This document shows positions 1-64,000 of a stretch of 64,000 bases of DNA, one piece after another (position 1 is the stretch's first letter; each line of letters begins with the position of its first letter). The position numbers and the translations under genes are program-made. Source of the stretch: a virus (taxonomy: Duplodnaviria > Heunggongvirae > Uroviricota > Caudoviricetes). The stretch lies in the IMG/VR virus record IMGVR_UViG_3300035521_000566; one strand, 5' to 3'. Below the pieces are notes generated by a model, which worked only from the letters and a program-made list of their open reading frames with translations, searched no databases and had not been told where the DNA came from.

Positions 1-3000
1 ACCATGCTGTGACAGCCACTGCATTTCAAACTTAACAGTTGCACTGTTCTTATCAGTATTACCATTTGCTCTCTCTTGCTTAATAAAGTCCTTACGAGCA
101 GCCATCTTAGCATAATGGTAATCCTGTTTTTCGTTCCAGTCAGCTTCAAAGTCTGCACGAGACATACCATAACTACGAGCTCTTGCCCACGCATTATCTT
201 CGGCTTCCTGATTTGCAGCTGCAATGTTCTCTTTCTTATTCTCAGATGCTCTGAGCTTTCTACCAGCTTCAAGCATTGCTTCTGGAAGTGGAGGATTTGC
301 TGATGCTTTTCTCCATTCGTTTGCAACATCAGTCAATGTCTCACGACGAATGTCGCTGTTATAACTCATATATCTATGCTGTGCTGCTTCTGCTAACTCG
401 GTATCCGTAAGAGCAGGTGTTTCGATATAATCGTGCCAGCTCTCAATGAATTCTGAAACAGCCTTAGACCTAGCCTCATCTGAAGTAGGCTCATCAGCAA
501 GCTGTGTGTCAAGTGCTACAATTGCAACAGAGTCACCATCGAAGTCACCATCGTAACCCTTATCCATAACAGGGTTAATAGCTACACCTACAAGATTCTC
601 GTCAACTTTTACGTGAAGATAACGAACACCAGCATCACGAAGAAGCGGGTCACGCCATACCATGACGCCGTCGCCCTCTTTGACACCAATTGCTTTTGCC
701 ATATCAGCACCGATTGCGACATCCTCGATGTTAAGTCGAGGGTCCGCTGTCCATACTGCAGTAGCTGAACGTGGCAGTGTATTCGTCATCATCTCGGATT
801 TGAAAGCATTATACTTGCTGTCAAACTTGTGCTTTATAATGTCACCTGTAATCTCGTCAAATGCACGCTGTGCACGGCTTCTACTCGTTTCCATTGTCTG
901 TCTGGCTTTCTCTTTATCAGCATCGCTTATATTAGAACTGAGCTTTCTTTCAGCGTCAATATATCTTACTGCGTGCTCATAAATTGTAGCATATTGCTTT
1001 GTGTAATCATGAACACTCTGGGTTCCATCTTCGAAACGTTGTCCGCTTCTCAGATAAGAACTAAGCACTGGTAAACCGTAAGATACTTTTGGCTCACCTG
1101 CAACTGTAGTCTTTGACTTGCTGCCTTCCAGTAAATCTTTATTACGATGAGCTTCAAAGGTCTTTCCATTACGTGTAACAGTCCAAGACTCTTTGTTGTA
1201 TCGAATCATCTTCTCACCTGGAACCTCGATTTCAGTTTCCTCTACCAGACGAGGAATCATTCCGCCGCCTTCAGGAAACTTTAATGGAAATGGAAGTTCC
1301 AAAAAACCACCCTTCTTACCAATCTCTTTGATAAAATCATTCTTAGATTTACGAATATCAAGAGATGTGATAGGTGCTTTGGCATTCTTTCTAACAACAG
1401 TCTTATACTGTGGTTCTGGCATTGCAAAGATATGTCTGCTCTCACCATTATGAGGCTCATAACTATCTTTGATATGACCTGTCTCATCCATATCAAGACC
1501 GCATACAATCATATACTCACGCATATTCTGGAATGCACGGTCGTTATCTGAATAAAATGACTTCTTAATTGCGACAGAACCTTTGGAATCCAAGCCCCAT
1601 CCTAACTGTGCTGATGCAGAACGTCCATTGCCTGCGTCAAACTCAGCTTCGTCATAGATATGAGTCTTCTCATCAACCGTCATATGAGTAACAATAAAAC
1701 GTGCTGTTCCGATAGAGCCTGGAAGTGTCTCGCCCGTTTTAGGATTTACCATATCATGAGTTTCCTGTCTACACTCCAGATAAGAACTTGCATTAAAACG
1801 ACCTACAGCAGCAAACGGAGCACCAACAACCTGAACATCAGGATTTGCTTCAAAGAAGTCATGAACTTCTGCAAGACCTTGCTCCTCTGCTTCTTCTCTT
1901 GTCATAGAAGTGTCGTATATCAGTGGGATAACACCCTTATTACCACCGAAGTCAAGAATCTTATCACCGACCTTCATCGGTCTCATATTACCATCATGGT
2001 CACGAACTGGATTCTCTCTTGCAAACTTATCAGTAACAACGAATCCATCATCAAAGTTCCAACCGCCAAGCGTCATCTGTGCCATCTGAATTGGTTCAGA
2101 CACTTTTTGTGCCTTCAGCAAGTTATTGAATACCATCTGACGTCTATCAAATGGAACATTGTCAGAGAACTGCATATACGGATGCAAGAACAATGCTGTT
2201 CTATCGTCCTTATTATCACTCGGAATAATATGTCCATCCATATCAACTTTGGCACCCTGAACCAGGTATCTTGTGATACCCTGTGTAATACCAGTTGATG
2301 TAGCATCTTTATCAAAGTAGCCATCGCTTTCTTCTGATAAGATTGCCATATTACGTCCGCCAGTAAGTGTCAATGCATCAGAGTTTAAATCATCAACTAA
2401 TATATATGGATTCTTTGTGCTCTGATAAGAAGCATTCAAGGTAGCACCCTCTTTGAACTTCTTGCCATAACTTACACGAGAAGCCTCTGTCTCAAGAATT
2501 GCTTTACGCAAATCATCATCCATACCCTCTTCTCTTGTAATCTCTACATAATCCACTGGATGCCTTACATCGTAGAGCTGTCTGTAAACGTGATTCAAAG
2601 AAGTAGTCTCACCACGAGGGGCTCCTTCGTATCTTGCGAACTCTACAAGCATATCTTTTTTCACATGAGAACGAATAGCTCTAGCCATATGCTGCTCATA
2701 ACCATCAAGTCTGGTTCTTTCTTCAAGAGAAAGATTCTCACCAGGCTTTTGTGGCAGAATTGTTGCTGTATAACCAGGAACGAACATATAGTTATCACCG
2801 TTCGCAAACTTTGTGATAACTCCAGGATATTCTGTTTCAGGAGCAAATATCTGTCCAATATAGCCTGTCATCTCAACAGTATCAAGACTTGCTTTACCTG
2901 CGTCCGCAACAGTCTTATTCTTACCGACTGCCTGTCTTACTTTATACTGAACAACTCCGTTCTCATCAATCAGAATGTCTTTATCTTCAACATAACAGCC

Positions 3001-5049
3001 CGATGTCTGCAATGTATTCTTGATTTCCTCGTTCATCTGACGAATAAACTTACTGGAGTGACTGCCCATTACGGCAGCAGTCTTATCATCAAACTTAAGC
3101 AAACGATTCTTAATAACGCCCGCATAGTAATCACTGCCCTTCATTTCTTCAGAGGTGATACCTGCCAAATCCATAGCGACAATCATTGTGTTATTGTTAT
3201 AATCAATTGACTGCTCCGTATCCATAAAGCTCGATACTCCGACAGGATTGAAACGCTTACCATTTGCATCTGGCTCATACTGACCAATGTTGGCGTCTAC
3301 GCTATCGGCTGCGTGCTGATGAATCTGCTCAACGATAGTACCCTGATAATACTGTGGTGCATCTGATTCTTCATCAAAACGTGAAACCTCGGTTCCAACA
3401 ACTGGAAGTGAAATTTCGCTGATGTCAGATGCCTCTGTAGTAAGAGCATACCAGTATTTCTTTTGGATACCTGCAATATCCTCATCCATAGAATAAGGAT
3501 ATACATAATCAGCGTCATCCCTATGTGCTTCTGCCTGAGCAATCATATCTTCAATGTTGAGTGCGTCCAAATAATTTGTTCTTGCACTCTGAACTGCATT
3601 CTGAAGATAATTGATTGCGTCATCTTTCGGTGATACAGCTTCAGTTGTCTCAGTTGCACGAACACCAAACCACTGTGTTCTCTCTGCTACCGCAGGAGAA
3701 ACAGTAATATTGCCTGCCTTGTACAAATTACCGTTAGCTGCATCATACTGGAATGTTGCATGACCGCTATTACTTGCATAATAAGCTGTATTTGATGCAA
3801 CATAACTGTTGGTATTGCTCTTCTTAGAAACAACTACGTCTGGCTGTCCAACCATCGGAGCACGCTCTTTATTTAATCTGTTCTGATTTATCTTCTCGAC
3901 AGGAATACCCTGCGTAAAGTGAATCAAATCCATAACATTCTTTGCTGTAGCCTGATACGGCTGTGACTCATAACCGCCTGAATTTGCAGGTTTACGCTCA
4001 TCAGTCGAGAATCTGTAATTCATGTTATATGCCATTACTTTGCCAAAGTTAAAGCCAAAGTTGGAACCAGCCTGAGGAACTACAGTAACATTAGAACCAT
4101 AATCATTCAATCTGGCAATCAACTCACCTGAATCACGGCAATAAACACTATAATCATATCCTTCTTCGCTCATCAGTCTAAGTAACTCTGCTGACTGTCT
4201 AAGCTGCTCTTTTGTAGGACGTGTACCACTATGAGCTCTTACATATATATTACGAATATTGCTATATTCGTCTGATGATAAATAAGGCTTGAATGCAGCA
4301 AAACCAGTAACATCATCTATATCATAAAATGGTACAACATTTTTCACTGGATAACTGCCATCAGCTAATGAACCATATCGCTTCGGCATATCGTTCCAAG
4401 ATTTTGCACGACCTCTGTACATATATATGTTAGATGTAACGCCTGTCGGCTGAGCATACCACATACCAACCTGCTCAAACATAGACTTATCTACATAGAG
4501 AATTTCAGAAGGATTCCTTAAGAATGCACTTCTGTCCTGAAATGTCTCGTCATATGGTGATAACGGAATAAAATCTGTTAAACCGTTATTGTTTGACATA
4601 CGGTGCGACTCAAACATATTTGTAGTAATGTCCTTATATGTAGCTTCTGAAATATTTGCTTCTGGAAATACTTCGTTTAGAGTGGCAAGTATCTCAGAAG
4701 TACGATTGTTTGCCTGAGCGACAACGTCTGCATCGGCTGAAGAAAGTGATGCTAAAATATTCGGTCCTGAAAAAGAAAGAACAGCATCATCGTTAAAATC
4801 GAAATGCTTACCCTTCGCAGTGTATGCACGCAACGTATTCAAATATGACTTTGTTGCTGGTTGTTCTCTCAACTTGTTAATCCATTGACGGCGAATATTA
4901 CGAGCTTCACTTACAGTAATAGGTTTCTGATGTGCGTCTAAACGCTGTTCATTAACCTTTTGCACAGCCAACGCAAAAACATACTCGTTTGCCATTTTCT
5001 GATATACATTTTTGCTTGGAAGTGCATCATAAGATTTGTAATCTGACAT
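1..5049 (-). CDS. giant multisubunit-RNAP-like protein (fused beta / beta-prime homolog), N-terminal 1683 aa; ORF continues beyond window start
   Basis: ATG at 5049-5047 with SD AAAGGAG ~8 nt upstream. Hand translation found no in-frame stop down to nt 1. Motifs KVGDKILDFGGNKGV (nt ~1929-1970; cf RpoB GDKxAGRHGNKGV), ARFIVTHMTVDEKTHIY (nt ~1660-1710; cf RpoB LKLHHLVDDKMHAR), VMVWRDPLLRDAGVRYLHVKVDENLVGVAINPVMDKGYDGDFDGDSVAIV (nt ~531-700; cf RpoC NRAPTLH...NADFDGDQMAVH). Confidence 0.6.
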   Translation of the reverse strand, partial: MSDYKSYDALPSKNVYQKMANEYVFALAVQKVNEQRLDAHQKPITVSEARNIRRQWINKLREQPATKSYLNTLRAYTAKGKHFDFNDDAVLSFSGPNILASLSSADADVVAQANNRTSEILATLNEVFPEANISEATYKDITTNMFESHRMSNNNGLTDFIPLSPYDETFQDRSAFLRNPSEILYVDKSMFEQVGMWYAQPTGVTSNIYMYRGRAKSWNDMPKRYGSLADGSYPVKNVVPFYDIDDVTGFAAFKPYLSSDEYSNIRNIYVRAHSGTRPTKEQLRQSAELLRLMSEEGYDYSVYCRDSGELIARLNDYGSNVTVVPQAGSNFGFNFGKVMAYNMNYRFSTDERKPANSGGYESQPYQATAKNVMDLIHFTQGIPVEKINQNRLNKERAPMVGQPDVVVSKKSNTNSYVASNTAYYASNSGHATFQYDAANGNLYKAGNITVSPAVAERTQWFGVRATETTEAVSPKDDAINYLQNAVQSARTNYLDALNIEDMIAQAEAHRDDADYVYPYSMDEDIAGIQKKYWYALTTEASDISEISLPVVGTEVSRFDEESDAPQYYQGTIVEQIHQHAADSVDANIGQYEPDANGKRFNPVGVSSFMDTEQSIDYNNNTMIVAMDLAGITSEEMKGSDYYAGVIKNRLLKFDDKTAAVMGSHSSKFIRQMNEEIKNTLQTSGCYVEDKDILIDENGVVQYKVRQAVGKNKTVADAGKASLDTVEMTGYIGQIFAPETEYPGVITKFANGDNYMFVPGYTATILPQKPGENLSLEERTRLDGYEQHMARAIRSHVKKDMLVEFARYEGAPRGETTSLNHVYRQLYDVRHPVDYVEITREEGMDDDLRKAILETEASRVSYGKKFKEGATLNASYQSTKNPYILVDDLNSDALTLTGGRNMAILSEESDGYFDKDATSTGITQGITRYLVQGAKVDMDGHIIPSDNKDDRTALFLHPYMQFSDNVPFDRRQMVFNNLLKAQKVSEPIQMAQMTLGGWNFDDGFVVTDKFARENPVRDHDGNMRPMKVGDKILDFGGNKGVIPLIYDTSMTREEAEEQGLAEVHDFFEANPDVQVVGAPFAAVGRFNASSYLECRQETHDMVNPKTGETLPGSIGTARFIVTHMTVDEKTHIYDEAEFDAGNGRSASAQLGWGLDSKGSVAIKKSFYSDNDRAFQNMREYMIVCGLDMDETGHIKDSYEPHNGESRHIFAMPEPQYKTVVRKNAKAPITSLDIRKSKNDFIKEIGKKGGFLELPFPLKFPEGGGMIPRLVEETEIEVPGEKMIRYNKESWTVTRNGKTFEAHRNKDLLEGSKSKTTVAGEPKVSYGLPVLSSYLRSGQRFEDGTQSVHDYTKQYATIYEHAVRYIDAERKLSSNISDADKEKARQTMETSRSRAQRAFDEITGDIIKHKFDSKYNAFKSEMMTNTLPRSATAVWTADPRLNIEDVAIGADMAKAIGVKEGDGVMVWRDPLLRDAGVRYLHVKVDENLVGVAINPVMDKGYDGDFDGDSVAIVALDTQLADEPTSDEARSKAVSEFIESWHDYIETPALTDTELAEAAQHRYMSYNSDIRRETLTDVANEWRKASANPPLPEAMLEAGRKLRASENKKENIAAANQEAEDNAWARARSYGMSRADFEADWNEKQDYHYAKMAARKDFIKQERANGNTDKNSATVKFEMQWLSQHG

Positions 5050-5081
5050 AATGAATAAGCTCCTTTCTAGTTATTATGTTT

Positions 5082-5110
5082 ATTATATATCCATATATGG
5101 AGATTGTCAA
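5082..5110 (-). promoter_or_regulatory. class A promoter: TTGACA-ATCTCCATATATGGATA-TATAAT, drives the giant RNAP-like gene
   Basis: Exact -35 and -10 consensus with 17-nt spacer read on the minus strand; start codon 33 nt downstream. Confidence 0.6.
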
Positions 5111-5210
5111 CAACTGATAATTTTTACAAAAATTTACGGCAACAGACACGCTGCTACCGAAACCTTATTATTAGTCAATTGCAGACTAACTGCAATTATA
5201 GGAACTACCG

Positions 5211-5305
5211 TTACTTTTTATTTAGAAAAAGATGCAAAAAGATGCAAAAAGATGCAAAAAGATGCAAAAAGATGCAAAAAGATGCAAAAAGATGCAAAAA
5301 GATGC
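5211..5305. repeat. tandem 10-bp repeat AAAAGATGCA x9 (phased A5 tracts, predicted intrinsically curved DNA) ~100 bp upstream of the class A promoter of the RNAP-like gene
   Basis: Direct reading of the sequence; period 10 bp matches the helical repeat. Confidence 0.6.
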
Positions 5306-5335
5306 AGAGCCGAAGCTCTGCACCCAAAAAATATA
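5306..5335 (-). terminator. rho-independent terminator (GCAGAGC-TTCG-GCTCTGC + U-run on minus strand) after gene 5370..6890
   Basis: Hairpin followed by T-rich tract on the transcribed strand. Confidence 0.5.
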
Positions 5336-5369
5336 GGAGGTCGGGCTCCAAACAGCCCTCTCTGATTAG

Positions 5370-6890
5370 CTACTCATATACATACATTTCAATACTTGTG
5401 AGCACACCATCTACGAATGAAAACTCAAAACTTCTGTCGTCTGAGTCATATGTATAATAAGTGTATTCACCCCAACTGTCAGTGCTGATACTCTGATAAG
5501 AAGGCTCTCCTAAAATTGCCTTTACATTATCAGTTGTAGATGCAAATGTGACACCGTCTATAGATACATTCGGTCTCTCGCTGCCCGTGCAGCTACCGAA
5601 ATCAAGTTCAAAACCTGAAAATCCTGAACTCGAAATACCAGCGATGGTACTGTTATTGCTGCCACGGTCTGACTGATATACGAATAAAATTGCGTCTGGA
5701 TACTTTGCATTTTCAGCAGTACAGAAACTATATTCACCATCGTCATTTATATCAAGCTGCCAGCCGTCTGCACCAAATATGCTGTCAAACGAATTATTTT
5801 TATATGATAAACTGACTCCGTTGTAAGACATAACATCAGATGTCACAAGACTCTGACTTGGTTCTGTTCCAGTCCAAGCATCAGACTCTGAAGTATCTTC
5901 TGCATCAGTATCATTTGTAATATCAGAAGAACTGTCTGTAGAATCATCAGTTTCGTCGATTATAGAATCATCTATATCTTCGATTATGGACTCATCTGAA
6001 GCTTCAACTGCATTCTTTTTAATGTCTTTAGAAGCCTGTACATCATCTGATTCAATCTTTCCAAAGTCAGAAAAATCAAAATCAATATCAATCGTAATAC
6101 TGAGTTCCAATTCCTGTCCGTCACTCTCAAAAGTGGTTGAATATACCAAATCTTCGGACTTAAGACTCTCTAAGTTAAAATCTGAATCGAATACATATAC
6201 AACAGATGCTTTTCCAAAAGCTTCAAGTACATCATCTGCATCAATATCATCGTTAATTGAGCTTACTGCGTCATCCAGACTATCTGTATCTCCCATAAAC
6301 TCTTTAAAGCTATCACTCTCAAGAATAGATGATACTGGCTGTGTTACAGTATATGTATCAGAATCTTTGTCATAGGACATTTTAGAATCATCAAACAAAC
6401 TGGTATCTATATTCTGGCTCGTAAGCATTGTTAACTTATCTTTATTCTCAGTCACCTCAGAATATGTCCAATCAGATGTCTCACCGTCCTGTGTTTCCTG
6501 CATGTAAACAATAGGATTTTCTTCATCAAAATCCATATATGTTTCAGCCTTTACATTCGTCTGTTGACCCATTACTTCCATATCCATTGATACATTAAGG
6601 TGTGAATACTGACCAGCGACATCGCCCTTAATACCTAAATCAATAGGAATAGACATACTTACGCCTTCTGCACTTATGTCGATACCCGCAGTAATCGTAC
6701 CATCCATGCTGTAATTTGTATTATCATTTTTCTGCCAGTTTGCAACTACATCAGCAGCAGTTTCAGGCTTCTTCGAGTTCTTTCCAATTTCAATGCTGCA
6801 ACCCGACAACATAGACGCACTCAGCAGAAACATAGTTCCTGCTATAAAAACCTTCTTCTTTCTCATAGTCGTATGCTCCTTCTTACCCAA
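5370..6890 (-). CDS. acidic Ser/Thr/Asp-rich lipoprotein (signal peptide + lipobox LSGCS)
   Basis: Six-frame ORF; N-terminal MRKKKVFIAGTMFLLSASMLSGCS; low-complexity D/S/T-rich body. Confidence 0.55.
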   Translation of the reverse strand: MGKKEHTTMRKKKVFIAGTMFLLSASMLSGCSIEIGKNSKKPETAADVVANWQKNDNTNYSMDGTITAGIDISAEGVSMSIPIDLGIKGDVAGQYSHLNVSMDMEVMGQQTNVKAETYMDFDEENPIVYMQETQDGETSDWTYSEVTENKDKLTMLTSQNIDTSLFDDSKMSYDKDSDTYTVTQPVSSILESDSFKEFMGDTDSLDDAVSSINDDIDADDVLEAFGKASVVYVFDSDFNLESLKSEDLVYSTTFESDGQELELSITIDIDFDFSDFGKIESDDVQASKDIKKNAVEASDESIIEDIDDSIIDETDDSTDSSSDITNDTDAEDTSESDAWTGTEPSQSLVTSDVMSYNGVSLSYKNNSFDSIFGADGWQLDINDDGEYSFCTAENAKYPDAILFVYQSDRGSNNSTIAGISSSGFSGFELDFGSCTGSERPNVSIDGVTFASTTDNVKAILGEPSYQSISTDSWGEYTYYTYDSDDRSFEFSFVDGVLTSIEMYVYE

Positions 6891-6966
6891 ATATATTATA
6901 TGACTATTTTCGTCACATTGTATTGATTATATCTCAAATATGCTGATAAATCAAGAAGTTTTTTAT

Positions 6967-7503
6967 TTAATCAAACTCTGGGGAACCAATCTGCTTATCA
7001 GATTGATTAAATTCCTGCATTTTTCGTTCCATGTCTTCGGTTCGATACTCATAATCAAGACGCTTTTTAATTACGTTTGGATTGTGAATAGCTATACTTT
7101 CTAAAATGTTTTGAGCTCTGTCATACTGTAGCACAGCGTCTTTTTGCTCGCCTTCAAGTTTCGTACCTTCAAAACTCTTTGCTCTAAGATTCGCAGCATC
7201 ATACTCTTCGTTCAATTCTGCCATACTCTCACGCATCGTTTCAACGGCATATTTCATACCATTCTCGTCAGCATTTAAAGTCATATTCAGCCATTCGTCT
7301 CTCAACGACTCTTTGGTCGCATCATTATCCATAATCTCATAAGAATCAGAATAATCCATTGTATAAGACGCCATTTTATCTGCCAAATCAGCAGCCCTAC
7401 GCTGACGCTCTTCTTCAGACATTTTAAATGGTGTATTAGCATAACGTTCTAACACTTGTCTGTCTTTCTCAAATCTGGATACTTCAGGTCTCTGTATACT
7501 CAT
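6967..7503 (-). CDS. hypothetical protein (178 aa)
   Basis: ORF with SD (AAAAAGGAGTGA) and class A promoter 36 nt upstream. Confidence 0.55.
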   Translation of the reverse strand: MSIQRPEVSRFEKDRQVLERYANTPFKMSEEERQRRAADLADKMASYTMDYSDSYEIMDNDATKESLRDEWLNMTLNADENGMKYAVETMRESMAELNEEYDAANLRAKSFEGTKLEGEQKDAVLQYDRAQNILESIAIHNPNVIKKRLDYEYRTEDMERKMQEFNQSDKQIGSPEFD

Positions 7504-7538
7504 AATAAGTCACTCCTTTTTATTTATTATTCTAAAAT

Positions 7539-7567
7539 ATTATATCTCCATATATGGAGATTGTCAA
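7539..7567 (-). promoter_or_regulatory. class A promoter: TTGACA-ATCTCCATATATGGAGA-TATAAT
   Basis: Upstream of gene 6967..7503. Confidence 0.6.
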
Positions 7568-7621
7568 TACAATAAAAAGGACACTCTGTTTACTAGAGCG
7601 TCCTAATTATTTATGATTAGA

Positions 7622-10600
7622 TTATTTCGTCTTGACCTGCTTTACATTTGACCAGCTGCCATAAACTTTCTGACCGTTAACTGTCTTATATGCTCGAACT
7701 CTCACATAATAAGTCGTCTTAGCCTTAAGGTTCTTAATAGTAACCGATGTGCCTGTTATTGCTTTCTTACCTGGCAATCTCATATTTGACTGAGTAGAAT
7801 ACTCTATCTCGTATCCTGATGTACCAGACACTTTATCAAACGAAACCTTGAACTGCTTTGCACCAGCCACAAGCTTGACATTTGCAACCTTTGCCACATT
7901 TATCTTAGACCACTTAGCATACACAGTGATATTGCCAGTGCTTCCCTTTGTAACATTGGTAAGTCGCTTGGTCAAAGCCTTATCAGTATACCAGCCTTTG
8001 AACTCATATCCATATCGTGTTGCTGGATATAATGTAAAGGTCTTTGTATCCTTTGTGTATGATGTTAAATTAAGTGAATTGTTCTTGGTTCCACCATTTA
8101 ACACATAAGTTATGCTGTACTTACCAGAAGTCAGCTTTGCAATTGTCTTAGTCTTAGTTGTTCTGCAAATATTGCATGTGTAGGTCATAATACCAGTCGA
8201 TGACTCTGTAGCCTTCTTTGTGACCTTACCGCTATTCCACTGATGAGTGCTCAACTTTACAATACTCTTACCATTTGAAATCAGCTCACCACAGGTTTTG
8301 CAATATGTATCACCTGTATAGCCTTCGGACTTACATGTAGCATCAAACTTATTCCTAATTTCAGTAGATGCGTGCTTGCATATTACTTTCAATTTTGAAA
8401 TACTCTCTGTATAAGTGTCACCACAATTAGAACAAGTAAATGTTCTAATGCCTGCAGACTCTGTTGTAGCCTGTACGGTAACAACATCGGTGTAAGTATG
8501 TCCTAATGCTTTAATAACTGTTCCAGTTGTTAAAATTTCGTTGCATAGCGTACACTTTATATCGCCTGCATATCCGTTTTCAGTGCAAGTAGCACCTTTT
8601 ACATTTACAATCTCTGTCTCAGAATGAACAGCTAACTTAGGTATCTGAACATTCTTCACAGTATCGCAATTGAGACACTTGCATGTTATTACACCAGAAG
8701 CTTTACAGGTAGGTTCTGTTACAACAGTACCATCATCCCATATATGCTGCAGCTTAGCAATATTTGCTGTCTTCTGCTCTCCACATATAAGACAGGTATA
8801 AAGCTTTGTACCATACTCGCTACAAGTAGGCTGTGACGCTACTCTTGAAACATAAACACAAGTGTGTTCTTCAATCGGAGTGTCGGGTTCAGGACTCTCT
8901 GATTCTGATGGCAACTTTGCAACTTCTTCGGTCTTAGTAATCTCACATACTGCACAGGTATATGTCTTAATACCTGTTGATGTTGTTGTAGGCTGTTTTG
9001 TGATTGAGCCGTTGTCCCAAGTATGAGTAGTAAGCTTTGCAATAGACTCTGTTCTTGTATCATGGCACTCGCTACAAGTGTATGTCTTAACACCAGCCTC
9101 TTTGCAAGTAGCTTGCTTTGTAACCTCGCCAGCATTCCAAGTATGTGCTGAAGCATCTACTGGAACTTCTTCGGTCTTTGTCTCATTACAACCTGAGCAA
9201 TGATAAGTTCTAACACCCTTCTTTGCACAGGTAGGTTCTGCTGTAACGGTACCACTGTCCCATGCGTGCTGATGTGTCAACTTTGCAACGGACTCTGTTT
9301 TTGTTGTACCACATACAGTACAAGTATATGTCTTAATACCTTCTGATGTCTCAGTCGGTTGCGTAGTAACTACGCCGTTGTTCCATGTATGTTCTGTTAA
9401 CTTAGCTATCTGCTCTGTCTTAGTTGTCTTGCAAACAGCACAGGTGAAAGTCTTTATTCCGAAATCCTTGCATGTTGACTGTGTAGTAACTATACCATCA
9501 TCCCAAGTATGATTTACTTTTGAAATAGCAGTTACTTCAGTCTTAGAATCACATCTGGAACAATGCTTTGACTTTGAGCCTTCTTGGCTGCAAGTAGGTT
9601 CTGTATCAACCGTAAATTCAGTTGAATAATCATGACCCAAAGACTGAATATCTTCAGTTGTGGTAGTATGACAAACAGTACATTCCTTCGTCAAAATACC
9701 GTTATCTTCACAAGTAGCTTCTTTCGTAACGGTACCTGAGTTCCAAGAATGAGTAGTCAGCTTCGGAATAACAGTTACCTCAGTCTTAGAATCGCATGAC
9801 ATACAGTGCTTTGATTTTGAGCCTTCTTGATTACAATTCGGCTCTACATCAACTGTAAAATCACTTGAATAATTATGCTCTAACTTCGGAATATTGTCTC
9901 TTGTTTCTGTTGTGCCACAAATCGTGCAAGTGTAAGTTGTCTGACCATATGCAGAACAAGTTGCTTCTCGTGTCACTTCTCCATCATTCCAAGTATGCTC
10001 ACCAGTAGCCGATATTTCTTCGGTCTTAGTAATTCCACAGATTTCGCAAGTATAAGTTCTTAAGCCAGGCTTACATGACGGTGTCACCGTAACCTCACCA
10101 TCATTCCACTTATGACCTGTATGCGTAATCACTTCAACTGTAGCAGATGAACAGCCTTCGTTTGAACACTTAAACTCTTTATAACCATCTTCTTCGCATG
10201 TAGCATCAACAACATCGCCTGCTATTGTATAATTATGCAACGTGCTGTCAGCTGGAATAACTTCTGTATAAGAGTGTCCACAATCACAATAATAAGCCTG
10301 TGAACCTGTTTTAAAACAAGTTGGATTTACAGTAGCACCCTTATTATAGTTATGGACTTCATAACCCTCATATAAAGTGATACTTGCACGATTATTATTC
10401 CAATCATCTAAGTCAAAAAGCGTTGTACGAGCTTCATCTGTATACCACTTCGTAAAGTGATATAATTCGTTGTCTGCAAAATCAACAGTAGGAAATTCTG
10501 CATTTCCGTCAATAGTAAATGATGCAGACTTGTCATATTCAGAATTAGAGTCTGATGAGTCTTTAATCAAGACACCTGAATTACCTTCAGCATCATTTTG

Positions 10601-11983
10601 TACAATAAATGCTATAGCATACTTCTCATTTGCCTTCTGAGCATATTCAATATAATTATCTAAATCTGCCAATGACTCCTGCATACTGCTTACATAACTA
10701 TCAGCTGAGTCTGTTAATGTCGCAGACAGACATGCATTAGCATAAACAGAAAGATTCTCAATAATTTCATTTAGCTCAGGTGAAATATCAGAAGTATCAT
10801 AAAAATCGCAAATATGCTTCACATTTAATGCAAACACATAATCATCTACAATATCAGATGGTGATGCAGACATAAGAGTTGACAATAAAGAGCTAATATC
10901 ATCAGTCTTATCATGATTATACTTTAAATAGCCTTGCAACTGATACACATAAGATATTGCATCAATATCTGAATCAGTAACAACATAATCGTATATATAC
11001 TTTACCAATGTTGCCATCTCATCCTGATATTCATATGTGTTACTATTCGTTTCGTTAATAAATGCACTAACTTTGACACCCCACTTACGAATCTCTAAAT
11101 CATCATCTGTTGACAAAGCATCTAACAAAGCATCACAATTCGCAAAATCATAACCTTGTTTTGATTCATAAAAGTAGTTCAAATATGCTTTTATCTGATT
11201 CACATAAATTTCATCATCTGTTGTATCAAAAGATGAATCGTCTGAGATAGACACATTTAATATATTATCACAGAGTTTCAGGATACCATTATCACTATCA
11301 TAAATATAAGAATAAGAATAATGTGATGAACTGATTGCATCGAGCGTATCCACATATTCAATTACTTTTAAAGCCCACAACATTCTTTCAGCTTCTGTAG
11401 AAGTGCTATCATCGAGCAACTCACTTACATTGCTGAAATCATGCGAAACGACGACTTGTTTAGTATAATCAGAAGCATCAGTGGCACCCAAATCATTAAG
11501 ATAGATATTGAAATCCATATCTGAGTATCTGTCGGAATAAATCAGATTGGTACCGTGACTTGCATTATAGTTAGCTGTTGCAACTGTCGTGTCAACGCTG
11601 CCGTTGAACCAATGAGTTTCGTAATTTATGTCCAGCAATAAATTGTAAAACTCTAAATAAGCCTGAACATGATTCACACAACTGTTAATTATGTTCTCAT
11701 CACTTGAATCAATACCTGTTTCACATACTGTTTTTGCATCACTTTGATATTTAAAATCATCATGATTGTCAAAAAATGTATTGGCATCACTTAACCACTT
11801 CGTTTTTTCTGCAAGTGAATCAGCTGACTCTAAACTATTTAATAGTTCACTAATTTCACTAACAGTTTGTACTTCTTCTGCTGTTACTGCTGCTTGAACT
11901 GGTGTAGCTATATGCAACATACCCATAAGTAACGCTACAATCAATGTCCAGCTCAGCACACGTTTTGTCTGAGACATAGGCAT
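7622..11983 (-). CDS. large secreted repeat protein: N-terminal signal peptide, about 14 tandem ~44-aa Cys-containing repeats (TYTCxxCGxTxTE...H.W..G.VT...TC), Listeria-Bacteroides-type repeat and Fn3-like C-terminus; adhesin or receptor-binding candidate
   Basis: ORF 1453 aa; signal peptide LIVALLMGMLHIATPVQA; periodic Cys4 repeats visible in translation; C-terminal YSITYVLNGGTKNN...GYEFKGWYTD...ITVYAKW matches the LB-repeat pattern. Confidence 0.65.
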   Translation of the reverse strand: MPMSQTKRVLSWTLIVALLMGMLHIATPVQAAVTAEEVQTVSEISELLNSLESADSLAEKTKWLSDANTFFDNHDDFKYQSDAKTVCETGIDSSDENIINSCVNHVQAYLEFYNLLLDINYETHWFNGSVDTTVATANYNASHGTNLIYSDRYSDMDFNIYLNDLGATDASDYTKQVVVSHDFSNVSELLDDSTSTEAERMLWALKVIEYVDTLDAISSSHYSYSYIYDSDNGILKLCDNILNVSISDDSSFDTTDDEIYVNQIKAYLNYFYESKQGYDFANCDALLDALSTDDDLEIRKWGVKVSAFINETNSNTYEYQDEMATLVKYIYDYVVTDSDIDAISYVYQLQGYLKYNHDKTDDISSLLSTLMSASPSDIVDDYVFALNVKHICDFYDTSDISPELNEIIENLSVYANACLSATLTDSADSYVSSMQESLADLDNYIEYAQKANEKYAIAFIVQNDAEGNSGVLIKDSSDSNSEYDKSASFTIDGNAEFPTVDFADNELYHFTKWYTDEARTTLFDLDDWNNNRASITLYEGYEVHNYNKGATVNPTCFKTGSQAYYCDCGHSYTEVIPADSTLHNYTIAGDVVDATCEEDGYKEFKCSNEGCSSATVEVITHTGHKWNDGEVTVTPSCKPGLRTYTCEICGITKTEEISATGEHTWNDGEVTREATCSAYGQTTYTCTICGTTETRDNIPKLEHNYSSDFTVDVEPNCNQEGSKSKHCMSCDSKTEVTVIPKLTTHSWNSGTVTKEATCEDNGILTKECTVCHTTTTEDIQSLGHDYSTEFTVDTEPTCSQEGSKSKHCSRCDSKTEVTAISKVNHTWDDGIVTTQSTCKDFGIKTFTCAVCKTTKTEQIAKLTEHTWNNGVVTTQPTETSEGIKTYTCTVCGTTKTESVAKLTHQHAWDSGTVTAEPTCAKKGVRTYHCSGCNETKTEEVPVDASAHTWNAGEVTKQATCKEAGVKTYTCSECHDTRTESIAKLTTHTWDNGSITKQPTTTSTGIKTYTCAVCEITKTEEVAKLPSESESPEPDTPIEEHTCVYVSRVASQPTCSEYGTKLYTCLICGEQKTANIAKLQHIWDDGTVVTEPTCKASGVITCKCLNCDTVKNVQIPKLAVHSETEIVNVKGATCTENGYAGDIKCTLCNEILTTGTVIKALGHTYTDVVTVQATTESAGIRTFTCSNCGDTYTESISKLKVICKHASTEIRNKFDATCKSEGYTGDTYCKTCGELISNGKSIVKLSTHQWNSGKVTKKATESSTGIMTYTCNICRTTKTKTIAKLTSGKYSITYVLNGGTKNNSLNLTSYTKDTKTFTLYPATRYGYEFKGWYTDKALTKRLTNVTKGSTGNITVYAKWSKINVAKVANVKLVAGAKQFKVSFDKVSGTSGYEIEYSTQSNMRLPGKKAITGTSVTIKNLKAKTTYYVRVRAYKTVNGQKVYGSWSNVKQVKTK

Positions 11984-12042
11984 CCCTTCTTTCTGATAAA
12001 TTTTATATTACTAGCTTCCAGATGGTGCTAATACTATATCTT

Positions 12043-12071
12043 ATTATATATCCATATATGGTAAAATGCAA
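12043..12071 (-). promoter_or_regulatory. class A promoter variant: TTGCAT-TTTACCATATATGGATA-TATAAT
   Basis: Upstream of gene 7622..11983; -35 diverged but palindromic spacer retained. Confidence 0.5.
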
Positions 12072-12105
12072 TTGAATAATCATTCAGCAATGATTAAAAT
12101 AAATA

Positions 12106-12138
12106 AAAAGAGCCAGCACTAAGATGTTGGCTCTTTTG
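12106..12138. terminator. bidirectional hairpin terminator (AGAGCCAGC...GTTGGCTCT flanked by A- and T-runs)
   Basis: Downstream of gene 12182..13384. Confidence 0.45.
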
Positions 12139-12181
12139 TATATCAACTTGAACTGGGCTTTTATGATTCAAGTTATTTTTA

Positions 12182-13384
12182 TTATGATTCTAACTGCTTC
12201 TTCATCTGCTGGTCAAACTTGCCGTTTGCAAATCTCCATGATTTCTGTGAAGCCAGGAATCTGTAAAACTCATCTGTTACAGTAAATGAACCAAAGCTTG
12301 TAAGCTCAGACTTATCAATATCACCTTCGCCATAAACACTGGTATCGCCATCTTTCGCAGCCTGATTTAATGCATTCAAATCGGCTGAAGAATCAGCTCT
12401 TAAGATATATGGCTCTCCGTGAACACCATAGAGATTACCGTTTCTACAAGTAAAGTAGCCTGTGTCATTCCACATGTCACCCTTTACTTCAGTATAAGCC
12501 TTAATAATCTCTTTGTCGAGACTATGGCTGATACCTGTAGGAGAAACCAGCATATCAGGTGAAATCATACCGCCAGCAAACTTCTTTTCAGAATTAGCTT
12601 CGTAATTCTTCATTTGCTTTGCAATTTCCTGCAACTGCTCGGTATTCTCTTCAGCTGAACCCCACATATCATCCTCATCATCGAAATCGTAATCAAAGTC
12701 CTCGAACTCCTCTTCGTCATCGGTGTTCATATTACGGACATATGTATTGATAATATCCATAATTTCATCAGCATAGTTATCAGAATCCAACTGCTCAATA
12801 TCATAATCCGTATACTCATAAGCTGTCTGATACAGGTCTTTAGCAGCCTGTGCCTGATATGCCTGATTCATACGCTTATCAAGCATCTTCTTGAAATCTG
12901 GCTGATTCTTACGTACATCGAAATCAATCGCACTGGAAAGAGTAGGAATTGTCTGTAATGTATACTCTTTACCTGGTTGTGTGATTGTATTCTTGAACAA
13001 TCGCCATGACATCGGCAGAATCGTCTCGTTTCTATTCCAGATAGGTGAGTCACCTGCACGGAATATAATACTGTTACGTTCTGAAATGAATGCCATATCA
13101 TTGTAACTGATAACTGGTACTTCTTTGGTTGTCATCGTATAAGTTGCCTTGCCTTCGTTGGCACTCATACCCTTGAAGATTGTTTCCATATCTCTTGTTA
13201 CAGACTTAGAATCTGTAAATGATTTATGCGTTATACCAGACATTTTCTGCAAGGTATCAAGCATACTATCATCAGTCGACTTCAGGAATACGATGTTACT
13301 TGTGTTTCCTTGCACTATCTTATCTACGCTATCGCCGTAGACATCTTTCAATTGCTGTAATGTTTGTAATATTAAAGATAGCAA
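12182..13384 (-). CDS. type IV coupling protein (VirD4/TraG/TrwB family) C-terminal fragment (putative exon 2) with long acidic tail
   Basis: N-terminus SLILQTLQQLKDVYGDSVDKIVQGNTSNIVF aligns with T4CP motif VVLGLQSISQLRSTYGEDGAQTLLGNLNN; acidic tail DEEEFEDFDYDFDDEDDMW resembles F TraD C-terminus. Confidence 0.55.
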   Translation of the reverse strand: MLSLILQTLQQLKDVYGDSVDKIVQGNTSNIVFLKSTDDSMLDTLQKMSGITHKSFTDSKSVTRDMETIFKGMSANEGKATYTMTTKEVPVISYNDMAFISERNSIIFRAGDSPIWNRNETILPMSWRLFKNTITQPGKEYTLQTIPTLSSAIDFDVRKNQPDFKKMLDKRMNQAYQAQAAKDLYQTAYEYTDYDIEQLDSDNYADEIMDIINTYVRNMNTDDEEEFEDFDYDFDDEDDMWGSAEENTEQLQEIAKQMKNYEANSEKKFAGGMISPDMLVSPTGISHSLDKEIIKAYTEVKGDMWNDTGYFTCRNGNLYGVHGEPYILRADSSADLNALNQAAKDGDTSVYGEGDIDKSELTSFGSFTVTDEFYRFLASQKSWRFANGKFDQQMKKQLES

Positions 13385-13588
13385 TAGGTAAGAATTTGAA
13401 GTTATCTCTATCTTTTCCCCTGCTCCACACCGTGCATGCGACTTTCACCGCACACGGCGTTCCATCACATTTCTGTGACTTGTGTCCATTCCTACTTCTC
13501 TCATTACAAGAGCTATCATCAGTTCGAACACTACTTTTCAATATCCATTAAACTGCTTATTATTCTTCGTCAGTAAACAAACCTGAAT

Positions 13589-13609
13589 TGAATATTGAAA
13601 TATGCTAAA
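13589..13609. repeat. 21-bp inverted repeat TTGAATATTGAAATATGCTAA, left copy (partner at 14829-14849) flanking the endonuclease ORF
   Basis: Perfect 21/21 reverse-complement match. Confidence 0.6.
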
Positions 13610-14756
13610 TATGACTATCTAAATACTTAGTGATTTTATCTTGTGTATCATATGTATACTTAATTTCTAACAATGGAATATTCAATGAAACTGCATAATC
13701 TTTCTTTAATTTATCGTGTTTCTTTTGAATATCAAATCTTGCTTCACCGCCAAACCATTTCACTGGTCTATAATGCTGTTCGCCTTGACATTCAATAAAC
13801 ATATATGGCTTATCATCTTTATAAATTAAAAAATCATACGATAATTTACCATTACCAACACCAAGTAAGTCGTCGTAAGTCTTTTGAACCTCATGCATAA
13901 TGCCTTTGTCATCTAAATATTGTCTCACATAAGACTCCATATAAGGTTGAGCTTTGCATCCACACGACTTACTAATACCTGACTTTAACATATTGCCTGC
14001 TACAATATGCTTTTGATGACAAATGCACTCACATTCCCACATCATTGCCCTGCCACCGCCTGGATAGAATCTGTCATCAACACGTCTTAAAACTGTCCAA
14101 TACCCAAATACACGACCTGTTAAATCTTCATATGTGGCTGCCTTTGCCTGTCTTTCCTTACGATAACAACCACACGATACTGATTTACCAGACAATAAAG
14201 CTTGTTCAGAAACATCTCTGACAGTTCCGCATTCACATTTACAATGCCACATTTTCACACGACGGTTATATTTATAAACACCATCGACTCTATACTCGAC
14301 ATACCATCTTCCAAATGTTTGGTCAGATAAATCTCTGTCAACAGACAATCGTTCAGATTTTAAACATCCGCATGATAATGTTGTACCTGATTTTAATGAA
14401 TGTGCTCTTAAATCTTTTTCTGTACCACAGTCACATCGACAATGCCACATTGTTGCTTTTTTACCAGATGGTTCTATTACAGAATCAGTTCTATATAACA
14501 CAGTCCAACGACCAAATCGTTGGTTTGATAAATCTTCAAGATTAACACCCTTTAAACTTTCTTTACGGGAACATCCACAACTCTTAACACCACCGTTTTT
14601 TAATGATGATGCTCTTACAACAGTTATATTTCCACACTCACACTGGCATTTATACATTACATTGATTCTGCCACTGGATGTAATCTGATTATCTGTTCTA
14701 TGCAACACATGCAACTTTCCAAATGTCTTGTCACTTAAATCTTCAAATTTTCTCAT
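13605..14756 (-). CDS. free-standing endonuclease-like protein: four Cys4 zinc-ribbon repeats + C-terminal Vsr/DUF559-like (PD-(D/E)xK superfamily) nuclease domain; homing-endonuclease candidate
   Basis: Four repeats of the form W(H)CxCxCG...SCGC...FGRW...YRTD; C-terminus YDFLIYKDDKPYMFIECQGEQHY matches the DUF559/Vsr-like pattern DF....IExxGxxH. Confidence 0.55.
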   Translation of the reverse strand: MRKFEDLSDKTFGKLHVLHRTDNQITSSGRINVMYKCQCECGNITVVRASSLKNGGVKSCGCSRKESLKGVNLEDLSNQRFGRWTVLYRTDSVIEPSGKKATMWHCRCDCGTEKDLRAHSLKSGTTLSCGCLKSERLSVDRDLSDQTFGRWYVEYRVDGVYKYNRRVKMWHCKCECGTVRDVSEQALLSGKSVSCGCYRKERQAKAATYEDLTGRVFGYWTVLRRVDDRFYPGGGRAMMWECECICHQKHIVAGNMLKSGISKSCGCKAQPYMESYVRQYLDDKGIMHEVQKTYDDLLGVGNGKLSYDFLIYKDDKPYMFIECQGEQHYRPVKWFGGEARFDIQKKHDKLKKDYAVSLNIPLLEIKYTYDTQDKITKYLDSHI

Positions 14757-14828
14757 TTATAACATCCTCCACCTGCTGTAGTTTATGTAATAAATATACC
14801 ATAATTTGAAGCAAAAATCAATAAGTTT

Positions 14829-14849
14829 AGCATATTTCAATATTCAATT
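14829..14849. repeat. 21-bp inverted repeat, right copy
   Basis: Reverse complement of 13589-13609. Confidence 0.6.
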
Positions 14850-15305
14850 ATCAAGGTTCGCTGAATATCTTTCCAAGTTCCGTTATATCTATCTTTACAT
14901 ATTTACCCTTAGGTCTTTGCTCTAGTCCTGCCTATCTTGATTATGCCTGTAACATAATAAGGAGTTTCATAAGTTCAATTTTTACTAATCCTCAATAGAC
15001 TTAATTATATTTCTATAATTTGCAACTTAAGAACCGTACATTCGCAAATTCGTCAGATATTCATCATTCTAACCATAGGTAATTTATAGACATCCGACAT
15101 ATTAGTCACCATATAATCAATATACTTTCAAACAGGCGGATTCTAATCACTTTTGAACCAATTATACTGATACACATCATACTTAGGCTTCTGTCTGTCG
15201 ACTTTAACGAGCTTCATACAAATCAATGCATGTCGTAGCTTAATGTGAATATTTCAAGGCGTTACCCTATCATTCTATTCATTGATATAACAGTTCGCAT
15301 AATAA

Positions 15306-18300
15306 CTATGCGGCAAAACTTTTCATTTTGCAACTTGTCGCACTAAACTGTTGCTCCTGACCAAGTCCGATGGAAAGCATAGTCTCGAATCCTGAAATAC
15401 CATGTCCTTCTGACTGTAAGTTACCCAACTCATCTAACATAAATCGTGTTTTATAAAGTGGCTTCTGATTACTTTTAGTCATATATGACTGGTCGAAGTT
15501 CAAGTCAACCAACTGCTTAATCAGAATCAAAATCAACTTTGCATATTTCATCAAATGTGGCGGCGTTACCAAGAACACCATCTTAGGCTTCTCTGCGTAA
15601 CGAGCCATCGTACGAATAATTGCATTCGTCTTTACGGTACCACGTTCTGCTCTACCTGTAATATCAACAATCTTATCCTGGTCAAATGTTGTCTTACCCT
15701 TACGGTAAGTAATCTTGCCAGCTTTGTCCTTCACAGGTCGCAACTCTGTTAAGATACCGTTTTTAACTATCTTGTCACCCAGTACAGGGTCTGTTACGTA
15801 CTTCCTGCCGTCCAAAGAAGTCTGATAACTCTTCTTGAACTGGAAGTAAAACTTACGGATTAACATTCCTGTCTGTGGGTTCACTATTTCAAGCTTAATA
15901 TAAGCTGTCTCATTCGGGTATTTACCCTTGAAATAATACTTAGCCCATCCTTCACGAGTGACAAGGTCTTCGTGATAGAACTCTTTGCCAAGCTCATGCT
16001 CGAATCCTGGGTCATCGTAACTCATCCATTTTGCCTGCATACCAATCAGGTGATAGTTATGCACAAAATCTGAGTTGAAACGAACGCCAAGTCTTCGAGG
16101 GAATGACATACCTGCCAAATCTACATTCTGGGCTGGTGTACCCGATGTCAAAGTCGAAATTGTAGGGTCTGTAAAAAACGACATCGCTGTAATAGCAATT
16201 CCGTATACAGACGCCATCATCTTTTCTGCACCTGCCATAGCTTTCAAAGCATTGTTGGCATTGGCTACCAGCGTTCTCATTGAGTTTCTAGGAAGAGCAT
16301 CTGTTGCATTAAAGTAAAGAGTTAATAAGTCAGCCTCAGGCTTATCTTCCCACAACTTAGACTGATTTTCAACTTTTGATACTTCAGCATCATAATCTTC
16401 CTGAGACAAATCGTCTAATTCATGATTCTTTACTTTATTTGCAAATTCTACCGACGGATTCTTAAGCTTTTTACTTGTCAACTGTACGAACAACTGATAA
16501 GTGTTGTAAAGAGTAACCTTACCCCACATCTCGTCCAGCTTTGACTCCAAAATCTTATCATCCATCTTTGTTCGTTCTGCAAACAGTCGAAGCTCTTTTT
16601 CTTCTTCCAGATAAAAGTCAATCAAACCGTAAGCGGCACGCTTGAAAGCATTATTTGCTGCATTGGGCCACACGGGGTCGTCACCACCATCAAGTGGGAA
16701 GAATACATCTGCAATGTTTTCTACATACATCGCAGCTTTGGTGAAGTCTCCCTCCCGTGCAGCATCTGCAGCCATTCCCAGAGGGTTATAAATATCGGTT
16801 TTCATAGCGTTAATCAGATTGAACTGGACTACCTGAAAACCTCTAACAGTTGCCCTGACATAATTCTTAACCAAAAGCTCACCCTTCGGGTCATTGACAA
16901 CCATATTATTTGGTCTTCTTTCTCTTGTCCACATATCAAGTGTAGGTTCAATTACAGTCTGACCTTTACCAGCTCTGGTGATAGCAAGAACCATCGTATT
17001 TACGGGTGCTGTATCTACAATATATGCTCCTGCTGGTCGCTGAGGTTCGTAATACGGAAACTCCCAGTCAGCGTTAATCAAATCTGCAACTGTATTGAAT
17101 TTGCCTAACTTTTCTCGGTCAGAACCATCTGGATTGTATGGAATCTTCGTTGTATCGTAATACTTTCGAATTGTCTTATCCTTTGGAGCACCTGATGCCT
17201 GAAATAAATCTTCCATGAATTCAGTATCTATAATAGGTACCTCGTCATATAATGGATTTCCATCATCATCTAATAAGACTTCCCCTTTGTAATACTCGAT
17301 GTCACCATCTTCATCCAGAATGTCTGTTTCTGCCCTCTTTGAAAGTTTGACTTTCTTCAAGCCCTTATTCATAAGAGCCATATGGGAAATCATACTGGAA
17401 AACTGCACATCCGACGTGGCTCCTACATCTGGGAACCAATCAAACTTTCTTTGTACTTCTTCTGGCAAAGCAATATGTTGGTCATTCTGATATTGGTTAA
17501 TATCAGCTGTATCAGAAAGCATATTCTGTGCCTCTAAGTTACGCATCATTGCTGTATAAATCAAAGCAAACGTAATAGAAGAACAAATAAGTGAAAATAA
17601 CAGCTTTCCTACAGTTGGCTTCCAGCTGATACCTAAAGTATCAGATACAGATTTTGAACTGCTATCATCACTGCTATCATCACTGGTCTCATCATCTGAA
17701 GCATTAACAGGTGTTGAGGAAAATGTGCCAGTTGACAAATCATAATAACTTGAAATAGTTCCCGCAGGACTACCGTCCAGCTCTGTAATCTTTACATCAG
17801 GATGATTTGGGCATGTGTAAACATTCTCCATACCTTCTGTACTAACTGACCACGTATCAATGACTTCACCTGTGGCTGTGTTCGTTACATTATACACGCC
17901 AAACTTTTCTTTCACAATCTGATATGCTGTAGAATTACTATCTGAAACATTGTCGCTTGACGACTCAGTACCTTTAAATTCTCCAGTGTGCATATCATAA
18001 TAAGCCGAAATAGTTGATATTGCACTGCTATCCTGCTCAATAAGTTTGGCTGATGGATAATTAGGACATGTATAAGCATTCTCCGTACCACTTGAATCAA
18101 TGGTCCATGTGTCAATAATTTCGCCTGTTTCAATGGATTTTACATAATAAATTCCATATCCTTCGTCAGACCTTTCAACTTGATACATTGCAGTGCCTGA
18201 TGAATCTTCGTTTCCTCCTTCTTCGTTGATAGGGTTCCCATCTTCATCCACAGACGTTGTTGTATCTGTTGTTACGACGGCTTGATTCATCAAACTGTTT

Positions 18301-18515
18301 AATCCAGGTGACACAATACACGCAATCGCATATGATAATACTGCCACAATCGCTGTGATTACCAGACAAATGATAATACGACCTGTCTTACCCTGCTTAG
18401 CCTGTAAGTGACCACGCTCTAACTGCTGGTCTTCATACACATCACGGTATCGCATGGTATCCTTAGCCTGCTGCTCGCTAATCAGGTCCCAATTTCGTTT
18501 TGCCATTTGCAACAC
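15306..18515 (-). CDS. type IV coupling protein VirD4/TraG-like ATPase, N-terminal part (putative exon 1), with duplicated extracytoplasmic domain
   Basis: VLAITRAGKGQTVIEPTL...MVVNDPKGEL (T4CP Walker A region), RFMLDELGNL (Walker B); TM - two ~65-aa repeats (GYGIYYVKSIETGEIIDTW...YTCPN) - TM - ATPase. Confidence 0.65.
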   Translation of the reverse strand: MLQMAKRNWDLISEQQAKDTMRYRDVYEDQQLERGHLQAKQGKTGRIIICLVITAIVAVLSYAIACIVSPGLNSLMNQAVVTTDTTTSVDEDGNPINEEGGNEDSSGTAMYQVERSDEGYGIYYVKSIETGEIIDTWTIDSSGTENAYTCPNYPSAKLIEQDSSAISTISAYYDMHTGEFKGTESSSDNVSDSNSTAYQIVKEKFGVYNVTNTATGEVIDTWSVSTEGMENVYTCPNHPDVKITELDGSPAGTISSYYDLSTGTFSSTPVNASDDETSDDSSDDSSSKSVSDTLGISWKPTVGKLLFSLICSSITFALIYTAMMRNLEAQNMLSDTADINQYQNDQHIALPEEVQRKFDWFPDVGATSDVQFSSMISHMALMNKGLKKVKLSKRAETDILDEDGDIEYYKGEVLLDDDGNPLYDEVPIIDTEFMEDLFQASGAPKDKTIRKYYDTTKIPYNPDGSDREKLGKFNTVADLINADWEFPYYEPQRPAGAYIVDTAPVNTMVLAITRAGKGQTVIEPTLDMWTRERRPNNMVVNDPKGELLVKNYVRATVRGFQVVQFNLINAMKTDIYNPLGMAADAAREGDFTKAAMYVENIADVFFPLDGGDDPVWPNAANNAFKRAAYGLIDFYLEEEKELRLFAERTKMDDKILESKLDEMWGKVTLYNTYQLFVQLTSKKLKNPSVEFANKVKNHELDDLSQEDYDAEVSKVENQSKLWEDKPEADLLTLYFNATDALPRNSMRTLVANANNALKAMAGAEKMMASVYGIAITAMSFFTDPTISTLTSGTPAQNVDLAGMSFPRRLGVRFNSDFVHNYHLIGMQAKWMSYDDPGFEHELGKEFYHEDLVTREGWAKYYFKGKYPNETAYIKLEIVNPQTGMLIRKFYFQFKKSYQTSLDGRKYVTDPVLGDKIVKNGILTELRPVKDKAGKITYRKGKTTFDQDKIVDITGRAERGTVKTNAIIRTMARYAEKPKMVFLVTPPHLMKYAKLILILIKQLVDLNFDQSYMTKSNQKPLYKTRFMLDELGNLQSEGHGISGFETMLSIGLGQEQQFSATSCKMKSFAA

Positions 18516-18627
18516 TCCTTTCGTTATTTAGTTTTAATGTATTTTATAAAATAAGCGTAGAACAGGTTAACTGTCTACGCTTAATATAAAATCGTATTCA
18601 GACTCTGTTGTCTGATGCTATTCTGTT

Positions 18628-20892
18628 TTATTTATCAGAATCTGTTACTGTATCAGCATTTGAATCCAAATCTGAACCCTGTAACTGATTCATAAAAGCA
18701 TCATTCTGGTCTTCTAATTCATCAAGACGCTGCTGATATTCCTGCATAATTGCTGTGTTTGTATTTGACTGATTTGACTTCAAATTAGCAAACTCGCCTG
18801 CAATAAATCCAATTGCCAGTGCAGCAATGACAGCAATAATAGTCAAGAAAATAGTAGCTATATTGGAATGCTTATTTGTTGCAATAATATGATTGCACTT
18901 GTCTTCCCAAGAATCCTTCTCGTTCTTCAACTCATTGATACGAGAAGAATATTCCTGTGCTTTCTGAGCATCCAGTGAAGAATACTTATCAAGAAGTCCG
19001 TTAATCTCCTGACGCTGGTCAGCTCTAATGTCTTCTGATTCCTGATACTTCTTCTTCCAAGCGTCTTCTTTGTTCTGAAGAGCAAGCTCATTTTCTCTCT
19101 GAATCTGCTCGATTTCAGCCTGCATTGAAACTCTCTTTGCGTCAAATTCAGCGTTAAGACTCTTGAACTTCTCTGTATATTCAGCCGCAACTGCATCTGC
19201 TTTCTGTGACTGACGGAGCTCTTCGGCAAGTGCTTCAGCTCTGGCTACATCGTCCTTACGGTTATCATCAAGATATTCTTTAATCTCATCTTCTAACTCT
19301 TTATGACGAATATGTTCTTCTTCAAGAAGTGCCAAGTACATATCTGAAACCTCAGCAAGTGTCTCGTTAATAGAATAATCAAGACGCTTCAGTGCTTCGC
19401 TCTTACGCTGCTGATTCATATTTCTAAGATTGGTCTGATACTGTGTCTCAATCTCTGTACGAATCATAGGTCCAATCTGAAGTAAATCCTGGTCATGCTG
19501 CTTGCCGTATCTATCACGATAACGATTTCGGGCATCCATGGCAGCACGTTCTGCTTCATCATTTAACTTAGCCTCCCACTCCTGATTGATTTCCATCTTT
19601 CTCTGAGCTACCGTATCTTCGATTTTACGGTTCTCTTCGAGCATAGACTTACGAATCATCTCATTCTGCTGACCATATACAGTAGACAAATCCTGCACAT
19701 CCAACTGCTTCTGAATTGCTTCACAATGCTTTGCCATAGCTTCAAGATAATACTCTTTCATTTTGTAAATGTTAGCAACATGCATTCTGTTCAATTCCAC
19801 GTTGGCATTACGGCTCATCTCATTCAAATAATTATTCAGCCAGCCCTCAGGTCTGTTCTCTTCAAAACGAGCAATGTCGTTTCCGTGAACAAACTGAGAA
19901 TCGAATGGGTCTGTCGAAACCTCAAGACCAAGCTCATCTGAATAGAACTTACGAATAATAGCTTCCTGTACCTGGTCTTTAGTAAACTCAACTCCATCAT
20001 CTTCTACTGGTAATGCGTCTTCACCTTCTGGTAAATCCTCATAGCCTTCGTTATAATAATTATCAGCATATTCATTATTTTCGTCTGCATAATCATCATT
20101 ATATGTATCGTCATAAGACTCTGGCTGATAATCGTCATAAATCGGCACATCTTCTGAATCTGAATCATAAGGTTCATCATCATAATCTGGCTCTTCTTCA
20201 TAATCAGACGATTCTGACATATCTGGATTTTCTGCCTCATATTCTTCTTCTGACATAATATCGTCTACATATTCAGAATCAGCTGATGATTCACTGGAAT
20301 CACTGCTTGTATCAGTGTCAGGATTGTCACCCTCTAATCTGTCAGTTATTGGATAATCTCCTTTTAAGATGCTTGATACATCATCAAATCCTGTTAAAAC
20401 ATCTGTCTTCTCAATCTCGCCTTCAGAATTAACATACACATAAAACCACGGTATGTCTTTCACCATTTCAAATTCTTCTACATTTGCCATAGAAGTTGCA
20501 TTTGGAATAATAACAATCTCTTCATCCTGCAATAACTGTTGTGTAAAATAAGCAGCAATTGCACCGCTGTTTAATTGCTGAACAAGCTGTCCCTTGTCCG
20601 CATTCTTGCTAGACGACTTCTTATCCAAGCCACCCATGTCTGCAGCCTTAATCAAAATACCTACATACTGAGTTTCACCATTTCTCTCTATAACGAAAAG
20701 TTTATTTGACGAAAACTCACTAAGTACCTGCTCAGGTACGGTTTCAGCAAAAAGGTCTGCCATGCCACCCTTTTTCTTTTTACCTGTCTTTGCAACAGGA
20801 GCACTTTTAGTCTGTTCCTGCGTTGACTGTGTTTCCTGTGCTTCAGGAGCTGCGTCAGACTTATTATGCTTATTCTTTTTTACAAAGCCCAT
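18628..20892 (-). CDS. acidic coiled-coil protein with C-terminal transmembrane anchor
   Basis: ORF; likely start at MGFVKK (ATG 20892 with SD AGAAAGGGA) rather than the track start at 20934; Asp/Glu/Tyr-rich segment, long heptad-like Q/E/K-rich region, C-terminal IATIFLTIIAVIAALAIGFIAG. Confidence 0.5.
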   Translation of the reverse strand: MGFVKKNKHNKSDAAPEAQETQSTQEQTKSAPVAKTGKKKKGGMADLFAETVPEQVLSEFSSNKLFVIERNGETQYVGILIKAADMGGLDKKSSSKNADKGQLVQQLNSGAIAAYFTQQLLQDEEIVIIPNATSMANVEEFEMVKDIPWFYVYVNSEGEIEKTDVLTGFDDVSSILKGDYPITDRLEGDNPDTDTSSDSSESSADSEYVDDIMSEEEYEAENPDMSESSDYEEEPDYDDEPYDSDSEDVPIYDDYQPESYDDTYNDDYADENNEYADNYYNEGYEDLPEGEDALPVEDDGVEFTKDQVQEAIIRKFYSDELGLEVSTDPFDSQFVHGNDIARFEENRPEGWLNNYLNEMSRNANVELNRMHVANIYKMKEYYLEAMAKHCEAIQKQLDVQDLSTVYGQQNEMIRKSMLEENRKIEDTVAQRKMEINQEWEAKLNDEAERAAMDARNRYRDRYGKQHDQDLLQIGPMIRTEIETQYQTNLRNMNQQRKSEALKRLDYSINETLAEVSDMYLALLEEEHIRHKELEDEIKEYLDDNRKDDVARAEALAEELRQSQKADAVAAEYTEKFKSLNAEFDAKRVSMQAEIEQIQRENELALQNKEDAWKKKYQESEDIRADQRQEINGLLDKYSSLDAQKAQEYSSRINELKNEKDSWEDKCNHIIATNKHSNIATIFLTIIAVIAALAIGFIAGEFANLKSNQSNTNTAIMQEYQQRLDELEDQNDAFMNQLQGSDLDSNADTVTDSDK

Positions 20893-20945
20893 AGTATAAA
20901 TCCCTTTCTGTAATATTTTTTTTTTGTACATCATTGCGTCAGTAT

Positions 20946-22739
20946 TTAATGTTTAGACACCTGACGCACACCATTACTTGCTCTAATTGATATGTATGCC
21001 TGTGATTCAAGCTGATTCTTGTTGTCAGACATCATATCACCTTCTACAATAATCTGAATCCTGTACGCTGTCGGATATTTGTTGATAAACTTAGCAACTG
21101 CTGTAGTTACTTCGGTTTCCAACTTAGAAATAACTCGACGGGCACCACCTGAGTCAGAATCTGAATCAAGGTTATCTTCTACTAAATATCTTATAACCTT
21201 AGGGTCATAAGAAAGTTCTATATCATGTTTCATAGAAACTTCTTTCACAAGTTTATCCAACTTGTTTTTCGCAATTCTCTTCTGCGTCTGTTCTGACAAC
21301 GGCTGAAATGGAACGATTGTATCAATACGTCCAAGTAACTCAGGCGGGAATCGGTTGCTTCCCGTTGTGCTTGAAATAGACTGACGAATTAACTTATCGT
21401 ATTTCTTCATCTCTTTACCAGAACCACTATCATCTGTAGCATACTGGGAAAGTGTCTTGTAAATTTCCGAACCAGCATTTGTCGTAAGAACAATATAAGC
21501 ATTTAAGAACGATACTTCTCGGTTATTCTCGTCCATTAGACGACCATCATCAAGTACCTGCAGCAAAATACGTGTAACAGGAGCACATGCCTTTTCAATC
21601 TCGTCAAATAAGACGATTGAATACGGATGATTCCACACCCTTGCTGTAAGCTCACTTCTGAAACGCTCAAGCGAATCATCATTCGCATATTCCGTCATAT
21701 CAAATCGAATCAAACTACTTCTTGCATTATCTCCAAATAAGATAACTGCAAGCTGTTTTGTAACTTCGGTTTTGCCGACACCTGTTGAGCCTGTGAATAA
21801 AAACGAACTCATGGGCTTACTCTTATTGTTTAAATCAGCAACACATATCTGTAATCGTTGCTCAATCATTCTTGTTGCGAAGTCCTGAGCATACACATAT
21901 TTATCAAGTTCTTTTTTAATGGATGTTGCATCAACTTTGAATGTTACGTTGACACCTTCAGATTCATAGATAACATCTGCAAGTAGTTGCTTATCCAGAA
22001 GTCGTCCCTCAGAACGATACCAACCAATCATTGCGTCCAAAATCAATAAAGATTTTCTAGGCTGGGCATTTGCAGGTATATAACGCTGCGTATACTCATA
22101 GATAAGCTCATATATATTATCATTATAGAACTGGTCTGCAACCCCATACATAACCGCTCGATTTTTCAATACATTTATAGTTGCTTCACGGTCTAACTCA
22201 CGAAGACGAATTCTCTGAAGACGCTCAACCAAAGGCTGGTTCGGAGCGATATAAATTCGAAACTCGGCTTCTGTCGTTGCCGCAATAATACGTACACCTC
22301 GTGTACCAGAGTCTGCCAGAAGTGGTTTTAATGCCTCAGCAGCTGCATTGGATAACATCATAACCTGATGAAACTCATCCATGAACAAAACCAGTTCAGT
22401 CTGCATCTCTGTTCTAAACAGTGTTACCTCGTCACATAAGGTCTTAAGACGAGTTGCCATTTCGTTTACATCATTACAGTCCGAAATCATTTTAGATAAA
22501 TCGACTTCTAAGTAAAGACGTTTTCTGTCATGCATCATAGTAGCCTGCACCAGTGCTGTCTTGCCAGAACCAGGCTCGCCAAGTAACAATACATTACATA
22601 ATTCAGGTCTGTTAAGAGCTGCTTCAATTGCTCTAAGCTCTTCATCACGATTCTGAATTTCAAACGAAGGAATCTTAAGCTCTTGAGTGAACTGTGCTAA
22701 ACAAGGAAACTGTCTTGCTAAATCTCCTTCAAATAACAT
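20946..22739 (-). CDS. ClpB/ClpC-like double AAA+ ATPase (no N-domain or M-domain)
   Basis: D1 Walker A LLLGEPGSGKTALV, Walker B VLFMDEFHQV; D2 Walker A FLFTGSTGVGKTEVTKQLA, IVLFDEIEKA; ordering typical of Hsp100. Confidence 0.6.
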   Translation of the reverse strand: MLFEGDLARQFPCLAQFTQELKIPSFEIQNRDEELRAIEAALNRPELCNVLLLGEPGSGKTALVQATMMHDRKRLYLEVDLSKMISDCNDVNEMATRLKTLCDEVTLFRTEMQTELVLFMDEFHQVMMLSNAAAEALKPLLADSGTRGVRIIAATTEAEFRIYIAPNQPLVERLQRIRLRELDREATINVLKNRAVMYGVADQFYNDNIYELIYEYTQRYIPANAQPRKSLLILDAMIGWYRSEGRLLDKQLLADVIYESEGVNVTFKVDATSIKKELDKYVYAQDFATRMIEQRLQICVADLNNKSKPMSSFLFTGSTGVGKTEVTKQLAVILFGDNARSSLIRFDMTEYANDDSLERFRSELTARVWNHPYSIVLFDEIEKACAPVTRILLQVLDDGRLMDENNREVSFLNAYIVLTTNAGSEIYKTLSQYATDDSGSGKEMKKYDKLIRQSISSTTGSNRFPPELLGRIDTIVPFQPLSEQTQKRIAKNKLDKLVKEVSMKHDIELSYDPKVIRYLVEDNLDSDSDSGGARRVISKLETEVTTAVAKFINKYPTAYRIQIIVEGDMMSDNKNQLESQAYISIRASNGVRQVSKH

Positions 22740-23000
22740 AACTGTCCTACTCCTTTTATTCTATTGTTTTATTAAGTTGACTCTTCAAATTTTGTCTCAT
22801 TTACGAAACGATTGTAACATACAGAATCAAAAATTTCAAGGTGTTTACCGTAAAAAATATTCATAAATCAGATAATTTACTGACATTATGCCGTTTTGAA
22901 CATATAACTTAAAATTTAAGATTCACACGCAAGTTAGTATATCACAGACTGTCTCATAAATAAAGGAAAAAACTGACATTTTTTTTCTATTTATATAAAG

Positions 23001-23183
23001 CTAAATCTTCCCAGTCTGTCGATAGGTGTCTAAATATAGCTGTATTGCGTGCTCTATAGTAACCGTTTTTGTCAATCCAGTTTCTTCACAGAAATTATCC
23101 AAGTCGTTTGCTATATCTTCTTTAACATAGCAATTAACATACCGTCCAGCTTTCTTTGGACGACCTACAGGTTTTTCAGCCAT
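23001..23183 (-). CDS. small ribbon-helix-helix (CopG/Arc-like) DNA-binding protein
   Basis: 60 aa; GRPKKAGRYVNCYVKEDIANDLDNFCEETGLTKTVTIEHAIQLYL fits the beta-alpha-alpha RHH pattern. Confidence 0.45.
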   Translation of the reverse strand: MAEKPVGRPKKAGRYVNCYVKEDIANDLDNFCEETGLTKTVTIEHAIQLYLDTYRQTGKI

Positions 23184-23332
23184 ATACTACGCTCCTTTCT
23201 ATCACTATACTAAATGTTCAAGACTGCCTGCTCATAACTATAACAACCTTCAACGATAACAGTATACCACATAAATAACATTTAATCAACATAAAATTAT
23301 AAAAAAATAGTAATTTTATGATTAAATAACAA

Positions 23333-23358
23333 AAGAGTTGGAAAAACCAACTCTTATG
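23333..23358 (-). terminator. terminator hairpin AAGAGTTGG-AAAAA-CCAACTCTT
   Basis: Downstream of gene 23460..24002; T-run on minus strand. Confidence 0.45.
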
Positions 23359-23459
23359 CATGAATAACAACAAGAAAACAGCGACAACCTTGGCTATCCA
23401 AAGTCATCGCTGAATTGATTCGTTTTATTTCGGCGTCAACCTAAATTTGATTGGCTATA

Positions 23460-24002
23460 TTAGCCTGGAAGCTCTGCTTCAGCTGTAGCTTCTGGAGCCT
23501 GTACCTGAGCCTCAGCAGTCTTAGCTGCTGTTCTTGCTGCCTCACCCTTCTTGTAAGCCTTCTGGGTAGCTGCATTCTGCTTCTGCCATGCCTTGTCATC
23601 AAAGACCTTGCTGTTTGTTGGCTTAGCAGTATCAATCTTTGGCATAAGACCGTTCTCCTTAGTGTTCATAAGGTCTGCAGTGAAACCGCAAATCTTAGAA
23701 TTGTTAGGTCCGTCTACAACCTTTGAATTAGCTACAAGTGTATCATACTGACCCTTAGAAATTCTAATGTCGTATGACTTCTTACCATCGCCAAACTCGT
23801 GACCCTTAGCAAGCTGAGGAGAACTCTGAGCGTTGCCCTTAGCAGCTGGTGAGCCGTTGTACTGAGCAAGCTGAGCATTCATGTAATACCCTGTCTGAGT
23901 ACCGTTCTTCTCGCTTCTCTCAGCAATCTTAGCAATAATCTCTCTGTTCTTCATTCCCTGCTTTCCATCAGGTCCCACAATACCGTTTTTTACGTTAGCC
24001 AT
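23460..24002 (-). CDS. hypothetical protein (180 aa, Lys/Ala/Gln-rich)
   Basis: ORF with SD AAAGGAGATTACGATT-ATG; terminator hairpin downstream at 23333-23358. Confidence 0.5.
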   Translation of the reverse strand: MANVKNGIVGPDGKQGMKNREIIAKIAERSEKNGTQTGYYMNAQLAQYNGSPAAKGNAQSSPQLAKGHEFGDGKKSYDIRISKGQYDTLVANSKVVDGPNNSKICGFTADLMNTKENGLMPKIDTAKPTNSKVFDDKAWQKQNAATQKAYKKGEAARTAAKTAEAQVQAPEATAEAELPG

Positions 24003-24243
24003 AATCGTAATCTCCTTTCAGATATAAACATTGAATTTAAGCTACTAATGGAGTGTTCTCCATATGTATGTAACTTCTAAATTGAATAGTACACTATTTT
24101 TAATATTATGTCAAGTGCTTTTTATTATAAAAATTTTAATTTTTTTTTAATAAAAATTTGGAGACTAGATTTCGGCTAAAATCATACGCTTCTACTCTAT
24201 CCATACTATAATAATATTATAATATAGTACCTATCTGAAAATA

Positions 24244-24272
24244 ATCATAGTACCATATATGGAGATTGTCAA
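24244..24272 (-). promoter_or_regulatory. class A promoter: TTGACA-ATCTCCATATATGGTAC-TATGAT
   Basis: ~240 nt upstream of gene 23460..24002, so a long leader. Confidence 0.45.
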
Positions 24273-24329
24273 CATCTTACAGAAATTTTAAGCATTATGC
24301 ACAAAGCACACTTTTGACACACCACACCT

Positions 24330-25004
24330 GGTATAGAAGGTATAGAAATTTTTTGAAAACTTTTTAAAGCAAAATAAAATTGCGTATTTTTGAAGATTTC
24401 AATCTGTTTTACATAAAATAGCTTAAACCATTGATAATAGCCTCTCTCAGCTATTTTACGAAACCGAAATCCGAACTATTAAAATTTTTTCAGACATCTA
24501 ATGACTTATTTATTTTCTATACCTTCTATACTAAAATATAAAAAATACTCATATATAAGGATTTTCTGGTATAGAAATTAAATTTTCAAAAATTTTAAAA
24601 ATTATCATAAAACTGCTCACTGCCCTGTAAATAAAGGCTCTCAGCCATTTTCATACCGTTTTCAATTTCTATACCGCTGAAACCCCTGTAAATAAAGGCT
24701 CTCATAAAAACGCTTTCTGAGACGCCCTATTATCAATGTTTCCAGAAGTATAGAACTTCTATACCAACTTCTATACCAATTTGCTATTGACTTTTTCGAA
24801 AAATTGTGAAACTGCTCTCTGGTATAGAAATTGAATTTGACTTCTATACCGCTACAAGCACTGTCAATAACAGCTCTTATCAAGTGTCCTTCTGAAAGCC
24901 CCAAAACATCAGTGTTAGAGACAATCGACACTTCTATACCAAAAAATGCTCATTTATAAGGCTTTTTAAATACGGTATAGAAGTTCTATACCAATTTCTA
25001 TACC
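24330..25004. repeat. iteron field: at least 15 copies of the 9-mer GGTATAGAA / TTCTATACC in both orientations (several as palindromic pairs GGTATAGAA-N-TTCTATACC) plus two copies of CTGTAAATAAAGGCTCTCA; putative replication origin or partition site
   Basis: Copies at 24330, 24339, 24515, 24524, 24568, 24667, 24748, 24757, 24769, 24831, 24842, 24932, 24974, 24984, 24996; the ~940-bp region is non-coding (only one low-confidence 89-aa track ORF at 24662..24931) and sits immediately upstream of the HTH + primase-helicase operon. Confidence 0.55.
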
Positions 25005-25110
25005 AACCCCTTTTTGTGCACATTTCACAAAAATTCGCTGATAATGCCGAGATTCTAATTCTGTAAAATATAAATAATATATTCATAACAAATACCCATT
25101 AGAATTTTTT

Positions 25111-25162
25111 TACTCATTTATGAGATTTCTATGTTGACAGCTAGACTCACTTTTGCTATACT
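25111..25162 (+). promoter_or_regulatory. palindrome CTCATTTATGAG (25111-25124) followed by promoter TTGACA-17-TATACT (25134-25162) for the replication operon (HTH + primase-helicase)
   Basis: Sequence match to consensus; possible operator overlapping or upstream of -35. Confidence 0.5.
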
Positions 25163-25226
25163 TTGTTTATGAATCATAAGATTTTATAAGTTTAATTTAG
25201 TTAAAAATTTAAGGAGGAACTTCACA

Positions 25227-25415
25227 ATGCCGAATGAAAAGCCATTTTTGACAGCTCAGGAATTTGCAACTGCAATTGGAATACATGTACAGACAGTTCG
25301 CAAATGGGACAAAGAAAATTTATTAAAGCCGCACCACACCACCCCTGGTGGACATAGACTCTATTCACAGGAACAGGTTCAAAATTATTTTGATGGTAAA
25401 TACACCATGAAATAA
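25227..25415 (+). CDS. small HTH DNA-binding protein (AlpA/excisionase/MerR-like HTH)
   Basis: LTAQEFATAIGIHVQTVRKWDKENLLKPHHTTPGGHRLYSQEQV; SD AAGGAGGAA; first gene after the plus-strand promoter at 25134-25162. Confidence 0.5.
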   Translation: MPNEKPFLTAQEFATAIGIHVQTVRKWDKENLLKPHHTTPGGHRLYSQEQVQNYFDGKYTMK

Positions 25416-25452
25416 AGACTGAGTCTTTGAATTCTGTAGAAAGGAGAAATCT

Positions 25453-27123
25453 ATGCACGCCAAAGACGACAATATCAAAGACATTACAACTCTCGACATC
25501 AGCCAGGCTCTTGCATATACTGAATTTTTGTCCAAAGATGAATGCGTAAAAGCCATCACAACTGAATATTTACATGCAGATGACTTTGATGAAACAATGC
25601 CGCCTTCGCAGATAAAGCAAGAATTACTTGCTAAAATGCACGAAGTCTTCACTGACCATAACACCGTTGCTGAAAAAGGTGCTAAGTGGCAGCTTCCGTC
25701 TTCTTTATTCGAATCCCAAATTGCAGACATTTTGCTTAGATTATATCCAATCTGCCGTATTGCCTGTGCTGGAGCAAATGCTGACACAGAATACGACTTA
25801 CTTGCAATTTATCAGTCTACTGGACCTGATGAAGGCATATATGTAACCAAAGAAACTGTCTTTAACGAATTGATTCGTCAGTTTAACTATAACATTACAA
25901 CAAAAGGCATACACGAAGTTATCATGTGTCTTCGTGATGTATGCGAGCGAAAACTTCGTTGTACTGACCCTGATTTAATTGCAGTTAACAACGGTATCTT
26001 TAACTATAACACCAAACAGCTTCAGCCGTTTGACCCTAAATATGTATTTATAGCCAAGTCCCGTGTAGATTATAATCCGTTTGCCACGAACATAACTATA
26101 CATAATCCTGACGATAATACAGACTGGAATGTTGAAGATTGGGTTACTGAATTATCAGATAATCCTGAAATCGTAGAATTATTGTGGCAGATTATGGGAG
26201 CCATTATCCGTCCGCACGTAAACTGGAATAAATCAGCATGGTTCTATTCTACGAAAGGAAACAACGGAAAAGGCACACTATGTGCGTTAATGCGAAATAT
26301 CTGTGGTAAAGAAAGCTATGCTTCTATCCCACTTTCTGACTTTGGTAAAGATTTTATGCTGGAACCGTTATTACAAGCTACAGCTATCATTGTAGACGAA
26401 AATAACGTCGGTGAATTTATTGACAAAGCTGCAAACCTGAAAGCTGTAATCACAAATGATGTTATTCAATTAAACCGAAAATTCAAGACACCGATTGCTT
26501 ATCAGTTTTATGGCTTTATGGTACAGTGTATCAATGAACTGCCTCGTATTCGAGATAAGTCTGATTCTTTTTATAGACGTCAATTATTCGTACCGTTTGA
26601 CAAATGCTTCACTGGTCACGAACGACGCTATATCAAGTCTGATTATCTGAATCGACCTGAAGTCTTGGAGTATGTTTTATTCAAAGTATTGAATATGAAT
26701 TATTATGAGCTGAATGAACCTGAAGAATGTGTTATGGCACTTTCTGAATATAAGATGTTTAATGACCCTATTAAGCAGTTTATAGATGAGTTTATATCAC
26801 AGTGTGTATGGGATGTCCTGCCATTTTCTTTTTTATATGATGGTTATAAAGCCTGGTATAAAAAGAATTCGCCAGAAGGTAAGATGCAAGGTAAGAGCAC
26901 CTTTATTACTGATTTGCTCAGTTCAATTACAAATGATTCAGGCTGGTATTGCCCTGGTAGAAGCAAAGCTATTAAGACAGGTTCTAAGATGGATAAGCCA
27001 GAGCTCCTAATCTGGGAATATGAATTAAACGATTGGAAGAATCCATATTACAAAGGTGGCGACATACACATTATTTGTAAAGCACCTGTAAAACAAACTG
27101 TAAACGGTTTGATTCGTATTTAG
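25453..27123 (+). CDS. D5/P4-family primase-helicase (SF3 helicase domain)
   Basis: Walker A YSTKGNNGKGTL, Walker B TAIIVDENNVG; overall D5_N / P4-type C-terminal helicase architecture. Confidence 0.65.
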   Translation: MHAKDDNIKDITTLDISQALAYTEFLSKDECVKAITTEYLHADDFDETMPPSQIKQELLAKMHEVFTDHNTVAEKGAKWQLPSSLFESQIADILLRLYPICRIACAGANADTEYDLLAIYQSTGPDEGIYVTKETVFNELIRQFNYNITTKGIHEVIMCLRDVCERKLRCTDPDLIAVNNGIFNYNTKQLQPFDPKYVFIAKSRVDYNPFATNITIHNPDDNTDWNVEDWVTELSDNPEIVELLWQIMGAIIRPHVNWNKSAWFYSTKGNNGKGTLCALMRNICGKESYASIPLSDFGKDFMLEPLLQATAIIVDENNVGEFIDKAANLKAVITNDVIQLNRKFKTPIAYQFYGFMVQCINELPRIRDKSDSFYRRQLFVPFDKCFTGHERRYIKSDYLNRPEVLEYVLFKVLNMNYYELNEPEECVMALSEYKMFNDPIKQFIDEFISQCVWDVLPFSFLYDGYKAWYKKNSPEGKMQGKSTFITDLLSSITNDSGWYCPGRSKAIKTGSKMDKPELLIWEYELNDWKNPYYKGGDIHIICKAPVKQTVNGLIRI

Positions 27124-27223
27124 AGTTAAGTTAAGAAGTCTTGCGTGATGGTCACTGTCATATTCTATGGCAGTGATGTTATCATGTTTTAATGATGATG
27201 CGGAGCATCATAAATTTATTTTT

Positions 27224-27250
27224 GAGAGAAATGCTCTCTGTTTTTTTTTA
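27224..27250 (+). terminator. terminator GAGAG-AAATG-CTCTC + T9 after the primase-helicase gene
   Basis: Hairpin + T-run. Confidence 0.5.
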
Positions 27251-27284
27251 ATTTAACCATTTGATTATTTAGGAGGTACGTAAC

Positions 27285-27671
27285 ATGAAAACCAAAAAAT
27301 TGTTAAAACTTAGACAGATATTAAAAGTGACACAGGTAGTGGCTGCTATTGCAGTATTTATAGGATTTTTTATGATAATCGGTGGTGTAGGCAACTTTGA
27401 CTATGCTGATGAAGTTCATATGATTCTAACTGAAGAACAGGAAGCTAAAGCCTGGACTATTTGTATCATCGGCTGCATCGCTATGGGAGCTGGTGCTGGC
27501 ATATTAGCTGGATGTGAGCGTGTATGCGAAAACATTGAAATCGAACTGCATAGACGTCATAAGCGTGCTATCGAACGTAAGAAGGCACACCAGATAGAGA
27601 CAAAGGCTAAGCAGGATAACATAATAAGACTCATGCAGGAACTGCCAAATATCATCAACGCAGAAAACTAA
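27285..27671 (+). CDS. membrane protein (2 TM) with basic C-terminus
   Basis: ORF; SD AGGAGGTACG; terminator hairpin 27683-27712 downstream. Confidence 0.45.
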   Translation: MKTKKLLKLRQILKVTQVVAAIAVFIGFFMIIGGVGNFDYADEVHMILTEEQEAKAWTICIIGCIAMGAGAGILAGCERVCENIEIELHRRHKRAIERKKAHQIETKAKQDNIIRLMQELPNIINAEN

Positions 27672-27746
27672 TGCTTTTATAAGGCTCTATGTTTCATAGA
27701 GCCTTTTCTTTTATAATTCAATAAAATAAATATATAGGAGTATTTT

Positions 27747-28211
27747 ATGTTAATGATTAAAGAACCTGGAATTGATATTTTCAATCTTCCACAAAATACA
27801 CACGAAGCAATGTGCGTCACTACGAACGGTATTGTCAAAGCTAATGGCTGTGCTGTTATGGGTGCAGGTATTGCAAAAACCGTGAATCAGAGATTCCACG
27901 TAGATAAAACACTTGCAGACCTGCTACTCATACAAGGGAATATTCCGTTTGATTTAGGAATTCATAGCTGGAATGGTCATATGTTTCACTTACTGTCATT
28001 CCCTACAAAACATCATTGGAGCAACCCTTCAGACATTGATTTGATTAAACAATCTGCCATGTGGCTTGTAATAATTGCTAACCAGCTGAACTTATCACAT
28101 ATATATCTCACACCACCTGGCTGTGGCTGTGGACAATTAGACTGGGCTGACGTGAAGGCTGTAATAGAACCAATTTTAGATGACAGATTTATTGTTGTCT
28201 TTAATCACTAA
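27747..28211 (+). CDS. macro-domain-like protein (possible ADP-ribose binding or hydrolase)
   Basis: VTTNGIVKANGCAVMGAGIAKTVNQRF resembles the macro-domain core NAAN..L..GGGVAxAI; weak, sequence-pattern only. Confidence 0.4.
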   Translation: MLMIKEPGIDIFNLPQNTHEAMCVTTNGIVKANGCAVMGAGIAKTVNQRFHVDKTLADLLLIQGNIPFDLGIHSWNGHMFHLLSFPTKHHWSNPSDIDLIKQSAMWLVIIANQLNLSHIYLTPPGCGCGQLDWADVKAVIEPILDDRFIVVFNH

Positions 28212-28229
28212 AAATCTAATAAGAAAGGA

Positions 28230-28472
28230 ATGATTATTATGTTTAAATTTATAAAATCTATTTTAACTGGAGGTATCGTGTTTGCTATCATCGCTTTTAT
28301 AGTCGTAACTGCCCTTCTCATCAAAGTTTTCGACTTTGTTGGTGGCATACTTAATGTAACTATTCGTGCCATTTTCCAGATTGCAGTAAACTGCTATCCT
28401 ATCACGATTGTGCTCGCCATCGTTGGTATCGCATTACTCGTAAAACACCGTAAAGATAAAAGACTTGCTTAA
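28230..28472 (+). CDS. small membrane protein (2 TM)
   Basis: ORF; hydrophobic segments. Confidence 0.4.
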   Translation: MIIMFKFIKSILTGGIVFAIIAFIVVTALLIKVFDFVGGILNVTIRAIFQIAVNCYPITIVLAIVGIALLVKHRKDKRLA

Positions 28473-28496
28473 CACTAATCAATAGGAGGCGATTAT

Positions 28497-29894
28497 ATGT
28501 TAAACTTATCAAAATTATTGGGCAAGAAATCTAACACAAAAGTTGCCCTGTCGAAAGACGAAATTGCTGAGCTTTTGAAAGTCAGTCCAGAAGCTCTGGC
28601 TGCATTCGAAAGTTCTTATCAGACTTATGCATTGTCTGATGACGCTTACAATGCTGAAAATGCCATCAAACAACACACTGACAGCGTAAAATATACAAGA
28701 AAACTGACTGATATATTTAATCGAATTGAAAATGAGTTAGTTGCTAAGACTCCAATATGGATATTTGACGGAAACAGTGTTAACACGAATATGGGTACTC
28801 TTGCTGATACAGATAATCCTGTTACATTAGACGAACTGCTTGAAATTCCAGCAGAAAATCGTCCGATGCTTACTGGTAATCTGATGAAATGTGACCTGGC
28901 TGGAAACGATACATCCGAAGTGCTCTTATATCAGTATCAAATGAGCAAGAGTGCCAAAACAGCAAAAGAACGAGAAATGTATTACCATATGTTTCGTCAG
29001 GGACTTGACATATTAGACCTTGACGCACTGACTTATGCTATGCTCGGCACCAATCCAAATGCTATGGGATACTGGCTGCCTAATATCATAGATGCTGTCT
29101 TGACACAAAACTTCTTTAAGATACCGCCTACTAAAATAATCAAAGTGCCAATTACAATGCTGCAGTTAACCCGATTAGAGTATCTTACACTGAATCGTGT
29201 GACACTTGACATTGTGAACACTTACTGCAGACGTGTCTTCAATCTTGACCTGTCAAAAGACTATTTTATAAAAACAGGCACATTTTCATCCAAGTTTGAT
29301 TTCAGGAATGCTCATATCACCAGTCCAAAAGAAGTCAGTGAACTGGGTGAGTATTTAGTATTTATCCAAAATCAGGCTTGCCAGATGGCTGGAGCACTTA
29401 ATAAAGTATGCACGTACGGTGTATCTACTACAAATGAATGGGTTGTTCGTGATTTTATTAAAGATGTTGAAAACAATCGAGAAATTTACCACGGTCTTCC
29501 ACTTCACACTGAGTACCGTGTTTTCGTAGACTTTGATTCTAACGAAGTATTAGGAATCAGCCCCTACTGGGAGCCAAACACAATGAGAAAGCGTTTTGGT
29601 CATGCAGAGGACTCAAACGAGCCAGATATGGTTCATGATTATATCAGTTTCAAAAGTATGGAAGACACTATGATGCAGCGTTATGATAGAAATAAAAATA
29701 TGATTGTTGCCAAGATTAACGAAATTCTGCCTAATGTTGCACTCACTGGTCAGTGGTCAATTGACATCATGCAAAACGGCAACGATTTCTGGTTAATTGA
29801 CATGGCTCTTGCTGCAAATTCAGCCTTAAGAGAATGTGTTCCTGCAGGAAAGTTAAAACAGCCTGAAGAAAACTGGCTGCCTAAAATTGATTAA
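28497..29894 (+). CDS. ATP-grasp-fold enzyme candidate
   Basis: EYRVFVDFDSNEVLGISPYW and NGNDFWLIDMALAAN resemble ATP-grasp C-terminal motifs (E-x-R-V-F...; D-F/L-x-L-I/V-E-x-N); by-eye only. Confidence 0.45.
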   Translation: MLNLSKLLGKKSNTKVALSKDEIAELLKVSPEALAAFESSYQTYALSDDAYNAENAIKQHTDSVKYTRKLTDIFNRIENELVAKTPIWIFDGNSVNTNMGTLADTDNPVTLDELLEIPAENRPMLTGNLMKCDLAGNDTSEVLLYQYQMSKSAKTAKEREMYYHMFRQGLDILDLDALTYAMLGTNPNAMGYWLPNIIDAVLTQNFFKIPPTKIIKVPITMLQLTRLEYLTLNRVTLDIVNTYCRRVFNLDLSKDYFIKTGTFSSKFDFRNAHITSPKEVSELGEYLVFIQNQACQMAGALNKVCTYGVSTTNEWVVRDFIKDVENNREIYHGLPLHTEYRVFVDFDSNEVLGISPYWEPNTMRKRFGHAEDSNEPDMVHDYISFKSMEDTMMQRYDRNKNMIVAKINEILPNVALTGQWSIDIMQNGNDFWLIDMALAANSALRECVPAGKLKQPEENWLPKID

Positions 29895-30181
29895 AAATTT
29901 AATAACCCATCTCTAATCATTTGATTGGAGGCGGGTTATTTTTTTTATGTTGCTAACGCATTAGTTAATATGACAATACAACTCTCTGATTTTATTAGGC
30001 TTTGTAATAAAACCTGTAGCTTCATCACCTACAATTTCTCCGAATTCGGATTTAATAAAAGCTATCAGTTTTTCACACGCTGTCCTACCACACGCCTTAA
30101 TTTTACCTTCTTCATCAAAAACTGCATCATAAAGTTCGTTAAATTCTTCTAACATATCATAATCCCCCTTTTAGTATTTAA

Positions 30182-30979
30182 TTACTGCAAAACTACAAAG
30201 GTCTGTGACCTGTCTACTGAATAACCTAAATCTTCGCACCTGTCATCAATTGAATTAGCCCAATATGTATAAAAGTCGTTAATAAAATCATTTACACATG
30301 CATCTACTTCAGAGGTACTTTCAAAGTCTTTAAAGCTTAACATAAGCGTAAACTGGTTTTCCTGAAAATCTACACCACCGCTTACAACGATTCTATTATC
30401 ATATTCAGCAAACCAGTTTGTTATATTATCCGAGACTATTGTCTTGCAAATAAAATCTAAATCCTCGTTTAGCTTATATTCGTTTCCTGATTCACAATAA
30501 AAATCATATGGAACAACCATTGTTACGTATCTTATGCAAGAACCGTTTCTTTGCATATTTAACGCATCCTCTTCATCAAAGTTACTGACATCTATATTTA
30601 AGTCAGACTCCGATGTAATCGGTGTCTCGCTTGAAACCATATCTTCTGAAGTGTATGCTTCTGCCATGTATTCTTCGTACTCTTCAAAGTCCTCTGTGTC
30701 ATCATAATCTGATTTTACTTCTGATGCCACTGACTCTGTATCATTTATATGATTATTAAGTGTTTCATGACTTAAAAAATACGTTAAACATACAGAAAAT
30801 ATTATGATGACAATCAAGCCCAGAGTCCCTTTTATAATCGGACTACGAGCTTCACTCTGTCTGTCTGATAGCTCTTCGTTTTTTATATTCACTTGAATGC
30901 TTGACTTGCTTTCTATATAGCCACAGGATTCGCACACTCTGCCATTCATTAAATTTCCGCATACAGGACATTTTGCCAT
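30182..30979 (-). CDS. membrane protein with N-terminal zinc ribbon (CPVCG...CESCG) and acidic C-terminal domain
   Basis: ORF; class A promoter 31005-31034 and SD AAGAGAGGAAGC upstream. Confidence 0.5.
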   Translation of the reverse strand: MAKCPVCGNLMNGRVCESCGYIESKSSIQVNIKNEELSDRQSEARSPIIKGTLGLIVIIIFSVCLTYFLSHETLNNHINDTESVASEVKSDYDDTEDFEEYEEYMAEAYTSEDMVSSETPITSESDLNIDVSNFDEEDALNMQRNGSCIRYVTMVVPYDFYCESGNEYKLNEDLDFICKTIVSDNITNWFAEYDNRIVVSGGVDFQENQFTLMLSFKDFESTSEVDACVNDFINDFYTYWANSIDDRCEDLGYSVDRSQTFVVLQ

Positions 30980-31004
30980 ATTAGCTTCCTCTCTTTGTCA
31001 TTTA

Positions 31005-31034
31005 TTATTAGTTTATTATATATCCATATATGGA
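31005..31034 (-). promoter_or_regulatory. class A promoter: TTGACA-AAGCTCCATATATGGATA-TATAAT (18-nt spacer)
   Basis: Upstream of gene 30182..30979. Confidence 0.55.
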
Positions 31035-31092
31035 GCTTTGTCAATATTTGCATAGAAAAGCCTACGGCTCAAGTGAGCTGTAGGCTCTTTTT

Positions 31093-31476
31093 TTATTTAT
31101 AACTGCCTGTATCAATTCCGTTTGCATCACATTGTCTCTGATGACTGTTTTTAACATAACTTGAATCGCAATTAGACTGATGTTCAGTCTTTAACTGAAA
31201 CATCTCATTTACGAAACTGCTTGCCATACGCTCCTCACGCAATTGCTGAGCAAGCCAGTCGTTATGCCTGTCTTCTAATGCATTATCAATCTGTGCCTTT
31301 TTATCTTTCTTATATACGGCTGTTTTCCTTGCAGGTCTAACAGACTGAGTCTTTACAGTGGTGTGATTTGTTTGCTTTTTATTGTCTACTCGTGTGGCTG
31401 CCTTAATGATAGACACTATTACTTTAATCCATATGAGCATGAATATTACTGTAAATAATAGATTAAACGCAAGCAT
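31093..31476 (-). CDS. small membrane protein
   Basis: ORF; immediately downstream of the SPFH gene in the same operon. Confidence 0.4.
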   Translation of the reverse strand: MLAFNLLFTVIFMLIWIKVIVSIIKAATRVDNKKQTNHTTVKTQSVRPARKTAVYKKDKKAQIDNALEDRHNDWLAQQLREERMASSFVNEMFQLKTEHQSNCDSSYVKNSHQRQCDANGIDTGSYK

Positions 31477-31487
31477 GGCAAATCACC

Positions 31488-32492
31488 TTACCTCTCTAAC
31501 TTGGAACGATACTGAGACGCCTGCTGTCCGCCCTGAGATGGTGCATGTGATTCAGGTCTTGACTCTGAAGGTGGTACCTGCGAGCTCTGTGACCTCGGTC
31601 TTTGTGGCTGTGCAACTGACTTTGTTACTTCTGCAAACTGAGAAAAATTACTTACCATGTTTGCCATATCAGACGGAACAATAATCTTCGTAGCCTCACC
31701 TTTAGCCATCTCTTTTGCTGTCTCAAACTGCTCTAACTGTAAATACTGAGCTCCAGGAGCTGCATCGTTAATCAGTCTGATACCAGCTGCTCTCGCTTTC
31801 TGTACAGCAAGCAATGCTTCAGCTTGACCTTGAGCTTCACGAATCATACGCTCTTTTACTGCGTCGGCTTTTAAGATAGCAGCTTCTTTCTCACCTTCGG
31901 CAAGAGTAATTGCTGACTGCTTCTCACCTTCTGCAGTAAGAATCTTCTCACGCTTCTCACGTTCTGCTCTCATCTGCTTCTCCATCGCTTCACGAATAGA
32001 GTTTGGAGGCTGAATATTCTTAACCTCTACCCTGCTGACCTTAATACCCCACTTATCAGTGGCATTATCAAGAATCTGAGTAATCTGTCCGTTAATACTG
32101 TCTCTTGATGTCAGTGTCTCGTCAAGAGTCATTGAACCGATAATGTTACGGAGTGTCGTAGACGAAAGGTTCTCAATAGCTGCAATCGGTCTTTCTACAC
32201 CGTATGTAAATCTGTTTGCATCAAAGACTTCAAAGAATACAACGGAATCGACCTGCATTGTTACGTTATCCTTTGTAATAACTGGCTGCGGCTCAAAGTC
32301 TGCCACCTGCTCTTTCAGAGATACCTTTTTAGCAATTCTTGTTAAAACAGGTATTCTTAAATGTAACCCAGGGTCCCACGTTGCATAATACTTACCCAAC
32401 ATCTCCACAACCCATGCGTTTGCCTGCGGTACGATGCAAACACATCGCAGCAATACAATAATCAATACAACAACAATAATAATTATAGGCAT
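31488..32492 (-). CDS. SPFH / band-7 (stomatin/HflK/C-like) membrane protein
   Basis: N-terminal TM then conserved SPFH core (QANAWVVEMLGKYYATWDPGLHLRIPVL...VRTKDNVTMQVD...RDSINGQI...), coiled-coil EREKREKI region, Ser/Pro/Gln-rich tail; class B promoter upstream. Confidence 0.65.
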   Translation of the reverse strand: MPIIIIVVVLIIVLLRCVCIVPQANAWVVEMLGKYYATWDPGLHLRIPVLTRIAKKVSLKEQVADFEPQPVITKDNVTMQVDSVVFFEVFDANRFTYGVERPIAAIENLSSTTLRNIIGSMTLDETLTSRDSINGQITQILDNATDKWGIKVSRVEVKNIQPPNSIREAMEKQMRAEREKREKILTAEGEKQSAITLAEGEKEAAILKADAVKERMIREAQGQAEALLAVQKARAAGIRLINDAAPGAQYLQLEQFETAKEMAKGEATKIIVPSDMANMVSNFSQFAEVTKSVAQPQRPRSQSSQVPPSESRPESHAPSQGGQQASQYRSKLER

Positions 32493-32539
32493 ATACTTCT
32501 TCTCCTTTATTTAATATTTTGGAATATACCAATAACGAC

Positions 32540-32568
32540 ATTATATAACAAATCTACTCATTTATCAA
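32540..32568 (-). promoter_or_regulatory. class B promoter: TTGATA-AATGAGTAGATTTGTTA-TATAAT
   Basis: Upstream of the SPFH gene; conserved ATGAG at spacer start. Confidence 0.5.
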
Positions 32569-32576
32569 GTAATAAT

Positions 32577-32789
32577 TTAAGTGCTGAGTAATCTGTTCAG
32601 TTCATAAACCATTTCTAAGCAGTAATTTGTTATGTTACTTGATATAACCTCTGAACGAGATTTACTAGAGCTAGGTATTGCTTTAAATCTTTCTTGCTCG
32701 GTACACAAAGCCTTTTGTAAGAGCTTCATTCGTTTCTCAACTTCACAATGTTCCAATTGTGTCATTTTATACTCTATTACTTTTTGCAT
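32577..32789 (-). CDS. small hypothetical protein (70 aa)
   Basis: ORF with SD AAAGGAGTGAG; a further 56-aa ORF (~32810-32980, minus, SD AAGAGGTGA) lies just upstream. Confidence 0.35.
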   Translation of the reverse strand: MQKVIEYKMTQLEHCEVEKRMKLLQKALCTEQERFKAIPSSSKSRSEVISSNITNYCLEMVYELNRLLST

Positions 32790-33128
32790 AATTTTTAACT
32801 CACTCCTTTTAATTATCTGTCAGCTCACCTATCCTTCGCAAATACTGATTCTTCACAAATTCAGTCCAGCTTTCAAACATATGATATGCTTCTTCAAGAG
32901 TTTCGCAGTCATCCATCTGCTTTTGAATCACTATTGCAACATTTGCAGTCTCGTTAAACTCCTTTTGTCTTTCTTTCATAACATTCACCTCTTTTAGTTA
33001 AATCATGTATTTATTGTATCATAAATACCCTCATTTATCAAGGCTTTTGAATTTCTAAACAAAATAAAAAAAAGAGCTCGTCACAAATGCAACGAACTCT
33101 TAATAACACATTATTATATTGCTGTTAA

Positions 33129-34235
33129 CTATGGTGTCTCAACCTGATTTTCAGCCTGTATACTGTTATCAGCTTCAACACTTGGCTCATATACACGAGG
33201 AGCTGCAGCCTTATTGACTTTGCTCACAAGGTCTTTAATCTGCATATTGTCTTTTACCTTACCGTTCTTCGTAACACGATAAACATTGATGTCATTTCTG
33301 TTATCGTCGAACTTGACAGAATACTTGCCATCATCCTGCTTTTCGATTTTGCTGCTTGGTACATATATACATGCAGGCTTTACATCACCCCTATCAACAT
33401 TCAGACTGATACGTCTTTCACTCTTAGAGTCCTTTACTTTTGAAATACAGCTTTCAGGAATGTTGTCGATAGATGTGACAAGTGACTTCTCATAATCACT
33501 ACGGCACTGTTCCATACGACTTTTCAATGCATCTATAGAAAGGTCTTCTTTTACCTTGCTGCCATTCTTATCTACACGATAAATAGTAACTGGCTGGGAT
33601 TTTGACGCAAATGCTATGTAATGCTTATTATTTTCTTCTGATGTAACATCAGCAGGCATAATATAATCATTTGATACATACATCTGAGCAAATCGTTTAT
33701 CACTAAAATCCGTAGGAATAGATACTCGGCTGGTACCATCACCCATGTCTTTAATCTGCTTATTTGAAACAGACGCTCCTAAATAAGTCTCAATTGGCTT
33801 GCCGTCTTTTGTACAGTTACTGCACTTATCCGTAAAATAACAAGAACCGTCAAGATGACCTTCTGTAACAACACGATACTTCATAATTTCATCTGGAAAT
33901 TGTCCTGCAATCAGGTCGCTCGGTCTGTCATCCCTCAAGTAGTTCAAAGACCATGACACTTCATCTGGCTTTGATGAATAAAGAGGCATATACCGACCTC
34001 TCTTTAGCTCATCTGGCGTATATTCCTTGCCAGAAATATTTTTGTGTTTCTCAATGTCTTCCTGCTCCCATTTTGCAGTTAACTCAGAATTACATGCTTC
34101 ATAATCCAGCATATCATGATATGTCTGCATTTCACCTCTACGATTCACAAGGTCAACGTCTACAACGACGCCCCTATCTCTTAATCTCTGCATAATGTTT
34201 GGAGCACTTACAATGTGTGTTGTTATTACACTCAT
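33129..34235 (-). CDS. hypothetical protein with duplicated C-terminal ~40-aa motif (IYRVDKNGSKVKED / VYRVTKNGKVKDN)
   Basis: ORF; class A promoter 34268-34296; terminator-like hairpin 33065-33100 downstream. Confidence 0.5.
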   Translation of the reverse strand: MSVITTHIVSAPNIMQRLRDRGVVVDVDLVNRRGEMQTYHDMLDYEACNSELTAKWEQEDIEKHKNISGKEYTPDELKRGRYMPLYSSKPDEVSWSLNYLRDDRPSDLIAGQFPDEIMKYRVVTEGHLDGSCYFTDKCSNCTKDGKPIETYLGASVSNKQIKDMGDGTSRVSIPTDFSDKRFAQMYVSNDYIMPADVTSEENNKHYIAFASKSQPVTIYRVDKNGSKVKEDLSIDALKSRMEQCRSDYEKSLVTSIDNIPESCISKVKDSKSERRISLNVDRGDVKPACIYVPSSKIEKQDDGKYSVKFDDNRNDINVYRVTKNGKVKDNMQIKDLVSKVNKAAAPRVYEPSVEADNSIQAENQVETP

Positions 34236-34267
34236 AACAAAATCTCCTTTCTGATTTTAATAAACTT

Positions 34268-34321
34268 ATTATATATCCATATATGGAGATTGTCAATATG
34301 TAATCCATATATGGTATTTTT
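34268..34321 (-). promoter_or_regulatory. class A promoter: TTGACA-ATCTCCATATATGGATA-TATAAT plus an adjacent partial second copy (TAATCCATATATGGTAT at 34301-34317)
   Basis: Upstream of gene 33129..34235. Confidence 0.55.
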
Positions 34322-34340
34322 ATCATGTTCTCATGAATAC

Positions 34341-34391
34341 ACTCATAAATCAGAACAATTTGTTGATTAAATTTAAAGCAAGTGCTATAAT
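34341..34391 (+). promoter_or_regulatory. promoter TTGATT-17-TATAAT (34363-34391) with upstream ACTCATAAATCA motif
   Basis: Upstream of the plus operon 34437..35456. Confidence 0.45.
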
Positions 34392-34436
34392 GTCATTGAG
34401 CTTTGTTTCTCAAATCTTATGAAGGGAGAATGAAAT

Positions 34437-34826
34437 ATGACAATAGCTGATATTCAGGAACAGTTGAAAAACTTATTGAACCCAAATACCTGGTCGCTGG
34501 ATAGTACAGAAGGTATCATCACACTTGTGCTCACTGTATTTTTAATTTATGCAATTAAAGAGAAAGCCAGCAAATTTATTATGTGGTGTATCGGTGGTTT
34601 GCTCTTAATACAAATCTTTTACTTATTATCCTTAACTAATCTCAACAACTACATACCATTCGGAACCATTTTCAAGTATGATATGTTTGCTTCTCTTGCA
34701 CAGTTATGTGTAGGGACAAAATTAAGTGACGGTCTTTTATGGTGCGACGCATGGCTAAGACACATACTTGAGTTAGTAGGTACATATGTCACCGATGTGT
34801 TAGACAAAATGAGTATTCTACACTAA
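34437..34826 (+). CDS. membrane protein (3 TM)
   Basis: ORF; SD AAGGGAGAATG; plus promoter TTGATT-17-TATAAT at 34363-34391. Confidence 0.45.
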   Translation: MTIADIQEQLKNLLNPNTWSLDSTEGIITLVLTVFLIYAIKEKASKFIMWCIGGLLLIQIFYLLSLTNLNNYIPFGTIFKYDMFASLAQLCVGTKLSDGLLWCDAWLRHILELVGTYVTDVLDKMSILH

Positions 34827-34838
34827 GAGGTGATATAA

Positions 34839-35456
34839 ATGATAAAAAGGTTATTAGAACTACTAGATACAATACCCTTAGAGGCTCCTTATAAATCTAT
34901 TGCTGTATGCGGTATTCTTACTATTATTATTACAATGTCTGTAATAATAATAGGACTTGTAATAGACAAGCTTGAAGAACTTCAGCTTAAGTTATTAGCC
35001 AAGGCTTTTAACCATAGAATTGCGTATCTAATCGTAAACCGATTCACATTTATCGGCACAATTATTCACGAATATGCACACGCCTTCTTTGCAATGCTTG
35101 CTGGAGCCAAAGTCTCGGAAATTAAATGCTTTGACTTAGGCAACAACGACCAGCTTGGACACTGCTCTTTTTACACCAGGGGTACAAAAATTCAACAGAT
35201 GACACAGCTATCGCTAAGTGCCTGTGCACCTGTTATCATAGGTCTCTTATTTGAATTTGTTTTAATCAAATTTGTACTACCACTTCAAATGGCAACAGGT
35301 ATGCGAGTCTTTGTATGGTATTGTATTATTTCAATTGCTGACCATATGTCAATGTCCAGCACAGATATTAAAAATTACTGTAAAGGACTTTTAATGCTGG
35401 GACCTATGCTGTTTGCAATCATATGGATTTCAAGACTATTATTAACGAAATCATAA
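34839..35456 (+). CDS. polytopic membrane protein with HExxH motif (HEYAHAFFAM) - putative intramembrane zinc metallopeptidase
   Basis: ORF; HEYAH within a hydrophobic segment; terminator 35464-35508 downstream. Confidence 0.45.
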   Translation: MIKRLLELLDTIPLEAPYKSIAVCGILTIIITMSVIIIGLVIDKLEELQLKLLAKAFNHRIAYLIVNRFTFIGTIIHEYAHAFFAMLAGAKVSEIKCFDLGNNDQLGHCSFYTRGTKIQQMTQLSLSACAPVIIGLLFEFVLIKFVLPLQMATGMRVFVWYCIISIADHMSMSSTDIKNYCKGLLMLGPMLFAIIWISRLLLTKS

Positions 35457-35463
35457 AAAAAAT

Positions 35464-35508
35464 AACTACCTTCTCTCTCTTCAGAGATTAGGTAGTTATT
35501 TTTTTTAT
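35464..35508 (+). terminator. terminator AACTACCT...AGGTAGTT + T8
   Basis: After gene 34839..35456, between convergent genes. Confidence 0.5.
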
Positions 35509-35519
35509 GCAAAATCTTA

Positions 35520-36299
35520 TCAAGCTTGTATATTATTGCTTCTTACATTAAAGCCTCTTTCTTCACAACGAAGAAGCGACTTATTATAATACTCTTCACA
35601 CAATTCGCAACCTATAAAATTACGATTTGTATTATATGCAGCCACTGCCGTGGTTCCAGAACCAGAAAAACAATCGCATACAAGGTCGCCTTCGTTAGAA
35701 TGCTTCACTATCAAATCTTCAATGAGAGCCAAAGGCTTTTGTGTGGGATGGAACCGTCCTTTATCATGGCAGATAGGATAACTATAAATACCGTTATCAT
35801 ATTCTGAATGAAATGTAGGCTTTCCACCTTTGACACCTGCAAGTGCAATTTCTCTTGAATTAGTAAGATAATTCGTTTTGCTATTAAGCGGTACTGGATT
35901 CGTCTTAATCCATTCTATGTATCTAATCTGTTTAAACTTAGCATCATCAAAATACTTCTTAAGAGTCGTAATCTTCCAGAGGTCATAAAAACAAATTATG
36001 GTTCCACCTTTTTTCAGCACTCTATAACATTCTTTGATTACATCTGCTAAACCATTGAAATCATAGTCCCAGTCCCCAAAACTCATAGACACTCTGAATC
36101 TGTCTGTATCTTTACCAGTTTCTTCGCCTGAAGAGAAATTAGTATCTCTGGAGACCTCGTACGGCGGGTCAATCAAAATCAACGAAACTGAATTGCTCTT
36201 TAATTTCTTTAAGAAATCAAAGCAGCTCTCATTTGAAAGACTAATAAACAAATTAGCCTTAATGTCCTGCTTAACTTCGTTTTGCCTGCTTTTAGCCAT
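35520..36299 (-). CDS. DNA methyltransferase, beta-class amino-MTase (N6-adenine or N4-cytosine)
   Basis: Motif IV LILIDPPYE near N-terminus, motif I DLVCDCFSGSGTTAVAA near C-terminus (beta permutation). Confidence 0.65.
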   Translation of the reverse strand: MAKSRQNEVKQDIKANLFISLSNESCFDFLKKLKSNSVSLILIDPPYEVSRDTNFSSGEETGKDTDRFRVSMSFGDWDYDFNGLADVIKECYRVLKKGGTIICFYDLWKITTLKKYFDDAKFKQIRYIEWIKTNPVPLNSKTNYLTNSREIALAGVKGGKPTFHSEYDNGIYSYPICHDKGRFHPTQKPLALIEDLIVKHSNEGDLVCDCFSGSGTTAVAAYNTNRNFIGCELCEEYYNKSLLRCEERGFNVRSNNIQA

Positions 36300-36314
36300 T
36301 ATTAAATCACTCCT

Positions 36315-37298
36315 TTATTTTTTCTTGCGAATAAGTAATCGTCTATACAACTTCTTTCCGTTAATTATATTTATATCATCTGAAAAGGACTGACCGTCGT
36401 GAAATCTACTATCTCCTAAAATTTCAAACTGGTCTGGATTGTATTTATCAAGAAATGTAATTGGCACGCCCATTATTCCATCATAGTCATATGGGATGTC
36501 ACTTGTTTTGTTCACATTGATAGCGTCATAATTATCATACTTCGGGTACTCCTCAGGTGTATAAGACTTGTACAAAATTAAGTCATTATGACGCTCAGCA
36601 TAATCTAAGTTAGTAAACCAACGTACGCCTTTTACTCGAATCCACTTTCTACCGTTGCCATCAATGCCACAGCCTGCTGCCTTTAATGGATAATCATCTG
36701 GCACATAAAACTTTCTGTCTCCGCTATGAATAGATGCACCGAACCAGAGGTCGTTATCACGAATTAACGGCAGAATTTCTTTACAAGTGATTGCATTCAC
36801 ATTTCCGATAATAATAAATTTTTTATTATGTGCCATCAAAAGAGCTATATATTCTCTGAAAAGTGAGAATGGTGGATTCGTCACTACAATGTCTGACTCG
36901 TCCAAAATCTTGATACACTCTTTGCTTCTGAAATCTCCATTTCCAATCAAGTCTGTTTTAACACCAGCCTGAATATCATTATCATTTCCGCCCGTATATT
37001 CTAACTTATATGTATTTCCATCCTGAACATAATGAGTTGAAACAAGCTTCTTTAAGCCTAATTCACTAAAATACAAATGAAAATACTCCCAAAATGCTGA
37101 CCAGGCAGGATTATCACAGTTGCATAAAACAGTCTTACCAATAAGGTGATTTTTATAATGCTTTAATTCATTTGCCACATCTGAAAGATGAGTATAGAAT
37201 TCATCTTTCTTCGCATCTTTTGCTTTATTCAAATTTTTATTTTTACTCATATTTAATACCATATCCAACGCATTTTGATTTATGTTTCTACACTTCAA
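36315..37298 (-). CDS. DNA adenine methyltransferase candidate (NPPF motif)
   Basis: VVTNPPFSLFREYIALL catalytic motif; no cognate restriction endonuclease adjacent (orphan). Confidence 0.55.
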   Translation of the reverse strand: MKCRNINQNALDMVLNMSKNKNLNKAKDAKKDEFYTHLSDVANELKHYKNHLIGKTVLCNCDNPAWSAFWEYFHLYFSELGLKKLVSTHYVQDGNTYKLEYTGGNDNDIQAGVKTDLIGNGDFRSKECIKILDESDIVVTNPPFSLFREYIALLMAHNKKFIIIGNVNAITCKEILPLIRDNDLWFGASIHSGDRKFYVPDDYPLKAAGCGIDGNGRKWIRVKGVRWFTNLDYAERHNDLILYKSYTPEEYPKYDNYDAINVNKTSDIPYDYDGIMGVPITFLDKYNPDQFEILGDSRFHDGQSFSDDINIINGKKLYRRLLIRKKK

Positions 37299-37522
37299 TA
37301 TCCATTATTTTACTATATACACTACTATTTTTCAACAATAATATCTATTTTCTTACTCTTTTATGAGCATTTTTATCTCATATACATAATACTACACATA
37401 TAAATCTTGGTTACAAAGTCATGCTTTGATTGACCCGAATATGTACAAAATTCATTTTATGAATTAAAATCATATTCAGTATAAGGTAGTGTTGAAGATG
37501 CTATTGCAATAGGAGGTGCATT

Positions 37523-37945
37523 ATGATTAAGCTTAGAAATTTGAAGAAGGTAAATTCTCAGGAGTTTGATGAAATATGGGTTATTTGTCGCTCAGTAAAG
37601 TTATGCAATAATTTTATTCAGAACAATGATAATGTATATCATGTCCCTGAATTAAGCCCAGAAAACAGTCTATTTTACTGGTATTTGAACCAGAAAAAAG
37701 CAGGAAACTGGAATCCAGAAAGTTTTCAGGCTGGCTATGTTCCTGCATTTATCAAGAGTCTTAATAATCCTCAGGCTCAGGCTCGTTTACAGGAATTGTT
37801 ATTCAAAAGTAGAAATAAGGATATTGCTCTTGTCTGCTTTTGTCCTGATGAAACGATGTGTCATCGTAGCATTGTAGGCGGTATTTTGTTGAACATGGGT
37901 GCTGATATTGAATGTAATAGTGATTATGCAAAGTATGATATATAG
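37523..37945 (+). CDS. DUF488-like protein
   Basis: ALVCFCPDETMCHRSIVGGILL resembles the DUF488 (YeaO/MTH938-like) signature ..C.C.p..CHR.lla..L. Confidence 0.4.
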   Translation: MIKLRNLKKVNSQEFDEIWVICRSVKLCNNFIQNNDNVYHVPELSPENSLFYWYLNQKKAGNWNPESFQAGYVPAFIKSLNNPQAQARLQELLFKSRNKDIALVCFCPDETMCHRSIVGGILLNMGADIECNSDYAKYDI

Positions 37946-37947
37946 AA

Positions 37948-37976
37948 TTGACAATCTCCATATATGGTGATATACT
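37948..37976 (+). promoter_or_regulatory. class A promoter in plus orientation: TTGACA-ATCTCCATATATGGTGA-TATACT
   Basis: Upstream of gene 38019..38378. Confidence 0.55.
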
Positions 37977-38018
37977 TTCAGCATAATGATAACGCAGTAG
38001 CGAAAGGAGAACTTATTT

Positions 38019-38378
38019 ATGAACAAGGTAACTGAAAAAGTAACAAAAGCTGCATCTCATCTCTATTCTGATGAGAAGATTGCTGAAAAAGCTGCAAACG
38101 GGACTCGCAAGGGCGAGTCCATGCAGGATATTTATGCTAAGATTATGTCTCAGTGTGAACGTGATGATGACGGTAATCTTAAGCTAAACGGTAAGACTGT
38201 AGGCTGGATAAAGGAGAACGGAATGGGCTGGATTGACGATAAGGCATACGATAACGCAATCAAGGACACTCCTCTTCCAACACGTATTCCTGAGCCACAT
38301 AACGATGGTCATATGCCAGCAGGTTTTGACGACATCAGATACAATGATGAAGGACCTGAATTTGACGACAGCTATTAA
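38019..38378 (+). CDS. hypothetical protein (119 aa)
   Basis: ORF; plus-oriented class A promoter 37948-37976; SD AAAGGAGAAC; terminator 38403-38437 downstream. Confidence 0.5.
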   Translation: MNKVTEKVTKAASHLYSDEKIAEKAANGTRKGESMQDIYAKIMSQCERDDDGNLKLNGKTVGWIKENGMGWIDDKAYDNAIKDTPLPTRIPEPHNDGHMPAGFDDIRYNDEGPEFDDSY

Positions 38379-38451
38379 AAGCTGCAAAATACATAACAAC
38401 GAATGCCTGTCAGAGTATTCTGGCAGGCATTATATTTTAAAAAGAGAGGTA

Positions 38452-39414
38452 ATGTATATGCTGAATCCAGAAATGCAACAATTCACCGAAGAACTAATTA
38501 ACTATATTGAGAGATTCATTGTATCTGGCACCAGTTTTATCAGAGGTGCAGTCTACGATGACAGTTTTAACACTGCTCGTGGTCACGGTATTCAGATTAT
38601 CGTCAATATAAATAACGTAGAAGCACCTGAAATGTTCCGACCTATCTTTTATGTTGAAGACCTGTACGATGAATACAAAGAAGGTCACTCCGTCGCATTT
38701 ATTGCAGAAAAGCTCAATGCCAACTTATCACAGCTGGAGAATGAAATTGAAGATATGTATAATGGTATTTCCAGTCGCAATATTGACCTGGACGATGCTA
38801 TTATTACAATCGTACCAAATGTATTTATTTCAAATGAGAATGACTTAAATAATAAGATATGCCGCAATCATAAAGAACTTGGCTTTACAGAATTTCTGAA
38901 GTGCCCTATTTACAAAAACAGCAATGGCACATATTTTACAGAAATCGGCGTAAACGAAGTTCGGGATAAAAAGATTGCTATTACTGATGAAATATGGGAA
39001 AGAGCAAGACGTAACACATTCAGATATGCAGACATCAATGTAAAATGTATGAACCTCGGTTCTGAAGTAAGTCCGCTGGTACACGCATGCGACAACAATG
39101 AATATGCTAATTTCTTTTACCTGCTGGACCCTGGTTTTCTGTCAAGTTTATGCGACAAAATGAATATCTCAGGATTTTACATCCTGCCAGAAGATGCATA
39201 TGGTACAATGCTCTTGCCTATAAAAAGAATCATAAACAATAATGCTGTATCATACAAGCAAAACTTAAATGCTGAATTTATAGGCACTTACCTGGCAGGT
39301 GTCATAAGTGACAATATTCAAACTGCTGTTCCAATTTATGTATTTGATAATATGGCAAAGAATCCGCAAATCAGACTCTTTGACGATACTGATATAGAGA
39401 ATCTTGCTAACTGA
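38452..39414 (+). CDS. hypothetical protein (320 aa)
   Basis: Track ORF 38233..39414 read through the upstream terminator; in-frame ATG 38452 with SD AGAGAGG is the likely start. Confidence 0.5.
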   Translation: MYMLNPEMQQFTEELINYIERFIVSGTSFIRGAVYDDSFNTARGHGIQIIVNINNVEAPEMFRPIFYVEDLYDEYKEGHSVAFIAEKLNANLSQLENEIEDMYNGISSRNIDLDDAIITIVPNVFISNENDLNNKICRNHKELGFTEFLKCPIYKNSNGTYFTEIGVNEVRDKKIAITDEIWERARRNTFRYADINVKCMNLGSEVSPLVHACDNNEYANFFYLLDPGFLSSLCDKMNISGFYILPEDAYGTMLLPIKRIINNNAVSYKQNLNAEFIGTYLAGVISDNIQTAVPIYVFDNMAKNPQIRLFDDTDIENLAN

Positions 39415-39423
39415 CAAACAGAG

Positions 39424-39472
39424 AACCCCAACATTTCTCATTCTGAGATTTGTCGGGGTTCTTTTTTTTTTT
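39424..39472 (+). terminator. terminator GAACCCCAACA...TGTCGGGGTTC + T11
   Basis: After gene 38452..39414. Confidence 0.55.
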
Positions 39473-39520
39473 ATAATGATTAAGCCAGAAAACACCTATG
39501 CTTTAGCATCGTGGGAGCCT

Positions 39521-39853
39521 TCAATTCAATTCCCAGTAGGCTACAACTTCGTCACTCTCATTATCAAAGAATGACCAGTAATTGCTACCTTCAAGATATA
39601 TTAAATGACCATAGACACATACAATTGCCTTATCAAGTGTCAGGTCTTTTAACAAAGGTCTTTCACCACGCTTAAAATACCTATATCTACGTACATTTAA
39701 GTATTCTCTTACGAATTTATTATTGTCTTTAAGTGTCATCCAGCCATCGTTATGCGATGTCTTATAGATTATAGTCTCGCCTAATGCACAGCTGACAGCT
39801 ACGTTAGAGCAAGGCAATCCTTGTAATTCATCATTTGGAATAATCTGATTCAT
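39521..39853 (-). CDS. hypothetical protein (110 aa)
   Basis: Likely start at MNQIIP (ATG 39853, SD AAGGAGAATACTT), overlapping the stop of the upstream gene by 4 nt. Confidence 0.4.
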   Translation of the reverse strand: MNQIIPNDELQGLPCSNVAVSCALGETIIYKTSHNDGWMTLKDNNKFVREYLNVRRYRYFKRGERPLLKDLTLDKAIVCVYGHLIYLEGSNYWSFFDNESDEVVAYWELN

Positions 39854-40236
39854 AAGTATTCTCCTTGATTTAATTGTTGACGGCAATTTGCCTTTTCTTC
39901 GCTTGCTATCTCGTTTTTAATAAATGTCTCCATAAATCGGTCAGCTGTTTCTTCAGATACACAGTATGCGACATACTCCATTACAGTACCAATTCCATGC
40001 ATAAACACTTCGCTACCGTTCTTAGCGTCATAAAGTCCTTTAAACATATTCGGACTGTCTGGTCCCGCAAGCTTTTTGAATACAATCTCGAATGCTTCCT
40101 GTTCCGTCATTCTTTTCTCTCGAACCAGCTCTTTATCTTCAGCTGAGTTCTTTGATTCTGCATATGCACGATACTTCGCATTCACTGCTTCTGTAATAGT
40201 ATCATTATTTTTATCAGCCATATCTTTGTTCCCCAT
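39850..40236 (-). CDS. hypothetical protein (128 aa)
   Basis: ORF; in operon with flanking small genes. Confidence 0.4.
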   Translation of the reverse strand: MGNKDMADKNNDTITEAVNAKYRAYAESKNSAEDKELVREKRMTEQEAFEIVFKKLAGPDSPNMFKGLYDAKNGSEVFMHGIGTVMEYVAYCVSEETADRFMETFIKNEIASEEKANCRQQLNQGEYL

Positions 40237-40249
40237 TTATTTTAATCTT

Positions 40250-40660
40250 TTAATCACAAGCATCTGCTTCTGTATTTGAATCTACTAATTCTACTGCAAG
40301 CCAAGCTTCTTCATCATTCAAATCATCCTGTATATACTGAGTATATAAGAATACAGCCTGAGAATTAGTTATATTCTGAAATGTATTTATTTTGTCGCCG
40401 AGAACGGACTTTAAATAATCCTCTGTTGCTTCAACAAAAGTATGACAACGGCAGTATTTACAGCCACAAGGTTCGTTATTTTCATAAGAATCAAAATGTC
40501 TGTAATACTGATGCCCACAAATGCATACACGAGAATCTCCATAATCAGGATTGTATTTGTCAATACAACTCACATATTCGTATCTCAAGTACGGAGCATC
40601 TTTCTCACTTATGAGCTTAGCTTCATGCTCCATTCCAAATTCATCTCTAATAACTGCCAT
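40250..40660 (-). CDS. Cys-rich zinc-finger protein (CICGHQYYRH...CGCKYCRCH)
   Basis: ORF; class B promoter 40695-40723 upstream. Confidence 0.45.
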   Translation of the reverse strand: MAVIRDEFGMEHEAKLISEKDAPYLRYEYVSCIDKYNPDYGDSRVCICGHQYYRHFDSYENNEPCGCKYCRCHTFVEATEDYLKSVLGDKINTFQNITNSQAVFLYTQYIQDDLNDEEAWLAVELVDSNTEADACD

Positions 40661-40694
40661 AATTCTACCTCTTTTTATGTTATTTTATATACAT

Positions 40695-40723
40695 ATAATA
40701 ACATAAAAAGACTCATAAATCAA
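40695..40723 (-). promoter_or_regulatory. class B promoter: TTGATT-TATGAGTCTTTTTATGT-TATTAT
   Basis: Upstream of gene 40250..40660. Confidence 0.45.
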
Positions 40724-40731
40724 CAGTTTTT

Positions 40732-41703
40732 TTAATTGTATTTAATCAAATCAGTGCGTCCCATCTGCTGCAAAACACTGTTTTGCATAGCAATGAACTC
40801 TAAACGAGTAACCAGATTTTCATTACCACCGCAATTACCACACCTGCTGCAGCCGTTGCATATCTGCTGATTAGAACAAAACATGCAGTGATTCGTATTA
40901 AATAGCGGCTCATAATAATCAGACTTTGGTATCAGATTACCTTCTGAATCTTTTAATTTGAAATCAATATCATAATACTTTTGATTCAGTCCTGCAAAAT
41001 ATGCTTCGATTGCCTGTCTGCCCTTTTCTGGCATATAATATTCTTTATTGTTAAGTATCAGCCTGGTGCCAGTCTCATACCAACAAAAATTGATTTTATA
41101 TTGTCTGCAGGTATCTGCTATATGCTCAACCCACTTGGCTTCGATTGGACGTGGATTATTGTAATTCTCACCACCGACTGATACTTCTTCTATCTGACCA
41201 CTCATCAGTGCCCGACTAATATCAATATCACTAAGTAATGGTGCTAAGCATAACCCTTTGTGTTTTGCTGGAATATTTAAGAATATATCAATTCGATTAT
41301 CAAACATTTCTTGGTTTTCGCAAGTAATGTTTAACGATACGTTCTCGTACCCGTCACCCCAATCCGATGGCAAGTGGTCTAAGATTCTCTCTGGTCGTTT
41401 GGTTAACAGCCAGAATATAACATCAGACCGCTTTTTAATAATGCCCCACATATCATCACGCCATTCATCAGCTTCGTCAATAAATGTATCTGATGTCATG
41501 TTGACACGAATACGCTCTCCTGACTTGATTTTATATTCACCACTTCTGAACTTCGATAATGGATATTTAAAAGAACCTGTTTTATGAATTTCTGATGAAG
41601 GTGTCTGCACACCTCGCTTTTCATCTAAAGCATACATATAGCAGTTCTTGCAGCCTTCAGAACACTTTTTGCAGCCGTGCCACGGATTCCAAATATCGTG
41701 CAT
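40732..41703 (-). CDS. phage Gp37/Gp68-family (DUF5131) Cys-motif protein
   Basis: N-terminal WNPWHGCKKCSEGCKNCYM signature of the Gp37/Gp68 family; extra C-terminal Cys cluster CMFCSNQQICNGCSRCGNCGG. Track start 41763 overlaps the promoter -35; ATG 41703 with SD AAAGGGA preferred. Confidence 0.5.
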   Translation of the reverse strand: MHDIWNPWHGCKKCSEGCKNCYMYALDEKRGVQTPSSEIHKTGSFKYPLSKFRSGEYKIKSGERIRVNMTSDTFIDEADEWRDDMWGIIKKRSDVIFWLLTKRPERILDHLPSDWGDGYENVSLNITCENQEMFDNRIDIFLNIPAKHKGLCLAPLLSDIDISRALMSGQIEEVSVGGENYNNPRPIEAKWVEHIADTCRQYKINFCWYETGTRLILNNKEYYMPEKGRQAIEAYFAGLNQKYYDIDFKLKDSEGNLIPKSDYYEPLFNTNHCMFCSNQQICNGCSRCGNCGGNENLVTRLEFIAMQNSVLQQMGRTDLIKYN

Positions 41704-41734
41704 AATACTAATCCCTTTCTTATAATATGCATAT

Positions 41735-41763
41735 ATTATAACACGAATATGCTCATTTATCAA
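41735..41763 (-). promoter_or_regulatory. class B promoter: TTGATA-AATGAGCATATTCGTGT-TATAAT
   Basis: Upstream of the DUF5131 gene (start 41703). Confidence 0.5.
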
Positions 41764-41778
41764 CAGAAATTATTTGAT

Positions 41779-42135
41779 TTATAAAAAGCTGAACGCAGTT
41801 TCTGGAACATTGTCTTCGCTGTCAATCATCAATATATTAGCATTTGGCTCCACATCGCCAACTATTACTTCTGGTATGCTTGCTAACTCATCTTCAAGTC
41901 TCTCGATTTTTTGTTTTAACTTTTTATTGTCCTGCTCCAGTTTATAATAAGACAAGTTCTTATTCTTCATCTCTTCGCTTAATGTTGAATAGAGCTTTTG
42001 CAAATTATCGAACGAAGCTGATAATTTAGCATATTCACTGCTAATCAACACTGCCTTGCTCTCTACATCTTCCACAGAATAACCGAAAAACAATTGTTTT
42101 CTGATATTTTTAAAATCCAATAACAAGTCTTGCAT
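41779..42135 (-). CDS. small coiled-coil protein
   Basis: ORF; heptad-rich sequence. Confidence 0.4.
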   Translation of the reverse strand: MQDLLLDFKNIRKQLFFGYSVEDVESKAVLISSEYAKLSASFDNLQKLYSTLSEEMKNKNLSYYKLEQDNKKLKQKIERLEDELASIPEVIVGDVEPNANILMIDSEDNVPETAFSFL

Positions 42136-42196
42136 AATAATAAATCCTTTCTGTCACAAAAAAAATAAGTGTGGCAGTATTCTACCACACTTATCA

Positions 42197-42270
42197 GTAC
42201 CCTGCAAGAGACTCGAACTCTCAACCAAAGCCTTAGAAGGACCATGCTCTAATCCATTGAGCTAACAGGG
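42197..42270 (-). tRNA. tRNA-Arg (anticodon TCT)
   Basis: Hand-folded cloverleaf: acceptor ACCCTGT/GCAGGGT, T-loop TTCGAGT, anticodon loop CTTCTAA. Confidence 0.6.
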
Positions 42271-42277
42271 TGTGTAA

Positions 42278-42353
42278 GTATCTCCGACAGGATTCGAACC
42301 TGCGACAAACCGACGTTCGTAGCGTCGTGCTCTTGTCCGTTGAGCTACGGAGA
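42278..42353 (-). tRNA. tRNA-Arg (anticodon ACG)
   Basis: Acceptor ATCTCCG/CGGAGAT, anticodon stem CGACG/CGTCG, loop CTACGAA. Confidence 0.6.
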
Positions 42354-42361
42354 TATGTAAA

Positions 42362-42432
42362 CAGGCGATAAAGGAATCGAACCTCTGCCCTCAGGGTCAG
42401 AACCTGATTTGCTACCATTACAACAATCGCCT
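42362..42432 (-). tRNA. tRNA-Gln (anticodon CTG)
   Basis: Acceptor AGGCGAT/ATCGCCT, anticodon stem TCAGG/CCTGA, loop TTCTGAC. Confidence 0.55.
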
Positions 42433-42437
42433 ATAAG

Positions 42438-42509
42438 TACGAGTGGAAAGAATCGGACTTTCGTTACTTCCGTATCAGAGAAGTGCTCTACCATTGAACT
42501 ACACTCGCA
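42438..42509 (-). tRNA. tRNA-Ile (anticodon GAT)
   Basis: Acceptor GCGAGTG/CACTCGT, D-stem GTTC/GAGC, loop CTGATAC. Confidence 0.55.
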
Positions 42510-42512
42510 TAA

Positions 42513-42584
42513 AGATTTCGGAGAGAGTCGAACTCTCGTCTACAGGGTTGCAACCTGTCGTCTTAGCCTCTTGACTACGAAATC
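42513..42584 (-). tRNA. tRNA-Cys (anticodon GCA)
   Basis: Acceptor GATTTCG/CGAAATC, anticodon stem ACAGG/CCTGT, loop TTGCAAC. Confidence 0.55.
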
Positions 42585-42590
42585 ATTGAG

Positions 42591-42682
42591 CGTGGATAGT
42601 GAGACTCGAACTCACACACCGCCATAAGACGATTACTCAGAGATTAGCAATCTCTTGCCTTACCAATTAGGCTTATATCCAC
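42591..42682 (-). tRNA. tRNA-Ser (anticodon GCT), long variable arm
   Basis: Acceptor GTGGATA/TATCCAC, anticodon stem AGAGA/TCTCT, loop TTGCTAA, 92 nt. Confidence 0.55.
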
Positions 42683-42689
42683 GAATAAA

Positions 42690-42761
42690 CAGGGCGTATG
42701 GGAATCGAACCCATTCTGCGGGAGTCAAAGTCTCGTGCACTGACCATTATACTAACGCCCA
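42690..42761 (-). tRNA. tRNA-Gln (anticodon TTG)
   Basis: T-arm ATGGG-TTCGATT-CCCAT; loop CTTTGAC; one mismatch in anticodon stem and at 1:72. Confidence 0.45.
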
Positions 42762-42768
42762 ATATAAG

Positions 42769-42842
42769 CAAGTCTGGCAGGAATCGAACCTACGTTGCAT
42801 GGTTTTGGAGACCAGCCGATTTCCAATTATCTTTACAGACTT
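42769..42842 (-). tRNA. tRNA-Trp (anticodon CCA)
   Basis: Acceptor AAGTCTG/CAGACTT; loop CTCCAAA. Confidence 0.5.
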
Positions 42843-42849
42843 ATGATAA

Positions 42850-42934
42850 CGCCGTGCCAGGGATTCGAACCCTGATACCCTTTCGGGATGTCGGTTTTCA
42901 GGACCGATGCTGTACCAATTGAGCCAACACGGCA
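42850..42934 (-). tRNA. tRNA-Ser (anticodon TGA), long variable arm
   Basis: Acceptor GCCGTGT/GCACGGC; anticodon stem TCGGT/ACCGA, loop CCTGAAA; variable hairpin CCCGAAAGGG. Confidence 0.5.
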
Positions 42935-43234
42935 TATTTTGCAAAAATATAAGGAGCTGCCGTTAACGACAACTCCTTAAAAATCTCGAAAGGATATGTT
43001 TTTGAACACTTCTCTCAAGAAGAAATTGATTTATAATGAATAAGCGTTATTACGGCTTTATGCTCGAATATTCAATTCCACGACAAATTGTCCAACTTTG
43101 TATTGATGAACAACTGTTGGACTGGCTAATTCGCTGTGAAATTCTCGAATTATTCATTAAAGCCTTCATAACTTTACTCTCCTTTTCTTAATATAAACTT
43201 AGTATAAATCAAATTGACTCATATGTCAAGCAAT

Positions 43235-43890
43235 TTATGCAGGATAAACCGCATTTTCCCAGCTCATACCCTTTAATATCACAACTGTATCATACTTAAC
43301 AACATGCTTATCTGGTGCTTCATTTATCATGAAATCTTCATCAACTGTAAGATGAACTGGTTCCCAATAGCTGAATATCTTCTTAACAGAGGCATAGACA
43401 TTACGCTGCCATCCGTTTTCACGAGAGCCCTTTTCATATGTATAGAGCTCGAATTTTGGAATATTCAATTCTCTAAAATCAACATGCAGCGTCAGATATG
43501 TATACGGATTTCCCTTGTCAATATTAACATCTATTGGAACATAATATGTAGTAAATGTGTTGTTAATACCAAACTTAAACATAATATACTTGAACTCACG
43601 AAGCTCTGATACGCTTGCTACAAACGGATAACCTTCTGAACACACTTCTGTTTCATAAGTTTTCGTAAGAATAGAATATCCAAGCTTCGGATATTTTATA
43701 TCGTGTCTCTTATCGTCTTTATAAAAAGATTGAGATGTTGCTTCATCGTAAATATCTTTTACTAAAGTAGCGTCAAATATCACATCACTGCAATCTTCGT
43801 ACGGAAAATAAATACCTGCGTTTAATACAATACAACCTTTATCTGTTATGTCTTCGTTTTTCTCAATTATATTTTGAATTGAATTCTTCA
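43235..43890 (-). CDS. hypothetical protein (218 aa)
   Basis: Likely start MKNSIQ (ATG 43890, SD AAAGGAGAAAGAGG); sigma-70-like promoter TTGACA-17-TAAAAT at 43961-43989. Confidence 0.45.
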
Positions 43891-43960
43891 TACCTCTTTC
43901 TCCTTTTACTCTATGTTTTGAAATCATTATGTTAACAAATATTTACTCATATACGAGTGC

Positions 43961-43989
43961 ATTTTATCATGCCAATATTTTACTGTCAA
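43961..43989 (-). promoter_or_regulatory. sigma-70-like promoter TTGACA-17-TAAAAT
   Basis: Upstream of gene 43235..43890. Confidence 0.4.
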
Positions 43990-44107
43990 GACACAAATAT
44001 AACATAATATTATACAAATTCCTTGATTTATGAACGAATTTATGATAACATTACTGTATTATCACTATGTACATTGATAATTCTATATAAGCAAAGGAGA
44101 AGATACG

Positions 44108-44491
44108 ATGGGTTATTCTAGTTCAAGTTCTGCTGCAACTGCATTCGGAGCAGGTATGATTATTTACACAATCGTTCTACTTGCTATAAGCATAGTTATG
44201 ATTGTTGCCATGTGGAAATTATTTGAGAAAGCTGGTAAGCCAGGCTGGGCAGCGTTAGTACCTTATTATAATTTTTATATATTGTTTGACATCATATACG
44301 GTAACGGCTGGAAGATGTTACTCTTGCTGATACCATTTGCCAATTTTGTGTTCTTGATTTTAATGTATGTCAATCTAGCCAAAGTATTTGGCAAATCAGG
44401 CGGCTTCGCTGCTGGATTGATATTCTTATCACCAATTTTTATCCCAATTTTAGGATTCGGAGACGCTTCGTACGAAGGTCCTATAAAGTAG
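44108..44491 (+). CDS. membrane protein (3 TM)
   Basis: ORF; SD AAAGGAGAAG; bidirectional terminator 44526-44552. Confidence 0.45.
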   Translation: MGYSSSSSAATAFGAGMIIYTIVLLAISIVMIVAMWKLFEKAGKPGWAALVPYYNFYILFDIIYGNGWKMLLLLIPFANFVFLILMYVNLAKVFGKSGGFAAGLIFLSPIFIPILGFGDASYEGPIK

Positions 44492-44525
44492 CAACAGGAT
44501 TGTTACATAGTGATAATTGCAATAA

Positions 44526-44552
44526 AAAAGACATTACGCTGCGTAATGTCTT
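44526..44552. terminator. bidirectional terminator AAGACATTACG-CTG-CGTAATGTCTT between convergent genes
   Basis: A-run before and T-run after. Confidence 0.5.
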
Positions 44553-44563
44553 TTTTATTTTGC

Positions 44564-44794
44564 CTATTTATTTGATGTTGTATCTGTAACATCTGTCTCA
44601 AGGTCTTGGTCAAAGAAATCTGGGTCTACACCCCAGCCACCTTCTGAAGCATCATTATTATCGGTATTTGAAACATCTGAAATACTGTTACTACTGCTAT
44701 CATTTACAGCTGTATTAGTCTCATCACTTCTGCAACCTGTGATTATTGCAGCTATGACAACACATAGTGCTATGCTTAATGGTATCTTTTTCAT
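44564..44794 (-). CDS. small lipoprotein (76 aa)
   Basis: Signal peptide + lipobox ITGCRS. Confidence 0.4.
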   Translation of the reverse strand: MKKIPLSIALCVVIAAIITGCRSDETNTAVNDSSSNSISDVSNTDNNDASEGGWGVDPDFFDQDLETDVTDTTSNK

Positions 44795-44797
44795 ATG

Positions 44798-45613
44798 CTA
44801 CTCTCCTTGCTGTGATGCAACATGCGTCCATACGAGTTTTCTGCCGCATCCGCTGCAATAATTATCTGGTTCATCATCAGATGCACCAACTTTTTTGCCA
44901 GATGCAACAACTTTCTTACCGCAGCCTGAGCAGCAATATACTCCAAGTTCTTTGATTTCAATTACATTAGCTATGCTGTCATCATCAGATTTATCGTCTG
45001 CGTCTGATGAATCAGATGTATCATTTTCATCATACATAGGCAACTCATCTTCAGACTCAGTTACATCATCAGGCTCTGTCTCATATTCATCATAAACTGG
45101 AACATTTTCTGGTTCATTCACCTCTGAATCATAATCTTCTTCTATCTCACTTGCGTCTTCCAAAATTTCGTCATGAGTATCAGACTCACTTTCATTTTCT
45201 TCAGATTCGCCTTCTGGCAAGTCTTCTTCAGGACTTTCTGGTACAGGACTTTCTGGTACAGGACTTTCTGGTACAGGACTTTCTGGTACAGGACTTTCTG
45301 GTACAGGACTTTCTGGTACAGGACTTTCTGGTACAGGACTTTCTATACCACTGACTAATACATCCAGTCCATCTATGAATCTGATGTCTGAATCATTGCT
45401 CGTCTTTATACCTTCTTTAAATAGTTCTGCAGTAACACTGTTACACCAATCAAGCCACAATTCATGAACCATACTCTTGTGTTTCAAGTCAAGCGAAATA
45501 CTCACCAACTCCATCAAAGATTGATTGGTCATTGTTATGTTTCGCTCTTTCGCTTCTGACTTCATGGCTTCATACATATCCATTGCTTCAACTGCGTAGT
45601 CTTTGTAATCCAT
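44798..45613 (-). CDS. acidic protein with 8x PESPV pentapeptide repeat and C-terminal double zinc ribbon (CCSGCGKK...CSGCGRK)
   Basis: ORF; 15-bp DNA tandem repeat GGACTTTCTGGTACA x8 at ~45225-45345 encodes the repeat. Confidence 0.5.
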   Translation of the reverse strand: MDYKDYAVEAMDMYEAMKSEAKERNITMTNQSLMELVSISLDLKHKSMVHELWLDWCNSVTAELFKEGIKTSNDSDIRFIDGLDVLVSGIESPVPESPVPESPVPESPVPESPVPESPVPESPVPESPEEDLPEGESEENESESDTHDEILEDASEIEEDYDSEVNEPENVPVYDEYETEPDDVTESEDELPMYDENDTSDSSDADDKSDDDSIANVIEIKELGVYCCSGCGKKVVASGKKVGASDDEPDNYCSGCGRKLVWTHVASQQGE

Positions 45614-45896
45614 ATTGTTATCGCTCCTTTATAAATAAAATCTACTGTAATCCCATGCATTGTTAATAACTTTTTTCTATTGACTCACATTTATCTTCAT
45701 GATATGCTTTGACTCTGACAATACAGCATCAAAGGAGAGGCTAAATTATGTTTAGAAAAATATTTGTTAATCACAAAGCAAATTTAGAAACTGACTATGG
45801 CATTCCATATGGCAAGTATATATGGCTCATTGCTATGGCTGCATTCAGAAATTGCTAATGATAAGACAGAGAGTTTTTTACTCTCTGTATTTTATA

Positions 45897-46808
45897 TTAA
45901 ATACATTTCTTTTTGCTTAGATGATACGGTATTCCTAAACACTTACACTTATACTCCAGACCTTTTACAGTCCTGCCTGGCAGCATTTCTGCAAGCTCTG
46001 CCAGTGTTTTTGAATCTGAATATTCGCACAAAATTTTAATCTCATTATCTGTATAGCTATTCTTTTTCTTTCGCTCACAGCCCAATACATTCAACCTGCT
46101 TATAATTGCACACTCTGTTCGATGAAAATGTTCAGCCATATAAGCAACGCTTTTATTATATTGATTCATCATAACTAATGACCTGTCCTCAGAATCAGTC
46201 CATTCTAAGTTATGCTTGTCTTTATTCCAGCTGCCATCTGACTTTCGCTTTGCTTTCAGCCAGTCTGGTTCGTCGATAAAAAGCAAATTACTAACTTGTG
46301 ATGCATCAAACAAATCCTGATGTTGCTCTAAAAACTCAAGCAACTCGTCTGTATCTATTAGATAATGTCTACGTTTCTGTCCAGACTTGTGCGTTTTTAA
46401 GCCTAAACGAATCCAGGAATATACACGGTCTGACGAAACTTTCATTTCATCACAAATATCTCTTACTGTAAGATAATAAGAATCATGGTTTCTTGGACCA
46501 AGCTTTAAAACAACTGCTCTTTGCTGTAAGGCGTGCCATGTACGCTTATGGCGTCTTACGAGTGTGTCATTACTCACTTCTTCATCCTGCCACTCCGCTA
46601 TAAAATCATTTGTTTCTTCATCTGTCCATCGTCTGCCTTTTGTCATAATACGAACACCCAGCTTCTTTGAACGAAGACGTGTTGCATTTTCAGTTCGACC
46701 AAGCTCCAAAGCTATTTTCTTAAGTGGTCGACCACGATTTGCCATATCTATCAGAATGTCATCATCTTTTGCAGTCCAAGGTCTTTTATTTTTACTCATA
46801 TTAAACAT
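45897..46808 (-). CDS. DNA-binding protein with four Myb/SANT-like HTH repeats
   Basis: Repeats RPWTAKDDDILIDMANRG..., RRWTDEETNDFIAEW..., WTDSEDRSLVMMNQY..., YTDNEIKILCEYSD... Confidence 0.45.
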   Translation of the reverse strand: MFNMSKNKRPWTAKDDDILIDMANRGRPLKKIALELGRTENATRLRSKKLGVRIMTKGRRWTDEETNDFIAEWQDEEVSNDTLVRRHKRTWHALQQRAVVLKLGPRNHDSYYLTVRDICDEMKVSSDRVYSWIRLGLKTHKSGQKRRHYLIDTDELLEFLEQHQDLFDASQVSNLLFIDEPDWLKAKRKSDGSWNKDKHNLEWTDSEDRSLVMMNQYNKSVAYMAEHFHRTECAIISRLNVLGCERKKKNSYTDNEIKILCEYSDSKTLAELAEMLPGRTVKGLEYKCKCLGIPYHLSKKKCI

Positions 46809-46946
46809 TCCATTCTGTCTCGTAATCTTATAAAAGTGTTCATTTTTCTAAATAATAATAACACAAATACTCATATAAAGCAACCAATATACTCATATAT
46901 GAGCAATAAAAATACTCTCGCAGAAACTACGAGAGTGTTTATTTAA

Positions 46947-47021
46947 TTGCGGGAGCTGGATTCGAACCAGCGTATCCCAGGTTATGGAGCCAGTGAGTTA
47001 CCTATCCTCGTCATTCTGCGA
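46947..47021 (-). pseudogene. degenerate tRNA-Met-like copy (3' half identical over 40 nt to tRNA at 48243-48316; 5' half diverged, acceptor stem broken)
   Basis: 46947-46986 TTGCGGGAGCTGGATTCGAACCAGCGTATCCCAGGTTATG equals 48243-48282; upstream half has 3 acceptor mismatches and a disrupted anticodon stem. Confidence 0.5.
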
Positions 47022-47039
47022 TGTTGTAATATAATAAGA

Positions 47040-47480
47040 CTATAACTGGGTTATATACTGGTTAAATGATGTGAGAATATCCAGCATTCTCCTATCACTA
47101 CCACAATCATTCCACATATAATCTTCATCCCATTCGTCTATACACTTATACCTATCCAGAAATCTACGAATAACAAATACTTCATCACTCGTAACACCAT
47201 ATGCAGCAATAAATATATCTTCCATTCCATACAAATTGCTAACTGTCATATCTTCAAGAATTGGAGTCACATACTTAATCTCAAGACCCACTTCTCTAAA
47301 CAAAGATTCCGTAAACTCTCTATCACCTGTATCTCGATTATTAGATTTCATATAATACTGAAACAATGCACAGCAAATATCTTGATGAATCTTGCTCATC
47401 CATTTTTTAAAAAGACCTTTTATGGTCATATTACTCATAATATCATCTGAACTGCTAACTTGATTCTTTGACATACACAT
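47040..47480 (-). CDS. hypothetical protein (146 aa)
   Basis: ORF between the two tRNA-Met-like copies. Confidence 0.4.
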   Translation of the reverse strand: MCMSKNQVSSSDDIMSNMTIKGLFKKWMSKIHQDICCALFQYYMKSNNRDTGDREFTESLFREVGLEIKYVTPILEDMTVSNLYGMEDIFIAAYGVTSDEVFVIRRFLDRYKCIDEWDEDYMWNDCGSDRRMLDILTSFNQYITQL

Positions 47481-47595
47481 TCGCCAAACCTTTCTTCATT
47501 CATTTATGAGAAGATTTTAGCATGACAATATATAATTGTCAATTAAAATACTTACCGAATCCTGTCGCCCCATATTCTATGATATTGACAAAAAA

Positions 47596-47626
47596 AATGG
47601 AAATCTGAAGCACAGATTTCCATTTT
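47596..47626 (-). terminator. terminator GGAAATCTG-AAGCA-CAGATTTCC + T8 (minus strand)
   Basis: Downstream of gene 47634..48173. Confidence 0.45.
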
Positions 47627-47633
47627 AAAGCCA

Positions 47634-48173
47634 TCAATAATTACCTTTTGCAACAACACGGAAAACAGCATTTTTATCAATTCCGTTATGAAATTTTACA
47701 AGATAGAATCCGCTCTTATTTTGCACATCATAAAATAAATCGTCTTCTTTGATAAAATACTGCTGTCCATCTATGGTACATACATTATTTTTCTTAAATC
47801 CGAAATATTCAGACATTGTTTGAATAAGTTCTCGCTGTATCAATCTTACTTTCTTTTTGTCAGTAATTACAGCATCGGCAAACTCAAATGTAGTTTCATT
47901 CATCATTTTACTTTTGTGTCTAATATTATAAACCTTACCAGTTAAATAAATGAATCCTGTTACACAAATTAAAATACTTACGCCAAGCAATATGTCAAGC
48001 CAGCCAAGAGAATTCATTGCAAAATCCCATGCAATCAATATAATCATGAGTATAGTTACTAAGAAAATAACCGAACTATACGTCTGACCTCGTTTTGCTG
48101 ATACAAGATATTCTCTTGAGAATCTGACAGATAATGCTTCGCTTAACTTTTTATCAGCTACCTTTGTTTCCAA
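47634..48173 (-). CDS. membrane protein (179 aa, 2 TM)
   Basis: ORF; terminator 47596-47626 downstream. Confidence 0.4.
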   Translation of the reverse strand: METKVADKKLSEALSVRFSREYLVSAKRGQTYSSVIFLVTILMIILIAWDFAMNSLGWLDILLGVSILICVTGFIYLTGKVYNIRHKSKMMNETTFEFADAVITDKKKVRLIQRELIQTMSEYFGFKKNNVCTIDGQQYFIKEDDLFYDVQNKSGFYLVKFHNGIDKNAVFRVVAKGNY

Positions 48174-48242
48174 GAAAAAAAATTACTCCTTTCTTAACTT
48201 AATAAAACTCCTGTAACTAAATAAAATTACAAGAGCTTTTAG

Positions 48243-48316
48243 TTGCGGGAGCTGGATTCGAACCAGCGTATCCCAGGTTATGAGCCTGATGAGCATCCTC
48301 TACTCGCCATCCCGCT
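48243..48316 (-). tRNA. tRNA-Met (anticodon CAT); A1:A72 mismatch at top of acceptor stem
   Basis: T-arm GCTGG-TTCGAAT-CCAGC, anticodon stem TCAGG/CCTGG, loop CTCATAA. Confidence 0.55.
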
Positions 48317-48326
48317 ATATGTAAAC

Positions 48327-48402
48327 TGCAATGGTGACACTAAGCCTCGAACGTCAAGCCTTGCGGCTTAACGCCCGTCTCCCACGACGTTTTACCCATT
48401 GC
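48327..48402 (-). ncRNA. 76-nt structured element closed by a perfect 7-bp terminal helix (GCAATGG/CCATTGC) but with non-canonical core; atypical tRNA-like or other small RNA
   Basis: Terminal helix and T-loop-like GTTCGAGG present; D and anticodon arms cannot be folded canonically; internal hairpin AAGCC-TTGC-GGCTT. Confidence 0.3.
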
Positions 48403-48482
48403 TATTTCTTATGTGTGCATACATAAGAACCTTATGCCTGAGTTTTAATGTACTGTTCATGCACTCAAGTACATCTGCTCCA

Positions 48483-48553
48483 TACTCGTAATGGGATTCG
48501 AACCCACGTCTAAAGATTAAAAATCCTGCTCTGTCCAAACTGAGCTATACAAG
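48483..48553 (-). tRNA. tRNA, probably Lys (anticodon TTT) with weak 4-bp anticodon stem
   Basis: Acceptor ACTTGTA/TACGAGT, T-arm GTGGG-TTCGAAT-CCCAT, loop TTTTTAA. Confidence 0.4.
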
Positions 48554-48634
48554 TATATTTAACATACACTAAACCTTTATTTATTCATTTATGAGAAGAT
48601 TTTAGCACAATAATACATATTTGTCAAACGAAAA

Positions 48635-48707
48635 TACTTGCAGTGGGACTTGAACCCACGACCTCGGAATTAAGAGTTCCTTGCTCTCCCAACTGAGCTA
48701 TACAAGC
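48635..48707 (-). tRNA. tRNA-Lys (anticodon CTT)
   Basis: T-arm GTGGG-TTCAAGT-CCCAC; loop CTCTTAA. Confidence 0.5.
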
Positions 48708-48753
48708 ATATCACAACAAATCTTGTCATGACTTGCAATATTATTGCAATTAG

Positions 48754-48825
48754 TCCCCCTGACAGGATTTGAACCTGCGATATACTGGTTAAAAGCCAGT
48801 TGCCATTCCGCTTGGCTACAGAGGG
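48754..48825 (-). tRNA. tRNA-Lys (anticodon TTT)
   Basis: Acceptor CCCTCTG/CAGGGGG, D-stem GCCA/TGGC, anticodon stem ACTGG/CCAGT, loop CTTTTAA. Confidence 0.55.
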
Positions 48826-48886
48826 TTATTTACTTTGGTTTTCGACACTTCTGTTTTCGTTTCATACTTATTTCCTTCTTTCTTAA

Positions 48887-48960
48887 ATTATTATAGCGGC
48901 TCCAACGGGAATCGAACCCGTGCTCTACTGCGTGACAGGCAGTTGATTTAACCAGTTAAT
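48887..48960 (-). tRNA. tRNA-Asp (anticodon GTC)
   Basis: Acceptor GGCTCTA/TGGAGCC, anticodon stem ACTGC/GCAGT, loop CTGTCAC. Confidence 0.55.
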
Positions 48961-48964
48961 CTAT

Positions 48965-49048
48965 AGAGCCATAGTCGGTAGGGTGAGATTCGGACTCACA
49001 ACGTTTCTAATGTCACAGTTTTACAGACTGCTTGCTTCACCAGTTTGC
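48965..49048 (-). tRNA. tRNA-Tyr (anticodon GTA), long variable arm
   Basis: Acceptor CGGTAGG/CCTACCG, loop CTGTAAA, 84 nt. Confidence 0.55.
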
Positions 49049-49117
49049 ATACCTACCGTAATCAGTAATAATCAAGGATATAATAATAATCAACCATATT
49101 CATCACTCCTTTTAATA

Positions 49118-49198
49118 AAATCATAAGTACCCGTAGAGGGATTCGAACCCTCACCCTTTCGGGACCTGTTTCTAAGACAAGCATGTATTCCAGTTCCA
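49118..49198 (-). tRNA. tRNA-Leu (anticodon TAG), long variable arm
   Basis: Acceptor GCCCGTA/TACGGGT, loop CTTAGAA, variable hairpin CCCGAAAGGG. Confidence 0.5.
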
Positions 49199-49203
49199 AC
49201 ATA

Positions 49204-49278
49204 CGGGCATAAGTAGGTGTGGTCAGATTCGAACTGACAATAAAATTGTGTTTGAAACAACCCCGTCTACCAGTTGCG
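49204..49278 (-). tRNA. tRNA with anticodon CAA (Leu by anticodon) but class-I length (75 nt)
   Basis: Acceptor GGGTGTG/CACACCT, anticodon stem GTTGT/ACAAT, loop TTCAAAC; no long variable arm. Confidence 0.4.
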
Positions 49279-49282
49279 GCAC

Positions 49283-49366
49283 ACACCCACAGTACACCCG
49301 ATGAGAGTCGAACTCACATGCTGTTACCAGCGTCAGAGCTTAAATCTGATGCGTCTTCCAGTTCCG
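49283..49366 (-). tRNA. tRNA-Leu (anticodon TAA), long variable arm
   Basis: Anticodon stem TCAGA/TCTGA, loop TTTAAGC, 84 nt. Confidence 0.5.
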
Positions 49367-49467
49367 CCACGGGTGCATAATTATTTAATTTTAGTTCACC
49401 TGCGAGTCGCAGGACTTGTAATCGCAATCGTAACATAATCTTAATCTCCTATTCTGAAATATTTGCA

Positions 49468-49538
49468 AGCTGGATAAGCGAATCGAACGCTTGTCATCGG
49501 GTTACAAAGCCGAGGCTCTGCCATTGAGCAAATCCAGC
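49468..49538 (-). tRNA. tRNA-Thr (anticodon TGT)
   Basis: Acceptor GCTGGAT/ATCCAGC; loop TTTGTAA; one mismatch at base of anticodon stem. Confidence 0.45.
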
Positions 49539-49543
49539 ATAGT

Positions 49544-49612
49544 TGCTGCAACCAGGTTCGAACTGATTACAATGTGGATATGAGCCACATCTGCTTCCAC
49601 TAGCATTGCAGC
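49544..49612 (-). tRNA. compact tRNA with CAT anticodon (Met, or Ile2 if lysidinylated), 69 nt
   Basis: Acceptor GCTGCAA/TTGCAGC, anticodon stem TGTGG/CCACA, loop CTCATAT, short D-arm. Confidence 0.45.
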
Positions 49613-49747
49613 ATTATTTTAAAATCAATGCCTTTCTCACTTTCTCCGCAAAGAACGAGCTTTCATCAAGTGGTAGGATGACACATCATCTACTCACCGC
49701 TATGGCTGTCCGCAAACACCGATGGGCTTTATATTTTGCTATTTCAG

Positions 49748-49818
49748 TAGGGCGTAACGGAATCGAACCGTTCTTAGATGCTTATAAGACACCCGCACTC
49801 CCACTGTACTAACGCCCC
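49748..49818 (-). tRNA. tRNA-Ile (anticodon TAT)
   Basis: Acceptor GGGGCGT/ACGCCCT, anticodon stem GGTGT/GCATC, loop CTTATAA. Confidence 0.45.
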
Positions 49819-49882
49819 TTATTTAATAATAAAAGACGCTATTCGTATTCGTTTTGATTCCATTAAAAGTTCTCCTTTTTTT

Positions 49883-49955
49883 TTATATAATAAGTGCGTA
49901 ACGGGAATCGAACCCGTCCCTTTAGTTTGGAGGACTAACATGCAAGCCGCTAACA
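49883..49955 (-). tRNA. tRNA, anticodon unresolved (best fold gives TCC = Gly with C33)
   Basis: Good acceptor GTGCGTG/TACGCAC and T-arm ACGGG-TTCGATT-CCCGT; anticodon loop CCTCCAA. Confidence 0.35.
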
Positions 49956-49997
49956 CCTCACGCACATTTTTTTTATATCAAGTAAGTGCCTGTTTTA

Positions 49998-50069
49998 CTT
50001 GATATAATACTCGGTACGAGAATCGAACTCGTCTCTTTGCCGTGAAAGGGCAACAACTTAACCGCTTGT
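49998..50069 (-). tRNA. tRNA-Glu (anticodon TTC)
   Basis: T-arm ACGAG-TTCGATT-CTCGT, anticodon stem TTGCC/GGCAA, loop CTTTCAC. Confidence 0.5.
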
Positions 50070-50085
50070 CCAACCGAGCATATTT

Positions 50086-50161
50086 AATATTTAAAGGTGA
50101 CCGACGGGATTTGAACCCGCATCCTTCGGAACCACAATCCGACGCATTACCAAAAATCTGC
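50086..50161 (-). tRNA. tRNA-His (anticodon GTG)
   Basis: Anticodon stem TCGGA/TCCGA, loop TTGTGGT; T-loop TTCAAAT. Confidence 0.5.
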
Positions 50162-50162
50162 C

Positions 50163-50235
50163 ACAGCCACAGTACCCGATGTATGACTCGAACATACCAC
50201 CCTCTGTATGTAAGACAGATGCTCTACCAGATGAG
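50163..50235 (-). tRNA. tRNA-Val (anticodon TAC)
   Basis: Acceptor GCCCGAT/ATCGGGT, anticodon stem TCTGT/ACAGA, loop CTTACAT. Confidence 0.5.
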
Positions 50236-50241
50236 CTAATC

Positions 50242-50316
50242 GGGCATATAATCGGAATGGCGAGATTCGAACTCACAATGTCTCGGTCCCAAGCCGAGCG
50301 GATTAGCCAAATTATC
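50242..50316 (-). tRNA. tRNA-Pro (anticodon TGG)
   Basis: Acceptor CGGAATG/CATTCCG, anticodon stem CTCGG/CCGAG, loop CTTGGGA. Confidence 0.55.
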
Positions 50317-50323
50317 CTACATT

Positions 50324-50397
50324 CCGATATTCAGTAGTCCCTGCGGGAATTGAACCCAGCGTCTCCAGATTGAGAGTCTGATGTCGTAACCGTTAGA
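50324..50397 (-). tRNA. tRNA-Glu (anticodon CTC)
   Basis: Acceptor GGTCCCT/AGGGACT, anticodon stem TCAGA/TCTGG, loop CTCTCAA; weak T-stem. Confidence 0.4.
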
Positions 50398-50430
50398 CTA
50401 AGGGACCATATTCTATAAGCAATACCTTTC

Positions 50431-50505
50431 TAACAGTATTGGATTCGAACCACATCTCCGTGTCACTCACCACGACGTTCTACCATTGAACTAACCACCA
50501 TACTC
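50431..50505 (-). pseudogene. degenerate tRNA-like sequence (good D-arm; 8-nt anticodon loop GTGAGTGA; weak T and acceptor stems)
   Basis: D-arm GTTC-AATGGTA-GAAC intact; acceptor has 4 GU pairs; T-stem has only 3 pairs. Confidence 0.3.
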
Positions 50506-50518
50506 GGTATTACTTAAA

Positions 50519-50594
50519 TGGAGCTTTTGGGAATCGAACCCAACTGTTTTCCTGCTTGCAAGGCAGGTGACCACCCCTTGCAGTCCCAAACCCC
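50519..50594 (-). tRNA. tRNA-Ala (anticodon TGC) with G3:U70 identity pair
   Basis: Acceptor GGGGTTT/AAGCTCC (G3-U70 wobble), anticodon stem CCTGC/GCAGG, loop CTTGCAA, T-arm TTGGG-TTCGATT-CCCAA. Confidence 0.5.
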
Positions 50595-50602
50595 ATATTA
50601 AG

Positions 50603-50675
50603 TGGCTCGTGATAGTTTCGGGCTATCGACACTTTGGGCTTCAACCAAATGCTCTACCATCTGAGCTAACGAGCC
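50603..50675 (-). tRNA. tRNA-Phe (anticodon GAA) with unusual T-loop CCCGAAA
   Basis: Acceptor GGCTCGT/ACGAGCC, D-stem GCTC/GAGC, anticodon stem TTTGG/CCAAA, loop TTGAAGC, T-stem GATAG/CTATC. Confidence 0.5.
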
Positions 50676-50726
50676 AGTTTTATTTAGTTTAACTTATTAT
50701 CAGGTGCCTGTTCTGATAATAATCAG

Positions 50727-50799
50727 CTCCCACAACAGGGTTCGAACCTGTGACATACTGGTTAACAGCCAGTCGCTCTACCTACTGAGCTATATGGGA
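50727..50799 (-). tRNA. tRNA-Asn (anticodon GTT)
   Basis: D-arm GCTC-AGTAGGTA-GAGC, anticodon stem ACTGG/CCAGT, loop CTGTTAA, T-arm ACAGG-TTCGAAC-CCTGT. Confidence 0.55.
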
Positions 50800-51871
50800 A
50801 TATATTAAAAAAATCGCCTATCTTTTAATCTGGTCTAATTTTATCTAAGATAAATATTAGCCGTTATTGGATAGACGATTTGCTTTATATATAAATAAGC
50901 TTATAATAACACTTTAAGTTCGCAATCGTCTAATCCGTGGTTCGAGATGCCCAAATAACGCTATATCGGCGTAGTCCTCTCCCGTAAAATCGACTGTCGG
51001 ATTTGAGCATGACAAATTAAACATATTCACTGGATATGTTTTTGCAAATGTATTAGGTTTATTATACATGCTCTGCTTTTTCATAATGCTCATTTCCTTT
51101 CTAAAATATTTGTCTTGTATAATGTAAAATGCCCATCTTTTATCCGACAGGTCCAACAAATTAGTTTCAAGATACTGCAGTAGCCATCCTCATTCGAGGT
51201 GTAGCCCGCTCGCTTGATACGCTGTTAGTAAACTATCAGATAAAAGACAGGCACTTCTTTTATCAGATTTATTATCCTTTTATATAATACATCAGCGTTT
51301 TCACCTTGTCAAGCATTTTTTGCTGATTTCTGAATTTTTTTTGTATTTTGTTACTTTTGCGAATAAATGTTGTGAAGCTTGTGAGGAAAACCGTCTTTTA
51401 AATCCTTGTTTAATTAACAGTTTTCCTCACCTTCATGCACACATATATTTTGTTCACAAAAAGAGGAGACCTAAAGATATTAGTAACACCTTTGGACAAT
51501 TAGAGTATACTAAAAATCTCCTCATATGTCAAGGAATTTTGACAAAATTTTAAAGATATTGTATCATACTGTACATCTTTAAGCATAATAAACACTTTTA
51601 TTATATTAAGCCAAAATCGACAGATGGCTCTGTAACGCTTCACAACGCTCCAGAATCCATTTTAACGTTTTAGGCAACCTGTTTATCCTAAAAATTGATA
51701 AAGTGCCTTAAAACGCAAAATACGAGGTCGTTTTTGCAAACTCGTCTTCTATTCTGGAACTTTCGTGCCTAATTTTAGCACATGCACTGTTCACAACTTC
51801 AGATAAACTGTAGTCGAAACCATTCTCACTTCATGCCTCGTAGATTTTACGAGTCAAATTTGAAACTTAAA

Positions 51872-52894
51872 TCATAATATACATTCCTCAGCGTTTTTCT
51901 CAGGACGCAATCTTAAAAATCTAGGATGTCTGTACGCCCCTGTCTTCTTAATCTGTTCCATCGCACCAATCTCCATTGCTGTTCCAATGTATTCTGGCTT
52001 AATATTATGATTACCGTCTGATAACAGAATCTTAGTGGCATCATCTATTCCCGATGTCTGACCAAGCTCTACTAAGCTGCCTTCGACATATTTGCCGAAT
52101 CGAATGGCTCCAATCCAGCCGTTATGCCATGCCTTTGTTACTTTGTCACCATTCTCGTAATATTGCCAGACTGTAGTATTATCTTGGTCTAATAAGATAC
52201 CTTCGTATTCTCTTGTAGGAGCGGTTGCCCCCATTATGACTACATCATCTGTAATATACTTCTTGAGCTTTATCTGCATCTTACTTCTTGTAGGACTGTC
52301 GCTTGATGACATATATATGCTGTCTTTATGCTTTAACACAAGTCCTTCACCGCCAGAGCCTACAATCTTATGAAACAAATCCATCTTGTTTCTTGTATAA
52401 GTAGGCAAAACGATAATATAATCTGTTCCGTATTTGGCTTTAATCTGAGCTACTACTTGTGATGCCAACTTAATACGGTCTGAATATCCCATATTTGTTA
52501 CATCAACACCGTTATGTCTTACAATATCAAAGACTTTATACTTGATATAGCCCATTTGTTCCTGTTTCTTGATTGCCAGTTCTGGCAAACTGCCCATAAT
52601 TGAAACTGTCTGGCTGAAATCATCATGCTGAATTTCACCATCTAAAATCGTACCAGCCAGTTCAGGCATCACTAATTTAGATAAGTGAGGTACGTTTTCA
52701 GTTTTCTCTACAGGTGCACCCGTAATTCTTGACTTCTGTCGGCTACTGAATCTATTGCAATCTGCTTCAATAAACATCGTATACCGACTTCCGTCTACTT
52801 TTTCCTGTGCTATCCAATCACTGTCATCTGCAAGCATCTCATCAGTAATTGTACCTGAAGACGCAAGCATCGGATATAAAGCTTCTAACTGCAT
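51872..52894 (-). CDS. ATP-dependent DNA ligase (T7-like, 340 aa)
   Basis: Motif I IAQEKVDGSR (KxDG), motif III/IV TILDGEI, motif V GGEGLVLKHKDS. Confidence 0.65.
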   Translation of the reverse strand: MQLEALYPMLASSGTITDEMLADDSDWIAQEKVDGSRYTMFIEADCNRFSSRQKSRITGAPVEKTENVPHLSKLVMPELAGTILDGEIQHDDFSQTVSIMGSLPELAIKKQEQMGYIKYKVFDIVRHNGVDVTNMGYSDRIKLASQVVAQIKAKYGTDYIIVLPTYTRNKMDLFHKIVGSGGEGLVLKHKDSIYMSSSDSPTRSKMQIKLKKYITDDVVIMGATAPTREYEGILLDQDNTTVWQYYENGDKVTKAWHNGWIGAIRFGKYVEGSLVELGQTSGIDDATKILLSDGNHNIKPEYIGTAMEIGAMEQIKKTGAYRHPRFLRLRPEKNAEECIL

Positions 52895-52895
52895 A

Positions 52896-53201
52896 CTACA
52901 TCACCTCGAATACTACTGGTCTGACCCACCCGTCAGCCTTTGGACTAAATAACATATCAGCACGCTCGTCGAAATAATTTTTAGCGTCAACAAGTGATGT
53001 GAACATACTCAAATGATAATTTCGAACGAATGGACTATACATTAAATTGCCAAACAGGTCATTACCCTTACGAATTGAATAACTACCCTTTTCCCATCTG
53101 GCAATTACATCATCCTTATCTGCTGGTTCTTCTGTTCCACTATTTAGATAAATAGCTGTCCAGCCTGTCATATCGACATCGTCATCACATGACTGCTTCA
53201 T
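52896..53201 (-). CDS. hypothetical protein (101 aa)
   Basis: ORF abutting the ligase gene (1-nt spacing). Confidence 0.4.
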   Translation of the reverse strand: MKQSCDDDVDMTGWTAIYLNSGTEEPADKDDVIARWEKGSYSIRKGNDLFGNLMYSPFVRNYHLSMFTSLVDAKNYFDERADMLFSPKADGWVRPVVFEVM

Positions 53202-53224
53202 AGTTTTGTTTCCCCCGTATAATA

Positions 53225-53467
53225 TTATTCTTCTGATTCTGATTTAACTTCGGACTTTGCTTTTATCTCAGATTCAGAGTCTGCTTCGGATTTAAGTTCA
53301 TCGTCATCATAAAAGTCATCATCATCGAAATCAAAATCAAGCATATCGTCGTCATCATCCGATTCCTTTCCTGATTTACGAACAATAGCACATATTGCTT
53401 TGATTATGACTGCTATTGTCAATACAATACCTGATACCTTCAAAAACTTCTTTAAATGTTTCTTCAT
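53225..53467 (-). CDS. small membrane-anchored acidic protein (~80 aa)
   Basis: Likely start MKKHLKK (ATG 53467, SD TAAAGGAGAA); track start 53539 would overlap the relaxase gene by 49 nt. Confidence 0.35.
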   Translation of the reverse strand: MKKHLKKFLKVSGIVLTIAVIIKAICAIVRKSGKESDDDDDMLDFDFDDDDFYDDDELKSEADSESEIKAKSEVKSESEE

Positions 53468-53490
53468 AAATAAATTCTCCTTTACTATTA

Positions 53491-55620
53491 TTATTCTTTT
53501 TGCATATCGTTTTCTGTCTGCTCTGACTGAGCCGAACACATATTGATAGACTGCACAGTCAACTTAACAGCAAGCTTCATGTCTTTATTATAGTCCTGGT
53601 CAAGCTTTACAGTCTTGCTATTATGCTTTAGCTCAGCTGATGCCTTATTCTGTTCCAGAATAGGCTTCGTTGCCATTCTGTCTGCCAGCTCTTTCATAAC
53701 CTGAATATCTTTATTCTGAAAGGTTTCTATCATGTATTCCTGTCCAGAATCTCTTAGATAGTCACACGCTGACTGATATTTTGAATGTCTCTCGTTTGCA
53801 GCTTCTATGAAATTATCAGCATTAAACTTCGAGATAGGAACATCATATGTCCAATCATATGATAAATGATGCAGGTCTAATGCTTTCACTTCCCGAAAAG
53901 CATAGCCCTCTTCTTTTTTAACACCTTGTCCATCAAACTTTAAGCCGTAACCCGAAAGCTTCACTTGAAAATCTTCTTCCATCTCATCATAACGATGCTG
54001 CATCTGTAAGATACGATTTTCTAGTACCTGAGGCTCTGTTGCAGCAAATCGTCCGCCGTGCATGTCATAAACACGCAATCCATAATCTTCAGCACTTTCA
54101 GGCTTCATACGTTTACAAGACTTATCGTCTTTCAACTGTCCTAATTTATGTATTTTATGTTTATATTCCATCAATTCATGAAAGTCATCTTCATACTTAT
54201 CCTGAGACGGCAAGAAACTCAAAAAGTGCTGATACTTACTCATTACTTTTGAGTTGTACTCCTGCTCTTCTTTAAAGAAGTCATACAAAGGCTGTGACGC
54301 TGGAGCTACTGTTCCATTGTCTTTCGCCCTTTCATACTGTCTGGACAAATCATGGTATTTTGCCATCTCTTTTTTATGATGTTCCAATCTGCTGGAATAC
54401 GACCGAAGTTTAAATCCGAATTCAATCATCGGGTCATCTTTCACATGGTCAGCCATCGTCTCATAATCCATACTCATAGCGTCGAGCATCGGTGTCTTTA
54501 CTTTGCGTTCTTCATCAGGAACCTGTCTTAATACAGCATAAACACCGTTCATACAATCCTCTACGATTCTCTGTCTGCCATCATCAATCAGCTTACGATG
54601 TTCTCGTGGCGATAAATCTTCTCGAACTGTACGCTCGTCTGCGTACGCTGCTACATCTCGCATTGCTTCTCGATAACCTGAATCTGGCTGCTCTAGTACC
54701 TGTTCTACATACTCACGGACAATCGCATTCGCTTTCTGCATCTCTTTTCGGTTTGTAGATGCTCGCCATAAAGATTTATCATCAGGCAAGCACGCCATTA
54801 AGAGCTGTGGTGTGCCGTGCTCGTCCATCGTCTGATGCGTATATTTTTTGATAAAGCACAACGCATTTCTCTTATCGTAAGTAATATTACTGCTCATCAT
54901 AGCCACTTTTTGTTTCTCATCTAAAAACATATCAATACCACGACGCAAATCACGCTTATTCTTCTCAGAAAGTTTTCCCCGCTGTGTTCCGTCTTTTGTG
55001 ATATTACCCAATCCTCGGTCTACCATAGCAAGATGACAATGCACATGGGCTGTATCAACCTGTATTACACCAACATACTGAAGGTCATCGTATTCCGAAC
55101 TCATCTTGTCCATTCCATTCATAATAGCCATACGAAGCTTCATCTGGTCAATGTTACCTCGGTAATCGCCACGCTGTTTGAACTCAAAGCTATCATCTAT
55201 GATTTTATTTTTCTTAAGATAATCTTCGTCAAACGACAGAACTGTCTTCATAACAGTCTTTCCAGCATCGAAATTACGCTGAATATCTTTACTAGCCCAG
55301 CGAATCTTGGCATCTGATAAAGATACATCGCCGTATCCAAATGCAATACCGCCGACACCATCAGCCTCTCGAATCTTCTGTTTCTCATCAGGTACAGACT
55401 CGCACACTTCCGAAGCTTCTTTACGAGCCATATATCGTGTGATAAAAGATTCATGGTCTTGCAGCCTAACAGGTGTCAGGTCTTCGACAGCCTTATCTCG
55501 TGCCATATACCGTAATACATAGTCTCCAGGGGTTCCTCCACGAGAACCGCCTTTTGAGCCTTTATTCTTAATTGAGTATTCATTAACTACAACGATTGAC
55601 TGTTTCAATCCCATGAACAC
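53491..55620 (-). CDS. MobA/MobL-family (MOBQ-type) relaxase, 709 aa with long C-terminal extension
   Basis: N-terminus KGSKGGSRGGTPGDYVLRYMARDKA (cf RSF1010 MobA KTGSRSGGQSARAKADYIQREGKYARD, catalytic Tyr region) and IQVDTAHVHCHLAMVDRG (cf MobA HAGGGENPHCHLMISER His-triad motif); class B promoter 55658-55686. Confidence 0.65.
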   Translation of the reverse strand: MFMGLKQSIVVVNEYSIKNKGSKGGSRGGTPGDYVLRYMARDKAVEDLTPVRLQDHESFITRYMARKEASEVCESVPDEKQKIREADGVGGIAFGYGDVSLSDAKIRWASKDIQRNFDAGKTVMKTVLSFDEDYLKKNKIIDDSFEFKQRGDYRGNIDQMKLRMAIMNGMDKMSSEYDDLQYVGVIQVDTAHVHCHLAMVDRGLGNITKDGTQRGKLSEKNKRDLRRGIDMFLDEKQKVAMMSSNITYDKRNALCFIKKYTHQTMDEHGTPQLLMACLPDDKSLWRASTNRKEMQKANAIVREYVEQVLEQPDSGYREAMRDVAAYADERTVREDLSPREHRKLIDDGRQRIVEDCMNGVYAVLRQVPDEERKVKTPMLDAMSMDYETMADHVKDDPMIEFGFKLRSYSSRLEHHKKEMAKYHDLSRQYERAKDNGTVAPASQPLYDFFKEEQEYNSKVMSKYQHFLSFLPSQDKYEDDFHELMEYKHKIHKLGQLKDDKSCKRMKPESAEDYGLRVYDMHGGRFAATEPQVLENRILQMQHRYDEMEEDFQVKLSGYGLKFDGQGVKKEEGYAFREVKALDLHHLSYDWTYDVPISKFNADNFIEAANERHSKYQSACDYLRDSGQEYMIETFQNKDIQVMKELADRMATKPILEQNKASAELKHNSKTVKLDQDYNKDMKLAVKLTVQSINMCSAQSEQTENDMQKE

Positions 55621-55657
55621 ACACTCCTTTTACATATTTCGTAACACTCATATGTTT

Positions 55658-55686
55658 ATTATATAATAAAAACGCTCATAAATCAA
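55658..55686 (-). promoter_or_regulatory. class B promoter: TTGATT-TATGAGCGTTTTTATTA-TATAAT
   Basis: Upstream of the relaxase gene. Confidence 0.5.
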
Positions 55687-55738
55687 CAATAAAATATATT
55701 TTAAAGTGTGCTATAGGTGTGTCATTCATAGCACAAAA

Positions 55739-55768
55739 ATAAGACACCAAAACATGGTGTCTTATTTA
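55739..55768 (-). terminator. terminator AAGACACC-AAAACAT-GGTGTCTT
   Basis: Downstream of gene 55779..56486. Confidence 0.45.
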
Positions 55769-55778
55769 ATTTATGTAT

Positions 55779-56486
55779 TTAGATTTCAGCCTGTGCCTGT
55801 GCCTCATTTGAAACCAAAAGATTATTATTTAATCTCTGAGCGTCTTGCTGCATCTTAGACTTATCAACAATATTCTTTGTTTCAGACTTAGAACCTATTG
55901 CTGTAGGCTCAGGCATATTATTAAGCTTATTTTTATTATTTGAAAGAGCTGCACCGATATTTTGTATCGTCTGCTTTGTCTCATTCATAGTCTCAGAAGG
56001 TACATTCTTGATTGAATCAACCTGAGATTTTACATTGTATGCTACGAGTTCGCCACCTATTTTGACCTTATTGTCTAATGACTGACCTTTCATATCATTT
56101 ATTGCACTCACTGTTGCTTTTGTCTGTTCAATTCTTGACTTACAATCCTGCATAGTACCTTTTGCAACGGTTGGAGCCACTTTCGCAAGTGATGCAACGC
56201 CAGAAACCTTTTCGCCTGCTACAATATCTGCAACACCATATGCAACACCTGGTGCTGCTTTTATATTATTGACAGTGCTCTTGGTTCTGTAATTCGAAGC
56301 TTTATCTAAGTGCTTCTTTGTCTTATCAGACAATCCAGATGAATCCTTCTTAGCGAGCTTTTTTTTAGACTTAGATTTATGCTTGGACTTATTCTCATCT
56401 TTTTTCAACTGCTTTTCTCGCTCAGCCATCTCTTCGGGGCTATTACGCAACTGTCTGTTTGCTGCTTTCAACGCTCTTGGTGCCAT
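55779..56486 (-). CDS. Lys-rich protein (235 aa), paralog of 56528..57214
   Basis: Shared G-x-G-(I/V)-A/VKGG segment and C-terminal QDA.RL.-N-L motif with neighbour; terminator 55739-55768 downstream. Confidence 0.45.
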   Translation of the reverse strand: MAPRALKAANRQLRNSPEEMAEREKQLKKDENKSKHKSKSKKKLAKKDSSGLSDKTKKHLDKASNYRTKSTVNNIKAAPGVAYGVADIVAGEKVSGVASLAKVAPTVAKGTMQDCKSRIEQTKATVSAINDMKGQSLDNKVKIGGELVAYNVKSQVDSIKNVPSETMNETKQTIQNIGAALSNNKNKLNNMPEPTAIGSKSETKNIVDKSKMQQDAQRLNNNLLVSNEAQAQAEI

Positions 56487-56527
56487 ATAATCGCTCCTCT
56501 CTAAAATCTTATATCAAAAGCTTTGAT

Positions 56528-57214
56528 TTAATAATCCATTCCTGCCTGATAATCAGGACCCTGCTGAATTTCAAGATTAGATTGTAAACGATTTGCGTCC
56601 TGCACCATCTTATCATACGAAACCTTATTTGTTTCTGTCTGAATCTCTGTTTGTACTTCAGTCGCTTCTGTAGTCTCTTTTGAAAGACCACTGTTCTCTA
56701 GCTGATGACTCTCAATCATTTCTGCCTGCTCATTCTTCAGCTTCTCATCTTCTACTTTTTCAAGTTCCTTACGGTCTTTTCTTAACTCTTTGAAAGTGGT
56801 CTGACCTGTAAGAACCTTGCTAGTATCCTTTACTTTACCCAAAGTATTCTGAATATCTTTCTTAGGCTTATGCTTCAGAGCTTCACGAGATGCATCTGAC
56901 TTGGCTTCGCTATACTCAGCCTTTAACTGAACCTGCTCTTCTTTTGAAAGATACTTTGAATCCTTTTTAAGACTGGCTTTCGCATTCTTCTCAAGTTTAC
57001 GGGCTTGATGTGAATCTTTTACAAGATTAGCACCGCCCTTTACAATTCCGACTGGTCCACCAGTTGCAATCGTAAATACATCGCCTGCTTTGTCAGCACG
57101 CTTCTCAGCTGCCTTCTCCATCTGTTTGCGTGTATTTTCTGACATCTGTACATTAGAATGTTCTACATTTTTATTCTTTAATTTCTTAGCCATTGTAATT
57201 CCCCTTTCAATCAT
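56528..57214 (-). CDS. Lys-rich protein (228 aa), paralog of 55779..56486
   Basis: ORF; class A promoter 57249-57277; SD GAAAGGGGAATTACA. Confidence 0.45.
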   Translation of the reverse strand: MIERGITMAKKLKNKNVEHSNVQMSENTRKQMEKAAEKRADKAGDVFTIATGGPVGIVKGGANLVKDSHQARKLEKNAKASLKKDSKYLSKEEQVQLKAEYSEAKSDASREALKHKPKKDIQNTLGKVKDTSKVLTGQTTFKELRKDRKELEKVEDEKLKNEQAEMIESHQLENSGLSKETTEATEVQTEIQTETNKVSYDKMVQDANRLQSNLEIQQGPDYQAGMDY

Positions 57215-57248
57215 AAAATACTGCTACGTTACATATTTGTATTTATTT

Positions 57249-57277
57249 ATTATATATCCATATATGGAGAATGTCAA
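57249..57277 (-). promoter_or_regulatory. class A promoter: TTGACA-TTCTCCATATATGGATA-TATAAT
   Basis: Upstream of gene 56528..57214. Confidence 0.55.
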
Positions 57278-57385
57278 TAGCATCATTATTTTGATGATGA
57301 AATGTATTTATAACAAAAATAATAAAGCACTTAATTGCAAAAGGGGCGATGCAATCAATGCTTTATTATTATAGTAGATTTTAGA

Positions 57386-58495
57386 TTAGTCTCCCGCCTG
57401 CTTATTATCCTCTGAATTCATATTACTCTGTATGTTTTCGAGATTTGCAGGCATTGTTTTATTCAGTTCTTCGTTCTGATGAACGGCTGTCTGAGTTTTC
57501 TGATTCTGACGGTTCTTACGCTCAAGAATCTTCTTAATACTAAGTGGACCATCAGCTAACGGTTCTGCCTTTTCATCAGACTCCGTATTATCAACAGATG
57601 TATCATTTTCTGCTTCACCTTCTGAAAGTCCTTCACGCATCATACGCTCAAAGTAAGACGCATATTCTTCAGAGTCATTTTCATCATCGTCTAAGTCGAT
57701 GTCTTCAACAATTTTGTTGACTTCATCAATGTGGGCATTATCTTTATCAATATGTTCATCAACACGAGGCTTTGTGATAGAGAAAATATCCTGTCCGACT
57801 TTCTCGCCTTCAGTAAGCTCTCTCTTCTCCTCTGGCTCCTGAACAATCTGTTCTTCCTGTTCTTCTTCCTGGAAGAATTCATCATCAACAAAGTCTTCAA
57901 ACTGCTCTTTCTGAACTTCAGCTTCCTTGAATGGTTCAAGATAGTCTGTCAACTCGTATCCGCAAGTCTCATCTAATGAGATATTATATTGTGTATCAGG
58001 TTGTACAAATATAATAGGCACATCTGAATCTTTCACCATCAGATACGAACACGTCATCGGTAAATCTTCGTAAGTGTTCATATTCATAATATCTGGTGTC
58101 ATAATTGTCTCTGGATGAGAAATCAATCCTTCCTCTTTGTCAGCTACAAATTTTGCAAGCTGGTCTTTATCTGGAAAAATATTATCTGCATACATCTTAG
58201 CAATCTGCCTGTTAGATAGTTCATAATATAATATAACATCAGGCTGGTCAGCTTCTTCGAAGTCGATTGTCTGTATATTCTCTGGGAATTGTCCTTTAAG
58301 ATTTAACAAACGACCTGCTAAGACAATTTTAGGTCTATAACATTCTGTTTCAGTGCCATACTCGATGAAAGTCTGTGTAACATATACGTCTCCCACACAA
58401 GGCACTCCTGACTCATGTATTAACTGTGAATCATCAAGAAATGTTCGAGCCTGACGGGAATAACTATGGTTCATACTATGTCCGCTAACTTTCAT
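57386..58495 (-). CDS. acidic hypothetical protein (369 aa)
   Basis: ORF; Glu/Asp-rich C-terminal half. Confidence 0.45.
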   Translation of the reverse strand: MKVSGHSMNHSYSRQARTFLDDSQLIHESGVPCVGDVYVTQTFIEYGTETECYRPKIVLAGRLLNLKGQFPENIQTIDFEEADQPDVILYYELSNRQIAKMYADNIFPDKDQLAKFVADKEEGLISHPETIMTPDIMNMNTYEDLPMTCSYLMVKDSDVPIIFVQPDTQYNISLDETCGYELTDYLEPFKEAEVQKEQFEDFVDDEFFQEEEQEEQIVQEPEEKRELTEGEKVGQDIFSITKPRVDEHIDKDNAHIDEVNKIVEDIDLDDDENDSEEYASYFERMMREGLSEGEAENDTSVDNTESDEKAEPLADGPLSIKKILERKNRQNQKTQTAVHQNEELNKTMPANLENIQSNMNSEDNKQAGD

Positions 58496-58586
58496 GAATC
58501 AATATCTCCTTTCTGATTAAATTTAGTTGATATATCAACCTTTTTTAAATTATAAACGATTTCTGCTCAAAAATCAACAGAAAACT

Positions 58587-59027
58587 TTATCTTAATTTAC
58601 GACTTTTGTGTGAAGAAAATGACTGAACTTTATTATCGGTTCCATTAAATGCTGCAGCCTTCTCTTCAATCTTTTCGGCATTTTTCTTCATATCGTCTAC
58701 ATTCAGCCATTTCTTGAAAAACTTATAAATAGCAGAATCTATCAGAATAACTAATATTGTGATAATAATTACGGCAGCAAGTGAAGGAAATACCCAAGTA
58801 GTTAAAGCCGTTACAATATCAGTCTGATTTGAAATTTGGGCAATACCAGCTAAGTAACCTGTCGTAAATGGAATAGCACTTACAATTACAGCAGTCGTAA
58901 ATGAATATACAACTATAATTGTTGCAAACCATCGCACAAGCCCTACAAAAAATCGTAGGACAGAACGCTGCTCCTTTAACTTATTCTTGGCGTCAATAAA
59001 CTTCTTTGAAAATTTGCTTTCTTTCAT
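58587..59027 (-). CDS. membrane protein (146 aa, 3-4 TM)
   Basis: ORF; hydrophobic segments. Confidence 0.45.
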   Translation of the reverse strand: MKESKFSKKFIDAKNKLKEQRSVLRFFVGLVRWFATIIVVYSFTTAVIVSAIPFTTGYLAGIAQISNQTDIVTALTTWVFPSLAAVIIITILVILIDSAIYKFFKKWLNVDDMKKNAEKIEEKAAAFNGTDNKVQSFSSHKSRKLR

Positions 59028-59051
59028 AACTTTTAGTCCTTTCGTTTAATT

Positions 59052-59819
59052 TTATAATATACCCTGTATATTTGACAGAATGCCATTATTATCTACAGTA
59101 TATATAATAGTCATCACAGATGTTGAAGAACTGTCACCTACATGAGATATAACTGCAACCCTAGCGATATAAGTATAATCATTGCCAACTGATGATAACA
59201 AATAGCTCTGAGCACCACCAAACTCCATTGTGATGTTGTTCTCATCAATTTTGTTGCCTGTTATGTTAGCTGTTATATCTGTCTGTTCTGCAATTTCTTC
59301 TGAATTTTCCTCAGTCTCAATTGTATCTGATTCTTCAGTTACCATTGTATCAGCAGACTCTACAGATTCTTCTGTGGTCTCACTACCCTGCTCTACTTCA
59401 GTCGCAGGCTCCTCTGTTTCTTGAACAGTTGTAGTCTCAACATTCGGAAAAAACATATTCATAAATGCTGTATCAGGTTCATATGTATTATAAATTGTAG
59501 TCTTAACAGACATATAAGTCTCATATGAATTCCATCCAAGAACTTTATTCATAAATGACTCAAGTGCAACATCGTCACTTTCGTGTCTTACTTCCAGTTC
59601 GTTAATTGCATCATACTTTGTTGACTGCAACTTATTTGCTGCCGTCTGACTTGATTTATCATTCTCATATTTATTCTCTAACTCTGCACATTTTGCTGAT
59701 ACCTCTTTATATTCAGCCTGTACAGAAGCCAATCCAATATGAGGAAACATAATACCTACTAACAATAATGAGATACCTATAATCGCAGGCATTATCGTTT
59801 TAACACTGAAATCTTCCAT
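59052..59819 (-). CDS. membrane-anchored extracytoplasmic protein, paralog family A (with 61217..61828)
   Basis: N-terminal TM; shared motifs E(P)DTAFMNMFFP and C-terminal N-I-Q/K-G-I-L with the family A partner. Confidence 0.5.
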   Translation of the reverse strand: MEDFSVKTIMPAIIGISLLLVGIMFPHIGLASVQAEYKEVSAKCAELENKYENDKSSQTAANKLQSTKYDAINELEVRHESDDVALESFMNKVLGWNSYETYMSVKTTIYNTYEPDTAFMNMFFPNVETTTVQETEEPATEVEQGSETTEESVESADTMVTEESDTIETEENSEEIAEQTDITANITGNKIDENNITMEFGGAQSYLLSSVGNDYTYIARVAVISHVGDSSSTSVMTIIYTVDNNGILSNIQGIL

Positions 59820-59845
59820 GCTTCATCTTACCTTTCTGTCAATTA

Positions 59846-60418
59846 TTAAAGAGCTCCATCATTGCCTTCATAACGGTCTAATATGCCATTACCATTAGCA
59901 TCACCATTATATTCATCAAGACTATCGTCTCCAGATGGTGCATAATATACATCATTATTATTGATTCCATCATTGGCGTTGGCACCGTTATCATTAACAT
60001 TGCTATTTGACGCATTATTATTATTCGATGTACCATTACTATTTGATACTGCATCATTAGCACTGTTAGAATCAGATGTCACTTCATCGCCAAATATGTT
60101 AACACCTCGACCACTTTCAACAGGAACGCTACTATCTTCTGCCGACTCAGATTTTGTTGATTCCTCTGATTCTGATTTCGTCTCTTCTGTTGCTTCTGAT
60201 TTTGTAACATCAGTTGGCTCAGATTCTGTTGCTACGGACTCTGTCGTTTCAGATGATTCCGTTTCTTTTTCTGCCGAGCTTCCTGTAGCTATGTTATCAG
60301 TAGTTGAATCTGTTGTCTTTGCTTTATTTGTAAAAATCACAATAGAACCTATTACAATTACAAGTAAAGCTACTCCACCCATTACCAATACAGGTAAATT
60401 CTTTTTGTTATCGCTCAT
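59846..60418 (-). CDS. membrane-anchored acidic Ser/Thr/Asn-rich protein (~190 aa)
   Basis: Likely start MSDNKKNL (ATG 60418, SD GAAGGAGACGAG); track start 60559 overlaps the upstream gene by 119 nt. Confidence 0.4.
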   Translation of the reverse strand: MSDNKKNLPVLVMGGVALLVIVIGSIVIFTNKAKTTDSTTDNIATGSSAEKETESSETTESVATESEPTDVTKSEATEETKSESEESTKSESAEDSSVPVESGRGVNIFGDEVTSDSNSANDAVSNSNGTSNNNNASNSNVNDNGANANDGINNNDVYYAPSGDDSLDEYNGDANGNGILDRYEGNDGAL

Positions 60419-60440
60419 ATACTCGTCTCCTTCACGATAT

Positions 60441-61199
60441 TTATTGATTATCTTCCACAGTTGTTTCTGTGGTCGTTTCTGCAGTATTATCTGCGTCAAC
60501 TGTTTCTTCAGAAGTATTTGATTCAGCATCGGAAGATGTTGCAGTGTTATCGTTATCAATAAGGTTCAAATCAATCAATTCCTGACCCTGGCTCGTAACA
60601 TAAGAATAAATATCATTGAACTTTCCCAGTTTTGCATCATAAGTTGCTATAGTATAAGCCAAAATTGTAGTGCTACTGTTCTGATAACAAACCCATATTA
60701 CAGGAACCTCGTCTTTATAAAAAGAACTCGTTGTTTTGAACTCCCACTTGTAATAAATATTCGGACAAAAATACCAATCATAAATACCACTGCCGTCTCC
60801 AACATAAGCGGACAAAGCATCATCATTTGTACTCATACTGTCACCATTTTCATTAGTGTTAGCCGTACCATTTAAAACAGATATTTCGATTGACTGATAA
60901 TCATTCTGAATATTTGCTACGCTTACACCACTATCTAATGCTGAATACGAATTATCAGTTGGTGTCTCAACATTAGATAATTCTTCTATACTGACTTCTA
61001 ACTGAGTAATCTGTGCATTCATATTACTTATTTCTGTCTCATAGTTATTTGACTTATTGATTGTACTTAAGACACTGATTATAAAAACTGTTAATCCAAG
61101 AAATGCAATAAACCATATAACTGTCTTGATAATTTGCTCTCTATCCCAGTAATCGGCAAGAGCTTCTTTCTTTTCTTCATCGAACTCAAATAATTTCAT
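60441..61199 (-). CDS. membrane-anchored extracytoplasmic protein, paralog family B (with 61839..62498)
   Basis: Shared core W-Y-(F/H)-...-Y-(K/E)-WEF-(K/E)-T-...-P-V-(I/L)-W-(V/I)-CY-...-ILAY with the family B partner. Confidence 0.5.
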   Translation of the reverse strand: MKLFEFDEEKKEALADYWDREQIIKTVIWFIAFLGLTVFIISVLSTINKSNNYETEISNMNAQITQLEVSIEELSNVETPTDNSYSALDSGVSVANIQNDYQSIEISVLNGTANTNENGDSMSTNDDALSAYVGDGSGIYDWYFCPNIYYKWEFKTTSSFYKDEVPVIWVCYQNSSTTILAYTIATYDAKLGKFNDIYSYVTSQGQELIDLNLIDNDNTATSSDAESNTSEETVDADNTAETTTETTVEDNQ

Positions 61200-61216
61200 A
61201 CTGATAAGTTCCTTTC

Positions 61217-61828
61217 TTACAAAATTCCCTTAATGTTAGACACATTACCATCAGCATCAACAGTATATGTTACAAGAAACGTAATAGACGCTTCTTTTGC
61301 CTCTCCATTTTCCAATATTGAGGATATGCATGTCACTATTGAAAAATAACTATACTCATAACTGGAAGATATGTCTGTTACATAGCTGTTCATAGAATCA
61401 AATTCTAATGTATAACCAAGTGTGTCAATTCGATTATAATTATTTCCTGCACTATCATAATTTACTGGAATATCAGGGAAAAACATATTCATAAATGTCT
61501 CGTCAGGATTATATTTATTTTCGATGTTTTCACGGGCTGCTGAATATTCAGCTAATGAGCTCCATGTAAGTGCTTCATCCAAAAAGTTTTTCATATAATC
61601 GTCATCCTCAGAATGCCGTTCTTCATCAAGTCCTGTAACATTCTGAATTGTGACACTATTAGTCTGGCTATGCTCACTTTGTTTTTCAGATAAAGCTACC
61701 TGCAAATCGTTTACCTGCTGTATCAATTCCTGCTCTTTCGCTTCACTATTGCTTGTCATCGAACTTGAATAAACAACACAGCAAACGCATATTAAACATC
61801 CTATAATTGCTGGTATAAAACGCTTCAT
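61217..61828 (-). CDS. membrane-anchored extracytoplasmic protein, paralog family A
   Basis: Likely start MKRFIPAII (ATG 61828, SD AGGGGGG); motifs DETFMNMFFP ... NIKGIL. Confidence 0.5.
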   Translation of the reverse strand: MKRFIPAIIGCLICVCCVVYSSSMTSNSEAKEQELIQQVNDLQVALSEKQSEHSQTNSVTIQNVTGLDEERHSEDDDYMKNFLDEALTWSSLAEYSAARENIENKYNPDETFMNMFFPDIPVNYDSAGNNYNRIDTLGYTLEFDSMNSYVTDISSSYEYSYFSIVTCISSILENGEAKEASITFLVTYTVDADGNVSNIKGIL

Positions 61829-61838
61829 AATAGACCCC

Positions 61839-62498
61839 CTATTCTTCAATTACTTCGGTTGATTCTGCAATTTCAGTCGATTCATCACTTGCTTCTGATG
61901 CATCTTCTGATGTTTCTTCAGTAGTCTCAGTCGTAGGTGCGTTCTCATTCACAAGTCCGTCTGTGCCTTCAACTGACGCATATCTATATTCGGCACCAAA
62001 CTTTGTGTCTTTGTATTCAACATTTGAAAACTGATTCGCAGCTACGTTATATATACCTGTTGCATAAGCAAGTATGTCATGTGTATCTGTTTTATAACAA
62101 ATCCATAAGACAGGTATACTTTCACCTGAGAACTGATATGCTGTTTCAAATTCCCACTCATAATCAATATAGTCTGCATGATACCACTGTACTCTATCCT
62201 GTGAATCAGTAAAGAAGTCGTCCATATAAAGGGCATGGTCTTTGACTGTATAATCTTCAGTCGGATAGCCCGTAACCTCATCGTATTTATTCTGACCATC
62301 AGCAACAGCTTTACCTAACTCACTGGCATTATTAAGAGTTTCAATAACATATTCAGTTTCAATTGGAGTATCATCAATTTCGTTAATCTGATTCTGTAAA
62401 TCTGTAATCTGTTCCTGCAAAGTATCAATTCGAGATTGAATTTCTGATTTGCTGGTACTTGCATTATTTATGGATGATATACACGGTCTTTTGTCCAT
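61839..62498 (-). CDS. membrane-anchored extracytoplasmic protein, paralog family B
   Basis: ORF; QWYHADYIDYEWEFETAYQF...PVLWICYKTDTHDILAY. Confidence 0.5.
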   Translation of the reverse strand: MDKRPCISSINNASTSKSEIQSRIDTLQEQITDLQNQINEIDDTPIETEYVIETLNNASELGKAVADGQNKYDEVTGYPTEDYTVKDHALYMDDFFTDSQDRVQWYHADYIDYEWEFETAYQFSGESIPVLWICYKTDTHDILAYATGIYNVAANQFSNVEYKDTKFGAEYRYASVEGTDGLVNENAPTTETTEETSEDASEASDESTEIAESTEVIEE

Positions 62499-62632
62499 GT
62501 TGACGCAGTTTCCTGTACAGACTCTTTACGCTGCTCATGTCGTTCACGCATGTGCTCCAGCGTTTCTTGTGCAAGTTTATTAGCTTCTTCTTTCTCACGA
62601 GCCTTGCGTTCAGCTCTTGTTTCTTTTACCAT
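62468..62632 (-). CDS. small basic Arg/Lys/Glu-rich protein (~54 aa)
   Basis: Likely start MVKETR (ATG 62632, SD GGAAGGAGAC). Confidence 0.3.
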   Translation of the reverse strand: MVKETRAERKAREKEEANKLAQETLEHMRERHEQRKESVQETASTWTKDRVYHP

Positions 62633-62759
62633 CTTAAAAGTCTCCTTCCTATATGTCACAAAACATATGACTTACAAATGAAAAACCCTCATTTACGAGT
62701 AAATTATAGCATGTTTACACACTGAAATCAACCATAAATGGGGTTTTTCTAATAATTAT

Positions 62760-64000
62760 TTAATCAACATCTATATTTACATACTTAGAATCAGACTCAG
62801 TCTGAACATTACGATATACATGTCTATAAATATCAGGGAACGAATCCCCACTTAAGTTGGCAGGTCTATCACCATAAGATGCAGAACCAAATACCAAATC
62901 TGAATCATGATATTTCTTAACAGCTTCTTCGCCGATATACATAATAACATGAGCACTACTTAGTTTGCCGTCTCCGTTAACATCTCCATCAACAGCCACA
63001 TCATAAACACCGTCTCCATCAGTGTCACGACCTTCACAATATAGAACTATATCGCCAGGCTGCAAATCATCAATAGACGAACAATCTACTTCTTCCCAAT
63101 GAGGACAAGACTCCAAATGATTTTTTAAATCATATACACCACCAAATGTTACATCATCATCAGCTCCTGACCACAATATAGCATATCCAACACCACGGTC
63201 GCATGAAGCATAATAGTCGTCAGAGATGTCTCTTATTCCTTCTATTGTCTGATGTACTTTAATATATAAATCGGTACCACAAACAATGCCTGCAGGACCA
63301 TTATCAGCACTACCACCTGCTGCCGTATAACTTGCAACAGACTCTTCTCTTGTAGTAAAACAATATGCTGCCATTCTTTCTGCAAGACCATCGCCATAAC
63401 CCTGAACAGTAGAATCCTTACAAGCTGAACTATCATCACTACTTGATGCAGTTTCACCTGACAACTTTGCTGCATCTCCTGCAATTTCTATAATTGTATT
63501 ATAGTAATTTGCATCAGCTGTCCATTCACCAAAATATGCCATATATTCATTAGCTACTGTCTGTCTTGATGTAACATCACCGCTAAATCCTTCCCAACCA
63601 GTTGCAAAATCAGAACAACATTCTGAAGCCGTACTTGGTGCTGATGATGCCCATGAAGCTACCCAATCAGCACGACTATCAACTGAAATCATATATGCTA
63701 ACTGCGTATCCATATCATACCAATTGAGACCAGCATTTTGAGCCATCAAAATTAACTCTAATGCTCTTGGACCTGTCCACTGTCCTAATCCAAGACCACA
63801 ATAATATGCAGTTTGACCATTTGATTCTGTTGCTACATAACCACTTGAATTTACAGACGTTGAACCAGCACCCTGACCCGCTGAAAGACTATAACCATGC
63901 TTTGTTGTACTCGACCCTGTACCAATGTAATAACCATTCAAAAGCAAATTATATGTGTATGTATCTAAGTCGTTAAATGCATTTTGCCATTCATCTGTTC
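62760..64000 (-). CDS. bifunctional cell-wall hydrolase (lysozyme-like domain + C-terminal NlpC/P60-CHAP peptidase), CwlT-like; 5' end outside window
   Basis: C-terminal ASCDRGVGYAILW ... QPGDIVLY ... SAHVIMYIGEE (Cys ... His signature of NlpC/P60-CHAP); N-terminal GLGQWTGPRALELILMAQNAGLNWYDMD lysozyme-like; reading frame open upstream to nt 64000 (track start is a TTG). Confidence 0.6.
   Translation of the reverse strand, partial: TDEWQNAFNDLDTYTYNLLLNGYYIGTGSSTTKHGYSLSAGQGAGSTSVNSSGYVATESNGQTAYYCGLGLGQWTGPRALELILMAQNAGLNWYDMDTQLAYMISVDSRADWVASWASSAPSTASECCSDFATGWEGFSGDVTSRQTVANEYMAYFGEWTADANYYNTIIEIAGDAAKLSGETASSSDDSSACKDSTVQGYGDGLAERMAAYCFTTREESVASYTAAGGSADNGPAGIVCGTDLYIKVHQTIEGIRDISDDYYASCDRGVGYAILWSGADDDVTFGGVYDLKNHLESCPHWEEVDCSSIDDLQPGDIVLYCEGRDTDGDGVYDVAVDGDVNGDGKLSSAHVIMYIGEEAVKKYHDSDLVFGSASYGDRPANLSGDSFPDIYRHVYRNVQTESDSKYVNIDVD

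Follow-up and report, generated by a model that had tools for sequence, protein, structure and literature searches.

Genes and features of the locus

The DNA analysed here, referred to as the window, is the whole stretch of 64,000 nt of IMG/VR record IMGVR_UViG_3300035521_000566. Nearly all of its genes lie on one strand. Translation of the window gave 1,683 codons without a stop on the minus strand of positions 1-5049, which bears out the first-pass annotation of one unbroken frame of more than 1,683 amino acids leaving the window. The frame starts with an ATG at 5049-5047, has an AAAGGAG ribosome-binding site (5066-5060) located 10 nt 5′ of this ATG, and is still open at nt 1, the window edge. 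The closest homologs, of 2,509 and 2,483 aa, are 57-58% identical to the query over its entire length. Hence, about 800 C-terminal amino acids of the giant protein are expected outside the window. The main features of the locus are:

1..5049 (minus strand): N-terminal 1,683 residues of a ~2,500-aa single-chain two-barrel RNA polymerase homolog, from the open frame and the homolog lengths
5082..5110 (minus strand): promoter of the giant gene, a 12/12 match to the sigma-70-type consensus TTGACA-17-TATAAT; its spacer holds the palindrome CCATATATGG
5226..5306 (no strand): eight exact 10-bp A-tract repeats, AAAAAGATGC, just upstream of the promoter (TRF: 8.1 copies, 100% match)
12182..18515 (minus strand): VirD4/TraG-type coupling protein gene (PF02534, PF12696; NCBIfam VirD4-like CD1115 family)
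about 13378-15298: group II intron inside the coupling protein gene (Rfam RF02004, RF00029)
18628..20934 (minus strand): conserved 768-aa protein without a family match, with a homolog in 59 of 65 loci
20946..22739 (minus strand): ClpA/ClpB/ClpV-type double AAA+ ATPase (Pfam AAA_2, AAA, ClpB_D2-small; NCBIfam ClpV/ClpA, E~1e-68)
25453-27123: D5-type primase-helicase
53491..55620 (minus strand): MobL-family relaxase (PF18555, E=2.2e-55)

The MobL relaxase implies that the element is conjugative or mobilisable. Three genes lie between the coupling protein and the giant gene, and the window also encodes a lysozyme-type hydrolase and a surface adhesin. None of the 30 open reading frames tested in the window, which is part of the element, matched capsid, portal, terminase or tail-tube families. 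We attribute the viral label in IMG/VR to how a classifier scored large plasmid-like DNA. Phage identity of the element was considered as well, and is unlikely given the relaxase, the coupling protein and the lack of structural genes among these 30 frames.

Promoters

The first-pass annotation had reported host-type sigma-70 promoters beside the giant frame, and the promoter at 5110-5082 indeed agrees with the consensus at 12 of 12 positions. This 29-bp palindrome promoter cassette occurs in five copies in the window, where 0 are expected, and weaker copies add another three. Palindrome promoters head the giant gene (5082), the genes for 178- and 506-aa proteins (7539), the adhesin (12029), the ATPase/coupling-protein operon (24230) and the relaxase operon (57249). 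A second promoter class (TTGATAAATGAG..TATAAT) is likewise sigma-70-type, and together the two classes amount to about 13 or more copies across the window. No repeated intergenic motif of a non-sigma-70 type, as a candidate promoter for the element's own polymerase, was found in the window. Because all repeated promoters are sigma-70-type, the window is evidently transcribed by the primary-sigma RNA polymerase (RNAP) of the host. The giant gene sits in what looks like a single transfer regulon, with an operator-like palindrome common to the relaxase and coupling-protein operons. The A-tract repeat array is probably intrinsically bent DNA.

Homology to the RNA polymerase beta and beta′ subunits

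Searches with the window protein alone gave little. Its match to PF00623 (Rpb1 domain 2) in Pfam covered residues 1456-1517 at E=9.8e-5 and 23.1 bits, below the cutoff of 25.3 bits. As a single query it had 0 matches in PHROGs and none in NCBIfam, tblastn against 50,697 phage records returned no match, and phmmer against the PDB reached only E=0.006 at best. Since these single-sequence searches were weak, profiles from family alignments were needed. Among the homologs, P0001 scored above the Pfam threshold for PF00623 (31.7 bits), and the more distant P0003 had a near-threshold match to Rpb2 domain 6 exactly over GDK..GNKG.

We used a profile of a 30-sequence family alignment (A1) and a second profile limited to the upstream half of the protein (A2). 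Profile A1 matched cellular beta′, Rpb1 and Rpc1 chains in the PDB at E~1e-12, in three collinear stretches: the lid and clamp helices with switch 2, the DFDGD barrel, and the SGARG region, where the alignment to beta′ was weak. With profile A2, 57 of the 59 matches were RNAP beta or Rpb2 (best E=5.5e-6), and the alignment included both halves of the beta barrel, pairing GGWNFDDG with GYNFED and extending to GDK..GNKG. There is a fold-level match to both large RNAP subunits. Profile searches might have exposed the first-pass motif matches as spurious; instead, the family profiles were significant for both beta′ and beta.

Eight residues are invariant in all two-barrel RNAPs according to Ruprich-Robert & Thuriaux (PMC2919709). 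In the window protein these are R1466, P1468, D1502, D1504, D1506, D1001, K1030 and K1038, all of which are invariant or nearly so in A1. Within the wider family, D[FYW]DGD is kept in 150 of 152 members and GDK..[NS]K in 135 of 152. The defining features of the superfamily are therefore present in both barrels, with DxDGD and the preceding R-x-P in the beta′-type barrel and two lysines and an aspartate in the beta-type barrel. By these alignments, the giant protein belongs to the two-barrel (double-psi beta-barrel) RNA polymerase superfamily, and its catalytic residues are conserved.

Domain layout

The part of the giant protein encoded in the window is divided as follows (all on the minus strand):

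2890..5049: residues 1-720, family-specific N-terminal module, moderately conserved within the family (AF2 pLDDT 77.4)
1300..2832: residues ~740-1250, module like RNAP beta (the second-largest subunit), with a beta-type double-psi beta-barrel without the flap insert
2020..2085: beta 'GYNFED'-type block MAQMTLGGWNFDDGFVVTDKFA, aligned to Thermus beta VAIMPFDGYNFEDAIVISEEL; its invariant D1001 is equivalent to Rpb2-D837
1918..1977: beta 'GDK....GNKG' block with catalytic lysines K1030 and K1038, aligned to beta RKLQVGDKLANRHGNKGVVAKIL; invariant
1591..1848: beta C-terminal blocks NP..P..R.N (1068-1092), TGE, VDEKTH and GR..Q..W.L, kept in 10 proteins from two phyla
961..1080: residues 1324-1363, block YGLPVLSSYLRSGQRFEDGT like the beta′ lid and clamp helices, aligned by profile to beta′ ~228-300 (LPVLPPDLRP...)
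709..834: residues 1406-1447, beta′ switch-2 block KHKFDSKYNAFKSEMMTNTLPRSATAVWTADPRL, aligned to beta′ and Rpc1
511..666: beta′-type double-psi beta-barrel, with WRDP (1465-1468; R1466, P1468) and the metal-binding DFDGD (1502-1506; D1502, D1504, D1506)
1..489: residues 1521-1683, where a long, helical insertion specific to this lineage begins, separating the DFDGD barrel from the SGAKG segment; long helices in the model

All motifs quoted in the first-pass annotation were recovered where it had placed them, far beyond chance: KVGDKILDFGGNKGV within residues 1025-1044, PKTGE at 1103-1107, FIVTHMTVDEKTHIY at 1118-1132, GNGRSASAQLGWGL at 1140-1153, VMVWRDPLLRD at 1462-1472 and INPVMDKGYDGDFDGDSVAIVAL at 1491-1513. 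Their assignment to RpoB and RpoC blocks was also upheld, as they are invariant in the 30-sequence family alignment and lie in the significant, collinear profile matches to beta′ and beta. Several blocks had escaped this earlier reading, namely the beta 'GYNFED'-type block MAQMTLGGWNFDDGFVV at residues 989-1010, the beta 'NP..P..R.N' block, in which N1069, P1078, R1084 and N1086 are invariant in the 30-sequence alignment, and the beta′ lid/clamp-helix and switch-2 blocks. The beta′-like part of the protein spans residues ~1290-1520. The earlier statement that the N-terminal ~1000 residues carry no recognisable motif was correct for residues 1-720, which had 0 Foldseek matches in the PDB at E<=1e-3 and none in Pfam, PHROG or NCBIfam. 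It did not hold further downstream, where the beta-like module starts at ~740 and includes the block at 989-1010.

Among ten aligned relatives, those that match both strict patterns have 31 residues from NFDD to GDK. In E. coli beta, this spacing is ~250 residues. The short spacing indicates that the SBHM/flap insert is absent from the giant family. In cellular beta, the SBHM/flap is the binding site of sigma region 4. The curated RpoB/RpoC thresholds were not reached by the window protein (23.1 versus 25.3 bits for PF00623, and no match in NCBIfam), and a Streptomyces homolog scored 21 bits against the rpoB family, for which the cutoff is 896. At the sequence level, the giant protein is therefore set apart from cellular-type RpoB/RpoC by having neither a flap nor scores at curated thresholds. 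The beta′ clamp-helix-like hairpin is retained, so that dependence on some initiation factor is possible.

The spacing between DFDGD and SGAKG is ~583 aa in homologs P0001 and P0002 versus ~130-150 aa in most sampled members, which identifies the stretch from residue 1521 onwards as a lineage-specific insertion. Past SGAKG, which lies outside the window in this lineage, the family consensus reads VxYATAVKSFGTGVAGxxSQRG and TYPVTQxxLQxKHDP, and by eye resembles the bridge helix, trigger loop and beta′ region H. A profile of this C-terminal part found nothing significant in the PDB (best RNAP match Rpo1C, E=0.71), so that the likeness to the bridge helix and trigger loop is no more than a lead.

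Family size and distribution

A word-indexed search had given only three proteins. An exhaustive search with residues 760-1530 as query yielded 437 clusters at 50% identity when the cutoff was E<=1e-3, and 332 when it was E<=1e-30, and nearly all of the 150 members listed were ~1,800-2,900 aa long. Species-representative genomes contained at least 73 loci in Actinomycetota and Bacillota, both on plasmid-sized contigs and in chromosomes. The actinomycetotal hosts included many Streptomyces, Arthrobacter, Kribbella, Microbacteriaceae, Actinomyces and Bifidobacteriaceae, and the Bacillota hosts were Clostridia, Lachnospiraceae, Paenibacillus and Evansella. Corynebacterium was absent among the best 80 matches of this genome scan. 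Homologs were also present on 13 sequenced plasmids of Streptomyces, Gordonia, Rhodococcus, Lactococcus and Staphylococcus, in all 13 cases annotated as 'hypothetical protein'. Forty relatives were on contigs called viral by IMG/VR, one of which is the same contig as a locus in an Actinomyces MAG. The search for homologs on other mobile elements, proposed in the first-pass annotation, thus led to plasmids and to integrated elements in Bacillota and Actinomycetota.

The giant gene in conjugation cassettes

Gene neighbourhoods were counted in the 65 genome loci with a full 10 kb of upstream flank. In 63 of these loci, the giant gene was preceded on its own strand by a coupling protein gene. The AAA+ ATPase was found in 60/65, the ~800-aa protein in 59/65 and the complete block of three genes in 58/65. 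A conserved downstream gene was present in 59/65. Similarly, the coupling protein was upstream in 31 of the 36 IMG/VR loci with a full flank.

The order of AAA+ ATPase, ~800-aa protein, coupling protein and giant protein was shared by the closest relative and by Gordonia, Streptomyces and Rhodococcus plasmids. Of six plasmid records inspected, five, representing four genera, have the coupling protein ahead of the giant gene. Two of them are Staphylococcus plasmids, in which a ~730-750-aa protein comes first, then the coupling protein and, after another two genes, the giant protein; no gene there is annotated as an AAA ATPase. Across the Bacillota and Actinomycetota, whether on plasmids or in integrated elements, the giant gene is a constant member of a conjugation cassette, and this large family is almost always found beside the coupling protein of such elements. 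As a point against a role in transfer, the conserved gene order could simply reflect a conserved transfer operon.

Comparison with known polymerases

The closest description in the literature is that of the NCgl1702-type family, in which only the two barrels, switch 2 and the funnel are conserved, and to which no function has been assigned (PMC2919709, PMC5449584). The NCgl1702-type protein is a giant single chain of 2,169 aa, compared with ~1,800-2,900 aa in the window family, and both have the beta-then-beta′ order. Its conserved barrels, switch 2 and funnel region (PMC2919709) are the blocks aligned by our family profiles. Both families lack the SBHM/flap insert (PMC7824862) and occur on mobile elements, and the window family is abundant in Actinomycetota. 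The window lineage differs by the ~450-aa helical insertion after the DFDGD barrel. As every described feature fits, we filed the window family with this already known family; we infer their identity from the match between published descriptions rather than from sequence.

In the literature covered, we found no function, context or experiment for this family, although it has appeared in comparative papers since 2003. Nor did this literature, which included a survey of the giant proteins of conjugative elements (PMC5512222), place a two-barrel RNAP in a conjugation cassette; that survey of polyvalent proteins reports primases only (PMC5512222). Iyer & Aravind (2012) may cover some of these points. 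The family is absent from the supplementary listings of the P23-45 study.

YonO of the Bacillus subtilis prophage SPbeta shares with the window protein its single chain, its two barrels, the lack of a flap and its location on a mobile element, and was shown by experiment to be an active, processive DNA-dependent RNAP (PMC5467207). It is a prophage-encoded protein of ~100 kDa that transcribes late genes, and only its two barrels are homologous to cellular RNAP. In contrast, the window protein is about three times larger, aligns to beta′ also in switch 2, the lid and SGARG, and is encoded in a conjugation cassette. With ~2,500 aa, aligned switch 2 and lid and a conjugative context, it falls outside the YonO-like type.

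The similarity of the virion RNAPs gp66 of the crAss-like phage phi14:2 (PDB 6VR4) and gp96 of Thermus phage P23-45 (PDB 8H2M/8H2N; PMC10770324) to cellular enzymes is essentially restricted to the surroundings of DxDGD, whereas the window protein has significant profile similarity to both beta and beta′ and belongs to a conjugative element in which no virion genes were seen. This agrees with the first-pass distinction between the giant frame and crAss-like virion RNAPs.

Single chains in the beta-then-beta′ order are also known from Orf6 (Rpb2::Rpb1) of the yeast killer plasmid pGKL2 and from the rpoB::rpoC fusions of Helicobacter (PMC2919709). In the killer-plasmid enzyme, the flap (SBHM) of cellular beta is still present (PMC7824862), whereas the window protein lacks it and carries ~720 unrelated N-terminal residues. 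Finally, Sog of R64, TraC1 of RP4 and the primase domains of polyvalent proteins (PMC5512222) are large RNA-synthesising, transfer-linked proteins that act on incoming single-stranded DNA. The analogy proposed here is functional only, as their folds are unrelated (Toprim or archaeo-eukaryotic primase) and their transfer was shown by experiment, while for the window protein it is a hypothesis.

Proposed role

Our results suggest that these elements carry an RNA-making enzyme of their own for use in transfer. Quite possibly, although we propose this tentatively, the giant RNAP uses the transferred single strand as template for RNA that serves as primers and/or first transcripts, perhaps after delivery to the recipient. 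The host primary-sigma RNAP would express the giant protein in the donor, within the transfer regulon. Its beta-like barrel supplies the two lysines and the aspartate, and its beta′-like barrel would bind the catalytic magnesium. The RNA synthesised on the element's transferred strand would provide primers for complementary-strand synthesis or, alternatively, first transcripts before the host RNAP can use the transferred DNA. The adjacent AAA+ ATPase might unfold the giant protein and the coupling protein might hand it to the secretion channel, after which it would work in the recipient as the conjugative counterpart of Sog/TraC1 primases and phage virion RNAPs. The sigma-70-type repeated promoters and the lack of a flap for sigma region 4 point to a role apart from general transcription.

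There are precedents: conjugation moves primases along with the DNA, and phages inject RNAPs (PMC5512222, PMC10770324). The full version, in which Gram-positive conjugative elements deliver a cellular-type RNAP to the recipient through unfolding by a Clp-type ATPase and passage via the coupling protein, for sigma-independent and rifampicin-insensitive RNA synthesis, we consider doubtful. The element's D5-type primase-helicase lessens the need for a primer-making RNAP. A protein of 2,500 aa would also be a demanding secretion substrate. The three genes that lie between the coupling protein and the giant gene in the window count against the model as well.

It is somewhat unlikely, although this is the main rival reading, that the giant protein instead acts in the donor as an element-specific transcriptase in the manner of YonO, being made by the host RNAP and transcribing transfer or late operons from double-stranded promoters of its own. 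YonO provides proof that a single-chain two-barrel RNAP can transcribe a long late operon (PMC5467207), and the almost exclusive use of one strand by the window genes, the strong host-type promoter of the giant gene itself and the retained beta′ clamp-helix-like hairpin would suit such a role. However, each of the repeated motifs is a sigma-70-type promoter, including those before the relaxase and coupling-protein operons, and the family is tied to the coupling protein and the AAA+ ATPase but to no particular cargo. The same applies to the temporal switch from host RNAP to the element's own RNAP envisaged in the first-pass annotation: its host-type promoter is real, but the window has no repeated motif of a non-sigma-70 type, and the host-type promoters throughout the window weaken this reading too. 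Taken as a whole, that annotation was right about the fused beta/beta′ RNAP homolog and the sigma-70-type promoter, while the temporal switch survives as a rival reading only.

A phage or phage-plasmid that packages the giant protein in its virion as an injected RNAP, like crAss-like gp66 and P23-45 gp96, is improbable. In addition to the lack of structural gene families among the 30 frames and of tblastn matches in the 50,697 phage records, the window encodes a relaxase and a coupling protein, homologs are present on sequenced plasmids, and even 31 of the 36 'viral' loci have the coupling protein. A catalytically dead relic, serving as a structural or scaffold part of the transfer apparatus, would suit the huge size, the ~720 unexplained N-terminal residues and the long helical insertion, but is very unlikely, since invariance of the catalytic residues in members from two phyla that are only 30-40% identical is not the pattern expected of a dead enzyme. 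A two-barrel DNA polymerase with PolD-like chemistry, copying the transferred strand directly, is an equally unlikely reading of the giant protein.

Returning to RNA synthesis on the transferred strand, delivery of the giant RNAP to the recipient, if true, would cast this protein as the plasmid equivalent of the virion RNAPs of phages. It would also be a second, independent solution beside the Sog/TraC1 primases and single-strand promoters of Proteobacteria. If the protein is needed for transfer or establishment, it would add a new step to Gram-positive conjugation and offer a selective target against plasmid spread. Irrespective of its role, a flap-less fused beta-beta′ polymerase close to the cellular enzyme bears on the evolution of multisubunit RNAPs and provides a single-gene version for study. 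The hosts, which include Streptomyces, Arthrobacter, Actinomyces, Staphylococcus, Lactococcus and gut Clostridia, are relevant to antibiotic production, the spread of resistance and the microbiome. Cultured hosts with sequenced plasmids exist, so that the role of the giant protein is directly testable.

Promoters of the giant gene and the transfer operons

A 29-bp promoter cassette, TTGACA-ATCTCCATATATGGAKA-TATAAT, occurs in five copies in the window, compared with zero expected. It matches the sigma-70-type consensus perfectly, and its spacer is palindromic and operator-like. The cassette precedes the giant gene, which encodes the fused RNA polymerase homolog, as well as the relaxase operon and the coupling-protein operon, and this shared placement suggests one repressor-controlled transfer regulon. 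A further class of conserved promoter, TTGATAAATGAG-N11-TATAAT, is present in about 5-9 copies, one of which lies immediately 5' of the MobL relaxase gene.

Promoter copies in the window
5082-5110, 7539-7567, 34268-34296 and 57249-57277, minus strand, 29-bp cassette
37948-37976, plus strand, 29-bp cassette
12029-12079, 24230-24280 and 31001-31045, weaker copies of the 29-bp cassette
About 32537, 40692, 41732, 55655, 58546 and others, minus strand, TTGATAAATGAG-N11-TATAAT

The promoter of the giant gene and the hairpin that terminates the upstream gene (5300-5325) flank a tandem array of AAAAAGATGC (5226-5306). Its eight exact copies have a 10-bp period with phased A-tracts, and the array is probably intrinsically bent DNA.

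Insertions in the conjugation genes

7622-11983, minus strand, surface protein of 1,453 aa that carries a Listeria-Bacteroides repeat plus an fn3 domain
15083-15298, minus strand, group II intron D1-D4 (Rfam RF02004, 104 bits)
13378-13462, minus strand, group II intron match (Rfam RF00029, 62 bits)

The surface-protein gene, which holds internal repeats of ~120/243 nt, is an insertion that separates the coupling protein from the giant gene and is absent from relatives. Its product may be a mating adhesin.

The VirD4-type coupling-protein gene (12182-18515) is itself interrupted by a group II intron (13378-15298, minus strand). The ORF inside this intron (13605-14756) has an HNH/homing-endonuclease match in PHROGs (E=2e-63), and a Pfam search of the same ORF found no reverse-transcriptase domain; lack of this domain is unusual in bacterial group II introns. 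In L001, a related locus, the coupling protein is likewise split between two ORF calls; the Clp-type ATPase there contains a LAGLIDADG domain that is likely an intein.

Modification, replication and tRNA genes

35520-37298, minus strand, two neighbouring DNA methyltransferase genes
51872-52894, minus strand, ATP-dependent DNA ligase
25453-27123, plus strand, D5-type primase-helicase
42197-42934 and 48242-50799, minus strand, two tRNA gene arrays

One methyltransferase belongs to the EcoRI-type adenine methylases (PF13651, E=6e-125); the other matches phrog_67. No nuclease partner was recognised for either, and they may be orphan, anti-restriction methylases. With its own ligase and primase-helicase, the element has a substantial replication and repair toolkit. 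The two arrays hold 30 tRNA genes serving 19 amino acids (Trp is absent), and an additional tRNA gene has a 4-base anticodon call. Near-complete tRNA sets are atypical of conjugative elements and are found more typically in very large phages.

IMG/VR lists 40 contigs carrying the conjugation cassette (L082-L121, 40-250 kb) as viral. The VirD4-type coupling protein lies upstream in 31 of the 36 IMG/VR loci with full flanks, and one contig, L103, is identical to L010, a locus from an Actinomyces MAG. Either these contigs are plasmids/ICEs that were wrongly classified, or they form a lineage of phage-plasmid hybrids.

Other repeat

44798-45613, minus strand, ORF of a putative 271-aa protein

An exact 15-nt repeat (7.7 copies; 45229-45344, minus strand) lies in frame inside this ORF.

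Follow-up and report, generated by a model that had tools for sequence, protein, structure and literature searches.

A giant RNA polymerase gene among the conjugation genes of a probable 208-kb megaplasmid from an uncultured Gram-positive bacterium

The element and its size

What kind of genetic element encodes a relaxase and a coupling protein together with a phage-like primase-helicase, a giant RNA polymerase and a large tRNA array? The initial annotation called this content "chimeric" and offered a large conjugative plasmid, an integrative and conjugative element (ICE) or a phage-plasmid. The window (the whole 64-kb stretch of DNA analysed here) is matched at 100% identity by independent assemblies, and contigs of 184,407, 208,395 and 210,070 nt carry its sequence; contigs bearing close relatives are 209, 235 and 243 kb long. 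About 80 kb of the ~208-kb element (the window plus flanks) and 39 kb from close relatives were inspected. The best reading is that of a conjugative megaplasmid, and the window probably makes up about one third of a megaplasmid-like, self-replicating and conjugative element of ~208 kb, whose bearer is an uncultured low-GC Gram-positive bacterium.

Transfer genes

The transfer features of the window, with the surface protein gene beside them, are as follows.

7622..11983 (-): Cys-repeat surface protein
12182..13377 (-): coupling protein, exon 2
13378..15343 (-): group II intron, 1966 nt, GTGCG...AT
13605-14756: intron ORF, 383 aa
15344..18515 (-): coupling protein, exon 1, with two TM regions
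18628..20934 (-): coiled-coil partner protein, 768 aa, with one C-terminal TM helix
20946..22739 (-): ClpB/Hsp104-like double AAA+ ATPase, 597 aa
53491..55620 (-): MobL-family relaxase
55707..55735 (no strand): candidate oriT hairpin, an 8-bp inverted repeat
55779..62681 (-): run of small, mostly membrane-anchored transfer-cluster proteins, two paralogous pairs within
62760..64000 (-): cell-wall hydrolase, C-terminal part, with a TM segment and a Phage_lysozyme2 domain

The relaxase, previously assigned to MOBQ, is indeed a relaxase (Pfam PF18555, E=2e-55; HxH motif), but the family it matches is MobL, and it is 35% identical to the MobL protein of plasmid pGKT2 (see below). The inverted repeat of the candidate oriT falls between a terminator and the relaxase promoter. 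The two pairs of paralogous TM-anchored proteins reported earlier are borne out by pairwise matches of E=8e-16 (59052-59819 with 61217-61849) and E=4e-15 (60441-61199 with 61839-62498), and a homologue of the 61217-61849 protein adjoins MobL in pGKT2. The full cell-wall hydrolase has 838 aa, of which the window encodes the C-terminal part, and is 28% identical to the pGKT2 lysozyme; it had been described as a muramidase/CHAP hydrolase, and the lysozyme half of that description holds, Phage_lysozyme2 being the sole domain found in 62760-64000, where no CHAP domain was detected. Past nt 64000, where VirB4 and VirB6 homologues were to be sought, lie a VirB6-like protein with ~7 TM segments, a conserved 624-aa protein and a type IA topoisomerase; a canonical VirB4 ATPase was not found in the window or its flanks. 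The 624-aa protein matches VirB4 (4AG5) at no better than E=0.05 and is without the conserved Walker motifs; it is possibly a degenerate VirB4-like protein.

The VirD4-type coupling protein was correctly recognised, as Pfam profiles confirm, but a group II intron interrupts its gene. Exon 1 bears a VirD4-type Walker A motif (TRAGKGQT) and matches T4SS-DNA_transf (E=8e-13, ORF 15306-18515), and exon 2 contains a TraG-D_C domain (E=3e-7, ORF 12182-13384). The intron scores 104 bits with Rfam RF02004 and 61.6 bits with RF00029, and its removal rebuilds ...EQQF-T-LILQTLQQL..., matching an uninterrupted homologue, to give a spliced protein of 1455 aa; the homologous genes of relatives L029 and L005 are uninterrupted. 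The protein encoded by the intron ORF is not a reverse transcriptase, and has zinc-finger repeats and a nuclease-like C-terminus. A batch PHROGs scan that included it matched HNH, homing-endonuclease and intron-encoded-nuclease families; such a scan pools proteins and does not tie matches to single members, and on sequence grounds these matches probably belong to the intron ORF. The coupling protein is 60-67% identical to those of actinobacterial plasmids and genomes, and the ClpB-like ATPase (AAA_2, E=1e-36; AAA; ClpB_D2-small) is 48-57% identical to its homologues in Actinobacteria. Between the genes for these two lies the conserved gene for the 768-aa partner, whose homologues are found at the corresponding place in pGKT2 and in contigs of actinobacterial genomes; in a Staphylococcus plasmid this place is taken by a protein of 727 aa that likewise has a C-terminal TM helix but gave no tblastn match to the 768-aa protein.

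The type IV secretion systems of ICEBs1, pCW3 and pIP501 comprise a relaxase, a VirD4-type coupling protein, a polytopic VirB6-like protein, small membrane-anchored proteins and a cell-wall hydrolase, and the gene order of the element is comparable to theirs. It differs in that no recognisable VirB4 ATPase was found, in its coupling protein, which is about twice the usual size with a large loop between the TM segments, and in the addition of the ClpB-like ATPase and the giant polymerase to the set. The huge Cys-repeat surface protein noted earlier has 1453 aa with 59 Cys, a signal peptide, ~20 Cys-containing repeats, a Listeria-Bacteroides repeat (Flg_new) and an fn3 domain; this secreted protein is a candidate adhesin.

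Related plasmids

The 182-kb plasmid pGKT2 of Gordonia sp. KTR9, to which plasmids of Rhodococcus fascians and Streptomyces sp. NBC_01454 are related, has the same gene order as the element: topoisomerase IA, homologues of the 316-, 624- and 1356-aa proteins, the 109-aa and 432-aa proteins, lysozyme, TM proteins, MobL, ClpB-like ATPase, coiled-coil partner, coupling protein and polymerase. Sequence identity to the element's proteins spans 22-60% (60% for the coupling protein, 31% for the polymerase). This group differs from the element in its high-GC actinobacterial hosts, the coupling-protein gene of pGKT2 is intron-free, and its cluster is contiguous, whereas in the element MobL and the ClpB-like gene lie ~30 kb apart, with tRNA, replication and cargo genes between them. 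The 79 kb of pGKT2 that were examined yielded no tRNA. We note that all the distinctive genes of the pGKT2 group are annotated as hypothetical. pGKT2 was transferred in matings (PMC5640721); the MOB-suite class of the related plasmids, mobilizable or non-mobilizable, counts against a conjugative reading.

Staphylococcus plasmids of 55-65 kb (e.g. NZ_CP150776.1) and the Lactococcus cremoris megaplasmid pJM1A, which we take to be pMPJM1 of PMC6458302, share the polymerase family (24-27% identity) and the coupling-protein subfamily (30-33% identity) with the element, but they are much more distant and have classical Rep initiators. A fully examined Staphylococcus plasmid of 55.5 kb has most of the element's transfer genes, including MobL, the ClpB-like ATPase and the lysozyme, and is without a tRNA array. 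The transfer-gene synteny of pJM1A with the element is looser than that of pGKT2, and its polymerase and coupling-protein genes are not neighbours.

The combination of these transfer genes and a giant RNA polymerase is also present on real plasmids from several genera of Gram-positive bacteria, where it has gone without comment, and the element is a member of a poorly described Gram-positive plasmid family with one distinctive transfer gene set. Because the combination is a conserved module that recurs in two phyla, "chimeric" is the wrong word for it. The suggestion of a large conjugative plasmid is backed by this synteny with bona fide plasmids and by the T4SS-like membrane gene cluster, which extends past nt 64000.

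Promoters and a shared operator

5082..5110 (-): sigma-A-type promoter with spacer operator CCATATATGG, upstream of the RNA polymerase gene
7539-7567 (-): further promoter/operator copy
~12052-12061 (-): variant copy
24244-24272 (-): further copy
31015-31044 (-): further copy
34268-34296 (-): further copy
37948-37976 (+): further copy
57249-57277 (-): further copy

The promoter consensus is TTGACA, a 17-bp spacer and TATAAT, and the operator within the spacer is palindromic. The combined motif has seven matches in the window where 0.22 are expected by chance; it is kept in relatives L001 and L028-L031, in L001 upstream of the polymerase gene as here, and a search of the IMG/VR viral collection did not find it. 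One and the same consensus host-type promoter, with an identical spacer palindrome, precedes both the polymerase gene and the relaxase operon. The element had been credited with its own transcription, a description to be qualified: seven or eight of its promoters at least, including the one that reads the polymerase gene, are of the consensus host sigma-A type.

The giant RNA polymerase

1..5049 (-): RNA polymerase, N-terminal 1683 aa, an open frame that leaves the window at its start

The giant polymerase recognised in the initial annotation is, at full length (complete in L021), a 2541-aa single-chain beta::beta' fusion. It matches Pfam Rpb1 domain 2 (E=1e-4) and PDB profiles of Rpb1/Rpo1N, and in hhalign a family profile of 152 sequences matches E. 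coli RpoC 242-491 (probability 96.6%, E=6e-10) and RpoB 1058-1114 (probability 91.9%). All eight invariant two-barrel catalytic residues are present (D1001, K1030, K1038, R1466, P1468, D1502, D1504 and D1506, each 99-100% conserved). An AlphaFold model of the core had a mean pLDDT of 41.5 and was unusable. NCgl1702 of C. glutamicum is a 2169-aa beta::beta' fusion (PMC2919709), and it, Orf6 of the yeast killer plasmid pGKL2 and YonO of a Bacillus prophage likewise hold both double-psi beta-barrels and the eight invariant residues in one polypeptide. The domain order, beta then beta', is that of NCgl1702 and pGKL2 Orf6 (PMC2919709), the likeness to NCgl1702 being drawn from its published description rather than from sequence alignment; YonO-type enzymes are much smaller and phage-borne.

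The polymerase family comprises 377 clusters (E<=1e-30), with no match among 50,697 phage genomes. Homologues are found on 13 plasmid records, 12 of which also carry the close coupling-protein subfamily, and in most of the 16 polymerase-found loci, from two phyla, the two genes are direct or close neighbours. We found no published link between a polymerase of this type and conjugation genes. We infer that the polymerase has a role in transfer or establishment. A conjugative plasmid whose polymerase is unrelated to transfer is the principal alternative, and one that we consider possible though rather unlikely: the polymerase would be a resident transcription enzyme serving, together with the tRNAs, to express plasmid genes without reliance on the host, and its position near the coupling-protein gene would be historical. 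This would suit the pJM1A polymerase gene, which lies ~36 kb from the coupling-protein gene on the other strand, as well as the lack of an export signal and the host-type promoter that the polymerase gene shares with many other genes. It fits poorly with the joint occurrence and proximity of the two genes, with the operator common to the polymerase gene and the relaxase operon, and with the Staphylococcus plasmid, in which the polymerase gene lies inside the membrane-channel operon. The 55-kb plasmids, moreover, have the polymerase without tRNAs, and possession of the polymerase therefore does not depend on a large "autonomous expression" package.

The virion RNA polymerase of coliphage N4 and the conjugative primases Sog and TraC are polymerases encoded beside delivery machinery that are first to act in a new host (PMC5512222). 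They resemble the element polymerase by analogy only, N4 vRNAP being a T7-like single-subunit enzyme and Sog and TraC Toprim primases, both unlike it. The same survey places virion polymerases only in phages (PMC5512222), and that the element polymerase might be exported is, by such analogy, pure speculation.

Replication, tRNA and other genes

23001..23183 (-): ribbon-helix-helix protein of the RepB/CopG regulator type, 60 aa (Pfam RepB-RCR_reg, E=5.5e-6)
24330..25004 (no strand): AT-rich non-coding region, GC 0.325, with 13 copies of GGTATAGAA
25227-25415 (+): MerR/excisionase-type HTH protein, directly before the primase-helicase gene
25453-27123 (+): D5/P4-type primase-helicase (Pfam D5/DUF5906)
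35520..37298 (-): two DNA methyltransferases, N6/N4 type (35520-36299) and EcoRI type (36315-37298)
40732-41763: DUF5131 protein
42197..42934 (-): tRNA cluster 1, 8 tRNAs and a weak tRNA-Trp at 42768-42842
48242..50799 (-): tRNA cluster 2, 22 tRNAs
51872..52894 (-): ATP-dependent DNA ligase, 340 aa

The 9-bp motif GGTATAGAA occurs 14 times without mismatch in the window, where 0.49 occurrences are expected, and all but one of the 14 lie in 24330..25004. This cluster is a candidate iteron-type replication origin, and the adjoining D5/P4-type primase-helicase gene encodes a candidate replication initiator. The primase-helicase, the ATP-dependent ligase, the orphan methyltransferases and DUF5131 were all present as first annotated, and no endonuclease adjoins the two methyltransferases.

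The earlier count of about 30 tRNAs was nearly exact: there are 31, of which ARAGORN found 30 and a relaxed threshold and Rfam found Trp(cca) at 42768-42842. One cluster-2 tRNA (50430-50500) has an 8-nt anticodon loop. Mycobacterial plasmids with tRNA array units are like the element in this respect, and the ~190-kb conjugative megaplasmid pMP7017 of Bifidobacterium breve has a transcribed 20-tRNA array beside its replicase gene, which, its authors propose, brings the tRNA pool into line with the codon usage of the plasmid (PMC10832533). Compared with that array of 20, the tRNA set of the element spans all 20 amino acids. pMP7017 is not among the plasmid matches for the polymerase or the coupling-protein subfamily, in a collection that may not include it.

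A model for transfer

As a conjugative megaplasmid, the element would be replicated by its primase-helicase, with the repeat cluster as a presumed iteron origin. Once a repressor leaves the shared operator, the host polymerase would express the transfer regulon, giant polymerase included; MobL would nick oriT near its own gene, and the coupling protein would pass the relaxase-bound strand to a non-canonical Gram-positive secretion channel. The giant polymerase would act in transfer or establishment, most plausibly by priming or transcribing incoming DNA in the recipient, and might be exported with the aid of the ClpB-like unfoldase. The tRNA set and orphan methylases may lessen the host dependence of expression and survival.

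Phage or integrated element?

The element could instead be a phage-plasmid or jumbo phage, with capsid, terminase and tail genes in the ~130 kb outside the sequence seen; the coupling-protein-like ATPase and relaxase would then have a function in packaging or replication, with the polymerase and tRNAs as equipment typical of large phages. Large tRNA arrays are common in large phages, and D5 primase-helicases, ligases, DUF5131, "tail lysozyme" domains and self-splicing introns occur in phages. IMG/VR lists six relatives that are more distant, and several proteins of the window have matches to phage families of unknown function, one of them to phrog_12834 (E=5e-66), with homologues in SPbeta-like staphylococcal phages. 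Against this, no capsid, terminase, portal, tail or integrase gene is present in the ~80 kb seen of the ~208-kb element, Pfam and PHROGs scans of the window proteins agreeing with the initial annotation. Nor did the 39 kb sampled from close relatives yield any such gene, with no structural phage family among their 48 ORFs or among the 25 listed of the 29 families matched by 62 ORFs of the IMG/VR relatives, which bear LPXTG adhesins, coupling proteins and nucleotide-metabolism genes. The polymerase family is on 13 plasmids and in none of the phage genomes searched, non-phage plasmids of 55-640 kb show synteny with the transfer cluster, and a close polymerase relative, like the promoter motif, was looked for in the IMG/VR viral collection and not found. 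These results argue against the phage-plasmid option, and we consider a phage of either kind improbable.

An ICE or giant genomic island, for which the 184-210-kb contigs would be island plus flanks and the integrase would lie outside the part seen, is also hard to credit: homologous modules do lie on 150-700-kb actinobacterial draft contigs that are possibly chromosomal, the related NCgl1702 is chromosomal (PMC2919709) and an excisionase-type HTH gene directly precedes the primase gene, but there is no integrase or recombinase in the window or flanks and no housekeeping gene in any stretch seen, the putative iterons lie beside the primase-helicase and a CopG-type regulator, several independent assemblies are near-equal at 208-210 kb with one relative at 209 kb, and the closest isolate-derived relatives are plasmids.

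An RNA polymerase gene on Gram-positive plasmids

A family of Gram-positive plasmids, with members in Staphylococcus, dairy Lactococcus and soil Actinobacteria among others, appears from its sequences to encode a fused single-chain RNA polymerase of the multisubunit type with intact catalytic residues, and the polymerase gene is genetically linked to those of a divergent coupling protein, a ClpB-like ATPase and a MobL relaxase. In the window its open frame runs from nt 5049 down to nt 1 and on out of the stretch, and the full-length protein has 2541 amino acids. That this is a giant RNA polymerase, as the initial annotation had it, is borne out by two-barrel polymerase motifs and by profile matches to RpoB and RpoC; there is also a weak Pfam match to Rpb1 domain 2, and among PDB chains the family profile matches Rpb1/Rpo1N. 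At E ≤ 1e-30 the family comprises 377 clusters in a set of 1.84 billion representative proteins, and almost all of those listed have lengths of 1800–2900 amino acids. With hhalign, a profile of 152 family members aligns with E. coli RpoC 242–491 (probability 96.6%, E = 6e-10) and with RpoB 1058–1114 (91.9%) and 711–821 (41.6%), and the matches are colinear. Within these 152 members the motifs GGWNFDD, GDK...GNKGV, RDP and DGDFDGD, which provide the ED and two-lysine motifs of a beta-type barrel and RxP and DxDGD of a beta'-type barrel, are each 99–100% conserved, as are D1001, K1030, K1038, R1466, P1468 and the DFDGD aspartates D1502, D1504 and D1506, the eight residues that are invariant across all two-barrel polymerases (PMC2919709). 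Because of the colinear alignment and the eight conserved residues, the protein is a single-chain enzyme with beta followed by beta', and is probably active; its core lies at about residues 560–1700. An AlphaFold model of its core, made from a 4-sequence alignment, was unusable (pLDDT 41.5). The family was reportedly first noticed in 2003–2010, as an orphan (NCgl1702). C. glutamicum NCgl1702, described as a 2169-amino acid beta::beta' fusion of unknown origin (PMC2919709), is a likely member.

A tblastn search with the polymerase finds 13 plasmid records (five from Lactococcus, five from Staphylococcus and one each from Streptomyces, Gordonia (pGKT2) and Rhodococcus fascians) and no match among 50,697 phage genomes. 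The close subfamily of coupling proteins is present on 12 of the 13, and the next best plasmids have only 25% identity. The order in pGKT2, a 182-kb plasmid of Gordonia sp. KTR9, is topoisomerase, 296-aa protein and, after an interval, 835-aa, 1272-aa (polytopic), 143-aa and 461-aa proteins, lysozyme, TM proteins, MobL and, after a second interval, ClpB-like protein, 866-aa protein, coupling protein and polymerase; this is the same gene order as in the present element, with pairwise identities of 22% to 60%. A 55.5-kb Staphylococcus plasmid has most of these genes, and its polymerase gene lies within the channel operon. Lactococcus differs in that the polymerase gene is apart from the coupling-protein gene, and the authors who described the Lactococcus megaplasmid note that its conjugation system differs from known ones (PMC6458302). 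The order ClpB-like protein, partner, coupling protein, polymerase recurs on Microbacterium, Leifsonia, Streptomyces and Candidatus Lumbricidophila contigs wherever the flank reaches, and the coupling proteins of those contigs are 65–68% identical to that of the element notwithstanding the difference in GC content. The plasmid family may escape surveys of gene flow, because MOB-suite types its members as mobilizable or non-mobilizable, yet pGKT2 (typed mobilizable) has been moved by mating into three genera (PMC5640721).

Nature of the element

Nearly all window genes are on the minus strand. Exact protein matching places the window proteins on JGI contigs 3300043109 Ga0484780_000001 (208,395 nt, of which the window takes up about 97,878–161,877) and 3300035522 Ga0376477_0000002 (184,407 nt), and a further contig carrying the element has 210,070 nt. 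Relatives with 57% polymerase identity are on 209-kb contigs, and the contigs of two others measure 243.5 kb and 235.6 kb. The near-equal sizes (208–210 kb) in several assemblies are suggestive of a complete extrachromosomal molecule, and we take the element to be presumably circular and self-transmissible. The present analysis covers about 80 kb of its approximately 208 kb.

The initial annotation had considered a large conjugative plasmid, an integrative conjugative element and a phage-plasmid, having recognised no capsid, terminase, tail or integrase genes in the 64 kb. Profile scans of the window proteins agree, and across the window and flanks (the 80 kb) neither terminase, portal, major capsid and tail genes nor any integrase or recombinase family was detected. 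Head, packaging and tail families are likewise unmatched in the 12.5 kb past the window end and in 48 ORFs of the 209- and 243-kb relatives; in 62 ORFs of six more distant IMG/VR relatives there are no structural phage families among the 25 listed of 29 matched families, and these relatives encode coupling proteins, LPXTG adhesins, dUTPase, NDK, D5 primases and ligase. When 24 kb of the window was compared by megablast with plasmids and phages, nothing matched. An assembly chimera is ruled out because several independent assemblies, Logan ones among them, are 100% identical to the window except for one 47-nt indel, and the junctions are spanned by synteny with isolate plasmids.

Transfer genes

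Profile searches support each item named in the initial annotation save one, the CHAP domain of the hydrolase. The transfer genes within the window are as follows:

nt 53491–55620, minus strand: MobL relaxase (PF18555, E = 2e-55; HVHCH motif)
nt 15306–18515 and 12182–13384, in two pieces: VirD4-type coupling protein (Pfam)
window end: Phage_lysozyme2 hydrolase (Pfam)

MobL thus has the histidine-triad nickase domain of a relaxase, as PF18555 and HVHCH indicate, and a candidate oriT hairpin is found at 55707–55735. The hydrolase had been called a CwlT-like muramidase with a CHAP domain; the lysozyme domain is present, and no CHAP domain was detected in it. Sequence comparison upholds the two pairs of paralogous membrane-anchored proteins described earlier.

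The coupling protein has N-terminal TM segments, a Walker A motif (TRAGKGQT) and a TraG-D_C domain, and its gene is interrupted by a group II intron. Rfam finds intron domains I–IV at 15083–15298 (RF02004, 104 bits) and domains V/VI at 13378–13462 (RF00029, 61.6 bits), and the limits, GTGCG at 15343 and AT at 13378, match the consensus GUGYG...AY. Joining the exons gives ...EQQF-T-LILQTLQQL..., identical to the sequence of an uninterrupted homologue, and an intact spliced ORF of 1455 amino acids. Two separate genes, or a pseudogene, are rejected in view of the clean boundaries of the interrupting intron. Within the intron (13378–15343, minus strand) an ORF at 13605–14756 encodes 383 amino acids, in which Pfam finds no reverse transcriptase domain; it contains five zinc-finger repeats of the form CxC...SCGC and, at its C-terminus, the nuclease-like motif 'FIECQGEQH'. 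Homing-endonuclease PHROGs were matched by a batch of proteins that included this ORF, the matches not being attributed to single members. In the IMG/VR relative L012 a homologue of the ORF occupies the corresponding position, and the relative L028 has a DUF4379 protein. The coupling-protein gene is also fragmented in relatives L012 and L016. In the 209-kb relative L001 (nt 1–852 of the locus) the 966-amino acid ClpB-like ATPase contains a LAGLIDADG domain, probably an intein. Self-splicing elements seem to accumulate in the transfer genes.

Past nt 64000, outward from the hydrolase, are genes for 432-, 109-, 58-, 1356-, 624- and 316-amino acid proteins and a type IA topoisomerase. The VirB4-family ATPase is the only ubiquitous channel protein of type IV secretion. 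The initial annotation had pointed to this region for VirB4 and VirB6 homologues, and the second of these has a candidate counterpart: the 1356-amino acid protein has about seven TM segments and may be called VirB6-like, and the accessory proteins are predicted to be membrane-anchored, both by topology and domains. No homologue was retrieved with the C-terminal part of the 1356-amino acid protein, because this part is of low complexity, rich in K, Q and A. No VirB4 is recognisable there, nor is there a Pfam match to it in the large cluster proteins of this element, pGKT2 or the Staphylococcus plasmid. The family of the 624-amino acid protein resembles 4AG5, the C-terminal domain of VirB4, only at E = 0.05, with variable Walker A/B positions; it may be a VirB4-derived pseudo-ATPase, and an active ATPase is rejected since the Walker motifs are not conserved. 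It and the 316-amino acid protein are strongly conserved, being 49% and 38% identical, respectively, to their pGKT2 homologues. The ATPases identified in the cluster are the coupling protein and the ClpB-like protein. With no canonical VirB4, therefore, the channel is either non-canonical or powered by other ATPases. On the flanking locus L037, just past the window end, the stop and start codons of the 624- and 316-amino acid genes (3328–5202 and 2378–3328) overlap. The 47-nt indel lies at window 62481/62482 relative to 5967–6013 of L017, an otherwise identical assembly of the region, and changes an ORF of 280 amino acids in L017 to 219 in the window; this transfer-cluster gene may be variable or phase-variable.

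A promoter family shared by polymerase and relaxase

The 29-nt element TTGACAATCTCCATATATGGATATATAAT occurs in seven window copies, against 0.22 expected, plus one variant (5082–5110, 7539–7567, ~12052, 24244–24272, 31015–31044, 34268–34296, 37948–37976 and 57249–57277). It is a perfect sigma-A-type promoter, so these genes are read by the host polymerase, and its spacer holds the palindrome CCATATATGG. Copies lie upstream of the polymerase gene, of the operon leading into mobL and of several other genes. The family is also found in L001, in L021 (the locus with a full-length polymerase) and in the relatives' loci L028–L031, and is kept upstream of the polymerase gene of the 209-kb element. 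A motif scan of the viral collection found no occurrence, and one of the JGI collection found four stretches, all in the 243-kb relative. The arrangement looks like a regulon under a single repressor acting at CCATATATGG, for which a ribbon-helix-helix (RHH) protein encoded at 23001–23183 is a candidate, and one regulator probably governs the giant polymerase and the relaxase operon jointly. At the 34268 site a second palindrome lies about 30 nt upstream. Just upstream of the polymerase promoter is a perfect 10-nt tandem repeat, AAAAAGATGC, in 8.1 copies (5226–5306), and the mapped coordinates put the end of the 184-kb JGI contig near it.

A possible role of the polymerase in transfer

Conjugative plasmids are usually held to depend on host transcription and translation. 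Co-occurrence with the transfer genes, adjacency to them and the shared operator suggest that the polymerase acts in transfer or establishment. Against a transfer role, the Lactococcus polymerase gene is separate from the coupling-protein gene. A joint reading, which we offer tentatively and consider rather unlikely, is that this Gram-positive conjugation family ships the giant polymerase together with DNA to the recipient, aided by the ClpB-like and coupling proteins, through a channel without a canonical VirB4. On this reading, unfolding of the polymerase would fall to the ClpB-like AAA+ ATPase, and the oversized coupling protein would pass it to the channel; once in the recipient, the polymerase would act on the incoming single strand, as primer-maker or transcriptase, ahead of host factors. 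It would then do for conjugation what the N4 virion polymerase does for its phage. We found no paper linking a two-barrel polymerase to conjugation, and among the proteins that one survey lists as entering cells along with foreign DNA, the only polymerases are of the N4 type, and these only from phages (PMC5512222). If true, the conjugation link would give an orphan polymerase family a testable function in cultured, genetically tractable hosts.

Replication, tRNAs and other genes

The following genes of the initial annotation were found again by profile or sequence analysis:

window: D5/DUF5906 primase-helicase (Pfam profile match)
window: ATP-dependent ligase (Pfam profile match)
window: EcoRI-type and N6/N4 methyltransferases, DUF5131 (profile matches)
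window: Cys-rich surface protein (1453 amino acids, 59 cysteines)

An AT-rich gap at 24330–25004 contains 13 exact GGTATAGAA repeats in both orientations, directly upstream of genes for an HTH protein and the primase-helicase and near a CopG/RepB-type regulator gene. The repeats and these neighbours fit an iteron-controlled replicon, and the gap is a candidate iteron origin; the D5-type primase-helicase and the 13 iterons are predicted to be a replication initiator with its cognate origin.

A 465-amino acid protein (28497–29894, plus strand) strongly matches phrog_12834 (E = 5e-66), which assigns it no function, and has homologues in SPbeta-like staphylococcal, Clostridium and Fusobacterium phages. 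Between the surface-protein and polymerase genes, 5370–6866 (minus strand) encodes a 498-amino acid acidic protein with a lipoprotein-type signal (…LSGCS) and no family match. A perfect 15-nt tandem repeat of 7.7 copies at 45229–45344, within the ORF 44798–45613, encodes a pentapeptide repeat.

The array of about 30 tRNAs reported initially comprises 30 at the standard search and a weaker 31st, Trp(cca) at 42768–42842, which Rfam and a search with a relaxed threshold both detect and which completes the coverage of all 20 amino acids. tRNAs are also present in the close relatives L030 and L012, and none is found in the 55-kb Staphylococcus plasmid; the array therefore belongs to the large members as an extra, outside the core module. 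This complete set, added by the large members, could explain the spread of one transfer module over hosts ranging from 34% to high GC. A tRNA-like gene at 50430–50500 (minus strand) has an 8-nt anticodon loop (gagt), is unassignable by ARAGORN and scores barely above the Rfam threshold (29.8 bits); it may be a decayed copy or a tRNA akin to frameshift suppressors. At 49747–49818 (minus strand) is a tRNA-Ile with anticodon UAU, a type uncommon in bacteria, and ATA codons are frequent in the window genes (16.8 per thousand).

Follow-up and report, generated by a model that had tools for sequence, protein, structure and literature searches.

Class-A promoters form a recurrent cassette whose -35 and -10 boxes are less well conserved than the core of the spacer that separates them. 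On balance, comparison of their sequences tilts us towards reading them as a family-specific host sigma-A promoter combined with a putative site for one trans-acting regulator. The window, the whole 64,000-nucleotide stretch analyzed here, contains eight copies (seven minus, one plus), as counted in the initial annotation. Six of these are canonical and two are variants; a ninth copy is located just beyond the window edge. The annotation described them as sigma-70 promoters with a candidate operator for a dimeric regulator. Their placement, their orientation, and the extra constraint on the spacer agree with this description; the link to a regulator and the symmetric dimer do not follow from the data.

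The window is one part of a large, conjugative, plasmid-like element that was previously undescribed. About two thirds of this element, which has a size of ~184-208 kb, extend beyond the window edges. Its gene content includes a MobL relaxase, an intron-split coupling protein, an iteron origin, 30 tRNAs, and a giant YonO-like RNA-polymerase protein. A phage identity for the window was rejected on the basis that the MobL relaxase and coupling protein are present and phage hallmark genes are absent; the ten window proteins searched gave no matches in PHROGs. Nearly all genes and class-A copies share one orientation.

Architecture of the class-A promoters

The family was detected with the pattern TTGACAATCTCCATATATGG, tolerating up to three mismatches and deriving the expectation from shuffles. 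Six matches were observed compared to 0.00 expected. Five are exact (5091-5110, 7548-7567, 24253-24272, and 34277-34296 on the minus strand, 37948-37967 on the plus strand) and the sixth (57258-57277, minus strand) has one mismatch. The palindrome CCATATATGG has nine exact occurrences and, if one mismatch is allowed, is found at 17 sites against 1.77 expected. This search contributes the variant promoters at 12052 and 31024, as well as a lone palindrome at 34305-34314 (Table 1).

A perfect -35/-10 pair with a 17-nt spacer, initially ascribed to every copy, is present in four of them (5110, 7567, 34296, 57277). The copy at 31044 has perfect hexamers with an 18-nt spacer, and the remaining three have one or two hexamer mismatches (TATGAT, TATACT, TTGCAT). 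When 60 kb were scanned with a promoter tool, every match to TTGACA-N16-18-TATAAT that was perfect at all 12 hexamer positions proved to be a class-A copy. All eight copies are intergenic and directed at a downstream gene with a Shine-Dalgarno sequence. The start codon follows the -10 box at 32-59 nt, except at the 24272 copy, where the distance is 241 nt; several copies lie directly 3' of a terminator. Because the consensus match is perfect and both placement and orientation are correct, the host housekeeping sigma-A RNA polymerase would read TTGACA as the -35 box and, after a 17-nt spacer, TATAAT or TATACT as the -10 box.

Within the spacer, a 13-nt core, TCTCCATATATGG, covers positions -28 to -16 approximately; the centre of the 10-bp palindrome CCATATATGG, which is part of this core, falls near -20/-21. 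A perfect 18-bp palindrome is found in the 7548 copy only. What is conserved is an asymmetric block, TTGACA-(A/T)TCT-CCATATATGG.

Table 1. Class-A promoter copies, the lone palindrome, and candidate regulators in the window.
Feature	Position	Strand	Sequence or protein features	Target and surroundings
Copy 1	5082..5110	-	TTGACA-ATCTCCATATATGGATA-TATAAT	2541-aa YonO-like RNA-polymerase-like gene, start codon 5049; terminator-like hairpin 5159-5137 just upstream
Copy 2	7539..7567	-	Spacer contains perfect 18-bp palindrome ATCTCCATATATGGAGAT	178-aa gene (6967-7503), then 506-aa secreted-type protein gene (5370-6890); terminator 7604-7578 directly upstream
Copy 3 (variant)	12043..12071	-	TTGCAT-TTTACCATATATGGATA-TATAAT; -35 box weak/degenerate, spacer starts TTTA	1453-aa surface protein gene (7622-11983) with signal peptide, Listeria-Bacteroides repeat, and fn3 domain
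Copy 4	24244..24272	-	-10 box TATGAT	180-aa gene (23460-24002) via 241-nt leader containing a second promoter-like site (24114); borders iteron array
Copy 5 (variant)	31015..31044	-	TTGACA-AAGCTCCATATATGGATA-TATAAT; 1-nt insertion gives 18-nt spacer	Zinc-ribbon membrane protein gene (30182-30979); hairpin 31059-31086 just upstream
Copy 6	34268..34296	-		368-aa gene (33129-34235)
Lone palindrome	34305..34314	.	CCATATATGG	28 bp upstream of copy 6, centre to centre; in divergent intergenic region common to copy 6 and plus-strand gene 34437-34826
Copy 7	37948..37976	+	TTGACA-ATCTCCATATATGGTGA-TATACT; TG precedes -10 box; sole plus-strand copy	119-aa gene (38019-38378), then DUF5688-like ORF
Copy 8	57249..57277	-	TTGACATTCTCC...	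228-aa and 235-aa genes (56528-57214, 55779-56486), upstream of MobL relaxase gene
Ribbon-helix-helix (RHH) protein	23001..23183	-	60 aa; RepB-RCR_reg/RHH_3, Pfam match	
MerR/HTH_17-type HTH protein	25227..25415	+	62 aa	Upstream of D5-like primase-helicase gene
Myb-like + HTH_17 protein	45897..46808	-	303 aa; candidate regulator	

Conservation across related elements

A search of related elements for the motif, as the initial annotation suggested, found the class-A promoter in three, with proteins ~30-70% identical and intergenic DNA that no longer aligns to that of the window. The block is present in the elements L040 and L044, in which the giant protein is 57-58% identical. The 243-kb contig Ga0247610_10000020 contains seven class-A copies in 32 kb; its coupling protein is 70% identical to that of the window, other proteins are 27-37% identical, and the DNA is unalignable. 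The promoter of the orthologous giant gene is kept in L040, L044, and L027 within unalignable flanks, such that the alignable part upstream of this gene consists only of TTGACA through the -10 box.

Across 20 copies, the core TCTCCATATATGG has 3 mismatches in 260 positions, compared to 5/114 for the -35 box and 9/120 for the -10 box. The three bases before the -10 box differ at 26 of 60 positions (Fisher p = 1.5e-18 against the core). The limits of conservation are sharp, from the first T of the -35 box to the last T of the -10 box. As the core has fewer mismatches than the hexamers, the spacer is selected more strongly than the boxes contacted by sigma; on these counts, the comparison shows the core to be under stronger purifying selection than the hexamers. 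The earlier proposal that the spacer is constrained beyond what -35/-10 function needs is thus borne out, given that it is identical across diverged elements. The -10 box and the three bases preceding it depend on the lineage, with ATA-TATAAT contrasting with CGT-TATACT (ATA in three lineages, CGT in the fourth), whereas the core is constant; the cassette is therefore modular, comprising sigma boxes and a separate element.

The suggestion that one symmetric dimer occupies the palindrome is not established, since the TCT to its left is kept in 19 of 20 copies and the mirror positions vary. With zero variation of the palindrome in every lineage, symmetry-preserving (compensatory) changes could not appear. 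This asymmetry counts against the operator reading, as a simple symmetric dimer does not predict it. In its favour, an extra lone palindrome adjoins one copy and may be an auxiliary site.

The same pattern also matched unrelated contigs. Two of their genes have CTCCATATATGGAG in the promoter spacer: one encodes an Xre-type HTH protein, and the other, Xre-like, is followed by a probable RES-type toxin ORF. Such arrangements are typical of self-repression, in line with the operator reading.

Alternative explanations for the conserved spacer

One alternative, which we consider unlikely, dispenses with a trans-acting factor: the spacer would itself be a DNA-shape or strength element, its flexible stretch of alternating A and T between CC and GG making a perfect promoter maximal, with uniformity maintained by duplication and gene conversion within each element. 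The copies are indeed near-identical cassettes, and lineage-specific uniformity at otherwise free positions suggests some concerted evolution. In Ga0247610, several copies remain similar to ~25 nt beyond the -10 box, which indicates that entire cassettes were copied. However, gene conversion within an element does not account for identity between elements with ~30% identical proteins, and no sequence effect in sigma-70 spacers is known to require 13 invariant bases. The core is, moreover, better conserved than the hexamers contacted by polymerase, and the lone palindrome occurs without a promoter. A common trans-acting factor is the most economical account of the spacer constraint.

Retention of the same site despite ~30% identical proteins is unusual for an element-encoded regulator-operator pair; the identity could instead reflect a host factor that is itself conserved, or a polymerase that recognizes the site directly. 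According to the latter alternative, to which we give a low probability, an element-encoded transcription machine would use all ~29 nt of the block as its promoter and contact the spacer directly. This machine would be either the YonO-like giant, a two-barrel RNA polymerase that may be delivered along with the DNA, or an unrecognized sigma-like or appropriator factor. The 2541-aa giant protein has a DFDGD motif at residue 1502 and a weak Rpb1 domain-2 match, and its alignment with PDB 8h2n/8h2m spans this motif. Its gene has a class-A copy upstream in all four lineages, and its C-terminal tail is that of many class-A-driven products. The conserved block is also contiguous and asymmetric (20 nt plus the -10 box), resembling the promoters of single-chain polymerases, and the promoter sequence of YonO is unknown (PMC5467207), which leaves room for this proposal. 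Recognition by the element's own polymerase, raised as an option in the initial annotation, is nevertheless disfavoured, since both hexamers match the sigma-70/sigma-A consensus exactly and are spaced at the optimal 17 nt. Variation in the -10 box is sigma-A-like, with the second-position A and sixth-position T retained in TATAAT, TATACT, and TATAGT, and a G at -14 accompanies the weaker -10 hexamer. Were the giant enzyme the sole reader, its own gene would require pre-existing enzyme. No sigma factor was detected in the window.

Were the site instead read by a conserved host protein, the concrete candidate would be NrdR, the near-universal dATP/ATP-sensing repressor, though this is highly improbable. 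A host factor of frozen specificity would explain the absence of site drift between very divergent elements. Like NrdR boxes, class-A sites have an AT-rich centre and a core-promoter position, and in every copy the 16-mer TCTCCATATATGGxxx matches all six highly conserved positions (C4, A6, A8, T9, T11, G13) (PMC13584703). This resemblance emerged after comparison with several known motifs and, given the palindrome, comprises only three positions that are independent. In NrdR sites, a linker of 15-16 bp joins two boxes, and inter-box spacing matters for high-affinity binding (PMC13584703); by contrast, class A has a single box: none of the 20 copies has a second one 31-32 or 41-42 bp away in either direction, and the only double site is spaced 28 bp. 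Class-A positions 5 and 12 are C and G, which in both boxes lower NrdR affinity 5-10 fold (PMC13584703). There is also no association with ribonucleotide reductase, genes for which are absent from the window. A canonical NrdR-type mechanism failed on the lack of a box pair and on the C/G at positions 5/12.

It is hardly conceivable that the palindrome works by folding into a hairpin, whether in RNA or in single-stranded DNA. In DNA, it could provide a single-strand promoter right after conjugative entry, comparable to F Frpo and the early promoters of phage N4; being conjugative, the element presumably reaches recipients in single-stranded form, and the shared orientation of genes and copies would suit this role. 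Folding energies disfavour such a mechanism, which failed this test: a typical copy reaches -1.5 kcal/mol (z = 0.03) and the Ga0247610 version -0.6 kcal/mol, the 7548 copy alone folding to -5.3 kcal/mol. Furthermore, the hexamers are outside the palindrome, so a hairpin would not restore the -35/-10 duplex, and the site is upstream of the predicted transcription start and hence absent from its own gene's mRNA.

Candidate regulators and comparison with known systems

Returning to the favoured reading of a sigma-A promoter with an embedded operator, the core TCTCCATATATGG would be the binding site of one sequence-specific DNA-binding protein. The window encodes only three recognizable DNA-binding proteins (Table 1), and no regulator tied to the class-A site was found among its proteins. 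The RHH protein is a weak candidate. Its gene has its own promoter, which lacks the palindrome, behind two terminators, and is therefore not simply a member of a class-A operon. Among the few RHH homologues, the N-terminal arm and beta-strand RPKKxGxxxNxY are invariant, and in Ga0247610 the homologous gene abuts a class-A promoter. The 62-aa HTH protein is likewise a candidate, though too short for a canonical MerR.

Palindromic protein-binding sites fill the spacers of sigma-70-type promoters in P22 Arc-regulated Pant and in MerR-family promoters, and the putative class-A operator is similarly located between the -35 and -10 boxes. Arc binds as two dimers to a 21-bp operator. In MerR-type promoters, the spacer is over-long at 19-20 bp and the activator twists the DNA; the class-A spacer, in contrast, is of optimal length (17 nt, 18 in one copy), and the sole MerR-like protein of the window, at 62 aa, is without dimerization or effector domains. 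A MerR-type mechanism failed on these grounds. In T7-type and SPO1-type phages, many near-identical promoter copies mark a temporal gene class in one mobile genome. Class A shares this multiplicity within a mobile genome, but the window has conjugation genes and the hexamers are of the host housekeeping sigma type.

There are closer parallels in conjugative plasmids. KorA recognizes a 12-bp symmetric operator at seven RP4 promoters (PMC2665229). Like the KorA operators (OA) of the kor regulon in IncP-1 RK2/RP4, the class-A site, an element of 10-13 bp, recurs within one conjugative element, in its case at nine promoters or more. Unlike them, it occupies the centre of the -35/-10 spacer and belongs to an asymmetric conserved block, and the strong AGGAGG-type ribosome sites and sigma-A consensus point to a Gram-positive-like host type. 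Neither a KorA/KorB homologue nor a cooperating second operator was identified in this comparison. The IncW plasmid R388 keeps strong promoters under tight negative feedback, and its transcription overshoots once the plasmid has been transferred (PMC3937220). Class A resembles it in placing maximal-strength promoters on a conjugative element, which would need steady-state repression; while R388 uses several repressors, each with its own sites, class A reuses one identical site.

A protein seated between the hexamers would block RNA polymerase, and the regulator is thus most likely a repressor. It would provide a single switch over at least nine transcription units, including the giant RNA-polymerase-like gene, surface and membrane protein genes, and genes for small proteins with a common C-terminal tail. 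By analogy with RK2/RP4 and R388, such very strong promoters under an element-encoded repressor would produce a burst of expression on entry into a repressor-free cell, followed by shut-off.

Class A promoters in the window

Class A is a real, strongly selected cassette that combines a promoter with a conserved site. Searches with the 20-mer TTGACAATCTCCATATATGG and the 10-bp palindrome CCATATATGG, in which each site was viewed in context, confirmed the eight copies upstream of genes reported in the initial annotation. The 20-mer has five exact matches and one one-mismatch match in the window (0.00 expected from shuffles). The palindrome has nine exact matches, and 17 sites were found with at most one mismatch compared with 1.77 expected. 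All eight copies, which are named by their -35 starts, are intergenic and directed towards a gene whose Shine-Dalgarno sequence and ATG follow the -10 box by 32-59 nt (241 nt for copy 24272). Terminator-like hairpins are located immediately upstream of several copies (7604-7578, 5159-5137, 31059-31086), which indicates that class A copies head separate transcription units. A ninth copy is present just past the window start, in an extension of the element of about 3 kb, and none occurs in the approximately 7 kb past the window end; this gives nine copies in about 67 kb of the element.

In their hexamers, spacing (17 +/- 1 nt), position, orientation and ribosome-binding sites, the copies match sigma-70/sigma-A housekeeping promoters. 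Five agree with TTGACA/TATAAT at 12/12 positions and two at 11/12, and the -35 box of the eighth is weak; seven spacers measure 17 nt and the other 18 nt. The perfect hexamer pair with a 17-nt spacer originally ascribed to all copies therefore holds for four. One more perfect pair is separated by 18 nt, and the remaining copies deviate in a hexamer (TATGAT, TATACT or TTGCAT). When 60 kb were scanned for promoters, every 12/12 consensus match was a class A copy.

It is most likely that the host sigma-A polymerase reads these hexamers. The block could instead be recognized by the polymerase that the element encodes or by some undetected factor, given that it is contiguous and asymmetric and that the promoter of YonO, which the element's giant polymerase-like protein resembles, is not known (PMC5467207). 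As hexamers and spacing are exactly those of sigma-A, we judge such recognition to be quite improbable. A promoter that acts as a hairpin or single strand (Frpo-like, N4-like) or as a cruciform is exceedingly unlikely: a typical copy folds at -1.5 kcal/mol (z = 0.03) and the version on the related contig Ga0247610 at -0.6 kcal/mol. A MerR-type mechanism was also rejected. MerR-type promoters combine an over-long spacer of 19-20 bp bearing a dyad with a full-length MerR regulator; class A spacers are 17 nt (18 nt in one copy), and the sole MerR-like protein of the window has 62 aa and an HTH only.

A second class of promoter was observed in the window, in which (A/T)ATGAG is conserved directly after a TTGA(C/T)(A/T) -35 box. 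Its motif is probably a second operator type. In other promoters, the related motif CTCATAAATGA or CGTAAATGAG is found just downstream of the -10 box, and promoters 47542 and 48627 have the downstream sequence TAAAATcttctcataaatga in common.

Features of the window and of related contigs, with coordinates (strand in brackets)
Feature	Position	Remarks
Class A copies, canonical (n = 6)	-35 starts 5110, 7567, 24272, 34296, 57277 (-); 37948 (+)	
Class A copy, weak -35 box	-35 start 12071	TTGCAT
Class A copy, 18-nt spacer	-35 start 31044	one-base insertion
Lone palindrome	34305-34314	28 bp upstream of copy 34296
Second-class promoters	-35 starts 6954, 32568, 33041, 41763, 43229, 51532, 55686, 58577 (-)	
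Further promoters listed with second class	22839, 47542, 48627, 62731	
Giant protein gene, 2541 aa	1-5049 (-); L006 12455-20080	runs on outside window
Type IV coupling protein	exons 15306-18515 + 12182-13384	Pfam; split by group II intron
Group II intron RNA	13378-15298 (-)	inside coupling protein gene; Rfam D1-D4 and domain V/VI matches
ClpB-like AAA+ protein	20946-22739	Pfam
RHH protein	23001-23183 (-)	candidate regulator
Iteron GGTATAGAA, at least 15 copies	24330-25006	GGTATAGAA(a/g)TT, both orientations
HTH_17-type protein	25227-25415 (+)	candidate regulator
D5-type primase-helicase	25453-27123	Pfam
N6_N4-type DNA methyltransferase	35520-36299	Pfam
EcoRI-type DNA methyltransferase	36315-37298	Pfam
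tRNA genes (n = 30), two arrays	42197-42934 and 48242-50799 (-)	
Myb-like + HTH_17 protein	45897-46808 (-)	candidate regulator
ATP-dependent ligase	51872-52894	Pfam
MobL relaxase	53491-55620	Pfam
Tailed proteins, window	6967-7503, 23460-24002, 38019-38378, 44798-45613, 55779-57214, 57386-58495	
Tailed proteins, elsewhere	L006 12455-20080; L024 1197-5044; L039 559-11342; L040 10001-23402	

Identity of the element

The window is not from a phage. Such an origin was rejected on the basis of the conjugation genes that Pfam detects in the window, which decide the question. Of 25 kb compared by Megablast with collections of phages and plasmids, only a ~90-bp group II intron segment matched, and ten window proteins had no match in PHROGs. 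DNA identical to that of the window is contained in metagenome contigs of 184-208 kb. Known plasmids have only distant MobL homologues in common with the element (at most 45% identical), which is a member of an undescribed family. The iteron array has the class A promoter 24272 on one side and the HTH_17/D5 primase-helicase module on the other. It probably serves as the replication origin, although a partition site is also possible.

Several other features were recorded. An inverted repeat, GGTACTATATTATAATATTATTATAGTATGG, lies at about 24200-24230. A hairpin with a 13-bp stem (AAATAAGACACCAAAACATGGTGTCTTATTT, 55737-55767), intergenic and immediately ahead of the MobL relaxase gene, is a candidate oriT or bidirectional terminator. 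The tRNA at 50430-50500 has a predicted four-base anticodon loop, reading (gagt). The 383-aa ORF of the group II intron (13605-14756) has no reverse-transcriptase match in Pfam. In the related sequence L040, the coupling gene is broken into more pieces than in the window and the ClpB-like gene bears a LAGLIDADG insertion, intein-like in appearance.

Conservation of the spacer core

Class A is also present in three related elements, where the initial annotation had suggested looking for it. A metagenome scan identified the 243-kb contig Ga0247610_10000020 (Ga0247610) with five matches, or seven copies in 32 kb with one mismatch allowed. It is a distant relative of the window's element: the coupling proteins are 70% identical, other proteins 27-37%, and the DNA is essentially unalignable. 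Two further lineages, L040 and L044, were reached via homologues of the giant protein (57-58% identity). Each has two exact copies, of which one immediately precedes the giant gene, as it does in the window, so that the examined parts of the three relatives hold 2, 2 and 7 copies. The motif was absent from L042, whose giant protein is 32% identical, and from L060 and L061, which encode homologues (~35%) of the 368-aa product of the gene behind copy 34296. Distant relatives were also examined for variant palindromes with symmetric changes, and none of the lineages examined had one. L042 seems to rely on another control system where the other lineages have class A: ahead of its giant gene, at 9390-9640, an Xre-type repressor gene adjoins repeats of a ATGTACTTTT(G/C)AAAAG-like box.

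The sequences that precede the orthologous giant gene in four lineages align over one segment only, which runs from TTGACA to the -10 box. Across 20 class A copies, mismatches numbered 3/260 in the spacer core TCTCCATATATGG, 5/114 in the -35 hexamer and 9/120 in the -10 hexamer, compared with 26/60 in the three free bases preceding the -10 box (core versus free bases, Fisher p = 1.5e-18). The lineages differ at the -10 box and these three bases (ATA-TATAAT versus CGT-TATACT) with the core constant. The Ga0247610 lineage retains a G at -14, which would strengthen its weaker -10 hexamer. As judged from these alignments, the cassette is modular and selection acts on the core across lineages, independently of polymerase contacts. 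This is the pattern expected of a sigma-type promoter bearing a separate, strongly selected element.

The core could alternatively be an intrinsic strength element whose copies are kept alike by gene conversion. Gene conversion would leave unexplained why lineages with ~30% protein identity have an identical core, and we regard this reading as unlikely. The initial proposal that the palindromic spacer serves as an operator agrees with the cross-lineage selection on the core. The 10-bp palindrome is invariant but its flanks are asymmetric, with TCT in 19/20 copies on the left and free bases on the right; a dimer may nevertheless bind it as a twofold-symmetric site.

In a scan of 185,579 species genomes, TTGACANNCTCCATATATGG turned up as nine single matches in unrelated MAGs, which we take to be at chance level and thus uninformative as to the host. 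IMG/VR contains no exact match to the 20-mer, and the looser pattern TCTCCATATATGGNNNTATA returned ten single matches there, all without a -35 box and none related. In the literature, CCATATATGG was encountered in eukaryotic CArG-box, primer and vector contexts only.

Candidate regulators

Pfam scans of about 60 window proteins detected three DNA-binding proteins only and no sigma factor. None of the three is encoded directly behind a class A promoter in the window. The RHH protein is the sole candidate with a homologue in the examined part of Ga0247610, where its gene ends 7 bp ahead of a class A promoter. Homologues with overall identity down to 36% retain its N-terminal arm and beta-strand (RPKKxGxxxNxY) without change. 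The link to class A is weak because, in both the window and Ga0247610, the RHH gene has its own palindrome-free promoter behind a terminator. A co-occurrence analysis turned up three homologues only, each on a short contig that lacks the promoter region. The promoters surrounding the RHH gene are of the second-class kind. The regulator gene may lie in the other two thirds of the element, beyond the part read.

Binding by a host factor was also considered, with NrdR as the candidate. The NrdR box comprises 16 bp with C4, A6, A8, T9, T11 and G13 conserved, and NrdR sites are tandem boxes with a 15-16 bp linker (PMC13584703). The class A 16-mer scores 6/6 at the conserved positions in 20/20 copies, but no second box of at least 5/6 recurs at 31-32 bp or, one helical turn further, at 41-42 bp at any of them, and the sole double site is spaced 28 bp. 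In lacking a tandem box, class A departs from canonical NrdR architecture. We judge a role for a host factor very improbable.

The same palindrome was observed in unrelated GC-rich metagenome contigs, as TTGACA-NN-CTCCATATATGGAG just upstream of two kinds of gene. In L022 (1414-1450; same in L026, L029, L032, L036 and L038), the CTCCATATATGGAG site precedes an Xre-like gene followed by a 225-aa ORF, read by eye as a candidate RES-type toxin. In L023 (612-650), it precedes a 131-aa Xre-type HTH gene. These look like independent uses of the palindrome as a self-operator in a promoter spacer.

Products of class A operons

A DFDGD motif is found at residue 1502 of the giant protein, which also matches Rpb1 domain 2 weakly. 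Its best PDB match (8h2n/8h2m) aligns over the DFDGD motif; these matches point to a YonO-like two-barrel RNA polymerase domain within it. Homologues on other contigs have 2483, 2509 and 1935 aa. Many proteins of the element family, the giant protein included, have a C-terminal tail in common. Nearly all Ga0247610 class A operon proteins end in ...RRLP(D/E)VP...(K/Q)QxGE at the stop codon, and the tail is absent from a ~10-kb block of about 20 genes without a class A promoter. In L040 the tails read ...PKNDGH(M/L)P... Window proteins terminate in ...KQIGSPEFD, ...HNDGHMPAGFDD...GPEFDDSY, ...QQGPDYQAGMDY, ...NKQAGD or ...SQQGE, and the giant protein in ...GRMPDMPSSSVTDGRGSMGED; forms in class A products are also written ...GRMPDMP...MGED. 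On the basis of this distribution, class A looks functionally coherent.

The tail may serve as a signal for transfer or recognition, or may tag proteins for the ClpB-like ATPase encoded nearby. Class A might mark an 'establishment' regulon. If the tail is a transfer or recognition signal, the polymerase and its partners would be delivered to, or made first in, the recipient, and the invariant 20-nt block would be read by element-encoded machinery or a factor that redirects the host polymerase rather than serving as a plain repressor site. We consider this a long shot; if true, plasmids would have an equivalent of the virion polymerases that N4-like and crAss-like phages inject.

Function and significance

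In our preferred reading, the core, at about -28 to -16 of a promoter used by host sigma-A polymerase, would bind one sequence-specific protein. Once bound, this protein would block the polymerase and thus repress transcription, and a burst of class A expression would be followed by shut-off. Perfect-consensus promoters on an element of ~200 kb would plausibly need such restraint. Similar arrangements are known: seven promoters of RP4 have a 12-bp symmetric operator to which KorA binds (PMC2665229), and in R388 strong promoters with tight negative feedback lead to an expression burst on entering a new cell (PMC3937220). By this comparison, the closest parallel to how class A appears to work is found in the global operators that recur on conjugative plasmids. 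It resembles a KorA-type regulon in having one short operator-like site at many promoters of one element and in the selection on that site, which is independent of polymerase contacts. Such a regulon would also involve an element-encoded, usually self-regulated repressor, for which the window offers three candidates, and a dimer bound to a twofold-symmetric site; the conserved block of class A is asymmetric around its invariant palindrome.

Class A is of a known kind, but new in an undescribed element family. Repeated operators in plasmid promoters are already known, so class A is of value for the system that it makes accessible and not for a new mechanism. The 20-nt block provides a cheap and highly specific probe for the family, since related elements hold many copies and matches in species genomes are single and at chance level. 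Should the core prove to be an operator, a single protein would control nine or more strong promoters of this undescribed conjugative element of ~200 kb, and the core site would offer a direct experimental handle on the master regulator and timing programme of its family, which so far is represented in metagenomes only.
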